Part shown: in pieces, positions 1 to 64,000 of the stretch
How the letters are laid out: each line of letters starts with the position of its first letter
How positions within the stretch are numbered: the first letter of the stretch is position 1
Origin: Bigelowiella natans CCMP2755
Taxonomy: Eukaryota; Protista; Cercozoa
Length of the DNA stretch: 64,000 nt
Assembly (NCBI GenBank): GCA_000320545.1
Contig: ADNK01001186.1
Coordinates: forward strand, 1-64,000
Direction of reading: 5' to 3'
Made by a program: the position numbers and the translations under genes
The notes under the pieces: model-generated
Database searches by the model: none
What the model was told of the DNA's origin: nothing
The model's input: the letters and a program-made list of their open reading frames with translations, nothing else

Positions 1-196
1 CGCACACACACGCACACACACACACACGCGCGCGCGCTCGCTCTCTCTCTCTCTCTCTATCTGAGAGTGCGCACACCCGCTCCCCCCCCGCGCGCGATAG
101 GATACAAAACACACTCTCTCTCTCTCTCTCCCGCGCTCTCTCTCTCTCTCTCTCGTGCGCTCTGGGGCGTGCGTGTGCGTGCCCCCATCTCCGTGC

Positions 197-250
<54 letters not shown>
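1..250. repeat. Compound microsatellite intron (CA/CG/CT/GT/TA)n, typical of introns across the window
   Basis: Consecutive (CA)n, (CG)n, (CT)n, (GT)n and about 20 TA units. Similar compound tracts at 6740-6845, 9165-9215, 9760-9850 and 51545-51610. Confidence 0.95.
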
Positions 251-251
<1 letters not shown>

Positions 252-274
252 CATACATACATTATAATAAAAGG

Positions 275-792
275 CATCGGAGTTCTTCGGAAATGCCCTT
301 CTTCCACTAATAGAGCCGTTGTTAGAGACCGAGCTCCCAGAGGATTGGGAGTCACCACATCTTATCCCTGAGCTCAAGGGGGCGGAGATTGTACGCAAAG
401 GCCGACTTACTGAAAGGTAGACAACAAGCGGAAGCTAAGCCGGTTGTATCCATGCTTTCGCGCATATATTTACGCGCGAGTATGACACATGCACCACCTA
501 GGACAGGACACGCACACAAGCACACGCACGTACACACACACACAAACAAACACATGTGCGTTTCCAGGTTTAGGTACATCGCAGAAATTCGTCGAGAGGC
601 TGAGAGAGTCGCGGCGAGGGCCGCCGCTTCATCGGAGAACAAGGCCTCCTCCTCCTTCTCGTCGTCGTCATCGCTCGTGGTGCATCTCGACGGCCATTTG
701 TTTGACACTGGACTGATGAATCAGGTGCAATTCAGTATGCAGTAGTACAAATCCTTTAGTATAGTTGTAGCAGTAGTAGCAGCAGTAGCAGC

Positions 793-828
<36 letters not shown>

Positions 829-2672
829 CGTAGTCGTAGTAGGTTTAGTAGAAGTAGTAGTATTTTATGAGTGCCTCGAGATAGCGGGGGAGGCCTTGTT
901 CGTTACCCCGATTAACGAACTTGAAAACTGACAAACGATTCCCCGTGTGCGCCGACTACGGCTGGCCATCGCCACTGTCTCGCAATCAGGCGCTAAACCT
1001 GCTGGAGTCGATGGGTGCAAGCTTTGACATCTTGGACGTCGATGTGCGTCCAAACTGGGCGAGTGTGCGCTCCGAGGGCCACGAGGCTAGAACCACGAAT
1101 GTCGGCCACGCGGCTCATAGTTCCACCCCTATGCTAGCACAGCAGCAGCAGCGCAACCGCTCTAGTGCCGTCGTAGAGATCCAACTGCTGGATTTCACGG
1201 ACGACAGGGGGGGCACAGGCTACAGCAAAGACGCGACAGCAGCTGCAGCAGAAGCAGAGAGCATCCTCGCTGCATTGACAAAGCTCGTCGAGGTAACTAG
1301 GCTACCGACAACGATGACGACTATGCCATGTATGATGAAGTTGAGAAAGTTTTTGATTAAATGCGGAACTACAGAGAGAGGTGACAGGGGGGCTCCTTTG
1401 GGGTCCCAAGACCTGCCCGTGTTTTTACCTAACCGCAGCATGCAATGCAATCTTTCCATCAATAGGCTATTCCCGGTGCGGAAGCGACACTTACAGTAGT
1501 TCCTGGCGCAAAGCCACGTGGGTCAACAAGCGCACGGTCGGGCGGAGGAGGGGGGAGCCTATTGCACCTGGAGGAGGAAGAGGAGGGGAAGGAGGCAGCA
1601 GAGGAAAGTCAGCGGCTTGAAACGGTAAGAAGAAGGAAGAGGGTGGGAGGGGAGGTATTTTGCTTGTGTTTCTGACGGAAGAAGACATTTGTGCGCATCT
1701 GGACGATTTTGAATTCGTAGCGGAGAGAGCACGATACCGATGGCAGTGGTTTCCCCTGCAATACTTTTAGTGTGCCGGGAAAGGAATATTGTTACCCCTT
1801 GGGCAATGCCGTCCATTGATTCTCATTCATTCCTCTCGTTGCGTCGCCAACCACCATGGATGAAAACACACTCCTTCATCGCCCTCTTCCCCCCCCCCCC
1901 CCCCCAACCTTCCCCCGGTTTTCTGTTTTTCCTACTAGCTACCACCTCCCGTAGACGCCATATCGGATTCTAAGCGCGTGCTGGTTTTGGGTTCTGGAAT
2001 GGTGGTTGTACCTGCTCTCAAGCGTCTCACGGACAAAGGCTACGATGTCGTTGTTGGGGGGGCGGATTTGAAGCAAGTAGAGGCTGCTCTCGAGAGAGTG
2101 CCTGGTTTTCGTCTCTTCGGGGAAGAGGGAAATGGCGCAAAAGGCAGCATGAAACATAGGAAGGGTACCTTGGAAGCTGTGGAATTGGCGGTGCCGCTTC
2201 CGGGAAGTGGGGGCAGAACGGCAGATATTCAGCGTTTACGAAGAGAAATTTCAAGGGCAGATGTTGTCGTCTCGCTCGTGCCCCCCCCCTTCCATCCGGA
2301 AATCGCATCCATCGCATTAGAGCATGATACGCCGGTAGTGACGGCCAGCTACGTGTCCGACGAAATGAGACGGCGCGTCGGTGAGTTATGCGTAACGTGT
2401 TTCCCTAAGACGTGCGTTCGTTGCAATTGGTTCTAGATGATGATGATGATGAACAACAACCACATGATCATCATTATTATCATCATCATCATCATCTTTT
2501 CCTTCTTCTTCTTCTCGGTTACTCCAGGAAAGCAGGCCGAGGAGAAGCGTATTCCCATTTTGTGTGAGATGGGCTTGGACCCTGGTTTGGATCATATGTG
2601 CATTGCCAAGTTTATCGACGAGGTACGGTACTTAACCGTGCTACGTGATGACAAAAGGGAGAGAGAAAGAGA

Positions 2673-2716
<44 letters not shown>

Positions 2717-4604
2717 ATCGTACTTCCGACTATTGAAGAAAAAGGTTCTCCTCCTCTTCCACCCATGGAAAAGAAGTTGTGCAACCTAAAAGTACTTTAA
2801 ACATTCGGATGAGAATGAAGTTGCATTTAACTTACAGGGCATCAACAACGGCGCTCCGCCATTACATACATTCGAGAGTGTGTGTGGCGGGATCCCTTCC
2901 TTAGAGGCAGTGGACAACCCGCTCAAGTATAAGTTCTCATGGTCGCCTAAAGGGGTCTTGACTGCTGCTTCCGCGTCTTGCAAGTAGGAACGATGTGATG
3001 GAGGTGCATGTAGCTAGTTGGGAGGGTGGATGGTGACGATGATGACAATTATGATGATATTTCGCATTTTCATGTGCCCACACTTTCCACTTGATTTATG
3101 CATGCAACAGGTACCGCTCCAACGGAGAGGTTCGCTCTCATTCCCCGCCTACGACCTACGAATCTGTTCTCAAATCGGCACACTTTCCAGGCTTGGACCT
3201 GGAAGTGTCTCCAAATCGAGACTCGCTAGCATACGAATCCGTGTATGATGGCATTCGCTCGGGTGGGGGAGTTGTTCCCAACTTCATGAGAGGCACTCTG
3301 AGGCACAGGTTAGGTCGAATCAAAAAGAAGAAGGAGGAGCACACGGCCACGCCTTCGCATTGATATTTGCTGGAGTGAGCCACTAAGACAATATGCTCTT
3401 TACGTTCTCGTTGCACACAGGGGTTGGGCGGAAGCGATGCATGCAGCGTTTAGACTTGGCCTTTTAAGCGACAAAAAGATCGACAAGAAGGTCTCTACAT
3501 GGTCAGAGGTAATCCATAGATTACACACATCTTAATCCCCTCCCCCCCTTCCTTCCCCCCTTTCGCAAAGAGGTGTTTTGCAATAGCAAACCAAGACCTA
3601 TCTTCCTTAGCATAACTGTGTGCGATAAGTTTATCCTGCAATATCTTTTAATGAAGGTCGTGAAAGCTGTCGGTGCAGACGAAGATTTGCTGGATGTTTA
3701 TGCAAAGGAGGACGCAGGAGTAGCAGGAGAGATGGTTCGGTGGGCACTCGTCGAGAGTGAAGACATCACGCGACTTCTCCCAACTCCAACCGGTTTGTTT
3801 AGTGCATGCTTATAGTTATGCTGCTGGAAATCATAGATGCTAACACAAAAGTCTCCAAAATCCAATCGCAATCCATGTGTTATAAGTGTTGCATTCACCA
3901 TTTAAGTCTGCCATATAATCGCATAATACATTGCCAGCAGGAGCTTCCGCGGAGTGGTCTCCTGTTGATTTGTTTGCGAACGCTTTATGGGAAAAGTCAC
4001 AATACCGCTTGGGAGAGCAGGACTTGGCACTGATGAGCAACACGCTGCAATTTGGCCGAGCAGATGAGACGGTATCAGCATCATGTTTTCAAAATTTCGG
4101 GAGTAAAGCATAACGGAGTATAAATCCACTGACACGCTGTGAGATGTATATTGAGGATTTTTCTCTGAGAGCTGATCTCAAGTTTCAACATGGAAATTTG
4201 AATAGTGAAGAAAATTATTGCAAGAGTAGAGATTCTCCCAGACGTATTGTATTGGACGGAACAAAAGATATTATTGAAATGACGGCGATTTGCCGTAGAA
4301 ACTTACAACAAGAAATGATCATCAAATTTCTTTCAAACAATTATTAATTTTATAATAGGGGGGCTACATGGCTCGTGGTAGTCTGCACGTTAAAGGCGAT
4401 GGATCTCCTGAAGGCAGCGCCATGGCTCGCACGGTGGGCTTTACTGCTGCTGCAGGAGCTGAGATAATTTTAGAAGGCGGTTTAAATTCTCTAGATACTG
4501 GCGGAGGGATTATTCGTCCCACGATTCCTCAAGTATACGAACCAGCGCTTAAGATTTTAGAAGAATGCGGGGTAAAATTTAATGAAGACCACCAGTATCT
4601 GTAG
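275..4604 (+). CDS. AASS: Bifunctional lysine-ketoglutarate reductase/saccharopine dehydrogenase (alpha-aminoadipic semialdehyde synthase); multi-exon, 5' part lies upstream of the window
   Basis: Exons translate in the expected order: LKR C-terminus (ASEFFGNALLPL..IVRKGRLT..RYIAEIR), inter-domain (HLDGHLFDTGLMNQ), Rossmann motif (RVLVLGSGMV), ADVVVSLVP..H, VVTASYVS, EMGLDPGLDHM, CGGIP..DNPLKYKFSWSPKGVL, PNRDSLAY, FMRGTLR, and C-terminal SAMARTVGFTAA..PTIPQVYEPALKIL. Confidence 0.92.
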
Positions 4605-4619
4605 ATTTGATTGGAGGTC

Positions 4620-5770
4620 AAGTCTAGAGAGAAGTTTTATTTGCCATCTACGTGCTTGCATGTTCACTACAATGAGCAAATTGTCCAGAAACGTGATGAT
4701 TTGCACACATCAATGTGCGCTCGAGCTCATCACCCAAATACTGAGGTTGTACGTCAAGATTCGCATTGTGATTCGCACAAGTTTTGTCGTTGCATGGCTG
4801 GGAACATGGCTACATGTAGATGACCCAACACAATGCAACAGATCGGAGATGTCCAGATACTAGCTTGCCGCCGCTCATGAGCCACACCCCACATTTCATT
4901 TCCCTGCTGTCCGCTGTCGAACAAAATCAGTTGCATCATCAATGTGTGATTTGATTGCCATGTCTTTCTTCTTGCGTTTTCATTTTGTGCAGTCTAGCAG
5001 TGCATCTCTTCTGCTAATTCATCTTTGTGTTCTTCGATCAGCATCTTCAACACACGTGATCCTGTGATCGCACCGTTTTGTTGTTTTTTGCTTGTCTATT
5101 ATTTGACGACTTGCACCCAGTGCCAGCTTGGCTAGCTAGCATGACCAGCTAGCTAGCTAGCTGCAGCTAGCAGTGTCAGCACGCCGCCGCGAGCTCAAAT
5201 GATGTGCCTGCTGCTGTCACTGCGGTGTGCTGAGCATGAACATGCACCTGCTGCATCTGTCCAACAGTGCAACTTGTGGCACTCGGTGCACTTTTGTGAG
5301 TTGCAACCTTGGTGGGAACGGCCAACAAACCTTTCTAGCTTTCCAGCTAGCCAGTTTCGGTGAATGCATGTGCATCACAGGATGTCGAATTTGAAGATGC
5401 TTTGGAGGATCAATGCTGGAATGGGCGAAACCTGGGTGCGAAATGTGCGAACACACCATTGCTGGGCTGGGTCTTTGAGGCATCGGAAAAATGCGAATTG
5501 CTGCGGCCATTCTGGCTAGCTAGCTAGCCGGGGGGCTTGAGCAATGAACGATGAACAATGAACAATGAGCAATGAGACTGGACAATGAACAAGCAATGAA
5601 CAATGATGAAAACCCACACTTCCAAAGTGTGGCAAGACACTTGCATTGCACGAAATGCAGTGCCTCGAACTAGCCTCAGTGAGGACCAACTGGCAAACTA
5701 GCAGGGTTCATGCAAGTTGGCATGACTAGGGAGCATCATTCGCAGATGGCTAGATGGTGGCAACCACTCG
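4620..5770. other. TpA-depleted, CTAG-rich intergenic island 1
   Basis: Between 4861 and 5770 almost every TA lies in CTAG (exceptions CTAA ~5014, CTAT/TTAT ~5097-5101). GCTAGCTAGC arrays at 5131-5171 and 5516-5528. Confidence 0.9.
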
Positions 5771-6025
5771 AATTAGCCTGTAAATCCTTCCTACGACAAC
5801 CACAAATTCGTGTCTAGATTTAGATTTATAGATTCCATTTCGAAACTTCGTGAGCTGGCAAATGCGAAACCATCCGGGATTCGAGTCGAATCCCAGCCTG
5901 AGAATCTCCAATTGTCTCAGATGCAAAATCCTGTCCATTTATTGAAGTCGACTGAGGAAAACCTGTGTCGCAGCTTATTTGCGCTCCTCCGCGGAATTGG
6001 TTCCATACGCCTTTCTCCCTCCGCG

Positions 6026-6750
6026 ATGAGAGCTACTCGCATGATGTCCTGTCCGTCGGCCAGGAGGTGGGCTCTTAAGCTTCAGAAGTACCCGACGGTA
6101 ATTACTAGAGCGCGGCCTAATTTCAATGATGAACTGTAGCAAATATGCGCTTAAATGTCTTCTATGCCGCTCATCTAGCAGCGTTTTGGAGGTCCCGGCA
6201 CCGCAGCTGTTCCTTCTTGCTCCCCGCCACGATGTTGGTTTGGGGTGATTCGTGACGGATGGGAGGAACACATGCCTGAGTATTCGATAACGCGCAAACA
6301 GAGAAAGGTGCGTTCCTTTTTTTTTTAGATAAGCCATATAAATACGACATGCAAATCATGTTCTCTGTGGTGACTCCTCTTTGATCAAAATCGTCACCTT
6401 GTCTATTAATAACAACCCCGTCCCCCCGCCCCCAATTAGATTCGTGAACGAACCGAGGAACAGAACCGCATGAGGACCCGCTCGGCGAAAAAGTGATTCC
6501 CATAATCCTTGGATCTACCAGCTGTTCTTGAGATAGGATTTCGCTTTTTATTCCCCCCCCCCGTATCAGAGAGCAACATGCTCTTTCCTTTCTCGCATAT
6601 AACGCGTTTTATATACCCAATTTTAGTATAAACAAGGCCTTGAAGGCCACCGACGAATTTGTAGGAATGGAGGTAGTTGCCTTGTACATCGATAGGGATG
6701 TAGCGAGCGCTCTTTCACGGATCAACAATAATCGTACGCACACGCGCGCG

Positions 6751-6797
<47 letters not shown>

Positions 6798-6798
6798 C

Positions 6799-6846
<48 letters not shown>

Positions 6847-6963
6847 TCTTGTACTGATATCATTACCTTTTACCACACGCAAAACACAATAGTTTTTCCC
6901 TGATATTTAAGGTCGTTTTTCTCGGAACGGCAGGGAACATGCCCACAGCGTAACCAACCATGC

Positions 6964-7008
<45 letters not shown>

Positions 7009-7135
7009 GATTCATAAACAACCGATTACTTTCAAAATATGATTATATCTTTCCAGCACTCCTAATAAGAGTGTGTGTGTGTGTGTGTATGTCCGTCTGT
7101 TGCCGTGTCAGAAAAGGGGAGAGAGAGAGAGAGAC

Positions 7136-7187
<52 letters not shown>

Positions 7188-7599
7188 CATCTTTGCAGAA
7201 TTTCGATTTGTGCATCTTCGTGTTGCAATCCCGTTTTTCTCTCGGCTAAGAACAGACGCACATTATGATCCTGACCCCGCTGCTTCCCAGGTTCCGCAAC
7301 TGCTCATCCCTAGCGCTGCGTATGGAAGGGTCGACCTACCTGTTTGACTGTGGGGAGGGAGCCCAGTCTCAGGTTGTTTGTTTTTGGGAACGGATCGGTC
7401 CGAATTGTTCGCAAGATGTCATCATCCGCAAAATGCCACTCTATCATGCGTTCGACTGGCTCGCGCTTTATTTACGAGATGGTTCCCCACGAACAAGTAT
7501 TATGAATGCGTCTTACTTAGATCCTTCGCTCTCCACGGCTGAGTTTTGCGTCAATCGACAAGATATTCGTCACGCACATGCATGGAGACCATGTCTTTG

Positions 7600-7635
<36 letters not shown>

Positions 7636-7667
7636 ACAGATGCTGATGTAGCTGAGAATGTAGTAGT

Positions 7668-7714
<47 letters not shown>

Positions 7715-8272
7715 ACAGTTACTCACTCTCACACACACAATCACGAATGGCATATCTCTCCCTCCCCCCCCCCCCTCCATAACTCCCTCGATTCCAAAAG
7801 GACTGCCCGGGCTGCTGGCTTCAGTGACCAATGCAAAGAAGGAGTCTCGCCAGGCCGGAAAGGTGTCATCACAGCCTGATGCTACTACACTGAAATTATA
7901 CATAAACGGCTGCCAACGTTGTGGGATAGGGGCGGTATAGAAGAGCTGGGTGAGGATAATTTCATTCATTTTTCGTGTCATTTTTAATGCTTCGTGGCTT
8001 CCAGAGATCGGTCATGCCGATAAGACTGACTACCAATCCCTGCCCTCTAGTTCTTCTTCTTCTTCATATTGCTCCTGATCATCATCATCATCACCATCGT
8101 CAGGAGCAACCTCCCATAGACATTTACGGGCCTCAAGGACTAGGTAGCAGTCGATTGGAAATACGTATTCGATTAGGGACGGGGGGGGGGGGGGCGGAAG
8201 GGGGAGAGGGAAGGGAAAAGAGGGAGAGATTTGCCATTCTAATCGGCTCAAGAAACTTGAGCGTATTGTATT

Positions 8273-8316
<44 letters not shown>

Positions 8317-8609
8317 CATTGCGGCTGATATGCTACTTCAGGAGAATACTTGAATGTGATGGGAATGACAAATACTTTCGAGACGAAGCCTAGAGTACTA
8401 GTACAGTAGTAGAAGAAGAGACACAGTTGTAGTAATACTAGTACTAGTAGTATTGATAGTAGCGGAAATAGTAGCTGTAAGTAAGGAAGTGCTAGCCATT
8501 CTTCCAACTAACCAGCACGTCGTTTGAGCCTTCTAATTGCCGAATGAATAAAGAAGTCACAACGAAGGATTTTCCGTTTAAACTCGTAACCTACACATCA
8601 ACACAGTCA

Positions 8610-8649
<40 letters not shown>

Positions 8650-9176
8650 CACTTACTCGCACTGACACATATTTAGTTCAATCTTCACGAGCTGAAAGAT
8701 CCTGACTATGTGGGGGTAAGTACTAGTGGTAGTAGGAGCAGCAGCAGTAGCAGTAGTTGTAGAAAGCTATGCTTGATGAGCACAACGCCGCTCTCGCATT
8801 ATCATTACGCACTCAGGAAGCGTAAGTACGTTTGCTGTCTGTACGTTGTTATCGTCATCGTCTCCTAACAGCCAGGCCCTCGTACTGGTTGGTCTATTTG
8901 TTGTTGTTGTTGTTGTTGTTAGGGCAAGCGCCTACACCATCAGATAAAGACGAGCGGCCCCGGTGATGACTGCGATTACAGGATGATGATGACGATGATG
9001 TTTTTGATGATGATAATGATGGTGATGGTGATGATGATGATGATGATGATGATTGCAGCAAGGATATAGAATATACTTTGCCTTCGGCTGATATAATACA
9101 GCAGTTTTGATGCATACCATCCAGCAAATTTATCACAAGAGAAAAATGCGGAGGATTTGCTTCTTCTGCGCGCGCG

Positions 9177-9219
<43 letters not shown>

Positions 9220-9425
9220 GCACACACGCGCGCACTTGAGAACGCTGTTTTAATTCTTCTAACCATTGATCTTGCTACTACTACTACTACTACCACTACT
9301 ACTACTACTGGTACCCAATATCAGGGGCTGGTGTGTTTGACGTGTGCGAAGATGATAAATGCGTCGTTAAAGCGGTAGGAGGCATAGCAGCAGAATATGA
9401 CACAAATATATAAATATGATACACT

Positions 9426-9481
<56 letters not shown>

Positions 9482-9756
9482 AATGGGTGTATTTAAATAA
9501 GTGTAGATAAATTGTCCTCTAATACATGCTGCTACTCGCAGCTCGACGACGACGATGATGATGACGATGATGATGAGAGAGCCTTGATTTTTGAATTAGG
9601 TTATGCTTCCACACGCTCCAAACATGAAATCCATCGCCTACGTGGTCCAGGTGAAGGATCGGTCCTTTTTAAGGACAAGAACATGGCATAGCATTGCAGA
9701 TAGACTAGAGGGAGGACGACTGCGAAAGAGAGTGGAACTAGATTCCAACAATATTC

Positions 9757-9808
<52 letters not shown>

Positions 9809-9813
9809 TTTAC

Positions 9814-9847
<34 letters not shown>

Positions 9848-10079
9848 ATAAATATATATTATATTAAAAATCTGTGTAGTCTGTCTGTCTCTGTGTGTGT
9901 GTGTGTGTGTGTAAAAGTTATATATGTGTTTGTGTGGTGATATGCCCAGGAAAAGAGCATCGTTGGACGCGTAGATGTGAAGGCATTGTCAGCTCGCGGG
10001 GTTCTGCCGGTATAAAATTACTACGATGGTGTGCAATGTTTATGCCCCCAAATTTTACGTGTATAAAGATGTATTATAT

Positions 10080-10115
<36 letters not shown>

Positions 10116-10309
10116 AGGGCCCTATCTACAAGAGAATCAAGAATGGAGAGAAGATAACTCTTCCAAATGGCGACGTGGTTGTCTTTTCTTAGACTTGCGA
10201 CGACGTTCTTATGTCAGCTATATTCTGTTTGTGAAAAGTCCGGAAAGTGCACCCGCATTTCCATTCTTTCGTCTTCTTACATCTCCCCCCGCCCTCCTTT
10301 TCCCTCCAG

Positions 10310-10348
<39 letters not shown>

Positions 10349-11868
10349 GACTACACAAAAACACAATGCGTAACTATATTTTTCATGCGTGTTCTCTGCG
10401 TACATCGATTAGATAAACGGAGCGGACTTCTTAGGACCTCGAAAGCCAGGGCGAAAAATCGGTGAGGAGAAGAAGAAAAACACGACAAACAGAAGAAGAA
10501 GAAGAAGAAGAAGATAGGAAGAAGAAAGAACATAGGAGTAGCTTTACTGTGGTCTTCCTGCAATTCCCCGATATACATTATGTACGTGGGTGTTTGTGGG
10601 ATATGAGTTTCTACCAAGCTGCTGCTATGTTTTACACGTTTGGTCGAATTTTTTGTGTTCTCTAGGGGACATAAAAAGAGAACCCCCCCCCCCCCCCCTC
10701 CCCTTTGCCCCCGCTTCTCTCCCTTTTTGTTGAGAGCATTTGTGCTTTCAGTGGGCACCAACGCATGCCAACATAACACGGGAATAATCAGCTTGATTAG
10801 ATTTTCCGACATGACGTGTGTGTGGGGGGGGGGGGGGGGGGTGCGCGTTTGATGTGGTGATAACGTACCTATGCCCTTCTGCTCCCCCGCCACAGCAATC
10901 GTGATGGACAACAAGAACTCGGAAGGCGTCGTTGATTTAGCTTACGGAGCGGATGTCATGGTTAGAAATCGCCTCGTCGTAGCAGTAGAAAGCCTCTGAG
11001 AGTGGCTTGACATCGCTCGAATAGCGTCCATATTTCTGCTGCGACACTACTATTCTCCATGGGTTGAACGTCACGCTTTCCCTCCGCCCTCGATCATTGT
11101 TAGATTCATGAGTCCAGCTTCGAGGCGGGGCTCCGTAAGGTGGCGGAGAAGAAGGGCCATTGCACGTCGAAGATGGCAGGGGAGACGGCGAGAGAAGCGG
11201 GTAGTTGAGGGCTAACCGAAGTACAATGCCGTCAAAGCAGCATTTATGGGGCGGAGAGAAGATGGGAGTTATTCTGCCCCCACCCCCCCCCCTCCCCCCC
11301 TCCTTTATGTTCCGTGAGTTCTGGAAATCGCGTGGATTCTCCTTGCGTGCTGATGCGGAGGGGGAGACAAGGATGATACTGATAATGATGATGATGATGG
11401 TGGTGGTGGTGGTGCTTTCGCAGGAGTCAAGCAGCTTGTGTTGACGCATTTCAGTAATCGCTACGCCTTACTCAACTCGGTCGTTGTCAGTCTAAATTAT
11501 TGACCAGTTTTCTCGTGATTCATCTCATGCGAACGATTGGGAAAATCAATCCAACACCTCCGCGCGTTAAAGCACTGGCTCGCATTGTCGGCTGGGGGGA
11601 GATTAACGTACAATGCCATCTTTTGCCATTAGGTGCCTGGCCTCCCAGGTGTTGATCTTCTCGTTGATGAAGCAATGGAAGCTTTCAGATCTGATAATGT
11701 ACGTCTCGATGTGTATTCACTCATGCGCCCTCTATGTGTGTGTGTTGTGTGTGTGTGTGTGTGTGTGTGATTATTTCTCAGCCGTGCGTTTTATTTTTTA
11801 TAACTTTACAGGTTGTGGCTGCGATAGACTTTATGTCGATTCCTATTACCAGAGCCTCCTCGGATTAG
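6026..11868 (+). CDS. RNZ: Ribonuclease Z (short-form tRNase Z, ELAC1/Rnz-like) with N-terminal extension; multi-exon, start codon uncertain
   Basis: Spliced exons give [55 protein letters not shown] (HxHxDH), DIYGPQGL, exosite GPIYKRIKNGEKITLPNG, GADVM-IHESSF..KKGHCTSKMAG, LVLTHFSNRY, and VVAAIDFMSIPITRASSD* (TAG 11866-11868). Confidence 0.92.
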
Positions 11869-12006
11869 TATCTTCGTCGTAGTGATGGCTGCAGTGCTTT
11901 CGTGTGTATGGGCGCATGTCAATAATATATTGGAAGATTAGTATCTTCGTCGTAGTGATGGCTGCAGTGCTTTCGTGTGTATGGGCGCATGTCAATAATA
12001 TATTGG
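11863..12006 (+). repeat. 71-bp perfect tandem duplication starting at the RNase Z stop codon
   Basis: 11863-11933 is identical to 11936-12006 (gattagtatcttcgtcgtag...aataatatattgg), with a 2-nt spacer. Confidence 0.95.
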
Positions 12007-12019
12007 TATAGCAAGATAT

Positions 12020-12270
12020 TTCTGACGCATGCAAGCACATTACCACCTAGGCTGAGCTAGCTGAGGCCATCATGTGCGCCTGGCTACGCTTGCATGCATA
12101 TCTAGATGTGCACAAGTGTGTGTGTGCGTGTGCGCATGCTAGCATGTGCGTGTCTCTGCCAAATGCTCTGCAGCAGCAAATGCTTTGACATGGCTACGAT
12201 CACACTAGCTAGCTAGCACATACAGCATCGAAGTTCGAGCTGCTAGTCGAAGAAGGCGGGGTGCTTGCTA
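12020..12270. other. TpA-depleted island 2 (short), between the convergent RNZ and ABCC 3' ends
   Basis: Residual TA mostly in CTAG/CTA; gcatgctagcatg and ctagctagctagc motifs. Confidence 0.75.
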
Positions 12271-12303
12271 CTAATTGATGTTCTACCATCATCCGTTTTA
12301 CAT

Positions 12304-13857
12304 TCATTCCTTTTCTTCCAGTGCTTCTGAACTTCGATTTGACGACCGACGCCATTCGCTCACCAGCCCAGTCAGCAGACCCTGGTCCTTCTTAAGCAGG
12401 TCTGCGGGAGCTCCATACTCCCCGACTCTGCCTTTTTCCATCACAAGTACCCTGTCGAACCGCTCGATGTGCTCGAGCCGGTGGCAGATCACGAGCACTG
12501 TGCGCCGTAGCGAAAATAACACTTTATGAATCTGGAGGTCGGTGGCAAAGTCCACCTGCAATTGCGCCGGGTTGTTGTTGCGACATGCAATAATATTGGA
12601 AATAACGGGTGAGTCGTAAGCAGAAGCAGAATCAGCAAGATTAAGAAAATAGTAGAGCTATTGGACGCAGTTTCGTATTTTCAAATTTTGTTCCTGAGGA
12701 AGATGCTAGTGGGTAATTTCACGCCCCCTTTCTTCTCTCCTCCCTCCTACTCCTCTTTTCAAACGCACATTTGCTGTAGGTTCATCGCATATGAGGAGCC
12801 CTGTGGGGTCTATCAGAGCTCTCGCCAGACAGATGAGTTGCTTTTCCCCTTCGGAGAGATTTGAGCCTCCTTCTGAGATTTGGGTGTGCAGCCCACCTCC
12901 CCCCGGCAGGGACCGGACCGCATCTGCAACCCCTACTCGCTCCAGAAGCGCCCATACATTTTCTTCTGATGGTTGTGAGTGAATGACGCACGAGGAATAA
13001 GACCCTGGCGAAGATGTATGCTACTTCCATAAGTAGTCTAAGAAAGAAGACCCGAAAATGTGTGCGAGAAGAGAGATTAAGAAGAGGGGAAGGGGGGGGG
13101 GAAGGGGGGGTGAAGGAGAAACAGTTTTCTCTTGAGAATGCGGTTGGAGGAAATTCTATTCTCACCTGCAGCAGCGGTAGCGTTACCTGTTCTTCCCCTC
13201 ATATCCTGTTTCGCCCCATGTCTCTTCCCCCTCGCCCCCACCCGCTTCCCCTCTTCTCCAAGTTGGAAGTTCTCAAGGATGGTGCCCTGGAATAAGGCAG
13301 GGGTTTGTGGGATGTACGTTATCGAGTCTCGTAGCTGCCTCAGCGATATCGTTTTGATGTCTCTTCCATCCAGCAAGATCCGCCCCGAGCATAGACCATA
13401 CGCTCGAGCGATGGCAAGGCACAACGAGCTTTTCCCCGCCCCTGTCCGTCCGACAATGGCAATTTTATGCCCAGCCTTGACTCTGAAACTCAGTCCTTTC
13501 AAAGCGTAGTGGTAGTAATTGCTGCTGTGGCTTGGCGTTCCCCTGCTGGGGGCTCCATCAACTTCTGTTTCCCTGTCGTCCCCTGCTCTCTGGCCTGGAT
13601 CGCCATTCATGGCAGTCTTCTTGCTTTCGCTGGAAGGGCGTTGTTTTTGGTAACGGAGATGTACACTCTCAAAGCTGATGCTCATTGCCGCCGCTACGTC
13701 CGTCGCCAAATCCTCCTCCCCCTCGTTGTTGTCGTCATTGTTGTAGCCACGATCCCTGGCCTTATCATCATTAAGAGATGAAATGACGGCAGCAATCGGA
13801 GAAGAGTTGATGGAGTAGATGTGTTGATGATGATGAAGAGCCCCCTCAGACAACAGG

Positions 13858-13889
<32 letters not shown>

Positions 13890-14796
13890 GCGAGACGGAG
13901 GATGAGGAGGAGGAACCCAAGGACGGCGACGAGGAGGAAGAGAAGTTCTTGTGTTGTTGTCATCACCAAAGAAAGAGGAGTGGGGAGCAGCAGAGGAGCT
14001 GGCAGCACCCTCTAAAAGCGGCTGCCGCAGCATAGATTCCATCGTTGATTTAGGCTTTTCATTCCCCTCCCCCCCCCGCTCCTCGGGCTCTATCTCGGAA
14101 TACTCGGCAATGCGCTCGATGGCTACGAACTCCATCTCCGCGTTTGCGTACTGCCGAATGAAGGCATTGATGGCCCCGGGAAGCTGCAGCGCGTAGGTCA
14201 ACACGAGCGCAGCGGCTGCAGGCGACAAGGCTCCCGTCGAGGACTCGTACACGACCAAAACCGAGGCAAAAAGAACGAACACCGCCCCCATAGTTTCCAT
14301 GGCGCATGTCACCCACTGATTCGCTGCCCAGAAGGCTAATGCAACAACAGCGATGAAACACAACGACGACGACGACGACGACGACGACGATGATTTCTTT
14401 CATTTTTTCACCGACCAAATGCGGTGTGCATGCGTTTGGTTGGCGAAGAGGAATGAATGGGGGTAGGCGTGTGGGCCAAAATGCAGCCAGGACTGATATA
14501 TTTCCCCCCAACGCTTCTCCTCCTGCCCTAGCGCTTAAGTCCCATGCAAACAGGATGCAGTGTTTAAAGGTGTGGTGATGGGGTATGGTTAGCTACGAAA
14601 ACTGCGTAAAAATAGCGACTGGAACAGTACGACAATAGAATTTTCCGCGCGGTATCATTATTGATATCATCAGCATTACCGATGAAACTCCTCGCATTCA
14701 TGTTAAGGTGACTCAGGAACTCCGTCTCGAATATAGCCGTTGCACGATGAGCCTGTTGGTAGGAAGGCATTGTTTGGTTACTGTCATCCAGCATAT

Positions 14797-14859
<63 letters not shown>

Positions 14860-15751
14860 ATTCACACATACATACACTCACACACGCACTCATCACCGCC
14901 CCCAAGTCGCTGAATCAAATGCATGTGCGCAAGAAAGATACACATGGTCGTCGCCACTTGTCCTTGACTACAACTAGTTGAATGACCTGGATCACACACA
15001 TCCCTTGCACAACCTCACCAAAGAAACTAAGGACAGGAGCACGCAGCCTAGCGTCCAAGCGCCTCAGATCACGGGACCCCCAGCGATATCTCTCGGCAAC
15101 GACGTAGTAAGGAATGCCTAGCAGAGAGGGAGGGAGGGAGGGACGGAGGGAGGAGGAGAGGGCGAGGGATTACTACGATGACGACGCACGTAAGTCTCAG
15201 AAAGATCTGCTTTTCAGATGCATTCGGAGCAGGTGTTTGGGCGCATACACTCATCATACTCGCCAGTGTACCCAATGGGAAGACAAGGAGCAGCGCGTAC
15301 GGAACCGAGAACCCAATCACAACCACGACGCCCACGAATGAGAAGATTGAGTTGAGGGTATTGAACATCACGCCGGCCAGTGTTTCGTCGACCTTAGCAA
15401 TATCCGCCGTGAACCTGTTGTTACAACGAAGGAAGAGGGGGGGAAGGGGGGGGAGGGGGGAGGGTGACGAAGAAGGAGAAGAAATGAACGAAAAGAGAAG
15501 AAAGAAGTAAAAAATGGCTTGTTTAGCTAGAATATTGTTGGAAAATAATGGGAATCACTCTCTATTGACAACGTGCCTATCCCTAACCCCCTCCCCTCTT
15601 CAATCAGCGTAAAATCATCACCGATTTAAGCTTTTCCCCACAGGGTGACTATCGAAGAAGCTGAGCGGCGCGGCAAGGACGGAAGAAAGCATTTTGTCAT
15701 GGATTTGCCTGCTGGCCTTTATAGAGCCAAGTCCTGTATATAAATAAATAA

Positions 15752-15793
<42 letters not shown>

Positions 15794-15826
15794 GTGACGG
15801 AATTGGTGAGAATGACGATGACGATA

Positions 15827-15862
<36 letters not shown>

Positions 15863-16935
15863 GCGGTGGTGAAGATGACAGCAAGAGACGACAACTCATA
15901 CACAGCATTTTCTACACTTAGCATCACTTTTTCTCCTGATAATACATTAAACAACATTTGCATTGATAAACAATACACACACCCATTCTACGCTATTGTA
16001 CTCCTATTTTTCTTCCTCCTCCTCCTCCTCCTCCTCCTCCTCCTCCTTCTCCCCCTCCTCCTACTACTACTTCTACTACTGTAGCTACCCAACGATAGTC
16101 CCAGAAGGAGCTGCATGATCATTCCAGCAACTGCGAGAGCAGCAAAGACAAACACATAAATAAGCTTTGTTGTGTTCTTCGACGTCCAAATCGACAACCA
16201 AACTGTGGTCATGACTGTGCACGCCTGAGCGAGAGCTTGGCACAATAGGCTCACGCACGTAACTCCAACACCAAGACCCCTGATCATGATGCAGAACGGG
16301 GGGGAGGGGGGGGGGGGGAGGATGAGGAGGAGGAGGATGGAAGGAATGAATGCTGATGATAGTGCTGGTGGCCAAAAGTATTGTCAATACTTCTGTGACT
16401 ATTCAGGCGCGTCGATTTGGGATTTGGGATGTTCGCAAATCAAAACCGTTCTCACCTTAGATAAAACGCCACGTGCGACAAACGCAGCACACCCGAGGAA
16501 TCGTCATCGCCTTCCACTTGGAGCTGCTCCCTTTTGTCACCGCAGCCCATACTTGGATCCGGTGAATTCTGGGTGAATTCTTCTCCGCTGATCTCCTCCA
16601 GAGAGTGTCTCAGGGTGATGTTGTTGTAGGAGAGGGTGGAGGGGCGAGAAGAGCCGTCTTGGAATCCTGCTTGGTGTCCTTTCTCTCTTCCTTCTCCCCC
16701 CCCCTCCTTAGCGTTTTGCAGTGAAATCATTTTCTTTGACTCTCCTCCTCCTTTATTCGTCCCCGCTGGGGTTTCTCGACTTTCCCTCTTCTTCGTTGGG
16801 GTGATGGGTGCAGCAGAAGTAGTAGAGCTAGTGGCCATAACCCTAGTAATTGCACGCTCCATGTCTGTGTCATATGGCCCGAAAGCTACGCAGGACCTGA
16901 ACATAGCATCCACACCATCATCGTGTTTTCGTTGC

Positions 16936-16969
<34 letters not shown>

Positions 16970-18864
16970 GCTATCATCATTAGCAGCATCATCATTCATT
17001 TCATTGGCCACAGTAACAGCTGTTCTTCTTGTACGGTGTGCGCTACATATAGGCGGAAGGGGTGCGGCAGCTGCCAGTAGAAATACATCCCGCGTAACAT
17101 GAGCATGCATGGCCTCCCCTAGTTGAGACTGACCCATCTTGCGCCAGCACCAGCACTTTATCGACGAAGGGCGACCTTGCAAACTGGAGCTGGTGGGTCA
17201 CAACGACACGTGTCTTTCCTCTCAACACGCCGGCGACGCACTCGTGGAAGATGGTTCGCGCTACTTTGGCGTCCACGGCAGAGAGGACATCGTCGAGTAG
17301 GTATAGGTCGGAGTCGGAGTAGACTGCTCGTGCCAGCGCCACGCGCTGCCTTTGGCCCCCGCTCAATCTGCGCCCGCCCTCCCCAACGACGGTCCTATCG
17401 CGATGGGGGAGAGCCTTGATGTCTTTGATTAGCGCGCAGCTCTGCAGGGCCAGAAGATATCGCTGCTCGTCGTCGATGCATGGGAAGTAAGAGGAGGAAG
17501 AAGAAGAAGAAGAATACGACAAAGCACTAGCCGTTTGGTTGGATTGTGGGCCTCTTCTCCGACTATCTTTCAGCTCTTCAACGCGGCTTTCGCTGTTTCC
17601 TCGCCTTGCCCCTTTACTCCTCCTCCTCTTCTTTGATTCGAGGTGCAGCGTGCCGCAATTCGTTTCCCTGCGGTAGAACCGTGTGACGTTGTCGCGCACT
17701 GAGCGGTCTTCTAGCCATGGCTTTTGGCCAACGATCGTGATTTTTGGAGGACGGCGGTCACCATCGCGCATGCTGCTATTGCTGCCACCAACATAACAGT
17801 ATCTTCTTCCGGAGACTGTCGTCATGTCGCCCATCAAAGCGTGCAGCATTGACGATTTCCCGGCCCCGACTGGCCCGACGACTAACACGAGCTCTCCGCT
17901 CCTTATGCAGAAATTTAAGCGCTTCAGCGTCGCTGGCATTGATGACGGCCTCCCGACTAAAACTGCGTATGAATGACGTAGTTCTTCATCATTAACACTC
18001 TCTCACCACCACCATCATCATCATCGTCATCATCAGCATCATCACCATAGAGATGGCTCGCCTAGAACATCGATCGATCCATCATGCACCAGTAATGTCA
18101 GGCATTTTATGTTTTTCTCTCTTTCTAGTTTTCCCTTCTCGGTCGGTCGTTGGCACATTTACTACAACAACAATAACAACAACTACTACTACTACTACTA
18201 CTGCTGCTGCTACTACTACGACTACAACTACCTTTTCCTTCCCTCCCACCATCACCACCATCATCACCATAGCCGTCTTCGTTATCGGCTATATCTTCGT
18301 TCTCCCTCCTCGTTTGCTTTCCTTCACCCTCTCGCTTCTCGCTGTTCTTTCTGCCTAGAAGCGAAGAATCTGGTCGATTCCAGGAAAGAGAGCACATCTC
18401 GAATCCTAGCGTCAACAACGCCTTGTTATCATGGGCACCGCTGGCACCACTCGTCGTGGATACTTCATGTGTTGTAGCCGTCGGGTTGTGTGGGAGCTCT
18501 CTCGGCGGCGCGCTCTCCTTCTGCGGTAACAGCGAAGATGATGATTCGGCCTCGGGGAGGAGTAGGAAATCCTTTAAGCGTGAGAGAGAGATCGAAGCAT
18601 CAATGCTGCCTCGAACAAGCCAGGCCAAGCCCGTCAGAGAGGTCTTGAGACGGTCAAACCAGATGATTGCCGTGAATGCTGTTGCTGGGGAGAGGGGCCG
18701 GTCGGTTGTCAGCGAGTAGGAGACGAACGCGAGCACAATCGTCATGATCGGGCCCGCCTGGCTGACGAGGTAATTGAACATGTTAAGCACTATCTTGTAC
18801 CACTGCAGGGTCAGCTCTTCCTGAGAATTGTGATGGTGGTAGCGGTGATGACGATGACGATGAC

Positions 18865-18901
<37 letters not shown>

Positions 18902-21800
18902 TTAACGAAGCATAGAGCACGTTCAAACAGAAAGAAAAAAATAAAACGTGCCGTGGCAATTTCTTGCCGATGATTACAAGATACCTCACGAATTTCGCTG
19001 GAACGCCTCTGAATCCAACCCTCCAATCTCAACAGCTTCGACACAAGAACAGCATTGAGAAATTGGCCGAGCAGCCCTGTCCGCAAATCGCGCTGGTGCA
19101 TGATTCCCTTTGTTAGCGTTCCCTGCCTCTTTGCAAGACAGTACCCGACAGGGACGAGCACTATCACAAGCATCGCTCCGACCAAGCCTGATGGCCCCAG
19201 GAGCGAGAAGAGGAAGTACACCGACACCATGAACTACCCACACACACACACACACACGTGCACACACACACACACATCAAATAAACAATTAAATAATACC
19301 TAGGTGCATATGAGGAGTGATGATGATGATGATGGATTAGCAGACTACTGCTTCAATGTTGGATTTAGGTTTAAATTCCAGCTACCACGAAACTGTTTTT
19401 AAGAAGGCAAAAGAAAGACGACTGGGATAGATAGCGGGGAGAAGAAGTCGTGGCCATCACATCAACACATTCACGCAGTCTCCTACCTGAATGGCCGCTG
19501 ACCACGAATTCCAATGAAACGACGCGATAAGGTAAGATTCCGCAATGCGCGCAGCATCTAAAGATAGAAAGCTCGTAAGCTTTCCAAAGCTCAACGTTCG
19601 TCTCTCCGATGGCCTGACGTGGCACAGCTTGTGCATTACAGCAGCAGAAAGGGCTAGACGCGTGTGAAAGACGCCGCGTGTGCTGACCATCCACATGCTG
19701 TGTAGGCATAGGCTGGAGACGATTGAGGCGGCGAAGAAGCCGAAGGCCAGGTGGTAGTTCCAGAACGATGATGACGACTGACGGTCGGGGAAGGAAAAGT
19801 CATGGGAGGAATCGATAATATAAGTCATTCATGAGGAGGAGGAGGAGGAGGAGGAGGATGGGAGTGATGTTGTGAATTGGGTGATGATGACAACGACAAC
19901 GGTGATGATGATAATGACGATATTGATGAGACACTACCGTTTGTTGTCGTTGTAGATTTTCGAGGAGCTTGTTGAAAATGATGGGAACGGTGAGATTGGC
20001 CGCCAAGCTAGCTAGCTGCAAGGCTGCAGAGCCCCAAAACCTTCCCTTTACCAGTAGGTACAGGGTGTTTACGAGTGATGGATCACGCTCCTCTTCCTCT
20101 GCGCGAGAGACCTCCAAGCGCCATATTCCTACAAAATTGAAGGCGGGGAGGGAGTCAATAGTCTATAGTTACGTTGATAAATATTCTAAATAGAGAAGTA
20201 GCTGCTTACGTTGGAATTCTTGATGCACTCTCTTCGAATCGTCGCATTCACTGCGCTGCGGCAGGTCCGCAGCCCATATCCGTCCTTTTTGGTAAGCTTT
20301 GTTAAGAGTCGGGTAAATCCAGCAGAACATGATTACGCTGAATACACTCGCTGAATCTTCCCCTCCACGCCCTTTTGCTCCTCCCATTTTCCTATCGGCT
20401 CTTCCGCTCCTGCCGTAGTCTTTGTTGAAGTCGTCATCATTGATGTCGCGGCCTTTCCCTATCCTGGCCATCTTTCCCCCATCCTCGTGAGCGTCGTTTG
20501 CGACTACAGATCGCAGTGCCTCTTTTTTGCTGCTACTCATGCTGCTGCGAATCTCACGCTGGGGCTGTGAGGGCATCATCGCATCTGTCCTGCCGCTGGG
20601 TTCATCATCGACCCCTCTTTCAAGTTTTATTGCAACGACAACAGGGTGGCAGCATAGTAGGAACATCGATGCGACCAACGCGGCAGCATGTACTGCTATC
20701 GCCATTCCCATAACAATTAGTGGCGGCATTCCGTCGATGTCACGGTTTTCATCTTGGGGTGAGGCTAGGCGCACTGAGAGGCCGTGAATGCGGATTGCAG
20801 CGATCACAATGTTAGCCGGGAACCAAAACCACCGTGTTGATCCTGTGTATTTGTTTTATGCGTTGGTACAGATGTTAAGCGCTTTTTATCAGAATTCTAA
20901 TAATTAGTAGAAGAAGAATGAAAAGGAGGTAATTGAACTGGTTCCGACGGGGATTGGTAGAAGTTGCGTATGATTAACACACATAGTGTGTAAGGAGATG
21001 AAAGAGATAGAATAATGTAACTTACTGACAAACAACCTGAAAAGAGGTCAGCAGAAGCAATGAGCCACGCAAATGAAAACAGGGAATATGTCCAAATCAT
21101 CGTCTCTCTGGGAAATGAGGATGGCACTCGGCCATCTAGAGTGACCAATACCACCAACACCTGAATCAAAACATCGTCCGTAATGCGGAAACCGATCGAT
21201 ATATCTCTTGATTTCATATCGGTGTGACAATTCTTCTATTGGTGCACGTACCACAGAGAGGCATGCGACCATGATGTTTACCAGGAAAGACGCTATGACC
21301 TGAGTCAAACACGCGTACCATCATATCATCATCGAAAATCTCTATAGTTCAAACACACTGATTTATTGTGTATGCAAATTTTGTAAGTTAAATTAATGAG
21401 CCACTTTCGAGGAGGAGCATCGTTCCAGGGAACATATAGCTGTTGCCGTCCTTTGCGTTCTCCCCTTCTCTTCATCGATGTCTTCGTCTTGCTCAAGACG
21501 TTGATAGTTTCCTCTTCCAGTAGCACTCTTCCGTATTCTATCCCAACCATAACGAGTAACCCAGAGAGAACAAGAGGGTGGACAAAAAAGAGATCACCTG
21601 TTGAGAATGGAGACAAGAGCTCCCAGGCTTGCCAGAGCGGCAGGAACAGCAACAATGTAGACCAGTTCCAGGCATAGCGGTATCGCAACCTTCTCTGACG
21701 GATGATCGCTCTGACCTTTCCCAGAGCAGATCCCAGTAAACATCAAATACCTCCTCTGCCCCCACTAACTACAGTGAGAGCTCCATTGTTGCAATCCACC
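12304..21800 (-). CDS. ABC transporter subfamily C (MRP-like, TMD0-TMD1-NBD1-TMD2-NBD2); multi-exon, 5' end approximate
   Basis: L0 segment [22 protein letters not shown]; TMD1 exons; NBD1 [47 protein letters not shown]; TMD2 [13 protein letters not shown]; NBD2 [59 protein letters not shown]. Confidence 0.93.
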
Positions 21801-22043
21801 CGGCCCTGAGAAAATGCTCGGAAAGTTATACGTCGAATCACCGGAACCACTGCGACAACAACAACAACAACAACAACAAATTATGATTTCCAGGACAAGT
21901 TTATCTCCTAGGAAATAATACCCGGAAGGATCTAAATATAGATCGAATTGGAAACAGACAAATAAAACGGCGAACAACAACAAAACAATATCGCGGCCTG
22001 TAGATCTACTGGAATCTTCCCATTTTGCATTTTCGTCAGGTAG

Positions 22044-23981
22044 TGGCGCAAGTCACTGGTCGCAACCCGTAAAACCACGGTAAAAACTCACCAAGAAAGC
22101 AAGGAAGTGCTCCATTGCGGAATGCGAAGGTTGAATCCAGGAGCACGGATCAGCTCGTACGTAGTTGGGGCACATTTGCACTGCTATTTACGTCGTCGTC
22201 ATGGACAAAATGCGTGTCGTTCAGTCATAAATGAATGCGATTCGTCTGGAACATAGGTGTGTTCTATGAGAGCGTCTGCAGCAATCCATACAACCCAAAG
22301 AGTTCCCCCCTCCCACCCCTATTTTCCACCATCTAACCGCCCTGTTATCGAAACGAAACGGGTCCACACAAATATGATTTTTTAGGCATCTCTTCACAAC
22401 TTTTTTTGGTTTTTGCAGCAATACTATGCTAATGCTTGATGCTTACACCGGAAGTGTCAAGAAGGCCACGCTCAGCACCGTGGGGCATGTGGTAGATGCA
22501 TTCGCCAACAATAGTGGGGAAATGAGAGGCATCATCACGGAGGGAGAAGAGAACAGCCGGTTCGACCCTGAAACAGTGGTTAGGACACCTGCATAAAAAT
22601 AATACAAAGGAACCAAAAGCATAACGCCTTACTGTATTTTCGTGTTTGAACGCTGTTAATCATTTATCTTCGTCCCCCTCTTCTGATAGGTTGTTAACAT
22701 TGTACACGGCGAATTCTTCGCGGGCCATGGTTATGTCGTAGGCCCCAGTCAGCGTATCACATTTAGCAAGTAATTGGTTCAACAATGCCGCGACTAATAC
22801 GTCGTATCCCAAGCAGAAGAAATACGATTCGTATTACTGTACTTAGGGTCATGTGTGTAGCCTCTTCAAGTAAATTAAAAACGAAGAATTCGTTCTTCCT
22901 CTTTTCATTTCACAGAAAACAGCATAAGTATTCGAAAATTTGTCATATCCACAAAATCGCCTTTTGTTGCTGTCACGCACGACATAGATATCTACATCTT
23001 CGAGATGTTAGTGACATGTTCGGGTCGGAGGATGAGGTGCTCTTGTACCGGGAAAATAGGACAAAGAGAGAAAGTGGAAGACGTAGGTGTGTGTGTTTAA
23101 GTGAGGTAGAGAGAAAGGGCGAGAGAGAGGGGGGGAGAAAGCGAGAGAGATAGTGGGGGGGGGGGGGAGGGGGGGAGAGATTCGTGACAACCAACTCCAT
23201 CATAGTTATAATGACCGCCAACACCCTCATCAAAACATCTTAGCAACAACGAAAGTTAATCATTCCACAACGGATATCATATAACTCATGATGGTCGTCA
23301 GGCAAACACACCAACTTCAAATACATCGAGGAATGCCAGTTTGGAGAGCGAACGAGCCCTTGGAAGTTACTCTTGGAGCCCTTTCCTTGGTAAATGTTGG
23401 TACCAGAACACCCACCTACGGCGTCATCGTAGCGGAAAACAACGGAATATTGGTAGTAGTGACAACTAATCCTGATGCTGTTCCAACAGAAAGAACAAGG
23501 AGTGTTTTCATTAAATAGTAATAATCATCGTTGTCATCATCATCGGTTGCAGCCGCAGCAGATTCCAGAGGATTGGACTCCGTTCAGACTTACGGTTACA
23601 TTAATTGTTAGGAACAACCACACAATCCATAGTGCTACAGAGAAAATCTAGCAATAGAAAATGAAAGATGTTGATGATGCACTACGATGATGATGATAAT
23701 GATAGCTCCAAAGGAAGCTAATCAAGCCCTTCCTCCCCCCCTCCCTCGGATGTGATTTTCTTACCAAGAGCAAGGAAGCACTCCAGCTGATGGCCACTCC
23801 TCGCAAACCTCCCCTTCCTCCTCTTCCTCCTTTGCATTTTGTGCTTCACCATTTGCAGGATATGTCGAAGACGCTGGCGGAGCTCACAAAGGACAGTGCT
23901 GACAGCCACCAGCTCTCGGTACTTCTTTTTAGATGTAGCAGCGTGCTAGTAGGTAGTGGCCACTAACAGCAGTCGTAGTAA

Positions 23982-24015
<34 letters not shown>

Positions 24016-25226
24016 TGATTTCGCATGACTTCTGCTGCTACTATTACTATAGCGCTTTATTAATATCATCACATAGTGGTGAAATTACCAGCATCACCCT
24101 CTAGTCCAGGTAGACGCATAAAGGAAAGCAGAGCGTGGCTTTGTCACAATCATAAATGTATTTAAATCGAGTCGTACACTAATTTGGAAAAACTTTCCTC
24201 GGTCACAATTCTCCTCCTCCATCTGTCACCGTGGCTCTCCCTCCGCCAATCCCCCCCCTTTTCCTCTCATTCATCCTGCTCTGCAATGCAATAGTTAATG
24301 GTGGAGCACGTGAAAGCACGACGTAGTAAAGGATTGCCTTGGTCAAACCAAGTCTGGATGAAGGATATGAAGGTGGTAGATGCTGTCGATATATTTCTGT
24401 CAGGCAGCTGCAGTGGCCGGAGTCTTCTTCTTCTTCTTTTTCTTCTTCTTCTTCTTTTCCCCGTCCTTCGCTCTCTTCCTCCTCCTCCCTCCCCCTCTTT
24501 TGATAGCATTTAATGGAACGCAGTACTGATTACCACTGTATTTCTTATCATATTTTTCTTCGATTTTGTTATGTGTTAGGTATGGGATCTAGTTGAGGTG
24601 AGGGTGGGGAGAAACTCATGGTGTGAGGTCCAGATCTTATCGATGGAGTCATCGGGGAAACACGCTGAATTTTACGTCTGTCCTGTCGGCTCGAGCGGGT
24701 TGTCCCTCCACATCATCACTCTATTGTCGATCTACCTCATCAAACATACTTTTGGAAAAAAAATCGAACATTACCACGCAGCTATTCCTCTGTATGAGTA
24801 ATGGCCGATGGTCATTGATTTGCAAAACCTGCATTGCGCACATCACACTATGGTGACTATGAAAATGCTGATGCGAATGATAAACGGTATTGTTGGTGGT
24901 GGAAATGATGCAGAGACTGCAGCAGGAAAGACTGCTTTTGGGCGTCAACCCTATACGGTCGTGTGAGCCCTCTTGGGAGCAACAACACGACACCGCTGCC
25001 ATATCTTGAGTGCTTCTGCAGGGCCAGTAGCAGCCTTAGTAGTGGACATCGAAGATGTGATTGTGAGTCTCACAATCGACGAATACAGGAGAAAACGGTA
25101 GTAGTAGTCGTAGTAGTAGTAGTAGTAACAGTAGTCGTAGTAGTAACAGTGGTAGTGGTAGTAGTAGTTGTTGTTGTAGTGGCAGGGGTGGTAGTACCAA
25201 AAAAAAAAGAAAGCTGTTCGATGCCA

Positions 25227-25284
<58 letters not shown>

Positions 25285-26496
25285 GCCCCGTTCCCCCTGT
25301 GCTATGATCCTACTGGCCTTGCCTTCTTGCTTTGGCGTTAAAGCTAATGATAGTGATGAAGTAGCAAGCACCAAATCAATATCAGTGCCCTAATCCTGAT
25401 TGAATAAGACGAAGCGCGAGAAAAAAATTAATAAAACACACACGCAAAACAAAAAACGGATGCACATGTTCGTATTCCCAACACCACCTAGCTCCTCCTG
25501 ATGCAGTTACTACTACTCTTGCAATGAGGTTTTCCCACGTTTCGTCACCAGAAACCATTCCCATTACCGTTACACATGACGAACATCATCCCCATCGCCA
25601 CGATATGACCAACAGGTACATCGTTACCGCATCATGGCAAGTGCAACGTCAATCCCTCGCAGTAGCATAGCATACGCCAAGTGCGCTCTTGGGCTAGCTT
25701 CTGCGCATGGCATTGGAGGGGTGCGGCGGGATGAAAAGGCAGCCGTTCAGCTCTACACAGAGGCTGCGGTGCTGGGCCAACCTCGAGCAGAATACTTGCT
25801 TGCAAGATGCTACGAGGCTGGATTTGTGGTGTCGAAAGACTGCTCCCAGGCCCTTCAGTGGTTTCAAAAGGCGGCAAGGAATGGCAGGGCTTGCGAGGCG
25901 ACCAAGCGTTCAGCTATGCGCTCCCTTTCCCAGCGCTACGTCGACTTCTAGAAGGTGAGCTGCACAACCAGCAACTGCATTGCATTTCTCTCGCTATGAT
26001 AAAAAGAGCTGTCCTGCTACTGCATTGAGGTGTGCCGCAGAGGGGCCACAGGAGATAGAAAAGGAGGGAGGGGGAGACAAATTCACTTGTTCTTTTTTAA
26101 GAATTGAATTGTGAGGTGCGGGCAGGTTGTGATATCGCCGACGTAGGTCCATAACGTGTTAGCTATGATGCTTCTTTCTCTTGAAGCGCCTACTGCCTCA
26201 TAGCCACCTAAACGTATCGGACGTAAGAAGAGGCAACAATGTGAAAAATTAAAGGCACTAGAGTTATTGTTAGCACCTGTGATCAGGTACAAAAAGTGCT
26301 TGAGCGCGATTTAAGCCAATTGTGGATGCTGCATACCACGCTGTTAAACGAAGCGCTGTTTCCTATGAAAAGTTCTGACCGTCCTCGAACGCCCAGAGGA
26401 AGGCCCTTCTGTAATCTCACAGAAGAACAAAAACTAAAACGCAGCCTCAAAAATCGGTCGAAAAGACGCTTCACAAAGTGCGGCATCATCACGTGA
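22044..26496 (+). CDS. Multi-exon protein with C-terminal Sel1-like repeats; N-terminal part of unknown family, and joining of the upstream exons is tentative
   Basis: 25634-25951 holds clear Sel1 repeats (AKCALGLASAHGIGGVRRDEKAAVQLYTEAAVLGQPRAEYLLARCYEAGFVVSKDCSQALQWFQKAA). Phase-compatible GT-AG exons at about 22044-22156, 22419-22578 and 22691-22730; a further GT-AG-bounded candidate exon at about 23859-23918; last exon ends at TGA 26496. Confidence 0.55.
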
Positions 26497-26731
26497 TAAG
26501 CACAAATCGTTGTATTTATTTTGAAACATGATGATACTGCTACGAAATCTGTATTTCTCATACAAACTGCACTAGAAGAAACACATGCACCCTCTCAATT
26601 CTTCATCCATGCATAAAAGCATAGCACAACATACATAAGAGAACTCTCCCACGCGCGCACACAAATAATTACAATTCTCCATCAAATGTAATACAGAAAT
26701 ACGTTGAGTATTATATCTATTATTACTATCA

Positions 26732-26775
26732 TTCTGCTTATTAATATTATGAGTTCTGCTTATTAATATTATGAG
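26732..26775 (+). repeat. 22-bp tandem duplication plus (TAA)n in the 3' flank
   Basis: ttctgcttattaatattatgag x2, followed by (aat)n. Confidence 0.9.
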
Positions 26776-26780
26776 TAATG

Positions 26781-26811
<31 letters not shown>

Positions 26812-26939
26812 TAATGGTGCAATGAGTCTCATTTTCCCTAAAAACCTGTAAGGTATACCTTGGCAGAATCTGAGGTCAATGATGGGGTTACTCGTTGCCA
26901 AACTGGGGAAGATGGATATGGTCGCAGCAACAACGATGA

Positions 26940-27670
26940 TGTCGCTGTCATGATTGCAAGAGATGTTAGCGACTCCTCACGATGTCTAAAGGCAAACTGT
27001 TGTTCAGTCGTTTAACAGTAACCGTAACAGTGGCAGTAACGTGTCGTAAGTTTGTTTGTGTCCAGAGAGGAATAGCCCTGCCCCGATAAGAAAGACGCTC
27101 GTGCACCGTATCGCAGGCAACAACAATACGTGTTACGCGTCGTACACACATATAGCGTTGTTGTTTCATAAGTCTCTTGACATTGAATCGAGACTCATAA
27201 ATATATGGCTCACAAAACCTGCTGGTACGCCGTACGTATGACGTGCTAGATCTCACAATTATTATTAGGCAACTTGCGTGTACCGTGTGTACGTAATTAC
27301 GTGCTAGCACATGCTTCAACATCGTAGCGTATGTACATAGGCGATACACACACACAAAAACAAACGCACATAGACACAAACACGCTTACTTACTTCCCGG
27401 CTACGACCAAATACAATCATTCTACACAGCGCAGGGATGACAATTCTGTTGCATGTACACAAGTGACGTCGATCATTGTGCACCACTGCTAGACCAGCCT
27501 AGCAGCGTGTCGTAGCACATATACGCATCATCAGAAACAACACATAAGATCCGATTGGCGTACAAATGCCCCATCATGCATCGCAGCAGCATGACAATTG
27601 CAGCATCGTTCGTTGAACTTAGAATGTACTCACGAACATTGTGGCACGTTGTTCAAATAGACGACCGGTA
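26940..27670. other. Partially TpA-depleted island 3, between the convergent Sel1 and Tctex-1 3' ends
   Basis: Enriched in gctag, cacgt, gcatg and cgtacg; TA is reduced but not absent. Confidence 0.55.
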
Positions 27671-28041
27671 TCGTATACATGAAACAAAACTCATCTGAGA
27701 ATTTAAAGATCACAGCTTTTTGGATTTCACATTGAATCTAGAACAATATCTACATTGATTATTATTTCCTACATTTCATCATGCTATCTAGTAGAGATGA
27801 ACAACTAGTCGTGAATTTTATCGCAAGAGAAGTACTAGATACTAAACACCGAACTCTTTGTGAGGTTACAAGCAATTGAAATAGCTTGCTGTGAAAGACG
27901 CTTCCTTGACTCTATTTTAATAGCTGTCACAAGTAAAAACTATTGAATAATTGTTCTTTTTACTCTATAAGGTGCGAGAAACAATAGAAATAGTTAGCTG
28001 GTTTCATCATATTTTTCATCTTCCAGTACGAGAATAGATAA

Positions 28042-28413
28042 CTAAAGCTCTTCTTCCTGGTCTACATGCATCGAGTATGCAAAAATGGTGACAAATGCAG
28101 CTATACTTCCAGGAGCTCGGATTTTTTTGGGGTATTGAATCGATATCGTCTCGTCATTATTTTTATCCCAGTAGGAGGCTGATGCTGTATGTATCCCATG
28201 CCCTGTCCTTTGTATTATTGTGCACGTCGCGCTGAATTTAAACGCCTTATCAGCTCCTAGAGTATCAAGCTTAGCCATAGTTTTTTCAAGTATCGAATTA
28301 ATCCATTTTGGTGTCTTCCTCTCTTCAAACCGCTTGTCTTTAAGTTCATCACTAACAATCTGATACACTTCCTCCGCAACTTTGCCCTTGGCCCAGACGA
28401 AATCTTCGGACAT
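28042..28413 (-). CDS. DYNLT: Dynein light chain Tctex-1 family, intronless
   Basis: 123-aa ORF with Tctex-1 pattern KWINSILEKTMAKL..FKFSATCTIIQRTGHGIHTASASYWDKNND. Confidence 0.92.
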   Translation of the reverse strand: MSEDFVWAKGKVAEEVYQIVSDELKDKRFEERKTPKWINSILEKTMAKLDTLGADKAFKFSATCTIIQRTGHGIHTASASYWDKNNDETISIQYPKKIRAPGSIAAFVTIFAYSMHVDQEEEL

Positions 28414-29001
28414 GGTGTTGACTCAGCAGAAATTCCAACAAGGTCCAAAAGGTTATTGCATTCAAAAGCGTAGACTATATGGATGATAGGACTTCCAACT
28501 CTTGAGGCACCTGGCAGGGTTGGGGATTATCCTTCAGTTACTCGGCGCAGAGAAAACCAACGCCCTAAATTATCTTAACGGTAATCAATTTAGGTTGTCG
28601 CATATTTGAAAATACAAGACATTTTCTGGACGCCAGAGTTCCGGGAGACAAGTGGTTCTTATTCTTTTTGTTGCGAGATATTTCCACAATTAGGCTCACA
28701 AATATACGGGATATATCTATAAATATCCCATAAAAATATGTATTCCAATGGGGGACGGGGGCAAAATTTCAGAATTTAATATAGAAAATTTACGCCTGTA
28801 ATGACCACACCATGACCATACTCTATTTGTTTTTTCTTCCGACTGTGAGTGCCATATGAATTTTGTGTGCCGTGACTTATAAGATATTTGCGGTTAAAAA
28901 CTCAGACTGAATTACAGTTCAAAGAGACACGTGGCACGGCACCAAAAGTAGGGGGGGGGACAACGAGGCACAGGCATTCTTTCCCTGTTGTTCGGCGAAA
29001 A
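28414..29001. promoter_or_regulatory. Divergent promoter interval (Tctex-1 / TCAIM)
   Basis: AT-rich, microsatellite-free and TA-rich, between two divergent start codons. Confidence 0.6.
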
Positions 29002-31080
29002 ATGAGAGTCTTCATCAAGAACTCATTGCGGAGAGGGATATTATTTTCTTCCAGAGAGCCTGTGCGGTTATGGAGGCTGAATGGCTGCCGAATCTCCGGG
29101 GAAAGAGTAGCGAAGATGGCAACCAGCAGTCGGGGCGCAGAGGAAGCTAAGACCGTTGAACAGCAACCAGTGGATATTCCCGACCTCAAGTCCACACTGA
29201 GAAAGTTCTACATGCGGGTTAGGATCCAACGAATTGCATATTTGTATGGTCGTCGTTGTGCATAGATAGGCCAACTGAGCAGCACGTGAATCTGAGTTAC
29301 AAATTTGGTTTTCAGGTACATCCTGATTTGTTCGATAGTCACGAAGAAGCACGAAAGAAGAATACAGAGGTAATGCGACGTAGTTTCTCAACAAAGGCTA
29401 CGATAGATTTTGTTCTCATTCAAGTGCTTTATAAATAACATGTCAAAAGAGCCTCAGTCTTCTCACCGGGTTAACCGACTCTCTCGCATCGGACGACCTG
29501 ACAATAAAATCCTGCAGCTTGCAGTTTTTTATTCGAGGCGAGCATGTAAGATGGGAGCAAAAGAAGGTGGGGGGGGGGGGGGGGTAGGCTTTTCGCGTTT
29601 CTGTAACAAGTAACAATAATATGTTTACTAAAGGAGGAGAAGGAAAACGAGCTGAGCAAGATTGGAGTTACAATTCAAGGCGACTATGGAGCTCCACGAA
29701 ACCCTCGCTACATGCGATCGTTGCACAGATCACTTTCGAGCTTATTCCTACAGAGCGGTGTGAATGCTAAGTGGTGTTGTAAGTGCCAGTGAGTCGAAGC
29801 TCAACACACTATTTTTTTCAAAGGTTTAGATCCCGATTTCGTGTGGGGAGACACGTTTGCTCAGGCATCGAGTTCGGACGACTCAACAGCATTTTCACGG
29901 AGTAGGGACTATGAATTCGAGGAGGGGACGCTACAAGGGTGAGAATCTGCAAAAATGTTGTGTTATCGTGTCCTGTTTCGATGCGGCACTCTTTTCAAGT
30001 GATAGTTTCATAGGGTTATATCTCTGTGAGCTTCTTTCCATCTTCTTCAGCAGATCTTACGACGCGCAATTTAGACCGCACACTTTTGTATTCGAATGGC
30101 TATCTTTGCGAATGCTTCGTGTAGGTATCTCGAACGAAATCACAGATTGGCGGTTCTTAGAATGGAACGTGCGAGGTAGATTCTGTTAATACCTGGGACG
30201 AGAAATCCTTCAAATGCCCGACCAACTATAATCCATAGTTGAACCCTCGATTTCGCGCCCTACACACAAGCACTACTACCGCTACTACGAGCGCCATCAT
30301 CGTTGTTGATGTCGAATCGGTTTTTCATCAGGGTTCTGGCACAACGGCTGCAGCTGCTGGACATAACCCTCAGATCGCAGCGCTTTCGGTCAATTTTCGA
30401 TAATTTCGCAGGAGACGTGACGACGGAGCATCATGTACGTGCACACACCGAGCCATTGTTGGACAACATTTCCCTCCTACCGTCAATGCGCGGGTTTGCA
30501 GAACGACTGCTGACTTTGGCGTGTTTGCTAATTGCAAGGAATTTCAGTACAGCTGCCTCACAGAACTGCGACGACTGCTTGGCATAAAGGCTCCAGAAAG
30601 CTTCTTCGACGATGATGGAGGAGGAGGACACTTCAAGGCAGGGAAGGCTGCAACAGGGGGGGGGACGGAGGCAGGGGCAAAGGAGTGGAAGGAAAGAGAC
30701 TCTTCTTCCTCCTCCTCTTCCTCCTCCTCCCCACCACCATCATCTACAACAACAGAAACAACAAATTCGAAAACGTCTGAAGAGGACACCTCATATCATA
30801 CCGAAAGCGAAAAGGAAGAAGGGTTTAGAATAGAATTAGGCGAGGAGGAGAAGTGGCATCTGATACTTCGGGAAAAGCTCGCAGGGAGAGTCTTCGTCTT
30901 CAGTAGCAGCGACGACATGTGCCGCGTAGATGGGCTGGGCAGGATAATTCTTCCCGTGCACTTGAAAGCTGAGGACTGGCTCCAGCAGATCATAGAGAAA
31001 GACCTAAGCCGAGAAGCAAGGACAAAGGCTAAAGCAGCTCAAATCACGGAACAACGGCAACGGTAAGAGATCGAGAAAGG

Positions 31081-31117
<37 letters not shown>

Positions 31118-31510
31118 AGGGAAAACAAGAGAGAGAAATGACGAAGTATGCGTTGAGCTTATAAATAGCAATTGCAACGTAACGCCTTCATTGCATGATT
31201 TAGTAGATGCAGCAATCGGTAGAGCAGGCGACGACTAGTTCTCTTGATTTTGCATCGTCTTCACACTTTATCACCCAGCGCTCTCTCAACCCCTCCCGCC
31301 CCCCTCCCCTCCTTTTTATCTATATTTCTTCTCCACGAAATTACAGGAAAGTTGGCGAGGCTCTAGGCATGCGACATCTATTTTGTGACCCAGATTTGCA
31401 TTCTGACACGTAATCATGATCATTGGTTATTTGGAACCTGTTCCTCTCCTGCTCACACGCATTGTGACTCCTACCTGCTATTTCAACTCTCTCCCCACCT
31501 CCCACCCAAC

Positions 31511-31557
<47 letters not shown>

Positions 31558-32116
31558 TTCTTGCACACGTGCACACGCGCTTTGACGCATACACCAGATC
31601 ATATATTACGTTCTTGAATCGTTTGGAGGAATCACCGGATGCCCTAAAGAAATTCTTCGAGGACTTTCCGGAAAGAGCCTCAGTACCAATAAGGTAAGTA
31701 AATGGAGTGGGAATAGCGGAGAACAGCTCCATCGCGCTTTCTGAGCATTTGTCCGTAACATAATTGGCAGTTTGCCATTTGTTTGTGAAGTGGCTATTGG
31801 GTGCCTCGGAACATTCGCTTTCGAAAACAATCTAATAATGATGATGGCAGTTCTTTGACCATCGATGAGTACCATGTTTGGCCCGCAGAGGGTTGCCTCT
31901 GCTCCCTGTCCCTATCGAGTGTATGATTTCGACTATTAGCGATCTCACCTGCACGCATGCACGAGGACACACCCACGCCTGCACACGCACACATATAATC
32001 TTTCAGGGTTCACCCAGGACGAATAAGGCCACGGAACCCGATCCACAAAGACCTGGTATCTAAATCTGATGTGTGTGTGTGTGTGTGTGCGTGCGTGTTG
32101 TTATTCTAACACGTTT

Positions 32117-32157
<41 letters not shown>

Positions 32158-33294
32158 TCGCCGTGCATATAGGGCGTGTTGTCAATACCTGTTGAGTGCA
32201 CCCCGGCAAAGCTGCTTCATGTCCTCCAGTCGAGAGGGGAACAAGCACAGTACATCCACGCAGCTTATCTAAAGGTCTAGATCAACTTCATAACGGTGGT
32301 GGTGTGATGGTGGCATGGTGGAAGGAGAACACACGGTGAAGTCGCAACAAGGACTACTTCTCTCATGAAATACCTGACGTCGTCAGCGTTTACAAATAGC
32401 ACTAGCCGCCAAAAGCTGGAGTGGCTGCTTCTCAACACATGAGCAACAACAACAACAACAACAACAACAACAAGTAAAACATTACTTCCCCTCTCCATCT
32501 TAGGAGCAGAAAGACAGCGATGAGCTGCTTCTCGACACGAAGAGGAGCCTTAAGCTACAGGGCCTACGGAAGAGGTAATGCTATCAGCATGGTGGTTGTT
32601 GACTAGTGACACTAGGCGGGTGGGGGGGGCAGGCAGGGAGCGATATGGTAAAAGTAGTTGTGCTATCATGTTGTGTTATACATCACAATGTCCCCTCTAC
32701 ACCCATCGCACTACTTATTGCGGTGCCAAATCATCGTGAGGTTGTTTGTCTGAGAGACGCCATCGATGATAGCCTTTTCCTCTCTAACGCTATTTTCATG
32801 CGAGGTCATTGGATAGAAGGCCATCGACCCTCGAAATTTAGAGAAACATTAGCCGTGAAAATTCGTGTAATTGATTCTGCTCCCCCCCCCCCCCCCCGGT
32901 GCTTGTGGTTCGAAGCTCTAGGGCGAGTGATGTACAGATGAAGGACTGCTGCCGTCGTCTCTTGTGCATCCCTATGAAAGACAGGTCGGGTAGTAGTAGA
33001 CTTAGCAGAAACATGTAGTAGTAATAGCAGCAGTATGATGGTGGTAGTGTAGTAGTGAGGTAGATCATTCAAAGGAGGTGAGTTTCCCCGTTCTCAACGG
33101 CCAAGTGTCAGACATGACGACGTTGGCGTTTTTCTTCGTGTATTCTGTGCTATATGTTGAGAGGGACATAGGATTGCTGTGAATTCACTCCATTTAGGTA
33201 CGTTTTCGAGGGCCTCACCTTGATTATTTGCAACAACTACGATGTGAAGGGGAATGGGGATGTTAGAATAAAATGGAACTGGCAGCAGAAATAA
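29002..33294 (+). CDS. TCAIM: TCAIM-like protein (DUF4460/DUF4461) with a probable mitochondrial presequence; multi-exon
   Basis: LKSTLRKFYMRV-HPDLF..ARKKNTE N-terminal motif; LAGRVFVFSSS..DGLGRIILPV..DWL; C-terminal YDVKGNGDVRIKWNW* typical of the family; Arg-rich leader MRVFIKNSLRRG. Confidence 0.85.
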
Positions 33295-33339
33295 TTCACT
33301 TTTGAATAAAGTAAGGAGTGATACGCTATGCACGTTTGT

Positions 33340-34270
33340 TCTACAGCCCACACATAGGACATGCTATATTGCAATGTGTCTGCTTAGTTAATGATCAGAG
33401 GCCTGAAAAATAACCACCTGACCAATGTTATTATGCATGGATGAATATATGAGCTTGCATTCAGCTACTGTGCTGCTACATTGCGGTATACAGTGCAGCG
33501 CCGCCTGATCACGAGATGCTAGAGATGGCAAAAAATTGCTACGCTAGCTACGTTCATTTTTGACGTTTTCACGACGCGTGATGCATGCAACGCATAATGT
33601 AGAGTCGTGTGTATGTCGCGGTACGCATGCTAGCATGCTATTGCATGATGACACGCGATACGCACGAGCAGCAGGCAAGCGTAGCCGGCTTGCCACACTA
33701 GCACAGCTAGCTAGATAACGACAGCTAGACAGCTCTAAGTAGTTGCTAGCGCAAGCACACCGCTGCCTGTGCGGCTCTAGAGCTAACTAGCTAAACTAGT
33801 GGACACTAGGACAGCTTGCTACTCGTCAGGATGAAAGCACTCTTGCACTTTAGCACTAGCTAGGCAGCGTAGTAGCGTAGCTAGCTAGCATTGCAGGTGA
33901 AAATGTCGATGCCAACAATGTGGTTGGAACAAAAAATGATGACACATTGCAAGTTTCCAACGTGATCGATTGCAGATGCATGCTAGCATGGTGTATGCAT
34001 TTGAAAGCGTGACTTTCAAAAACGTTGTTGCAATGGCGGTACGTTGCAACAAAATTTGCCAGCATAGCATCATAGCGCACATGTTTGTGCACAGTCCATC
34101 TTTTCTGCTAGCTAGCTAGCATGTGCACAACTACATATGACCATGCTAGCTAGCTAGCACAGACAGCCATAGCTAGCATTGCTAGATTGTGCATGATCTA
34201 CAGTGAGTGATGCATTGCAGCCGGCGCTACGCCATGCATCGAACCGCACAGAGATGCAACGTCTCGGTTC
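33340..34270. other. TpA-depleted, CTAG-rich island 4, between the convergent TCAIM and phosphatase 3' ends
   Basis: Dense gctagctagc, gcatgc and tgca; most remaining TA is in CTAG/CTA/TAG. Confidence 0.88.
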
Positions 34271-34467
34271 GCATGTATGTGTTTGCAACGTTCTTCTTCC
34301 TTGATCAGCGTCTCATCAATGTGCAGATTGAACTTGAACATGAGCAAAATGCAGCGAGGAGTTATCGGAAGCCTCGTCGAAAAAGAAAACCCACCTATTT
34401 CCATCAGAAGCCGCATCACGTACGTCACTTCAGCGGCAGTAGATGATGGCGAAGGTGCAGGCGATCC

Positions 34468-35173
34468 TTATTCCTTATTGATGGTGTACGTATAGGTTTT
34501 GCTCCCATCTTCGTTCACAAAAGTCGTTTTCAGGGAGGTCTTGTTCCCTTTATGAGCCATGAAACCGTACTTTCCTTCCATATATCCCTTCAATCCCTTG
34601 TATCCTTTGTTGACACCGTTGTGTTCGCGAGCCCCTGTGTGAATACAGACAGACGACACAACGGAAGATCAGATTGTTAGCGCCCCCTCACCCCCCAGTA
34701 TTTTTTTCCCACTTAGAAGTAAACATGACTGAAATCGACGTGCATGCGCATTACAATCACATGTTTGCCAGAATAAACGTCTATAAACAAATCAGCTCAC
34801 CAGCTCCACTTCCAAAGTAAGAAACGCCATTCTTCACGATGTGTTGCAGGATATGGTCGTGGCCGTTGAAATACTAAGATTATGGTGAGTATTACGGATA
34901 ATAGTGGATGATGGATTCATAAGATGTTGCTGTCCACTCTGCTCTGCGTTGTGAGACGGAGCTTCTCTTTCAACGCAGCTTACAAGAATTTAACATAAGC
35001 AAAAGAGTCTGCAGATCTTGGTGTGTAAGTGTGTGTGTGTACAGAATGGGTTTCGTAGTACCATATCGACATTGTATTTCTCAAGCAAGGGCTCAAGGGA
35101 CTTGACCAAAGAGGGCGTGTCACCTGGTGATGATGATATCGACAGCCATTATTAAACGTACTCCAAATAGCTT

Positions 35174-35240
<67 letters not shown>

Positions 35241-35570
35241 CAGACATGAAATGCCCAGAGAGTGTGAACGCACCATGTTCGAATCGCGAAGCAGAATGTA
35301 CTGGAAAGTGCCCCATCACAATTTTCCAGTCTGCAGTGCTGTATGGATGCATATGTAGTGAATGAGAAGAGCGGGGGCATGGCATGCCTAGTTGGCGAAA
35401 AGACGATTGCATCAAAATAGAGAATTCGCTGGTCGGTTGATAAATGGTGGAAGAAACGAAGACTCGGTAAAATGCTGCCCGTTTAGATAGTGCCGCAAAC
35501 GCAGATGCACGAAGGGCTCCGCGATTTGCATGCATCAATATCCAAGCAGCACTGTTCTTATGAGCTTGGC

Positions 35571-35607
<37 letters not shown>

Positions 35608-37373
35608 TCGCACACAGCACCTTTTTGAAAGTGCTTTCTCGATAAATTGCAGCTGATCTGAGTCCGAAGAGACTTCGACGCGGTCTGATGGGTCCTCCTT
35701 AGGCAACATCATCATCATCATCATCGTCATCATTATGTCGGGGATTAAAAACGAAAGGAATATAAATAGCTCTACTCAAAGAATATCGCAAAGCAGCAGC
35801 AGCAGCAGCTGTAGGAGCAGCAGCAATGGAATTGACCACCCACTTACCTCAGGGAAGTGCTTCAGGAGTTGATGTACAGTGCCATTGGTGATAACACCGG
35901 CTTCATGCTTTATGAGAACGTCAGTCAGATTGCGAAGAGCAGATCGGTTGGTTGCAGGGTCGAATTTCACGAAAGTATCGCCACCGTTTAATCTGAGGAG
36001 GAGTGAGGCAGCCATTATTTGAGTTTCTGCTCTTGTTTTCTGATTAGTTTCTCTTACGAGTTGAGTACATAAATATGGCTGAAAAATCGCCAATGCGATG
36101 CTTGGCACAATGTGCGTGCGGGTTAAGCGCAGAAACTTGTCAATAACCAAAGCGCCCCAACTTCATGAGGACTGTAAACCGATGAAATGAATATTTCCCA
36201 TCTACAAGTCGATTTTGCCTTATTGCCTACCATCTCCCAAGTGCATGCAACTGTATTTCTTCTTAAAACAGCAATAACAGCAGCAGCAGCAGCAACAGCA
36301 GATATTTTGAAATTACGACCACCTCCATGTATCGATACTGAGAAGAGTGATAGACGTTCCGTCGGCGGCCGTGACGTCCTTCGAGTAATAAAGCGACGGG
36401 TAGTACCAACGATCAGATTTTTGAGTGTAGTCCATCTCGGCCTGGATGCCGGTGTTTCCGCCATAGTAATCGTGGTTCTGTTTTATCACGGCATGGTGAC
36501 ACGAGAATGGTGAGCTAGGGTGATGATACTGATAGATGATGCGGTTGTGCAGATTATTTCTCGAAGCGGTTGGAAAGGAAGGCTCACCCCTGCGCAGACG
36601 TACCACGGCACCTGCAACGCATCCTCCGCGAATGTATCCTCAAACTTCTCCTGGTTCAAGAGTGCAATATTTATACGAAGAATTTCAAATCAGTATTTTT
36701 GGCGCTAAAAAAGAATAGAAGCAGATTCGCCTGCTGCTGAGACCTGAGACCAACACCACCACCGGCTGCTATCTCAACAGCTACTACCTAACTCGGATAG
36801 GCAACTACGACAAAGACGACTATTACTTATGAGGACAACAACAACCTTGAACTGTGGGTCATCTACTCCTGATACGCCTTTATCGTCTGATAGCAGATTG
36901 ATGACAAATATGAATACGATTCGGTGTTCTCTACTTTTCAAATCGGTTCTGCTAATGAAACGGCCACGTTCATTCGTTCGGCTCACTCCACCCTATAATA
37001 TTAAATCTATGGTCTTACAGAAGTTGTCTCCGATCGCCAGGACAAACTATAGCAAGGAAGTTAAAACTAGATCAGGAATAAATTCTTTACTTGCGCACCC
37101 AAAAAATAAAAATTGGTAGGGGGTTATATATATATGCTCCGGCAGAATTAAGACAATAGATATGCAGGCATCAAAGAATTAGTTTGGTGGTTTGATGAAA
37201 TTAATTATGAAGAAATGTTGTTTTGTGTATACCTCGGGGGAGTATGATCCCATATGCTGGCTCAGTTTCTTGGCTCCTTTGTCCCCCCAATCGCCGATTG
37301 ACAAGAAACTTGGTGATGCATAGAATAATTCAAAGCCAAACAGTGCATAAATGTGAAAAGCCAGAAATTTCAT
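34468..37373 (-). CDS. Secreted purple acid phosphatase (ACP5/PAP-like calcineurin-family metallophosphoesterase); multi-exon
   Basis: Signal peptide MKFLAFHIYALFG; metal motifs IGDWG, IGDNF-YDKGV, VPWYVCAG-NHDY, VMGHFP and NGHDHILQH; ends ..YTYTINKE*. Confidence 0.92.
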
Positions 37374-38568
37374 TGTCCAAACAGATGAAACAATCGTTGA
37401 CGGATATCTATATACTCAGGTTGAGAAATAAATGGTGTGAATCCAAAGATTCTTCGCGTGCAACGAGGGCACCTCATGAGGTATTCCGCGCGACATAACG
37501 CGTGATATGAAGGGTCAATCTCATCATTGTTAACAACTGCAGCCTCTCGCGTTATCCAATCTTGCATCGCATATTCATGTATTTCACCTGAAGCTAGCGA
37601 CTTGCTTCGTAAGGAGTAGAGCGAGGAAGGGAACCATCATTTTGAGCCTTAAAGCTTACAAACAGAAAGTATGAAATCTGTGAGGTTTTATTTCTACGAC
37701 ATCCATATAAAGCTATTTGCATATTCGAAATGGACAAATCGTGGAGTAGTTACTTATTTCTTGAATTCATCTTATAACATCCACGATGCAATCTCGAAAA
37801 GAAGAGTGGATATAGTGCTTTCGAATTTTCAAAAATGTATGGAAGTCTCCGGCAGAAAAGTCCCGACGTGAAGTCGCGTAATAAAAACTTATTTTATCGG
37901 CACTTAAGCGTGTGAAAATGTAAGGCTCCCATTCGCCGTTGTCAGCATCCGATAGCCTCCGATTCTCTTCTATAATGAGTGGAACCCTTCCGTTTGCACA
38001 AAAATTAGTTCCCTTTGTCCAAGTTTTATGTTTTCAAAGATGACCTTTTCTCGGCCTAAAACATATGGCCAGATATTCCATTTTGAAATTCAGATACATC
38101 TCTCGCCAAATACATTTTAGGATTGTCAGTACAGGACATTGTTTACGCCCATTAATTTTGGATATTTCCGGTTGTCATATGAAGAATTCTAGTTTTGTGC
38201 TACGGAAAGTGTTTATAGGAAGGCCAATTTTCAGGTCGAAGTGATTTTTTGGATGATTTATGACAAAAAGAGACCATAAAATTAGTGTACGACTTCATGA
38301 TAAAGTCGAATTCTATCATACTAGATCTTAAGACATCGGGTAGGGTTCTCGTCAACTGACTCAGGACATTTCAAGCGCGTTGCCCGATAGTTTGTGCATC
38401 GCAAATTAAAAATGAGCTACATTTGGAAGTAATATTGGGACACTCAAGATGTCGTAGTATAAATATTGATTGCGCTCTTGGTTTGTACATGCCCATGTGG
38501 ATATGCTCTGAGTTGAAATTCAGCCCGCACTTCTACAATCCAAACCAGAACAACCCCCCACAGTCACG
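37374..38568. promoter_or_regulatory. Divergent promoter interval (phosphatase / chlP)
   Basis: AT-rich, microsatellite-free, normal TA content. Confidence 0.55.
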
Positions 38569-40191
38569 ATGTATTCCTCCATCGAGACCTCTGCAATCCC
38601 TCGTGCCCCTGCACGGAAGTCGCGCATGCTTATGGTGGGCGTTGTTCTCGTCGGCATTGTATGCTTAGTTAGTTTCGCTGCAAACCCTCTTGGAACGGCA
38701 ATCGTACCATCATCGGCTTCCAGGAGCATGTATCGCGCTGGCCCTTCGACTTCCTCCATTCCAAGGGGGGCTAGTGGAATTAGCTCCAGCTCAATGGGTG
38801 CCATGGGAGCTATAAATAACCACAACTTGAAGAAAATGCCAAAGGGAACCAAGTTTCACTGCAACTGGGTTGCTGGTGAGCGCAATTTGAAGGGACATGC
38901 TAAAGCTGATGGATCTAAGTATCGCGTTGCTGTGATTGGTGGTGGCCCCTCCGGTTCAGCTGCAGCAGAAATCTTCGCAAAGGAAAAGGGAATTGATACC
39001 TTCATTTTTGAGCGTAAGATGGACAATGTGAAGCCTTGTGGTGGCGCTATTCCGCTTTGCATGGTTGACGAATTCGACCTTCCAGAGAGCGTCATCGACC
39101 GTAAGGTGCGCAAGATGAAGATGATATCCCCTTCCAACCGTGTGGTTGACGTCGGGCGCACTCTTAAGCCTAATGAGTACATCGGTATGTGTCGGCGTGA
39201 GGTACTAGATGGGTTCATGCGCAACCGTTCCGTCGACCTTGGCGCTGTCCCCATCAACGGCCTCGTGACCAAGATTGACGTACCAAGAGGTGACTCTGAT
39301 CCCTACGTGATTCACTACCAAGATTACGGTGATAAGACCGCAGGTGGTGCTGGAACTCCAAAAACTATGGAATTCGACGTACTAGTTGGTGCTGATGGTG
39401 CTAACTCCCGAGTCGCGAAAGCTATTGATGCTGGGGAGTATAACTATGCTATTGCATTCCAGGAGCGAATTGCGATTGATGAAGAGAAGATGGAATACTA
39501 CAAGGACCTAGCTGAGATGTATGTGGGTGATGATGTCTCTCCTGACTTTTACGCTTGGGTATTCCCTAAATACGATCACGTTGGTGTTGGTACTGGAACT
39601 GTCGTGAACAGACCCGACATTCCAAAATACCAGAAGGCTATTCGCGAGCGTGCAAAGGATAGGCTTGAGGGTGGAAAGATCATTAAGGTGGAGGCACATC
39701 CTATCCCTGAACATCCTCGTCCTCGCCGCGTCCAAGGCCGTGCTGCCCTCGTAGGTGATGCTGCCGGATACGTGACTAAATGCTCTGGCGAGGGTATCTA
39801 CTTCGCAGCAAAGAGTGGACGCATGGCTGCCCAGGCCATTGTGCAACTCATGCAGGGTGGCACTCGTCTTCCAACTCAGCAGGAGATCGAGGATACATAT
39901 ATTGCAGACTATGACAAAAAGTACCAAGCCACCTATGTTGTACTCGACCTCCTCCAGAAGGTATTCTACAGCTCGAATGCTGCCCGCGAGGCATTCGTTG
40001 AGATGTGTGATTCTGACTACGTGCAGAAGGTCACCTTCGATTCCTACTTATACAAGACTGTGCAGGGAGGCAATCCTGTTGATGACATTAAGCTGCTCTT
40101 CAGCACCGTCGGATCCATCTTCCGTGCACAGGCTACCACACCAAAGGACCGTGAGTTCTCAAACCCTGTGGAGTCTTTGAAGAGATTGTAA
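38569..40191 (+). CDS. chlP: Geranylgeranyl diphosphate reductase with a bipartite plastid-targeting leader, intronless
   Basis: RVAVIGGGPSG, ERKMDNVKPCGGAIPLCMV, SPDFYAWVFPKYDHV, LVGDAAGYVTKCSGEGIYFAAKSGR; about 100-aa leader with hydrophobic MLMVGVVLVGIVCLVSFA followed by a Ser/Arg-rich segment. Confidence 0.97.
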   Translation: MYSSIETSAIPRAPARKSRMLMVGVVLVGIVCLVSFAANPLGTAIVPSSASRSMYRAGPSTSSIPRGASGISSSSMGAMGAINNHNLKKMPKGTKFHCNWVAGERNLKGHAKADGSKYRVAVIGGGPSGSAAAEIFAKEKGIDTFIFERKMDNVKPCGGAIPLCMVDEFDLPESVIDRKVRKMKMISPSNRVVDVGRTLKPNEYIGMCRREVLDGFMRNRSVDLGAVPINGLVTKIDVPRGDSDPYVIHYQDYGDKTAGGAGTPKTMEFDVLVGADGANSRVAKAIDAGEYNYAIAFQERIAIDEEKMEYYKDLAEMYVGDDVSPDFYAWVFPKYDHVGVGTGTVVNRPDIPKYQKAIRERAKDRLEGGKIIKVEAHPIPEHPRPRRVQGRAALVGDAAGYVTKCSGEGIYFAAKSGRMAAQAIVQLMQGGTRLPTQQEIEDTYIADYDKKYQATYVVLDLLQKVFYSSNAAREAFVEMCDSDYVQKVTFDSYLYKTVQGGNPVDDIKLLFSTVGSIFRAQATTPKDREFSNPVESLKRL

Positions 40192-40529
40192 GGACCGATA
40201 AATATTATGTAAGATGAAAGTGGATTTGTTCACCATTTTGTCTTCTACGATTATCACATCATCACCATGTCGAAATTAGAGTGATCGCCGTGTCTATGCA
40301 TCACAACTCTTCTTCTGGGCGAGTTGACGAGATCGATAATATTCTGATGATTCGGTCTGTCGCTAGAAATTTTCTCCACCTCCAACAACTGTTATATCCA
40401 AAGCTTGTGGGGCTTTTAACGTACTTATGAGCGAAGCTATTGTCCAATGGAAATACGACTACTGTTCATATGTTTATACTGACTAATAAAAATGCATTAA
40501 AAGAAAGACTGTTATTTACTATGACATGC

Positions 40530-42786
40530 CGAGCATGTGGACATGAGCTATACAAGCAATAACCACCCCTAGACCACACCGAAAGCCGAACACGCACACA
40601 CAGTGCAAGCGATGTGCGTGAATGCCGCTAACGTCACTTATCGACAGACTAGAGACGAGATCATGCATGCACACTGTGATGAATCATGCATCTCTAGATC
40701 TAGCATTGCACATGATCGAGAGTGTCATGTGTCTAGTTGTAGTTGCCAAGATCAGCATGTAACATGGATGATGACACAAACTTTTTGTGCATCTGTTTCG
40801 TCAGGGCTAGAGGGCCTCATCCGTGATGGACACAGCTAGACAGTGCCACAATGACACAATGCACACCAGACACGTCCAGACATCGTGTTCACAGAATCGC
40901 GTTGTCTGCAATCGACATCGTGTTGTGGTGTTGAAAGAGTGTGCAGAAAGAAACTGTGATGATCTGCTGATCGACAACGTTTCCAAAGTGTTGCACGACA
41001 CTTGCAAGTTGTGAAACGCAGGGCCCAGCTGAGCCAGCTGCTGAAAACAGCGAGGACTGACTGGTGAAACCAGCATGATTGAAAAATGGTGTGTTGGCAG
41101 GCCACCAGGACACAAGCAAACAGCACGACGTGCCAGCTGACGTGTGGCGTGCAGCGTGGGCTGCTGCTGTCGTTGTGCGAACAACGTGCTTGCAATTGAG
41201 AACCCACGTTTCCAGGTTTGCACACGTCGTTGATGTGAACGAAAACGAATGGATTGATTTTGACACAGACATGACTTGAGACAATCTTGCAAGTGCATCT
41301 AAGTCAGGGGAAGCCCACAACAGACACAGCAATGGCATGCATGATGCACGGGGAAAAATCCAAAAAAAGTCAGGAATTGGCTTCCAGCAGAACACCATGC
41401 TGTGCATTGTGATTGGAGTTGTGTTGCTTGCATGCGCATGCTTGCTGCATGTTGACATGTGGCTAGACAATGAATTTGAACTCACATCGCAGGCCCGCAA
41501 CACTCGCTGCTGCGCTAGCTAGCCAGGCTGCTGCGTCATCGCAACATTGAGATGATGACATGATGACGCACTGAAAAATGAAGTCGAGACAGCGCCCCCT
41601 GTCTCGACTTTCTGCATCACCTAGTCACAGAATGCTCGTTGTTCGAACTGATGCCAGTTTCGAGTGCCATTCACATGCTGGCATGGCTCCCTGTGCGATG
41701 TGCGTGCAGACTTGGACGCGTGCTTTTGCATGCAGCCAAGCGCACACGTGGATTCATCAACAATTTTTCATCGCGACGTCCATCTCGACTTTCATGCATT
41801 TCCCGCTCCACTGCTGCATGCTGATCTTGGCATCTTGGCGAGCAGCCGACCCCTTCTGGCCTTTCATTTTTTCCCGCCAAACTGCATGCTGATCTTGGCA
41901 AGTGGCCTGCAAGTCTGGAAGTGAGAGAAAAAGTGCACGTGTCAATGTGTGCACGTGTCTCCAATCTGGTGTGACGTGTGATCGCAGTCCCAGCAGTGAG
42001 GAAAGGTGGTCAGAAAGAACCACGCAACCCCACTCAAGCACTGCTCATGCTGGAGCGGACACACGCGTGATCTGTCAGGGTCTAGGTAACTCAAGATTCG
42101 TGCACGTTGGTTCGCTAGTTCGGCATGCCAACGCAAGACATGCGCTCTGCAGTGCTGGTGCTGCAGCACGAGCACTGGCAACACGCATTGCAAGCTGAAC
42201 CAGCTGGCCAGTGAAAGCGCATCATGCGCAGCACCGGCAAAACTGAATGCACTTCAAGCAGGCTAGCAGGACTGGAGTCAACAGAGCTAGAGAGGCGGGG
42301 CACGTCTAGCTGACATCGCATCGCACCGAAAGAATTGTGTGATGTTGCCGCGTGTCCACAATTGCGCACCCACAGCCGTGTGCGTCCACTTTTGCCAAGA
42401 AATTCCTGAACGAAAGCTCTGTCAAAACGGCTGTCTGCGACCAGGTCACCAGAAGGTTCACCGTGAACAAGAGCTCTGGTTTTGAAGGAGGTGGAACTAT
42501 CCGTGAAGGAGGTTGCACAGGCTGTGTGCGAACCATGCACCAATGACGTGAGCAAGGCAGGCACAACCTCATCCAAGAGAGAGTTGTTGAACTTTGCATT
42601 TGAAATGGGAAAACAACATTGCCAAATGACGGTCAGTGACAGCAATCCCGGTGTCACATCGGGACAAAACATCGGAGAAGAAGCGAGGAGATCCGGTGCC
42701 GCATCACAATTCGCGAAGCTTCGGTTGTCGAAAGAGGCGTTGCACAACCCTAACATTTTCTTGGAAATCACCCAAAATGTTTCCAA
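40530..42786. other. Largest TpA-depleted island (5), between the chlP 3' end and the EFL promoter
   Basis: By eye, 15 TpA in 40801-42786 (11 in CTAG) and none in 40839-41299; abrupt return of TA at 42787. Confidence 0.95.
41581..41624 (+). mobile_element. Possible Helitron 3' terminus
   Basis: Perfect 12-bp hairpin aagtcgagacag-cgcccc-ctgtctcgactt, then a 10-nt spacer, CTAG and a following T. Confidence 0.35.
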
Positions 42787-43320
42787 TTAATTCAATGCCG
42801 ATAATTTATTGTCCATTAAATGATAATGAATCTCTTTTTTGTACATCTACTCATGTAACCGATCAATTAATTTTTTATTTAAAAAAATATTTGTAAAGAA
42901 CGATATTATGGAATGAAGAAAGTGAGTTTTGGCCCCAGATATGCGCTTTAACCTTTATGATGTGAAAAATTATAAAATTTAGGCATCATATCCACTTGTA
43001 CCAACCCAAATGTGACAAATATAAATCTTACATATAATTTATCGGCCGCGATATTAACTCTCGGATAAAAAGTATATTAGAATATCACCGTGGCTTCGCA
43101 TCCATTCGTAGCTGCGCGATAATACTTATCAAAAACCAACTCGAGTAGAACCCCACCCCTTGTTACACACCACCTATTCACATACGTCTCTCTTTACTTA
43201 GTGATGTGACAACTTCACAACTTCATCGCAAATATATAATGGTTGTTTTTCTTTTGAAAACTGTTTCATTTAACGATTTGTTTGAAGCTTCTTTAGATTC
43301 GTTACATCTTGAGCTGCGTT

Positions 43321-43353
43321 GTAAATGATCCATTTTCTTTTTGTTTATGTTAG
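43321..43353 (+). other. Probable 33-nt 5'-UTR intron of EFL
   Basis: gtaaat...pyrimidine tract...gttag, ending 9 nt before the ATG; an in-frame stop upstream supports ATG 43363 as the start. Confidence 0.4.
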
Positions 43354-43362
43354 ATCTGAACT

Positions 43363-44904
43363 ATGGAGAACCGTTTGGCAGCAGACCCAAAGAACCTTCG
43401 AAAGGATGTCGCTGATAAGCCTCACCTTGGCGTTGTCATCGTCGGTCACGTCGATGCTGGAAAATCCACCACCACCGGACACCTCCTTTTCGAGCTCGGT
43501 ACTATGGACGAACGTGCAAAAGCCGATTTGATTGCGAAGGCAAAGGAAATGAAGAAAGAATCCTTCGCCTTCGCTTTTTTCATGGACAAGCAGAAGGAGG
43601 AGCGCGAGCGTGGTGTCACAATCTCTTGTACCACCAAGGAATTCCACACTACCAACTTCCATTACACCGTCATTGACGCTCCTGGACACAAGGACTTCAT
43701 TAAGAACATGATTTCCGGTGCCTCCCAGGCTGATGTAGCCCTTCTTATGGTTCCTGCAAAGAAGGGAGGTTTCGAGGCTGCTATCCAGAAGGGAGAAGGT
43801 GGTGATGCAGCAAATAAGGGTCAAACCCGCCACCACGCTGAGCTTACTAAGCTTCTTGGAATTCAGCAAATCATCGTGGGAGTCAACAAGATGGACGAAA
43901 AATCTGTGAAGTACGACCAAGCACGTTACAAGGAAATCAAGAAGAACATGCTTAGCATGCTTAAGCAGTCTGGTTGGAAAATCAACGGAAAGCTTACAAA
44001 GGAACTTAAGGAAGCTGGTAAGAAGAAGGGACCTAATCTCATTCCCGTCATCCCTATTTCCGGTTGGTGTGGAGACAACCTTATCGTTCCTTCCACCAAG
44101 ATGCCATGGTTCAACAAGAAAGGATGGACCGCAACCACTCCATCCGGCGTCAAGACCAAGGGAGAGACTCTTTTCCAGGCTCTAGATCAGTTCGTTGAGC
44201 CTGTTACACGTGACCTCGAAAAGCCTCTTCGTTGCCCACTTTCAGGAGTTATTAAGATGTCCGCTGGTACCGTCATTACTGGCCGTATCGAACAGGGAAA
44301 ACTTGAGAAGGAAATTAAGACCAAAACTGGTGTCACTGGTACCCCAGTCAAGTTCTTTCCTTCTGGTTTGAAGGCAAAGGTGTTCTCGATCGAAGCACAC
44401 CACAGATCCCAAGCTAAGGCTGTTGCCGGTGATAACGTCGGTATCTGCATTAAGGGTCTACCAAAGGGTGTTTTCCCTAAACCTGGTGAGGTTATGACGC
44501 TCCTTGAGGACGACTCTGGTCTTGGTAAGACCGAGTGGTTCACTGTTGACGTGAAGGTTCAGGGGCATCCTGGAAAGCTCAAGGTAGGATACACTCCTCT
44601 TGTCCTCGTCCGAACTGCCAAGTGTCCTTGCAAAGTTACCAAGATCAACTGGAAAGTCACAAAGGCTAACCAGAAGCTAATGAAGTCCAAGAAGGAACTT
44701 GATAAGTACAAGGAAGAAGAAGCCAAGTTCATTCAGAAGGGAGATCTTGCTTCGATTACATTTGAGCCTCAAATGCCTTTTGTCGTGTCAAAGCTTTCCG
44801 ATTGCGAGGGACTTGGACGCGTCGCTGTCCTTGAATCTAACTCTCTAGTTATGATCGGTAAGATTACGGACTGCAAGAACAACCCAGTTAAGACAGTTTC
44901 TTAA
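43363..44904 (+). CDS. EFL: Elongation factor-like GTPase (EFL, EF-1alpha paralogue); coding region intronless
   Basis: GHVDAGKSTTTGHLLFELG, KESFAFAFFMDKQKEERERGVTI, DAPGHKDFIKNMISGASQAD, VNKMD. The AFAFFMD..KEFHT pattern and the insertion in FEAAIQKGEGGDAANKGQTR fit EFL rather than canonical EF-1alpha. Confidence 0.93.
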   Translation: MENRLAADPKNLRKDVADKPHLGVVIVGHVDAGKSTTTGHLLFELGTMDERAKADLIAKAKEMKKESFAFAFFMDKQKEERERGVTISCTTKEFHTTNFHYTVIDAPGHKDFIKNMISGASQADVALLMVPAKKGGFEAAIQKGEGGDAANKGQTRHHAELTKLLGIQQIIVGVNKMDEKSVKYDQARYKEIKKNMLSMLKQSGWKINGKLTKELKEAGKKKGPNLIPVIPISGWCGDNLIVPSTKMPWFNKKGWTATTPSGVKTKGETLFQALDQFVEPVTRDLEKPLRCPLSGVIKMSAGTVITGRIEQGKLEKEIKTKTGVTGTPVKFFPSGLKAKVFSIEAHHRSQAKAVAGDNVGICIKGLPKGVFPKPGEVMTLLEDDSGLGKTEWFTVDVKVQGHPGKLKVGYTPLVLVRTAKCPCKVTKINWKVTKANQKLMKSKKELDKYKEEEAKFIQKGDLASITFEPQMPFVVSKLSDCEGLGRVAVLESNSLVMIGKITDCKNNPVKTVS

Positions 44905-45099
44905 TTATGATGATAGCTAGTGACATTGGAATTGTCTTATGCACCATGTTATTACCTCTTAAAATTGCAATTTGATTCTATCAAAAATGAGAATAAGATT
45001 ATGTCGGACGCCTGCAACCATGTTACGCCAGTCGAACCCTCGCGCAATTTGGACGCTCCTTCAGCGAACCCGTCGCTTTTTGGTCATGAGCGGGGCGCG

Positions 45100-46560
45100 G
45101 TGCAGAATGTAAAATGCGGTCATGCACAAAGGTCCTGCATTCGATCATCATGCATGGATTGCAGGCTTGCGCACGCATAGCATGCATGCACACATGTTGC
45201 ATTTCGTTTGTTTGCAGGCACGTGCAGCCATCTAATGCAAGCCATCACAATTCACATTGGGCAAACGCGCACATTTTCACAAAATCACATCTTGCCTACT
45301 AACTAGCCAAACCGTGTAACATTGGGCTGTGTGACGAGCGGGGCCATGATGACATGTGCGCACATGTGGCCAGGAGCAACGCGCATGTGCACGGAATCGA
45401 TGTGATGCAAGTTTTGTGTTCAATCTCGTTCTAGTTTTCGAGAAATTCCAGCTTCATTGCCCAAAATTCAGCCATCTAAGCTGCGTGCCATGCAAGCAGG
45501 AGTTGCAGGAAACTGTTCCTCTGAGCTGTTGATCAAGACCCAGCTAGCCAGCCTGACATGCAGCACAAGGTGTTGGGCCCAAATCCAAAATCTCGAGGAG
45601 ACACCTCAGTTTTTGTGTTTTGAAAAGTGGGCAAAATTGGGGAATCAGAGTTTTCACTTTTTCAAGAAAAAGCAAAAGCCAACTCTCCCATTGGCACGAA
45701 TGCTCAGAAGCGCGCACGCACAGCCAAAAACGATGAAAAGCTGCTGAAAGCACTGGCTAGCTGGTCAAACGAGTCCAGCAGGAGTGTCAATGTGTCGACA
45801 TTTTGTGTGTTCCCACGTGCCGCACACCGAGAATTTTCACAAATGATCAAATTCAATTGAGCCAAATTGAAGTGCGCAATGACAGCTGCACGTTGAGCAA
45901 AAAATTGTCGAAAAACATCATCTAGTTTTTGAGACAGCTCACTTTTTGTGTCGATGTTGCACATTTGGGCAAGATGTGATGCATCGTACGTGCTAGCGTG
46001 AGTTTTCTCGCGGTAACCACAACGCACTAAAAGCGCATTGCGCTTTTGTGCAGCTCTAGAGCTAGTGTGCCTACAATGATGCATGCTAGCATGCAACAAG
46101 GTCATCGATCGCTAGCTGCTAGCTAGCTAGCTAGCGCAGATGCGATCGATCACACCATAGATGCATGCGCACGTGTCGTACGTACGTAGTAGTAGTCATC
46201 GTGCGCTGCTAGCTAGCTAGTGTGTACACAAGTTCAATGGATCGCTAGCTAGGTCGATGTCGATCGAGTAGTGATGCACGTGTGGTGCGTGCGCACGTGC
46301 ACGCGCAAGCAGGGCATTGAATTAGCAAATGTGCACAATCATCATGCACATTATTGCTAGCATAGTCACAAATGTATAGGTACACCACATCTTGGAATAA
46401 CTTTGTTCTAGACTCATATGATGTTGCTTCGCGGCAAATAAGAGTTACGTACTAGTCAAGTAGTAGTGTGACCTATGCAAAGGAGATGATGGTATCATTC
46501 CATTTAGACCAAACGCATGCCATTCGCTGATAAGCTATATGCAATGTCTAGATGTAGCTA
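45100..46560. other. TpA-depleted island 6, between the convergent EFL and ASPH-like 3' ends
   Basis: 45481-45985 is AT-rich but has only 3 TpA, all in CTAG; (GCTA)n arrays at about 46110-46255. Confidence 0.93.
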
Positions 46561-46749
46561 GCAGTTTATGTGCGGCCCCATGGAGAGTGCGACGTCCTCC
46601 AACTTGACGTTGCAAAATCAAAGTGGGAACGCACCTTCGTATCATATTAAGGGCGTCAGGAAAATGGGGGGAAAAAAATCATGCACTAATAATACATTTG
46701 TTGGAATATTCGGCACTATTGCCTCCCCTATGCGACATCGGTTATGTGC

Positions 46750-47029
46750 TGTTTTCACACGCAGCGTGGCAAGCCAATCTGTGGATGTTCTCTAATATAT
46801 GTTCCCATGCGCAGAATGGTAAGAATTGGAGGCACACACACACACACACACACGTCTTAACACTAGCACCTGCTCTCGGTCTTCGGGGGAGAGATGTGGA
46901 TGCCAGATGTCCAGCAACAGCACCACACGATCCTCCTGAGACTCGTTCCAAACCTGCACTCAAAGATATCGATGATTAAATAACATTATCCTACTACTAC
47001 TACTACTACTACTACTACAACTATACACG

Positions 47030-47082
<53 letters not shown>

Positions 47083-48057
47083 GGGGGGGGGAGAGAAAAC
47101 AACCCATCGTTACATAAACAACGAAAACGGGTGAATAACGAAAACGGGTGAATAGGAAAATCACGGATCAATGGTGTTTCATCGCTCAACAATTATATCA
47201 GATAGCTCACCGACACACACTATAATCTTTCTAGAGTATTGAGATCCTCCCCCCTCCCCCCCTCCCCCTTCCTTTTCTGCATCTATTTCCAAAATGAAAA
47301 ATGGAAGCTGACTCTCTTCTGCCTCACCTCATGGTCGTAAGAGTCGTCGAGAACCAAGACTTTGCCCTATCGATTCAACGAGTTATTATTATAATAATGG
47401 TGACGGTCGTGATAACTATAACCATCATCGAAGAACAAAAGGAGAAAGGACAGAAAGTGCAAGCCTTGCAACTGCTACTTCTACTACCACTACTAATAGT
47501 AGTACGTATTAGGGGAGAGGAAAATGAACAATATGCAGGTGCTATATGTGCCCTTGAAACATTCCCATATCCGCCATATGTGCCCTTGAAACATTCCCAT
47601 ATCCGCCAGCTCACAACAGCAACCCAACAAACCACCATAAATGCTACATATCCTTTGCTAATATTTGAAATGATGTTTCATTCGCTTCTTGTAGGTGCGG
47701 CTAGCGGGTAACAGGTAAGACCTTCTCCCATTCCAATGTCAACTTGCCAGCCTATACATAGGGAGAGGGGGAGCGATGGGATTAGTAGCGGTAGTAGTAA
47801 TAGTGGCGGCTATGGTAGCGAGTAGAGCGAAGAAGATGATGCCTCGGAGCATAAAAGAAAGATAGGGTGTACAAATCCCATGCGAGGTTTCTCTTCATTT
47901 TGTTTTCAATTACAAGTGGAATAATACCCGTATCCGGGCGACCGGTTTTCGAGGCAAAATGATGGGAAGATGCAGCCGCAGCCTATGATTACTTGGACCT
48001 TCCGCGAATTCGGGGGAAACGCAAAAACAGAGATGCAAATATATAAGTAAATGTTTT

Positions 48058-48093
<36 letters not shown>

Positions 48094-48302
48094 CATGAAT
48101 CTATAGTGTACTTCCTAGATGCATATAAAATCGGTGATCGCGCTTATGCTGATATTGTTTCATCGTGCTCCTTCTCACCGCAATGCGGCCTGAGGTGGGA
48201 GCTCGAAGCCAAAATGGAGAACTCCATCGAGCCCTGGAGACATGGTAGTAAGGGGAATACGACAACAAGCGTTGTATTCTAATCACAACGCACACGCACA
48301 GC

Positions 48303-48336
<34 letters not shown>

Positions 48337-50299
48337 GCTAATGCATCCTATGCACATAGAGCAGACTTTTGGAAGGTGCGAGGACAGGTCCTTACGCATG
48401 AACATGAGGATCTGTCTGGTGATGGGAAAGTCTTCGATCAAGGCAGGAGCTTTCTCATCATGGTTATCATCGTCGTCGTTGCCGCCACGATTCTCTGCCT
48501 CATTTGCAAGCACAGAGTTCATTCGTTCGCTCTTATCCCCCGACCCATCCTTTCCGGCCCCCCTCCACATTTGGGGCAGCAACCTATTATCACGCGTGTG
48601 TTCGAAGATGAGATGGGCTGCCCCCACAAATAAAATATGCGGAGAGGTCAGCAATACCAGCAGGGGCCAATCTGTGTGTATCGTAGTTGTTGCATGTAGC
48701 CCGCGCGCACATGAGAGAGTGTTCTCAAACCTGCCGTTTCTTGCGAAAATGAGCTGCCTCCACGACTGATTGCATAGAGCTTAGATTAAAAGATCATCAC
48801 CTCTGATGCAGATGAGCCACCACCTCATATCTTCTTTCGTCATTATCCCTCCACTGTCTCTTCCATTGCGTGTTTTATATCTACTTCTGCCCGCCTCACC
48901 ACCACACAGCCTCACCCCTTATTACATCATACCCCGTGATCAGCAATATTTTCGTTGTCCTCATGGAGAGAGGGGTGGCGCGAGGAGTAGAAGCGGCGAA
49001 ACTCCTCCTGAGATATGGAGAAGTAGTCACACTTGTTGTATACAAAAGTCTGGTGGGTGAAGAATACGTGTCGAACACTTAATAACCCCCGCCTCCCCCC
49101 TGACACACACACACACACACGCACACACACACACACACGCACAAAGTTTGCTGATGCATATTCAGCTCACTAGTTCGTTAGTATAATGAGAAAGTCGCAT
49201 CATTCTCGTACACCTCTATCTCCTCCGAGCTGTCCTCCAGCATCGAGACCAGCCGCCAAACATCGTGAAATCTTTGCCAGAAGTACAACGACACATCAGC
49301 ACGTGGAAACTCCCAGCTGCGCTGCGTTAGGCTACTACCACCACTACTTACTACAACAACGACTACGACTACTATTATTATTATCTACACCGCCGCCGCC
49401 GCTAGTACTGCTGCTGCTGCTCCTGCTCGTTCTTACTACTTTGGGTCATTTTTGAGAGTGCGGTTGATGTGGGGGAAAGGAGAAGAAGGAAGGGCGCGTC
49501 CAGGGAACAGGTAACCTGGCCTATACCCAGCAGCAGTAGTAGCAGCAGCAGCACATGGCATCAAATAAGCAAAAAGCCACCACCGAACCACCATTACTAG
49601 CAGTAGGGCAGGGTACGGATGATGAAGTATAATGCTATGCTCTCACACTCCGAAGATGATGTTAGAGGGCTGTACCTTTTCGCAACTTTCTATTACAGCC
49701 TCCCCCACCCCCCCCACCCACACATCCACATACACACCGGTGCTCTTTTCTAAGGGTCGCAGAACTGCTGCTGGCATTTGTGAGGCATTTTCCTCTCGCT
49801 GCTACAACAACTATCTAATGACCTTTGCTCTGTCGATGTCCACACACCTTGCGACACGGCGCTCTTATAGCACTCCTGGCAAAGTAGAGCCCATTTGAGA
49901 GGTATTCAGACAACACATAAACCACACCCCCCAGTGTATGCTTCCTGTACTCTACAAGCAGTGGTGACTAATGAGGCCATGTTTACTACTAAGGCATTGA
50001 AAGCCTGTGAAAATCTGGAATTTCTATCTCTACACTAAATAATCCTTCCATACACATAATTCGAAACCTACTCGACCGAAGATCTACCCCCCCCCCCCTC
50101 CTTTGCTGCGACCATAACAGCTATGCAACAAGTTTCCTTCGTCCACTAATCTGACCTTCTCCGCATCCAAGTCTCCCATCGCCCTGTACGCCTGTGTGAA
50201 AGGGCAGATTTATTATTCAGCGCAGCTTTGTAGCACCATGGGGGGAGCGTATGCTCTGGCAGGTTGCTCTTAACACGATAGAATAAAAAGACAATGTCT

Positions 50300-50344
<45 letters not shown>

Positions 50345-50599
50345 AATTATTTTAGAATCAAAGTTAAGAGGGGGGGAGATTTATTGGAATCTTCTCGACA
50401 TAATGTAACCTCTCTTCTAACACATTTCTTGGGGGGGGGTTGCATCGTGAGGCGGTAGGTATTAGTTAATGAGATAAGGGGTTGGGAGCTAACACGAATC
50501 GACCCTTCCAAGACGGTAAAATATCGAGGATAATTGTACTGATGCCCTTCCTGAGTCCCGGGCCGCAACTATTGGGGGTTTGTGGTGTGCGCGTGTGTC

Positions 50600-50637
<38 letters not shown>

Positions 50638-51545
50638 TCAATAGCAAGTTAGCGCTTCTTGGCATAGTATAATTTTATACGTTCCATTCGAGCAGCGACT
50701 TCAAGGTGCCTGGCAGCAATCCGGGGCTGGACATCGCCCAGTCGAAACCCCACGTACATGTGGAGAGCCCTGCCAATCAGTCACACATCAATCAGACGGC
50801 GATCGATCTGACACGCCACCCCTCATCTCACCAAGGTCTCACGGGAAGACATAGACGAAGAAGAAGGAGGAGGAGGAGGAGGAGGAGGGAGGGGGGGGGG
50901 GAGGGGTTAAAAAAAGTTAACTATTCCGTGAAGATAGACTCAACGACCGACAACCTATTTTCTCCATCGCTCCCTACTTGTGTGCCCTTTTGCTGGTTGG
51001 AAGCCTTTAAGCCTCCCTCTCCCTTGCTTGCAGCATGCCCATATCCACCATCGTCCTTATCACCGTCATCATCGTCGTTACTATCGTCGTCATCATGGTC
51101 CACCACTGTTGCTGTTGCGCCATCGTCATTTCTCAATACTTTTTCCATCCATCTTTCAAGCACACGATTCTATGGAAGATGATAGATATCAACAGAGATG
51201 TGAGTAGACAGGAGGAGACTGCAAAGCTAACGAGCCAACCCCCCCATCCCCCCTCTCTCCCCCTCTCTCACTCTATACATCTTCTGCGGCTTTGATATAA
51301 TAATCAGGGTGTGCTGCAGGATGTTTGGTTTTTAAGTCTCGCGTCTCACTCACACGCAATTGGTGTAGGTGCGTTTGGCAGCCGCATTGCAGCTGCAAAA
51401 GCACGCATACGTCTACTCTTACTCTTTCTTCTCACCCCTTCCTCTTCCCTCCCGCTGATGATTAATGTGGTTCCATAATATCTGCGAGGTGGAGAAAGAG
51501 TCCGTTAGAACGCCAGCGCATGCAATTTTGATAGGAACTTAGTAT

Positions 51546-51615
<70 letters not shown>

Positions 51616-51885
51616 ATCTGTGGACGTTAGGTTACAAAGTCAGATCTTACGCAGCAAATTTGTCGCTCTGTGGTGAGAGAGAATATGCATTCTTCAGACT
51701 CTCCACTGCTCGATCCATGAGAGAGGAAGAAGAAGGAGAAGAAGAAGAAGAAGCAGAAGAAGAAGAAGACAGAGGTGCTGCAGTGGTGTTGCGATCATCA
51801 TTGGTGTCCTCAGTATGTTGACCCGCCTTCTCTCTTTTAATTTGTAGTGACTGGTGGAGATTTATAAGGCTGGATCCTTCGATTC

Positions 51886-51923
<38 letters not shown>

Positions 51924-52453
51924 GCAAGCACAAATGCACGCTAATCAGCGGCCAGTGCATGTTAGCACCGATTTGGAATAGAGTGCCGTTGTCTTGGCGG
52001 GATGATATAGCTATCAATAGATATAAGGTTATTACCTAAATTAAACCACAGCGTCGGTGATGCATGCGTGTGCCCCGTTGCCTCTAGGATTTGCAAACAC
52101 GAGTTGAGAAGAAAGTGAGTATCGCCTTGCATCCCAAAATTAAATTGGTATAGAGGTCAGAACAACTCAGAGCTGCTCTCACAACCTAATTACATTATGA
52201 TTACTATTACCTTGAAATGCTCTAACAGCTCTCTCCCACCACCTTTTAGGGTAGCAAGATCAAGATGGATAACATCGTTGCGTCAAAACGATGAATTTGT
52301 AGAAATGTAATCCCCCATCACCACCACCATGTCTTCAATTCAAAAATATAATGTGCAGGCAGTGATATTACCCAATCCTCGAAGCGGATTCTCCCGCCAT
52401 CACCTTAATCAACAAAAATTGGAGAAATAGATAACTTATGGATATACGCGCAC

Positions 52454-52496
<43 letters not shown>

Positions 52497-52503
52497 AGGG
52501 GAG

Positions 52504-52559
<56 letters not shown>

Positions 52560-53429
52560 AATAGGGCGTGCATCCTCAGCCCTCTTAGCATAAGTTATGA
52601 AGTTATCACGAGATTCGATTTGATCAAAGATTAACACCAGCGCTTCCGACTTGAGCTTCCTGCGCTGGGGATCCATTCGAACATCTACTATCATATCTGC
52701 GGCCTAAAAATATCAAGAAAGTGAGCAAAGCTCTTGGATCAGGGAATTTTGCCTCCTCGCAAAATAACATGGTAATTCTCTGGCTGCTTTCAAACATCCC
52801 TACTCCTCCTCCTCCCTGAATTCTTACTTGTTGAAAGGAGCTCAGTGCGTTACGATGGTGACCGAGCGAGGCAAATGCCAACCCCAAGTTGTAAATGACG
52901 ACTTCTTGATGCTGAAAAGCATGAGTCTGCCATAGAAAACATGCAGCAGTTAATTCAGTAAGACTATTATATGCTGCGGTCGTAGACTGTCCGGGAGATA
53001 CATTCACGCACCTTCAGAACATCGATATATGTCTTCGCGGCTTGTGCGAAATCTTTCTGACTTAAGAATTCATCACCCTAATGATTTCAAATGTGGGGAC
53101 TGTAAATGGTTTGCGGCACTTGCGTCTTTCGCACAATGCGCCGCATATCGTTGATTACTACTGTACCCCTCTATGAGAAAAACCTGTGCGATGAGCCTGA
53201 GTACGTCTTCTGCATTTTGTTGGCCTTCCAAAGAATTATCGATACGATCCGCCCATCCTTCGAAGCCCCTTCCAATTTCACAGTCAAACATTTTAATCAA
53301 GAGCGGAGAGAGGGAGGGGGTGAGGGGGGGGAAGGGATACAAAAAAGGGCAAATGTGATCTCACGTGTATATGGCCAGCAGAGCGGCGAGGAGAGCAACG
53401 ATAGATCCCGTAGTGCTAGCTGAAGCCAT
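46750..53429 (-). CDS. ASPH: Aspartyl/asparaginyl beta-hydroxylase-like protein (signal anchor + TPR + 2OG-Fe(II) domain); multi-exon, 3' end approximate
   Basis: N-terminal anchor MASASTTGSIVALLAALLAIYT; TPR-like YNLGLAFASLGHHRNALSSFQQ; ..GVWTSTEQRSL; EDNENIADHG..WRQL; MEFSILASSSHLRPHCG-PSNHRLRLHLP; GKVLVLDDSYDHEV-WNESQEDRVVLLLDIWHP. Confidence 0.88.
47544..47607 (+). repeat. 32-bp perfect tandem duplication in an ASPH-like intron
   Basis: atatgtgcccttgaaacattcccatatccgcc x2. Confidence 0.93.
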
Positions 53430-54867
53430 TCGGAAGGAAGCGATGCCGCTAGTTCAAATCCGGCCTCTCCATTCTGCTTCTTCTCTCGTCACAAAGTACT
53501 CACGCCAGGCACACGTTATTTAGATCTATCGGACGACTCCACTGTTATTCCATGAGAGCTCCGGTTCCGTTTTCTTGGGACATTCTTCCGAAAAAATAAA
53601 TATAAATAAACCTTAGTCATCTGTGCGACAACTATCACATTTCCGTTTTTCGTGAGTGTTTTTTAAGGGGCCGTTTCTAAATCTAGGGGCCTCTCTTCGT
53701 CAGACGTACAATCTCTTTCGTCTGTAAACAGGTCAACTTTGCGCAGAATCCCGGAACAGAGAAATTTGTCAGTTTTTTTGGTTAAACAGGGGAAATAAGA
53801 TCTTATCAACATTTTTTTGTTAGTCATTATTTATGGAAGTCAATTCTAAAAAGTGATAAAAGTCATTACCAGCCTCTGATATGAAATTTATTGGCTGTTA
53901 CTCACCACAAAACACTTCAGGCAAACAAACTCCAAAACCTTACACACCCAAATACCGACGCCAAGAAAACCCAAAAAGGCCATCCATGAGTTAAATTGCG
54001 TCTGTGTTTTTTCTTGTGCGACAGACTTTTAAAGTGGGGGAAATAATTAGCTCAGGATTTCCCATCTTTTGATGTCGTTGCTTTTTATTTAAAGTAACTT
54101 GTTTGCTTACGACAGGTATTTATTGTTGGCTATGAGGTTTTATTGCTTCCAATTTTCCAGATAATTCCTTGAACACAATCTTACGTTCGAAACTTGCGGT
54201 TGCCTTGCCAAACCTGTCCTTTTCCCATCCTTTCAGACGCAGGATACCTTACAAAAGAGAGTTCGAATCTGAGAATGTATGTAATTTTACGGAAATTAGC
54301 AGAAGCGACATGATTTTTAATCCTCAATATTTTATTATACGGCCAACTTTCAAGTCAGGGGTGCGGCTTCCGAAAATTCGAATTGGGCGATAGTTCTCCA
54401 GAAATATTCAAAATAATCCTGATTCCTACTAAAATACACGGCAAAATAAACATTCATTTATCTGTCATCACGGAAATAAATCTGGAATTCACTGAATTCT
54501 TACTTTGATCTATTTAATTGCAGAAAAACACAACTGATTCCGCTGTAGTCCCCTGCCTCTACACCTGACGGAAGAGGTACCAGAGTACGCTGTAGTCAAG
54601 GGTTTCAGGGGGCTAAAGTAGAGACTAGAGTGGTATGCTCCTTTCCATAACCAAATTTAATGTGATTATCCTGAAAAAAAATGGAAAAAAGGCAAGAAAG
54701 CACGCTGACTGACTTCTCAGGCGGTCTCCCGGTTTTAACCAGCATCTGTTTTCCCCCCCAAATTGTACATGCAGGGGTCGTGTAGTGACATATTATTAAA
54801 GTGCTGGAGCCAAAACGAACGGCATAGAACTTGAGGGCACCGGAAGGAGGGTAGACGTGGCAAGTGG
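53430..54867. promoter_or_regulatory. Divergent promoter interval (ASPH-like / MYB)
   Basis: AT-rich, microsatellite-free, normal TA content. Confidence 0.55.
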
Positions 54868-55687
54868 ATGTACCTCCTCCCAGCGAATCAACGGAAGGAT
54901 GTCCTTCCTCCTAGAAGCACGGTAAAAACAGAATCATTGAATCCCAGAGAAATTACTCCTTCGACCCCATCGCCGCCCTTGCCACTAAATTCTATTCGCC
55001 AGAATGCGCATCCATTGGAAGCGCTTATTAAAGCAGCACAAGAAAAGGAGCACGAGTTCGATCATGGTTTCGATGGTGAGAACCAGGGAGTCAGGCATAA
55101 CGGGCGAGTAGTTAGCGGAAACAAGCGACGTCGTGAAGAGGATAAAATAATGAGCAATAAGCTCCAACGTGAGCTGAAGGAACAGATTTACAACCCAAAG
55201 GAACAGCAGCAGAGTACCCACATCGTAGTGGATCAGGCTGACGAAATACTGAAACTCAAACAGGAAAATGAGCTGTTGCGTCGTCAAATGGGTCTCCTTC
55301 CACCTCAGCGGCTGAAAGCAACGAGACAGGTAAATGGTAATAACTCCAGCAGCAGTTCTAGCTGCAGCAGCAACACCACAGCGCAGGCAGCCGCTTCAGA
55401 TGATGGGACGAGGTCTACGATGCGCGGCGAGGGTGATAGCAAATGGCCGAGCGGGAAAACTTCTAATGTAATAGAGAGAAATGGCAGGAAGAAAAGTGTT
55501 GCGGCGTCCAACGAGAGTAAGGAGGGATTCGCTGCAATGGGGGGGGGTTGCAGCAATGATGGTGGCGCTAACGCAGTAAGAAATTATGATCTACATCACG
55601 ACCGAAGTGGCGGCGAAGCCAACAGAAAAAATACTTATAGTAGTAGTAGTAGTAGTAGTTGTTGTAATAGTAGTGGCAGTAGTAGTG

Positions 55688-55726
<39 letters not shown>

Positions 55727-56034
55727 CAAATGCAGGAGATCCGCCGCCTCCGAAAAAATTAAAAACAGCAGTCGCGCGGAATGGCAATGCAATCCAACAA
55801 AGTGCCAGAAGTCGTTCTCCTCCTAATTCATCCCCCTCCCCCCACCTGCTCCCGAATCTCACGTCTGCGGCCACAATGGTCTCGCAGCATGATAATAGAC
55901 ATCTGTATCGCCACCATCATCAGCTGCAACACCAACATCGGGCCCTTGTGGGCAATTACGCTACGATGACGACGGGGCAAGAAACGATTTCTCGAGCAAG
56001 AAGCAGTGCCGCTACGACCGCCTCTACTCTTCCC

Positions 56035-56066
<32 letters not shown>

Positions 56067-56681
56067 GACGCTGTTACCATCATCTAATCCCGCAGTGAAC
56101 CAAAAACTTGCGGCAGCAGCCTCCTTGCCAAGCATACCACGACTGCCTGCCCTTTCTCTTCCGTTTCTTGCGTCAGCAGCAGAAGGGAGGAGAAGCGTCG
56201 ACCGCAACTTCGCTCTCCACCGGCACCAGTACCAGCTCACTGCTGCAGATGCGAATACCACGATAACAATGTCGGCTATGGGTGGTGGCATAAGAGGGGG
56301 GCAGATGGCAAAGGGGGGGCTCCTGGCCATATCATCGTCGTCGTCGTCGTTGTCCTCGTCTTCAAACGCAAACTACCAACGCCAAAACCTCGCCCTCCAT
56401 CCCCATAGTGCCCTTCATCAGCAACCGCAACCGTCGCCAGCGCGGCACTTGCTGGTGCGCCCCCATACCTACCATTATCAAAAGCAGCAGACGACGCAGC
56501 TGCTTCGCCCCCCTCCCCTACCATGCTCTTCCGCATCATCCCCGAGCGGCAACCCCACAAATTCCAACGGAGCTGTGGTAAAGGCCGAAGGCGGGCTGCT
56601 GTTCTCCCATGATGGCGTTTACGATATGGGGGGTCATTGTGGTGGCAACAGCATCGGTAGTAATGCGAACCCCTACCTAGC

Positions 56682-56716
<35 letters not shown>

Positions 56717-57735
56717 TGATGATGATGATGATGATGGCAGGCGGGGAGGGCGACCTCGGCCAGATTCACTCCATCATGTCGCCAACCAAGAGACGGCGAG
56801 TGAGGGAGCGAAAACCGTGGAACGAAGAGGACGACGAGCTCCTCCACAGCATCGTCAGTCAGCACCCGGACAAGAAGAGGATTAAATGGGCCGGCGTGGC
56901 GAAGTTCTTCCCTGGCCGCATTGGGAAGCAGTGCCGCGAGCGGTACCCCACGTAGAAAGAGGAGAGTGATCCTAACCCCGCAGGCAGCCTTCTTTCTTTC
57001 GCGCTATAATCGCATAGAAAGCGTAGCGAGAGGGTGCCATCCTAGAGCTAGGGTCAGTGGTGGTTCTCATATTCACCACGGCGACCCCTTTCTTTCCTCC
57101 ACATATCGATCGATCTCTATCTAATATGCATACTCCTACGAGGCGGCTGTCATAAGGGGCCGCATTGACACTCGCAACCAATGTAACCGATATTTATCCC
57201 CCCCCCCCCCCCCGCCCCTCTCCACCATCCATCCATCAGGTGGCATAATTTGCTCAACCCAACCATAAAGAAGGGGCCGTGGGGCAGCGACGAAGACAAC
57301 ATCCTCATCGAGGCTCATCAGCGGCATGGAACAAGATGGGCTAAAATCGCCAAGCTTCTCCCCGGCAGGTGTGCGGATCGTTTGCATCTTTCAGAATATG
57401 CTAACGACGATTTCTTGTCCCCCACCCCACCTTCGCCTTCACTGCTATATTCATTAAAAATTGTCGGAAGCTGCCACCCGTCATATCACACTATGCTACG
57501 TTGCCTTATGCTCGTTAGAACGGATAATGCCATTAAAAACCGATGGAACTCGACCATGAGGCGGGTGGCTCTACAGCAAAACCAGAAACAAACTGGGAAG
57601 AAAAGTCGTAAGGGTATTCTTACTGTTTTTATCAATGATAGTAGTAAATTTTAGTAATAGTAGCGTCCATAATCTTCCTGCTGTTTTTATTCAATTTTTG
57701 GGCGGCAATCAATGTTGACTACTAGCACACACGTA

Positions 57736-57776
<41 letters not shown>

Positions 57777-57970
57777 CACGTTAATTTTATGCCAACTACG
57801 CAGCGAATAAGCGGCTTTACTGGTATTGCTGGAGCATTGTACAGAAGGGCAATGAAAGGAGCGTCTTCCCGGGGGGCTGCAACTACGACAATGCACAGGA
57901 CGATGGTTATAATCCTACCCAGGAAGGAGGAGGAGGAGGAAGAGAGGGGGTGGCTCCACAACAGCAGTAG
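54868..57970 (+). CDS. MYB: Two-repeat (R2R3/c-Myb-like) MYB transcription factor with a long low-complexity N-terminus; 3' end approximate
   Basis: PWNEEDDELL..WAGVAKFFPGRIGKQCRER|WHNLLNPTIKKGPWGSDEDNILIEAHQRHGTRWAKIAKLLPGR|TDNAIKNRWNSTMRR, joined across GT-AG introns. Confidence 0.93.
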
Positions 57971-58172
57971 CAGCTCGGTTCGTGGTGTATGACATTATGG
58001 AATACATATCCACAACGACGCCTTCTTCCCTGCCCGTTTCTTGAATATTGATATCTTAGATGCTCGATACTAGTTCTGTTCATACGTAATAATACCCTCT
58101 TCCTCGTTGATTCGTTGGGCGAGTCGCTTCTACTCGACAGCTAAATGAGGGGTGCCCTGTGTGTGTGTGTGT

Positions 58173-58221
<49 letters not shown>

Positions 58222-58559
58222 CGTTTGCGTGCCATTGTGCCTAGAGCAGCTGGTAGCAAATACAACTCGATATTAGCATTTTCACACTCGACTCATAAGA
58301 AGTTGAATCATTTTACGACACCGGACAAATAAAAAGTTCGTACTTCAATTTTGCGAGCGTTGTAGGAGCGCGGGGTTTCCACTATTTTTAAGAAATTTGT
58401 TTGGCACTTCCCCGCAATTATCATATCATTTTTCACCAAAAACGCATACGAGCCACCGGCATTCACGTTTCTTCCAGCCGCCTACCACTGGGTATTATGG
58501 CTCACATTGAGTTAGTGAGACTTATTCGTGACTTTTGTAAGCTGTAGCTATGAAGACAC

Positions 58560-59420
58560 TTTGAGGACTCGCTACGCCAGAATGGCATTGAATGTACATT
58601 AGATCGATTCCGTCATCGTCATGCGTCATCATCATCATCATCACTAGATCAATGCATCATACAATTTAGAGACGATGGATACCTTTCATATGTGTGCGCG
58701 TCTAGACAGATCTAGAGATCCCGGCACGGCTGCGCATGACAGCGGGTTGTATTACGTAGTGGCGGTCGTAGTGCTAAAGTGGGCTGCCACATACCATGCT
58801 AGCATGCAGCATTATCAGCGCTAGAGCGCCCTAGCTAGCTAGCCTGGTAGCTACGACGCGATGTGTGAGACGGATGTAATGAAATGTTCAAACGAACGAC
58901 GCGATGTGTGTACGCTGCGAAACGAGCCATACCCAGCACATAGCATAGCTAGCTAGCTCGGAAAACGTTATGTCATTATGCCACTGCATCGCTAGATCGC
59001 GCATGTGCAGTATTATTAGAGTAAGTCGCCCATCGCATTGCGCTAGTGCTAGATTATTACTGATGACATATAAACTGCAGCATGTAGCATCGCATCGATA
59101 CGATTTACACACGCGCACGTATGTGCATGTACATGCATGCGCGGTAAAATAGCATTTCCAGACTTAGTCAGCCATACTAGCTAGCTAGTATAATAAGTAA
59201 TGAAGATGCATAGCGATGAAATGAGCATTGAAAAATATAAAAAGGTATCATCTCTCGATCGTATCGCGCTGGTTGCTTCATCTGGCAGCTATGCTAGCGT
59301 CATTATTTTCTGGTCTAGTGCTAAAGTGGTGATAAATTGTTCACCCTCGCTAGCTCATGAACAATTGCGCATGATTCCTTTAGTGCACCGTATCGCTTTA
59401 CCTTGCACTTAATAAGCTCT
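58560..59420. other. TpA-depleted/CTAG-rich island 7 (partial conversion), between the convergent MYB and 6-Cys gene 3' ends
   Basis: gctagctagc arrays and a mixed (YR)19 tract at 59106-59143. Confidence 0.8.
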
Positions 59421-59463
59421 GCAAGAGTTGATACTCCGTCTCTGCTAGGTCACAATGTTTATT

Positions 59464-61064
59464 CTACTTTGACAGTAGTTTGCCGTACGCATCGTAAGCT
59501 GCTTTGAGTGGTGAACCCTCTGCAACAATAGAAAATCCAGGAAATCACTTTAAAAAAGATCCAAAGCAAATCTCCCGCACCTCAGCACCCCGCACACACA
59601 ACACGAAAGCACAAAAGCAGACGTAGCAGAGTTAAAATTCTATGCGCTGGTGGATGCGCATAGCTACTTACTTTGTTTCTCTAATCTTGAGAAGCCGTTG
59701 TCAGCGGGCATTATGTCATCTGCTACGACTTCCTGTATTGTATTGCAGCACAGATAGAAGTGATGGGAATCGTCGTAATACTGTGGAGCTACCATCCGTC
59801 AAATTTTGAAGACTACAATTATTATTTTCTATAGCATATTACATGCAAACATTATGAATATCTTGCACTTGGCGCTCGCTCGTGGGGGCAGTTAGCGTAA
59901 CAATGTACATGAAACGGTAGGCGTTGTTGCATGCAGCTGTGCCATGGCATTTTGTTTTTCGCTTTTGAGCGAATACACTGCATCTTGCTATGCGATTACC
60001 TGCTCCGTTGGTGGTTCCCCAGCGCAAAATTCTGCACACTAATATTCAACCCAAAAACGACCAAACAGAATCAATGGTCCTGGTTGTACGTTACATTAAA
60101 TTGATTGGCACATCGGCCGCTTTGCACCTTCTTTCTTCTTTTTTTCCCCTCTTTCCCTCCATCTCCCCCCCCCCCCTCTCTTTTAGAATTACAGTGGGAA
60201 GTAACCTGCGTTTTGCAATAATCCCCACTTTTTGGCGCAATCGCGGTGCACTCCTTCAATTTTCACACAATTAACACCGTTGCAAAGAATTTGATCGTAA
60301 ATATGGAGTCATGAATAATTATCAACAGCAAGCAGACGATGGTGAGATTGACAATACTTCTGGCATATGTATTAAACATATTCATGAAGGGGTTGTTGTG
60401 ACTTTATTTGTCTGGGTTATGCACGTGATTTTATTGCGACAGACGCTGTCACTATCAAGGTTCATCGATGGAAAAACGGGTTAAGTAGGATTTTTCCACC
60501 TTGATGCATTGCTTCAAACAGTCGGGTATATCCGTCCTGTCTGCCCGGGCCTTCGTTACCGAACTCACGGCTATGAACAAGTAAGGAACATTTCCGCCCC
60601 CATAATTATAAACATGGGTGACAAAGTAGTAGGAAACTGACGGACATAATGCTTATGGTGTGTGCAAGCATCACCTTGAGCCACAACAGTAGCGATCGCT
60701 GCGTTCATTAGGGAACGCTGTTAAGGGGGAGGGGGGGGTGGGAAGTTGTCAATCTTGGAAGGGAGCAGAGGCAGCACAACGACGGTCGTACCCGTGACAC
60801 TGACGATGACGATCGAGTACGATGATAGTCCATAGGCTTCTCTATATTGGCGAAAACGTGCACCTCTTTGTCACTTATGGTGCTGCGACGACCACTGCCA
60901 TACGATGTGCGGCGAGTTCCTCCAAGGCCCCAAGCCCTGGGTTTCATCGCAGCAAATACAGGAGAGACTCCCGAACGTCGGGCTACATTCATGGCAGCTC
61001 CACTGCATTGACAGGACCAGTTCAAGAGCGTGATCGCAACGAAAGCGTACTGGGCCAAGCGCAT
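59464..61064 (-). CDS. Small plastid-targeted, probably thylakoid-lumenal protein with a CX3CX3CX10CX3CX3C motif; multi-exon, function unknown
   Basis: Phase-compatible GT-AG exons give a signal peptide (MRLAQYAFVAITLLNWSC), an Arg/Ser transit region, hydrophobic SYSIVIVSVTAIATVVAQAVSS, then KARA|DRTDIPDCLKQCIKECTAIAPKSGDYCKTQCAEFCAGEPPTEQEVVADDIMPAEQRLLKIRET..GSPLKAAYDAYGKLLSK*. Confidence 0.7.
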
Positions 61065-61649
61065 GGTTGGGTGGGGGGGTTGTTACGAGCCTCCCTTTAA
61101 ATTTGGGATGGGCAAGAAATCACCCCGAAACTATCCTGGATAATGGTGCGTTATGTATTTCGCAGTAGAATTTTATTTTTGGATGTTTTTACGATGCACT
61201 CCTGGCCGTATATCCATTGGCCAATGAAAATAATGAAATTAGAAACTAGAGAAAATCAGCCGAGCTACGATGTCGCAGCAGTGAAATCCTCGAATATATT
61301 GAAGCCTACGAGAAGAAGAAGAGCAACGCTCCCAGCGTTCTTGGGTACTCCCCCAGGCTATTTTTTTATTAAGACAGGTCATTTCGCTATGAAAATTGGA
61401 AAATTAGCCTGGATTTAATTGGGATTTCCGGGTGGTAATGATCATAATTATCCCTCGGCCGAAGATTATGACTAACAGGAAGATTAAAGCCACACGCGCA
61501 GCGCCGCTCCTCGACCAAGAGCTTCCTCCATTCTAGCTCCCCTGTAAGTAAGGACGCAGCGCTTTGGGATATCACGGCTTTGAGCGAATTGACCGAAAGT
61601 GGTCGCCGTTGAATCGAGCAGCGGATATCATCGAGACCCTTTCGCGCTG

Positions 61650-62698
61650 ATGCTGTGGAGCCGCTGCCTCTTACCCATACTCGTCGTCGCTGTGACTCAT
61701 GATTACAGTGGAGGGGTCTGTGTTGGGGAGGAGGCTCACGTTTGCCATAACTACGGAGTTGCATCATCGACGACGAGGTTGGTGTCTCAGGCCGAAGAGC
61801 CCGTTTCTACCTGCTTGGGGCCAAATTTCCGAGTCCAATGGGAGCCTAGCTCTTTTCATCTCAGAGTTTCTCCATGTGCTTCCAACAGGTGGCGCCAAAA
61901 TTATCGGAATTAGTAGGCTTGAACATTCACTTCTCTATACCGCATAATCATTTCCCCAGTGTTATAAGTTGGTCTATCTCTCCTCAAAATCCTCCTCACG
62001 TGCATGCGTCGATAATGTTACCAGATGCGTCTTTCTCGAGGCTACCGCATTATTTTCAATTTTTTCAATCAAAAAAAGGATCATGAAGACTTCTACCACG
62101 ATACTGTGATGTCTGTATATTTCATAATGAACTACGGTACTGCATCTTAACTAACAAAGGAGTGACGGAACATCGAAGAACAAAACCATATGGGAAACAG
62201 TTGGAAGAGCGCCATTTTTAATAGCAGGTCGGTTTCGTCTGAGTCTTTTGAAATGACGATTTGAGAGATGGAATGTATTGAGAACACACTGGTATTTAAT
62301 CCGCGAATAACTATAATCATCGGTATCTTTCCGATTCTTGAAGGGAGAACTATATATCTCTACACGACACTCCTCGTCAATTTGCCCCCTACCCATCCCC
62401 CCCCCCCTATCCTCCTCACCGTATCGATATCCCTTCTCATTGTAACATAATAAACGTCCTAAAAGGACTCGGCGAATTCGAAATGGAGGAAGTTGGCATG
62501 GGATCGTTCCGGTCGAAGAAGGACAACCCTGGTCGTCTCACCGTTTTTCAGGTTTGCGACACGGAGGAGGGGGGGAGGGAGGGATGCAGGGTGAGTGAAA
62601 TGAGGTGGTCGTTGGAATGTCTCTATGCTGTTACCCATCGTAGTCAGCATACGCGTTGTTGTTTTCTCTGTGACGTTCCAATTCGACGCTGTAAAGTG

Positions 62699-62739
<41 letters not shown>

Positions 62740-64000
62740 ATATATTATTCTTCCGTGGGGTTTTCACTGATATCATCTGTTGATTTCCTGCTGCGTTGAC
62801 GACCTGTTCGTACTATGCCGTACTGAGTGGTCACACTGTATCATCTTTCCTATTGCTGTCGCATCTTGTTTTGCGCCTTATAGACGGTGGATCATGTCAG
62901 CTATAACGCCACAGCTCTCATCCTACGCGGCCGACTAAGCTTCCTACACCCCCGACGTGCGAGCCGCGGGAAGATCGATGGCACGAAGGAGGATGGGGGG
63001 ACGGGGAAGGACGCTTCCAAAGTTGGCAGATACAGCAACGATGAGGCCGATGGCGAGGAGGCCGTGAATGATAATGATGAGTCCGCTAAAATGAACGGTG
63101 AAATTGATTACATTCTATCGCTAAGCTGGGATGAAGAAGTGTCTCTCGAGCACCACCTTAGCATTAACGTCGAAATGGAGGGGGTGGACGGGCTAGCAAG
63201 CGGTAAGATCAGCCATGCGGTGCTAAGATACGCTTCGGACCGCGAGGAGTCCTTCTTTGGCCTCGGGGAGCAGTTCTCTCACTGGTAATCCGACTGAAAC
63301 AAAGGATGGCGATTTATTGTTTCGAGGATAGAAATTTGGACGTAGTTGTGATGATGCTGGCAACACGGTGTATGATAAACAACACACACGGTGCGCGGGT
63401 AAATGTCGCAGGGGCAGCAGGGGTTTTTCTCGTTGAAACAAATCAGATATGGCGGCGTCTTTGGAGACAATTGGGCTGCTGTTGTGCTAATACTGTTTTG
63501 CTTGATAGGGTGGCCATCACCATCATCACGAGTGTATTTATTTCCTTTCAGGAACATGAAGGGACGGAGACTCCCCATCTACGTGCAGGAGCAAGTCCTC
63601 ATTTTACTCGCTTCCTCATTTGTGTGAAATGTTAATGATCAAGTGTTGTAACGCCATCATGTAGGGCATCGGGCGGGGGCTGCAGCCGTTGAGCTTCCTC
63701 GCTGAGTTCGTCGAAACAGGAGCTTCAGGTAACGGGGCTGCTCTTATCCATCGTCAATTAACAACAAGACTATCATCACCGCCATCGTCATCATCATCAA
63801 TCATTACATCATGGCATTTCTAACAAAAATATCGTCTATCTCGCCCCCAACGGTTCTATAGAAGTTGTCCTCACTTCGCCCATCCCCCCCCCCCCCCCCT
63901 CCCCCCCTTCCATGCCAAAAATTAGCTTTCCTCACCAAATTATTGACCCGTCATCATCAGGAGAGTGGCACTCCTCGTACTCTACGATTCCGCACTACAT
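61650..64000 (+). CDS. Glycoside hydrolase family 31, YihQ/sulfoquinovosidase-like, with a signal peptide; continues beyond the window
   Basis: MLWSRCLLPILVVAVT leader; ESFFGLGEQFSHW | NMKGRRLPIYVQEQ | GIGRGLQPL matches the YihQ-type N-terminal GH31 motif (GxGEQFS..L.G..P....EQG.GR). Confidence 0.8.

Follow-up and report, generated by a model that had tools for sequence, protein, structure and literature searches.

In Bigelowiella natans, silent viral DNA integrated in the genome has been shown experimentally to undergo hypermutation that converts TpA into TpG or CpA (Mettrop et al., bioRxiv 10.64898/2026.01.13.699255, April 2026). In the mutation-accumulation lines of that work, two integrated viral regions acquired 231 mutations, of which 230 were A>G or T>C changes, almost always at TpA. 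Their rate was about 1000 times that of the background, and exons, introns and intergenic DNA were affected to the same degree. [quoted passage not shown]

Three other systems are of interest for comparison. Fungal RIP is also a regional, dinucleotide-specific transition hypermutation, which gives rise to compositional islands and is read as a genome defence. However, RIP converts C to T at CpA and raises TpA, whereas at the locus described here TpA is lost and CpA/TpG gained, and RIP can be rejected on this basis; further, RIP needs duplicated DNA, whereas the islands described here have no duplicate in the window beyond a 26-nt motif. Deamination of the ADAR/ADAT type (tRNA A34 editing and the TadA-derived DNA base editors) resembles the present changes in converting A to G with a preference for a 5' T (U), the natural site of TadA being U-A-C-G. 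It differs in that the substrate here is genomic DNA on the scale of whole regions, and ADARs favour a 3' G, whereas the TAG context is under-used in the B. natans process. Lastly, base J of kinetoplastids is, like the islands, present in the DNA itself at the ends of transcription units; however, it is a modified base, whereas the islands are probably a mutational scar. Base J is also present at telomeres. It marks transcription starts as well as stops (PMC4150806, PMC4344527).

Islands nearly devoid of TpA in the analysed window

The window, i.e. the whole stretch of 64,000 nt (64 kb) of B. natans DNA that was analysed, contains three intergenic stretches of 1-2 kb from which TpA is nearly gone (islands A, B and C; Table 1). 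In calling the islands, TAs inside CTAG were left out of the count, and the dinucleotide observed/expected (obs/exp) ratios refer to positions 4620-5773 (A), 40640-42750 (B) and 44950-45986 (C). The obs/exp values for total TA, CTAG included, in these stretches are 0.38, 0.16 and 0.26, and those for TG+CA 1.67, 1.72 and 1.61, respectively, all of which lie within the Rho thresholds of the preprint (bioRxiv 10.64898/2026.01.13.699255). In island A, a run of 673 nt (5101-5773) is free of TA outside CTAG, against 39 expected, and positions 40800-42745 of island B hold just 3, whereas island C is partly depleted in its left 320 nt and fully in its right 509 nt, which form a run without any TA outside CTAG. 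A mini-island of 115 nt likewise has no TA outside CTAG (9 expected), with 3 CTAGs and a TG+CA obs/exp of 2.04.

Table 1. Positions of islands, patches, gaps and transcription features in the window.
Feature	Position	Strand	Remarks
Island A	4669-5773	none	TpA-erased; AASS>RNZ tandem gap
26-nt motif, island A copy	5620-5645	+	able to form a short stem-loop
Patch D	12040-12250	none	CTAG/(AGCT)n-rich, not TpA-depleted; RNZ/ABCC convergent gap; 8 CTAGs per 200 nt; CATGCTAGCATG at 12135
Sel1/Tctex-1 convergent gap	25955-28044	none	counter-example, 2.1 kb
Tctex-1 3'UTR	27612-28044	-	within Sel1/Tctex-1 gap
Patch E	33440-34260	none	CTAG-rich; gap called TCAIM/phosphatase in the preliminary description; 25 CTAGs per 667 nt; CATGCTAGCATG at 33626 and 33979
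Mini-island	33879-33993	none	inside patch E, same gap
Perfect inverted repeat, 18 nt	34106-34159		in patch E
Island B	40561-42787	none	TpA-erased; chlP>EFL tandem gap
26-nt motif, island B copy	40981-41006	+	
EFL transcription unit	43130-44958	+	5' exon <=43130 to 43144; 5'UTR intron 43145-43353; CDS 43363-44904
Island C	45001-45986	none	TpA-erased; EFL/ASPH convergent gap
Patch C2	45987-46561	none	CTAG-rich; between island C and likely ASPH 3'UTR; 20 CTAGs per 640 nt; CATGCTAGCATG at 46082
ASPH C-terminal exon	46795-46959	-	Pfam Asp_Arg_Hydrox positions 138-157 of 157, E=1.5e-4
Patch F	58640-59450	none	CTAG-rich, not TpA-depleted; MYB/6-Cys gap; 20 CTAGs per 805 nt; CATGCTAGCATG at 58795
Divergent gaps	21800-22050, 28414-29001, 37374-38568, 53430-54867, 61065-61649		CTAG 0-4 per kb

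TG and CA are gained equally in islands A (TG 129, CA 112; binomial p=0.30), B (229 and 224; p=0.85) and C (91 and 111; p=0.18), and thus the change shows no tie to the direction of transcription. CpG is unaffected in the islands. Of the 39 TAs left in them, 32 are part of CTAG, and the TAs surviving in the shoulders are mostly of the CTA/TAG type. Among the NTGG words in the islands, CTGG/CCAG is over-represented (1.62 versus 0.75-1.33 for the others). The TAG/CTA context accounts for about 10% of new mutations in the mutation table of the preprint; in the control DNA of this window, its share of the TpA sites is about 16%.

The limits of these islands were compared with those of the neighbouring genes. 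AASS, Sel1, chlP, EFL and MYB are on the plus strand, as is RNZ by motif only, and ABCC and Tctex-1 are on the minus strand, to which ASPH is also assigned because its C-terminal exon matches Asp_Arg_Hydrox there. The C-terminal exon of AASS, as well as Sel1 and Tctex-1, are recognised by Pfam, and the EFL ORF matches an MMETSP protein at 100% identity, its next-closest matches being from chlorarachniophytes. With MMETSP transcripts also matching at 100%, the window is identified as nuclear DNA of B. natans or of a very close strain. Island A ends sharply at 5774 on its right, whereas its left shoulder is graded from the AASS stop codon (4602-4604). Both edges of island B are sharp (within about 40 nt), the left one coinciding with the end of 370 TA-normal nt after the chlP stop codon and the right one (42751-42788) lying about 380 nt upstream of the first EFL 5' exon, whose start is at or before 43130. 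Two EFL transcript contigs end at 44953-44958, and island C begins about 45 nt downstream of these ends. The edges are thus sharp at transcript ends and at a promoter.

In their organism, in the reciprocal loss of TpA and gain of CpA+TpG, in strand symmetry and in their regional extent with sharp limits, the islands agree with the process reported by Mettrop et al. They differ in being 1-2 kb long, below the 3-kb cluster cut-off of that preprint, and in being saturated, so that hardly any TpA is left in them to mutate, without a coding remnant or detectable viral or transposon ancestry. On balance, we consider it probable that islands A-C and the mini-island are saturated products of this TpA to TpG/CpA hypermutation acting in silent spacer DNA. 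The candidate enzyme of this hypermutation is a DNA-acting adenine deaminase resembling ADAT2/TadA. If these particular islands were made by the published process, then silent DNA would be targeted region by region and in both strands, and conversion would proceed at TpA in most contexts first, at CTA/TAG more slowly and at CTAG last. The island DNA would in this case have been silent or foreign: dispensable DNA, probably derived from old insertions or repeats, which in this gene-dense window would persist only in 3'-end spacers, divergent gaps being short promoter DNA, from which selection may keep such DNA out, and introns being transcribed. The 3'-flank pattern would then indicate where such DNA can sit, rather than a mark set by transcription termination.

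Distribution of the islands in relation to gene orientation

Islands A-C and the mini-island are all found in spacers holding gene 3' ends. The preliminary description had proposed that an island is present in all seven such gaps (five convergent and two tandem); however, strong islands are present in three of the seven and the mini-island in a fourth, whereas the RNZ/ABCC, Sel1/Tctex-1 and MYB/6-Cys gaps have no TpA depletion. In these three gaps the non-CTAG TA obs/exp is 0.84-0.88 (0.88 for the whole MYB/6-Cys gap), and their lowest 300-nt windows (0.50-0.63) are in the range of those of the divergent gaps. The Sel1/Tctex-1 gap, with 79 TA and 4.8 CTAG per kb, lacks both islands and CTAG patches, and a 946-nt transcript contig maps to 28557-27612 at 100% identity, UTRs included. 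The five divergent gaps are TA-normal, as had been stated, with a non-CTAG TA obs/exp of 0.67-0.81 and none of their 300-nt windows below 0.50, and the intronic (TA)n runs (9763-9826 and 50309-50340) have indeed stayed intact. All 12 (TA)n runs of at least 6 units in the window lie outside islands, patches and gaps, and no island was found in either the introns or the divergent promoter gaps of the window.

The rule that islands mark every gene 3' end is thus true only in part within the window. The association of true islands with gap orientation is not significant there, either for the strong islands (3/7 3' gaps versus 0/5 divergent gaps, Fisher p=0.16) or with the mini-island included (4/7 versus 0/5, p=0.07), and TA obs/exp per gap does not distinguish the two classes (Mann-Whitney p=1.0). 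If the islands were placed according to spacer length, then the chance of all three falling in 3' gaps is about 0.3. These values would agree with the positional pattern being due to chance, the three islands having fallen in the larger gap class. However, the islands as such far exceed what chance would produce, none occurs in the much larger intronic space, and the CTAG-rich patches described below differ between the gap classes, which makes this explanation very improbable. The position of the islands probably reflects where silent spacer DNA is tolerated.

It had also been suggested that the process marks termination or untranscribed zones, by analogy with base J. Every real island does lie between transcription units, but not all 3' gaps carry one. 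According to such an explanation, a thymine modification at TpA resembling base J, made by a hydroxylase of the TET/JBP type, would mark termination zones, with T>C arising as a side effect. The islands are at 3' flanks, and as TpA is self-complementary, T>C and A>G changes at this dinucleotide are indistinguishable when sequence alone is considered. However, to our knowledge B. natans has neither a known enzyme of the base J type nor a known modified base, and the literature searched contained no link of Bigelowiella to JBP or 5-hydroxymethyluracil. Some of the termination zones in the window are unmarked, the base of kinetoplastids marks starts too, as noted above, and the targets reported in the preprint are inserts of viral origin rather than terminators (bioRxiv 10.64898/2026.01.13.699255). 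A general termination mark of this type is rejected on the basis that three of the five convergent gaps have no TpA depletion, one of them being without any related feature; a base-J-like mark is thus unsupported, and we regard it as highly unlikely.

CTAG-rich patches and possible position-directed editing

Patches D, E, C2 and F, which fall outside the Rho thresholds of bioRxiv 10.64898/2026.01.13.699255, owe their high TA content (82 TA per kb) to a dense packing of CTAG. Gap orientation is tracked by these CTAG/(AGCT)n-rich patches: CTAG clusters are present in 6/7 3' gaps versus 0/5 divergent gaps (Fisher p=0.0076), and CTAG per kb differs between the two classes (Mann-Whitney p=0.0025). 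The exact palindrome CATGCTAGCATG occurs in 5 copies where fewer than 0.4 are expected, all 5 of them in 3' gaps. The patches have 29 14-mers in common (1 expected), whereas the flanks of the palindrome are not conserved.

If the TA-poor DNA and the CTAG/CATG palindromes were functional elements (e.g. terminators or insulators) whose composition is kept by selection, then the recurrence of the palindrome in 3' gaps only, the common 14-mers and the sharp edges of the islands would be accounted for. However, in addition to the lack of conservation in the palindrome flanks, islands A-C have almost no sequence in common, TG and CA have risen equally and to an extent that matches the loss of TA, as a mutational process predicts, and such a process has been observed directly (bioRxiv 10.64898/2026.01.13.699255). 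We consider an origin by selection quite improbable.

The islands fill their spacers almost exactly from transcript end to promoter, and this fits equally well with editing directed by position or chromatin. In such a case, any DNA downstream of a poly(A) site, as far as the next promoter or the facing 3' end, would be silent and exposed to TpA hypermutation whether foreign or not, and the CTAG/CATGCTAGCATG patches might nucleate or bound the edited region. This corresponds to the reading of the preliminary description minus the base J chemistry. The coincidence of island edges with transcript ends and a promoter, the island-free introns and divergent gaps, the island ORFs, in which no sign of foreign origin was found, and the restriction of the CTAG clusters and of all five exact palindromes to 3' gaps all point in this direction. 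However, TA is normal in the Sel1/Tctex-1 spacer and across much of three other 3' gaps, the true islands themselves do not differ significantly between the gap classes, and the comparison is confounded by gap length and promoter constraint. Such an explanation is possible but tentative. In its strictest form, in which B. natans hypermutation is aimed by position or chromatin state and not by foreignness, any silent DNA from a poly(A) site to the next promoter or facing 3' end is edited, the CTAG/(AGCT)n and CATGCTAGCATG patches nucleate or bound the region, and CTAG is perhaps protected by, e.g., adenine methylation, we regard it as unlikely. Separately, it may be observed that the tracking of gap orientation by CTAG patches is not predicted by hypermutation of silent DNA.

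Ancestry of the island DNA

Twelve ORFs from the islands matched no Pfam domain, viral and transposon domains included, and a search of 1.84 billion proteins gave no real homologue of a 223-aa ORF of island B, the best of the island ORFs. Transcript and metagenome contigs did not contain a 35-nt probe taken from the middle of island B. No copies of the islands were found elsewhere in the window, also in purine/pyrimidine space and at the protein level, no terminal repeats, inclusive of terminal inverted repeats, were found for the islands, and viral contigs gave no hit when scanned with a degenerate motif. If about 190 conversions in island B were reversed, its GC content would by estimate become about 0.43 and its TA obs/exp about 1.1-1.2, which is near the composition of spacers outside the islands and of promoters in the window (GC 0.33-0.45).

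The 26-nt motif common to islands A and B matches at 24/24 specified bases, with none expected in shuffles, and to its right a weak homology between the two islands extends for about 100 nt further (z ~2.6). The motif is the only hint of repeat ancestry in the islands. Within the homology, CTAG in island A stands opposite CCAG in island B, twice.

Composition of the TpA-depleted islands

When the sequence was scanned with sliding windows and for runs lacking TA, the TAs within CTAG being set aside, three strong islands, A, B and C, from which TpA is largely erased, and a mini-island of 115 nt in the TCAIM/phosphatase gap were found (see the table). These islands are far beyond chance: 673 nt of island A are without a TA outside CTAG (39 expected), island B has only three such TAs between 40800 and 42745, and island C contains a run of 509 nt lacking them. 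The observed/expected ratio of total TA, which for the whole window (GC 47%) is 0.79, is 0.38, 0.16 and 0.26 in islands A, B and C, respectively, and that of TG+CA is 1.67, 1.72 and 1.61, with CpG undisturbed in all three. The TG/CA counts (129/112 in A, 229/224 in B and 91/111 in C) indicate an equal gain of both dinucleotides, and hence the islands are without strand bias. If about 190 conversions in island B are reversed, its GC is estimated to become ~0.43 and its TA observed/expected ratio ~1.1-1.2, and the unaffected spacers and promoters of the window (GC 0.33-0.45) are near these values.

A process of this kind is described in an April 2026 preprint, where two integrated viral regions received 231 of the 302 nuclear point mutations in B. 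natans mutation-accumulation lines, 230 of these 231 being A>G or T>C and nearly all at TpA, at a rate ~1000 times the background and alike in exons, introns and intergenic DNA (bioRxiv 10.64898/2026.01.13.699255). The same work reports 124 TpA-poor, CpA+TpG-rich clusters of at least 3 kb and an enrichment of reverse transcriptase and DDE endonuclease domains in TpA-poor predicted genes, and its candidate enzyme is an ADAT2-like deaminase; CTAG, UTRs, promoters and gene orientation are not mentioned in it. The best reading of the islands is that this hypermutation produced them and ran to saturation; since it has already been described in B. natans, they count as further examples of a known process.

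Islands, CTAG-rich features and genes of the window
Feature	Position	Strand	Basis or content
Island A	4669-5773		TpA-erased
Island B	40561-42787		TpA-erased
Island C	45001-45986		TpA-erased
Mini-island	33879-33993		TpA-erased
Patch D	12040-12250		CTAG, (AGCT)n runs, GCATGC
Patch E	33440-34260		CTAG, (AGCT)n runs, GCATGC
Patch C2	45987-46561		CTAG, (AGCT)n runs, GCATGC
Patch F	58640-59450		CTAG, (AGCT)n runs, GCATGC
Palindrome CATGCTAGCATG	12135, 33626, 33979, 46082, 58795		exact copies
AASS	last exon to 4601	+	Pfam
RNZ		+	C-terminal motif LVLTHFSNRY only
ABCC		-	Pfam
Sel1		+	Pfam
Tctex-1		-	Pfam
chlP		+	Pfam
EFL		+	Pfam
MYB		+	Pfam
ASPH	exon 46795-46959	-	matches end of Asp_Arg_Hydrox

Gene map and island edges

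The nuclear DNA of the window comes from Bigelowiella natans, a chlorarachniophyte, or from a strain very close to it. The EFL ORF (43363-44904), which is without introns, matches an MMETSP protein at 100% identity, followed by matches from Chlorarachnion, Amorphochlora and Lotharella, and a Tctex-1 transcript contig of 946 nt is 100% identical, inclusive of its UTRs, to positions 28557-27612. Pfam, which was run on ~80 ORFs for gene identification, confirmed AASS, ABCC, Sel1, Tctex-1, chlP, EFL, MYB and ASPH; TCAIM, the phosphatase, 6-Cys and the last gene received no Pfam confirmation among these ORFs, and neither codon usage nor a k-mer strand classifier gave a signal strong enough to place the unverified genes. 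Based on the verified genes and strands, the orientation is verified for 7 of the 12 gaps, inclusive of all three with strong islands.

Two EFL transcript contigs, from a strain that is 98.4% identical, have their 3' ends at 44953-44958, and the onset of island C is at ~45001. These contigs of the 98.4%-identical strain also contain a 5'UTR intron (exon 1 end 43144, acceptor 43353), and therefore the EFL start site is at or before 43130. The right edge of island B is sharp (42751-42788) and ~380 nt of very AT-rich EFL promoter remain. Its left edge follows 370 TA-normal nt downstream of the stop codon of chlP. The onset of island A is graded and lies at most ~70 nt from the AASS stop codon, and in such partly depleted shoulders CTA/TAG contexts make up most of the remaining TAs. 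Beyond what the preprint describes, small non-coding saturated islands can fill entire spacers from the transcript end to the next promoter.

Distribution of the islands in relation to gene orientation

The preliminary description placed islands in all seven gaps that hold gene 3' ends (two tandem and five convergent) and in none of the five divergent gaps. The first part of this statement applies to the AASS>RNZ, chlP>EFL and EFL/ASPH gaps, which carry the strong islands, and to the TCAIM/phosphatase gap with its mini-island. However, TpA is not depleted in the RNZ/ABCC, Sel1/Tctex-1 and MYB/6-Cys gaps, where the observed/expected ratio of TA outside CTAG is 0.84-0.88 and the lowest 300-nt window gives 0.50-0.63 compared with 0.50-0.78 in the divergent gaps. 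As had been stated, TA is at normal levels in the divergent gaps and the (TA)n runs in introns are intact. Strong islands are present in 3 of the 7 gaps with gene 3' ends and 0 of the 5 divergent gaps (Fisher p=0.16; with the mini-island, 4 of 7, p=0.07), the TA observed/expected ratio per gap shows no difference between the classes, and island placement in proportion to spacer length would put all three in the former class ~30% of the time. Within the window the islands are indeed confined to spacers holding gene 3' ends, but as a rule on orientation this lacks significance, and one verified convergent gap contradicts it outright. The absence of islands from intronic space, though introns cover far more DNA, is clearly non-random. 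The analogy drawn earlier with base J finds no support in the window sequence. In the Sel1/Tctex-1 spacer, positions 27100-27620 form a patch of ACGT/TACG/CGTA words, without TpA loss or a CTAG cluster.

CTAG-rich patches and a shared palindrome

What had been taken for islands in the other gaps is probably a separate feature, viz. patches rich in CTAG, (AGCT)n and GCATGC. Far from being depleted of TA, these patches are rich in it, with 82 TA per kb, 30 of these 82 lying within CTAG. CTAG is denser in the seven gaps with gene 3' ends (4.8-19 per kb) than in the five divergent ones (0-4 per kb; Mann-Whitney p=0.0025), and CTAG clusters are found in 6/7 versus 0/5 of these gaps (p=0.0076). The patches have 29 non-periodic 14-mers in common, where ~1 is expected. 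Of the 12-nt palindrome CATGCTAGCATG there are five exact copies, while <0.4 copies are expected even at one mismatch, and all of them lie in spacers holding gene 3' ends, in four gaps that were classed as convergent in the preliminary description and for two of which this orientation is verified. The flanks of the palindrome show no conservation among the copies. A variant of it with CTAG>CTGG is present inside island B at 41674. Palindromic CTAG-rich patches at the 3' ends of genes are likewise an addition to the published account. A tandem duplication of ~70 nt (11866-12005), in which all TAs are intact, adjoins patch D.

Conceivably, position or chromatin state directs the editing, which would perhaps be nucleated at the CTAG-rich palindromic patches; this would be the interesting outcome, if true, and we consider it rather unlikely. 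The simpler and more probable account is that spacers with gene 3' ends tolerate silent, dispensable DNA, whose presence in transcribed introns or in the short gaps of promoters is not tolerated.

Sparing of CTAG

CTAG accounts for 32 of the 39 TAs remaining in the island cores. In our tally of Table S2 of the preprint, the A>G changes on scaffold 10 are at TAA 32, TAC 22, TAG 3 and TAT 34, and the T>C changes are at ATA 33, CTA 17, GTA 30 and TTA 35. For scaffolds 10 and 146 of the published list, 23 of 226 events are in the TAG/CTA context, which is therefore under-used and not excluded, and due to these 23 mutations a block of editing by a 3' G is ruled out as an absolute cause of CTAG sparing. 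Further, CTGG/CCAG are over-represented in the islands (1.62 vs 0.75-1.33), which together with the palindrome variant in island B suggests that CTAG is also converted, but far more slowly. It is possible that editing, on either strand, is blocked wherever a C precedes the edited A by two bases on its 5' side, so that only the palindrome CTAG is spared; a protective modification of CTAG is another option. The sparing of CTAG and the slower change of CTA/TAG go beyond the preprint, and such a context rule may discriminate among candidate enzymes or protective modifications. The imbalance on scaffold 10 between T>C at CTA (17) and A>G at TAG (3), although these are mirror-image contexts, may be a genuine asymmetry or may stem from the gene-strand composition of the viral insert.

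Origin of the island DNA

In the tests for a foreign or repeated origin of the islands, a single 26-nt motif is the sole exception to negative results. No Pfam domains were detected in 12 island ORFs, and an island ORF of 223 aa had no real homologue among 1.84 billion proteins searched with HMMER, its two matches being tandem-repeat artefacts. No copies were found by blastn among the islands or between them and the window; an exact-word search in purine/pyrimidine code against the window gave nothing above chance length; tblastn with every ORF from outside the islands matched nothing in them; and a degenerate motif scan of viral contigs was empty. No terminal repeats were found at the islands, and no RNA genes in them by Rfam and tRNA scans. 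In metagenome and transcript contigs a probe taken from the middle of island B is absent, which is weak evidence, as a probe from the last AASS exon is equally absent. The 26-nt motif is common to island A (5620-5645) and island B (40981-41006), with 24/24 specified bases identical (0 expected), and could form a stem-loop. To its right, ~100 nt show weak similarity between A and B (z ~2.6), in which a CTAG of A is twice aligned to a CCAG of B. If islands that fill spacers without recognisable viral or transposon content are general, then the targeting is broader than "foreign DNA".

Microsatellites

Long (TA)n, (CA)n, (GA)n and poly-G runs are very frequent in the window, almost all of them within genes and apparently in introns. 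Such runs are absent from the strong islands and the CTAG-rich patches and few in other spacer DNA at gene 3' ends; the divergent gaps have one poly-G/C and one poly-A/T run. The interpretation of positions 59106-59143 as a "fossil (TA)n" is unconvincing, as two TAs are kept and many CG units are present, and the TpA process cannot turn (TA)n into CG units. Compound CG/CA/TA microsatellites are common in this genome, and this mixed pyrimidine-purine run is more likely one of these.

Follow-up and report, generated by a model that had tools for sequence, protein, structure and literature searches.

An almost TpA-free intergenic island in Bigelowiella natans and the persistence of its CTAG sites

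How does a stretch of nuclear DNA between two genes come to lose nearly every TpA step while CTAG, which contains one, stays behind? The question is raised by 64,000 nucleotides of the chlorarachniophyte Bigelowiella natans CCMP2755 (the whole stretch analyzed, called here the window). Our answer, to which we give a probability of roughly 0.8, is that the island is non-coding nuclear DNA that was driven almost to completion by a locally targeted A:T→G:C hypermutation at TpA. The original prediction, made from the letters of the window, had taken the mechanism to be uncharacterized. For the enzyme, of which there is a candidate only, this still holds; the phenomenon is already known from a 2026 preprint of Mettrop and coworkers, to whom the credit for the discovery belongs (Mettrop et al., 2026, bioRxiv 10.64898/2026.01.13.699255).

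Extent and composition of the islands

Between positions 40801 and 42786 (1,986 nt) there are 15 TpA against 113.5 expected (observed/expected, O/E, 0.13), eleven of them in CTAG, two in CTAA and one each in CTAT and GTAA, and none between 40838 and 41300. These counts reproduce those of the original prediction (15 TpA in about 1,990 nt, the same contexts, and an empty stretch at 40839-41299). Its right-hand end stands as well; the left-hand end at 40801 has to be moved, the depletion starting near 40563, for most of the TpA left in 40563-40800 lie in CTAG already. Over its full length (Table 1) the main island has a TpA frequency of 0.011 as compared to 0.058 in the background, with TG at 0.106, CA at 0.107 and a GC content of 51.4%. 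The longest gap without a TpA outside CTAG measures 787 nt (P about 2e-19 at a background of 0.055 non-CTAG TpA per nt), and the CTAG share of the survivors in 40801-42786, 11/15, compares with 5.3% of the background TpA (P about 1e-11). Across the right-hand boundary the TpA O/E rises from 0.15 (42251-42750) to 0.88 (42751-43250).

Table 1. Positions in the window of the islands, their neighbors, the CTAG scars and the palindrome-rich blocks.
Feature	Positions	Strand	Remarks
Main TpA-erased island	40563..42786	.	Non-coding; between the 3' end of the geranylgeranyl reductase gene and the EFL promoter
Right-hand boundary of main island, sharp	42786..42787	.	TpA-free DNA adjoins TpA-normal AT-rich region upstream of EFL
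Second island	5016..5773	.	Same signature; contains eroded (CTAG)n arrays
Third island	45318..45986	.	About 400 nt downstream of EFL stop codon; adjoins TpA-normal CTAG-rich block 46001-46500
Geranylgeranyl reductase, left neighbor of main island	38569..40191	+	Intronless; FAD_binding_3, GGR_cat; TpA content ordinary
EF-1alpha-like GTPase (EFL), right neighbor	43363..44904	+	Intronless; identical protein in MMETSP, EukProt, nr, UniRef
Scar ATCT-CTAG-ATCT	40690..40701	.	XXXX-CTAG-XXXX
Scar AGGG-CTAG-AGGG	40803..40814	.	XXXX-CTAG-XXXX
Scar ACAG-CTAG-ACAG	40832..40843	.	XXXX-CTAG-XXXX
Scar TCAC-CTAG-TCAC	41617..41628	.	XXXX-CTAG-XXXX
Scar TTCG-CTAG-TTCG	42111..42122	.	XXXX-CTAG-XXXX
Scar CAGG-CTAG-CAGG	42259..42270	.	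XXXX-CTAG-XXXX
Scar AGAG-CTAG-AGAG	42283..42294	.	XXXX-CTAG-XXXX
Short (CTAG)2 array, unit 3 = CCAG	41515..41526	.	CTAG having undergone T→C
TpA-normal palindrome-rich intergenic block	33251..34500	.	Proxy for the unmutated state
Further TpA-normal palindrome-rich blocks	8751-9500, 11751-12250, 46001-46500, 58751-60000

A sliding scan of TpA O/E, recommended for the genome, was run on the 64-kb window, where it revealed the second and third islands. The second has a 674-nt gap without non-CTAG TpA (TG 0.116, CA 0.093), and its arrays end in CCAG, CTGG or CCGG; the third has a gap of 510 nt and a TpA frequency of 0.0075. The EFL gene is thus flanked by islands on both sides. The closest named relatives of its product are from chlorarachniophytes, and the geranylgeranyl reductase is 84% identical to the protein from Chlorarachnion reptans. 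Like EFL, the reductase has an exact counterpart in MMETSP, EukProt and nr. A misassembly, or the joining of contaminant DNA to the scaffold, would also leave sharp borders. The three islands, however, lie in one contiguous gene-bearing stretch and have CTAG scars and motifs in common with the neighboring host DNA, which makes an origin of this kind so improbable that it hardly needs consideration. We know of no genome with a TpA O/E of 0.1 in which CTAG is kept.

The lost TpA are recovered equally as TpG (211, O/E 1.82) and CpA (210, O/E 1.60) in 40801-42786, that is, on both strands. With CpG at an O/E of 0.76, ApT at 0.89, ApA at 1.12 and TpT at 1.10, neither CpG decay nor a general loss of AT can be at work, as had been predicted. 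The O/E of CpG in the window is 0.87, and decay of 5-methylcytosine from there to the value in the island would account for a loss of about 32 CpG, too few for about 174 additional TG and CA. Polymerase eta, which by the original prediction should also erode AA, is rejected because AA is not eroded. Conversion to TpG and CpA on both strands, one part of the original prediction, agrees with these counts and with the de novo mutations described below; CpG as a third product does not. The sum of TA, TG and CA is nearly constant, 22.0% of all steps in the islands (0.220-0.224) vs. 20.0% in the background. When the TpA deficit is subtracted from the GC content of the islands (51.4-52.0%), 46.7-46.9% remain, and the background has 46.8%: the surplus of GC is as large as the deficit of TpA.

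TpA hypermutation and the effect of a 3' G

In mutation-accumulation lines of B. natans, Mettrop et al. (2026) observed the hypermutation of TpA to TpG and CpA, which showed that the process exists and in which direction it runs in this organism. In two regions 231 de novo mutations were recorded, 230 of them A→G or T→C, arising at approximately 4-6e-7 per site per generation; in our own tally of their table 226 of the 231 are at TpA. The targets there were integrated NCLDV and virophage DNA; the process was linked to viral or transposon DNA, and a RIP-like defence was proposed (10.64898/2026.01.13.699255). An ADAT2 homologue, Bn78255, which has residues linked to DNA editing, was named as bioinformatic candidate for the deaminase. 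The authors mapped TpA-poor, CpA+TpG-rich windows genome-wide (Rho_TpA ≤ 0.43 together with a Rho_CpA+TpG ≥ 1.52 in 1-kb windows) and defined 124 clusters of at least three consecutive windows of this type (Mettrop et al., 2026).

In all four tilings the 1-kb windows inside the main island have a Rho_TpA of 0.09-0.29, below the threshold of 0.43, and a Rho_CpA+TpG of 1.57-1.87, above that of 1.52. The number of qualifying windows is one or two according to the tiling, and never three in succession. Being only 2.2 kb long, the island is therefore a qualifying window rather than a cluster as defined in the preprint. It resembles the system of the preprint in belonging to the same clade, in showing the same change to TpG and CpA on both strands, in its low Rho_TpA, high Rho_CpA+TpG and raised GC content, and in the local action with sharp limits; from the step accounting and the fit of the model given below we infer that at this locus, too, the change went from A/T to G/C at TpA. 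It differs from the clusters in being short, without viral or transposon remnant, and in looking like host intergenic DNA. On the 3'-G handicap, the persistence of CTAG and the by-products CCAG and CTGG, described in the following, the preprint is silent.

The survivors in the islands follow a steep hierarchy of contexts. There are 30 CTAG, whereas of CTAH or DTAG only 5 are left of about 69 expected and of DTAH 2 of about 119. The same neighbor effect is found in the de novo data. A tally by hand of the 235 de novo TpA mutations of the preprint, confirmed with word counts, gave as 3' neighbor of the mutated A 74 A, 57 C, 23 G and 81 T. The 23 cases with G are far below the TAN shares of the 64-kb window (binomial P 1.4e-7) and show that a 3' G lowers the de novo mutation rate at TpA at least 2-fold, an effect on which the authors of the table did not remark. 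The deficit is lopsided, with 4 A→G at TAG and 19 T→C at CTA. From the islands the relative rate with a 3' G is about 0.15; the de novo mutations yield a rough value of about 0.3-0.4, calculated without the actual frequencies of the contexts in the viral region.

The original prediction had A→G occurring at 5'-TAH and being blocked by a 3' G, with CTAG spared. That a 3' G is disfavored and that CTAG persists was thus foreseen correctly. An absolute block is ruled out by the 23 de novo mutations with a 3' G and by the CTAG arrays eroded at their edges; at a rate of about 0.15-0.4, CTAG is slowed and not immune. It decays slowly to CCAG and CTGG, which are 2.4-fold enriched in the islands.

As TpA is self-complementary, all these data, including the equality of TG and CA, are equally data about T, and an effect of a 3' G on A is the same as an effect of a 5' C on the opposite T. 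The T of TpA could be modified, for example to 5-hydroxymethyl- or 5-formyluracil by a JBP/TET-like enzyme, and then mispair with G and yield T→C, the adenine not being deaminated. 5-Formyluracil promotes T→C changes. The deaminase of the preprint is a bioinformatic candidate, which leaves room for such a modification, but the residues linked to DNA editing in this ADAT2-like protein speak against it (10.64898/2026.01.13.699255), and we consider it improbable.

CTAG scars and palindrome-rich blocks

Of the 35 CTAG in the islands 14 (40%) have perfect 4-bp direct repeats as flanks, where 2.7% would be expected by chance (P 1e-13). Many CTAG of the islands are therefore 8-bp scars of the type XXXX-CTAG-XXXX and not plain ancestral TpA. 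The scars are the product of a process separate from the loss of TpA and are typical of the palindrome-rich blocks in the window (Table 1). In these blocks the O/E of GC steps is 1.8 and that of GG/CC 0.5, with 15.5 CTAG and 4.9 scars per kb; in the islands the values are 1.39, 0.65, 9.6 and 3.8, and in the rest of the window 1.03, 0.98, 2.1 and 0.1. It is the density of scars, 3.8 and 4.9 vs. 0.1 per kb elsewhere, that ties the islands to the blocks. TpA in the blocks is normal or high (O/E 1.07).

Elements with inverted termini, CT...AG ends and a 4-bp duplication, which might be the intact source of the scars, were sought; the 11 matches are no more than other end dinucleotides give, and the single match that spans the third island is without a real terminal repeat. 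In a look for fossil (TA)n tracts in the islands, long alternating pyrimidine-purine runs proved to be a common feature of the window, not of the islands.

GC steps and a low GG/CC content, shared with a distinct intergenic class, would also be expected if the islands had never been mutated, be it that their sequence class never had TpA or that TpA was selected against (UpA-sensitive RNA, TA-targeting transposons, TATA-like sites). Yet the same class has its full TpA elsewhere in the window, the GC content and the TG and CA of the islands balance the missing TpA, the process was observed in progress in a chlorarachniophyte (Mettrop et al., 2026), and selection would not spare CTAG and at the same time remove ATAG, GTAG and TTAG. 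We therefore regard an unmutated origin as very unlikely.

With the TpA-normal blocks of the window taken as ancestor of the islands, which is an assumption, hypermutation can be modeled in silico with two parameters, a dose of about 2 and a 3'-G rate of about 0.15. The mutated blocks then contain, per kb, 8.5 CTAG, 2.4 CTAH or DTAG, 0.7 DTAH and 11.0 CCAG or CTGG; the islands contain 9.6, 1.9, 1.1 and 12.6. The correlation of tetranucleotides between blocks and islands increases from 0.58 to 0.90 once the blocks are mutated. A simple conversion of the whole-window background, which this model replaced, fits badly (r = -0.33) because of the special class of sequence to which the islands belong.

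CTAG could also persist because it is continually supplied, by the process generating XXXX-CTAG-XXXX or by slippage of arrays, or because methylation or a binding protein shields it, and not because of a neighbor preference of the enzyme. This would explain the perfect repeat flanks, the 2.8-fold enrichment of CTAG in the islands as compared to the window at large, and three flanked CTAG that read CCAG-CTAG-CCAG or CTGG-CTAG-CTGG, as though a new CTAG had been inserted into an already mutated one. But the TpA-normal blocks have as many scars as the islands and more CTAG, so that no supply after the mutation is needed; the 3'-G handicap appears independently in the de novo data; and the eroded array edges show CTAG being lost rather than absolutely protected. 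As sole cause, supply or shielding is rather unlikely; it probably acts in addition to a neighbor preference and not in place of it.

Target, mechanism and related systems

Pfam, homologue and repeat searches of the islands brought no remnant of a virus or transposon to light. With Pfam, all matches of 20 pieces of ORFs taken from the three islands stayed below threshold (HATPase_c_2 at E 0.003, HRDC at E 0.002). For the longest ORF (223 amino acids, 42118-42786, minus strand) a search of 5.8 billion proteins yielded no homologue, an exact look-up of four island ORFs found nothing, and the translations are rich in Cys and Ser and have a non-coding appearance. Direct or inverted repeats of note were not detected. 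When the islands were compared by BLAST in a purine/pyrimidine alphabet with both strands of the 64-kb window, only matches of chance length and no second copy were obtained; tRNA and Rfam searches of the window were without match. After correction for the TpA deficit the composition of the islands is that of the host background. Lacking viral and transposon remnants, the target resembles intergenic DNA of the host, although a completely degraded foreign element is a possible origin.

Hypermutation of the islands, which we prefer on the observed composition, step accounting, context hierarchy and model fit, probably proceeded as follows. TpA would become TpG when the A of the top strand is mutated and CpA when that of the bottom strand is mutated, both strands being attacked equally, one site per event and within sharp borders. 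With a G on the 3' side of the A the reaction would be several-fold slower. Among the tetranucleotides CTAG alone would have both its As handicapped in this way, and it would for this reason outlast all other TpA. The DNA struck would already have been very rich in CTAG, as a member of the palindrome-rich intergenic class with (CTAG)n arrays and stereotyped XXXX-CTAG-XXXX insertions. The chemistry would be an enzymatic deamination of adenine in DNA, with the ADAT2-like protein of the preprint as candidate, and silent chromatin or a guide RNA may direct it to its targets.

Fungal RIP is similar in that it is local, dinucleotide specific and strand symmetric, yields transitions, can come near saturation and wrecks the coding capacity; Tyr codons as well as TAA and TAG stops are missing from the islands. 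RIP differs in that it converts the C of CpA to T, so that TpA is created and the GC content falls, whereas the main island has a TpA O/E of 0.13, a CpA O/E of 1.60 and a GC content raised by 5 points. RIP also requires duplicated DNA and a DNMT-like enzyme, and the island is without duplicate in the 64-kb window.

APOBEC3, acting on retroviral DNA, and ADAR, acting on double-stranded RNA, likewise disable unwanted nucleic acids by editing, and ADAR also prefers a 5' U. APOBEC, however, acts on C. ADAR acts on RNA, edits after A too and tends to favor a 3' G, whereas in the island ApA is intact and the loss is confined to TpA, and a 3' G is disfavored both in the islands and in the de novo data. 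The strand-coordinated runs of single-strand deaminases are absent: along scaffold 10 of B. natans A→G and T→C mutations fall into 102 runs vs. 104 expected in our tally.

TadA and ADAT2/ADAT3, and the adenine base editors, deaminate an A after U or T (U33-A34), and variants of TadA can act on DNA; for chromosomal DNA the ADAT2-like protein of the alga is a candidate only. Among the targets of eukaryotic ADAT are several anticodons whose position 35 is a G, and from this tolerance a 3'-G handicap is not predicted. Very-short-patch repair in enterobacteria, finally, is a context-specific process at T:G or A:T that shapes the numbers of CTAG vs. CCAG and CTGG, but it removes CTAG, which remains here, and organisms and enzymes are unrelated.

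A wider role may tentatively be considered, although we think it more doubtful than probable. Editing of TpA could extend beyond viral and transposon DNA and silence or mark native palindrome-rich blocks, some fully edited and others untouched, the preference for TAH leaving CTAG as a long-lived relic. A mechanistic link may exist with the insertion process that leaves CTAG and a 4-bp duplication in these blocks, for example through a nuclease or transposase related to CTAG by which the editor is recruited or kept away.

For annotation there is a practical warning. Since TpA-free DNA has no tyrosine codons and lacks two of the stop codons, long ORFs or gene models predicted within islands of this kind are artefacts. 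What the locus adds to the preprint is a site rule (TAH much before TAG, with CTAG lingering and CCAG and CTGG accumulating), which a candidate enzyme must reproduce in vitro, and evidence that intergenic DNA which is short, not viral and host-like in appearance is struck too, which bears on the choice of targets. If our reading is correct, B. natans would possess an editor that acts at the level of DNA and converts A:T to G:C in chosen stretches of a eukaryotic genome; this would be a possible source of a natural DNA adenine editor and a new genome defence, the mirror image of fungal RIP.

Loss of TpA and its conversion products

In the interval 40801-42786 (1,986 nt) base composition predicts 113.5 TpA but only 15 are present (O/E 0.13). 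The survivors lie in CTAG (11), CTAA (2), CTAT (1) and GTAA (1); there is none between 40838 and 41300. The original prediction, a near-complete loss of TpA with CTAG spared and no TpA at all in 40839-41299, was thus reproduced by the recount down to the individual contexts. TpG (211, O/E 1.82) and CpA (210, O/E 1.60) show a strong and equal excess, and values are ordinary for CpG (O/E 0.76), ApT (0.89), ApA (1.12) and TpT (1.10).

A sliding scan and a listing of the gaps between non-CTAG TpA revealed three such TpA-erased stretches (islands) in the window. Their gaps measure 787, 674, 540 and 510 nt versus a background maximum of 197 nt; at the background density of 0.055 non-CTAG TpA per nt the longest has P ~2e-19. 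That 11 of 15 survivors in 40801-42786 are CTAG has P ~1e-11, the CTAG share of background TpA being 5.3%. The main island ends sharply at 42786/42787, where the TpA-normal, AT-rich upstream region of the gene for an EF-1alpha-like GTPase (EFL) starts.

Internal evidence indicates that the island was converted rather than TpA-free from its origin. TA, TG and CA together make up 0.220-0.224 of its steps compared with 0.200 in the background, and its GC content of 51.4-52.0% becomes 46.7-46.9% when the TpA deficit is subtracted (background 46.8%). The pyrimidine-purine step total is almost unchanged, as expected if only transitions occurred.

Coordinates of features in the window
Feature	Position	Strand	Remark
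Main island	~40563/40761-42786
Second island	5016-5773
Third island	45318-45986
TpA-normal palindrome-rich blocks	8751-9500, 11751-12250, 33251-34500, 46001-46500, 58751-60000
Geranylgeranyl reductase, intronless	38569-40191	+	left neighbour of main island
EFL, intronless	43363-44904	+	right neighbour of main island
ORF piece	42467-42787	+	HATPase_c_2, sub-threshold (E 0.003, 18 bits)
ORF piece	45624-45857	+	HRDC, sub-threshold (E 0.002, 18 bits)
Scars, window examples	12135-12146, 33626-33637, 33721-33732, 33802-33813, 46082-46093, 58795-58806
Scars, island examples	5331-5342, 5746-5757, 45540-45551, 45753-45764
Compound dinucleotide microsatellites	192-247, 6733-6843, 9167-9477, 9761-9850, 51549-51611, 58158-58223

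De novo mutations and the slow decay of CTAG

In a mutation accumulation experiment with B. natans, an integrated giant-virus region and a virophage region together took 231 of the 302 point mutations in the nuclear genome; the rates there were ~4-6e-7 per site per generation, a thousandfold those in the rest of the genome (Mettrop et al., 2026; bioRxiv 10.64898/2026.01.13.699255, version of April 2026). With a single exception these were A->G or T->C changes, nearly all of them converting TpA to TpG or CpA (Mettrop et al., 2026); by our own tally of Table S2 of this preprint, 226 were at TpA. The authors see a parallel with RIP and propose, as candidate DNA adenine deaminase, an ADAT2-like protein (Mettrop et al., 2026). 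With the 2026 preprint, the genome of which is probably that of the window, the phenomenon is no longer novel. The core reading of the original prediction, TpA to TpG/CpA on both strands, is essentially right, as judged from the TG and CA counts, the GC accounting and the de novo data. On the measures applied to 1-kb windows in the preprint, Rho_TpA (at most 0.43) as well as Rho_CpA+TpG (at least 1.52), the main island scores 0.09-0.29 and 1.57-1.87; since it covers only one or two such windows, it would not count as a cluster, defined there as at least three consecutive ones. The text of the preprint does not mention CTAG or any flanking context (Mettrop et al., 2026).

Each mutation is listed in Table S2 with its three-base context. 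When T->C in NTA was read on the opposite strand, the base 3' to the mutated A was A in 74, C in 57, G in 23 and T in 81 cases (n = 235, nine of which are TpA hits elsewhere), a tally confirmed by whole-word counts of the file. Relative to the TAN shares in the window (G 22.9%) the deficit at 3' G has P 1.4e-7 and corresponds to a relative rate of ~0.4; as depletion in the viral region is already half complete, this value is an upper estimate. A 3' G, predicted to block the reaction, is indeed disfavoured, but the hits that do occur indicate slowing rather than a block. The 3'-G class is uneven between T->C in CTA (19) and A->G in TAG (4), the same event on opposite strands; chance (binomial P ~0.01) or the orientation of genes in the viral region may be responsible.

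Survivors across the islands follow the same order: CTAG 30, CTAH/DTAG (one handicapped strand) 5 of ~69 expected and DTAH (none) 2 of ~119 expected. CTAG decays slowly: its products CCAG/CTGG are 2.4-fold enriched in the islands, where the edges of (CTAG)n arrays read CCAG, CTGG or CCGG.

The change is local, restricted to TpA (TAA, TAT and TAC much preferred over TAG), strand-symmetric (TG 211 vs CA 210) and proceeds site by site; along B. natans scaffold 10 the A->G and T->C mutations of the de novo series form 102 runs versus 104 expected (own tally). Polymerase eta is rejected as the cause by the intact AA, the very objection raised in the original prediction, as is CpG decay, also discounted there, by a CpG loss that is too small. 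An ADAR-like preference is excluded too, since it would favour 3' G, which is disfavoured. The chemistry is probably adenine deamination in DNA; TpA being self-complementary, a T-directed modification would leave the same footprint. Targeting would follow silent chromatin or guide RNAs.

The target sequence class and its scars

When a plain conversion model was applied to the background of the whole window the fit was poor, because the islands are a special sequence class. TpA-normal blocks, our proxy for the unmutated state, form a distinct intergenic class with many short palindromes (GCATGC, GCTAGC, TGCA) and (CTAG)n arrays. In blocks, islands and the rest of the window, respectively, the GC-step O/E is 1.8, 1.39 and 1.03, the GG/CC O/E 0.5, 0.65 and 0.98, and CTAG density 15.5, 9.6 and 2.1 per kb. 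The blocks were mutated in silico with two parameters, a per-strand dose of 2 and, for an A with a 3' G, a relative rate of 0.15. This gave, per kb, 8.5 CTAG (observed in islands 9.6), 2.4 CTAH/DTAG (1.9), 0.7 DTAH (1.1) and 11.0 CCAG/CTGG (12.6), and raised the tetranucleotide correlation between blocks and islands from 0.58 to 0.90. The islands thus have the appearance of edited copies of a native class of intergenic sequence. Neither coding remnants of viruses or transposons nor homologues were found in them, nor repeats (the latter sought within the window), and the target of the main island looks host-like and non-viral; it could still be a wholly degraded element. The HATPase_c_2 and HRDC matches, considered as coding remnants, are at chance level across 20 queries, and the island ORFs of 163-223 amino acids are artefacts of TpA-free DNA, which lacks Tyr codons and TAA/TAG stops. 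Long compound dinucleotide microsatellites, (CG)n(CA)n(TA)n or (TA)n(TG)n, are numerous outside the islands.

A perfect 4-bp direct repeat flanks both sides of 41 of the 221 CTAGs in the window (XXXX-CTAG-XXXX), 32 of them outside CTAG arrays (chance rate 2.7%, P 4e-15). These scars, frequently at CATG and at CTAG itself, are confined to blocks (4.9 per kb) and islands (3.8; elsewhere 0.1), another mark that the two are one class. Their sequence suggests an insertion of 8 bp, or else the footprint of an excised transposon with 4-bp target duplication; a window scan found no intact element to account for them, and a literature search no description. Since 14 of 35 island CTAGs (7 of 16 in the main island) have scar form, many "spared" CTAGs would be products of this stereotyped insertion or footprint. 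The unedited blocks exceed the islands in both CTAG and scars, so that a supply of CTAG after editing is not required; it may contribute.

Genomic setting

The window is eukaryotic with sparse ORFs, and contains no tRNA or Rfam matches. A protein identical to EFL is present in MMETSP, EukProt, nr and UniRef, the nearest named relatives of EFL are in Chlorarachnion, Amorphochlora and Lotharella, and the reductase is 84% identical to its Chlorarachnion reptans counterpart; the window is therefore chlorarachniophyte nuclear DNA. The likely species is Bigelowiella natans, for which a public, fragmented nuclear assembly and several MMETSP strains exist and in which the TpA mutations were observed. 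The stretch 42787-45317 between two islands comprises the EFL gene, its TpA-normal upstream region and its 3' flank, and looks like a putative active gene unit left out of an otherwise edited neighbourhood.

To the published process our analysis adds the 3'-G handicap with its effect on CTAG and CCAG/CTGG, a target that looks host-like and non-viral, and the tie to intergenic blocks bearing CTAG scars.
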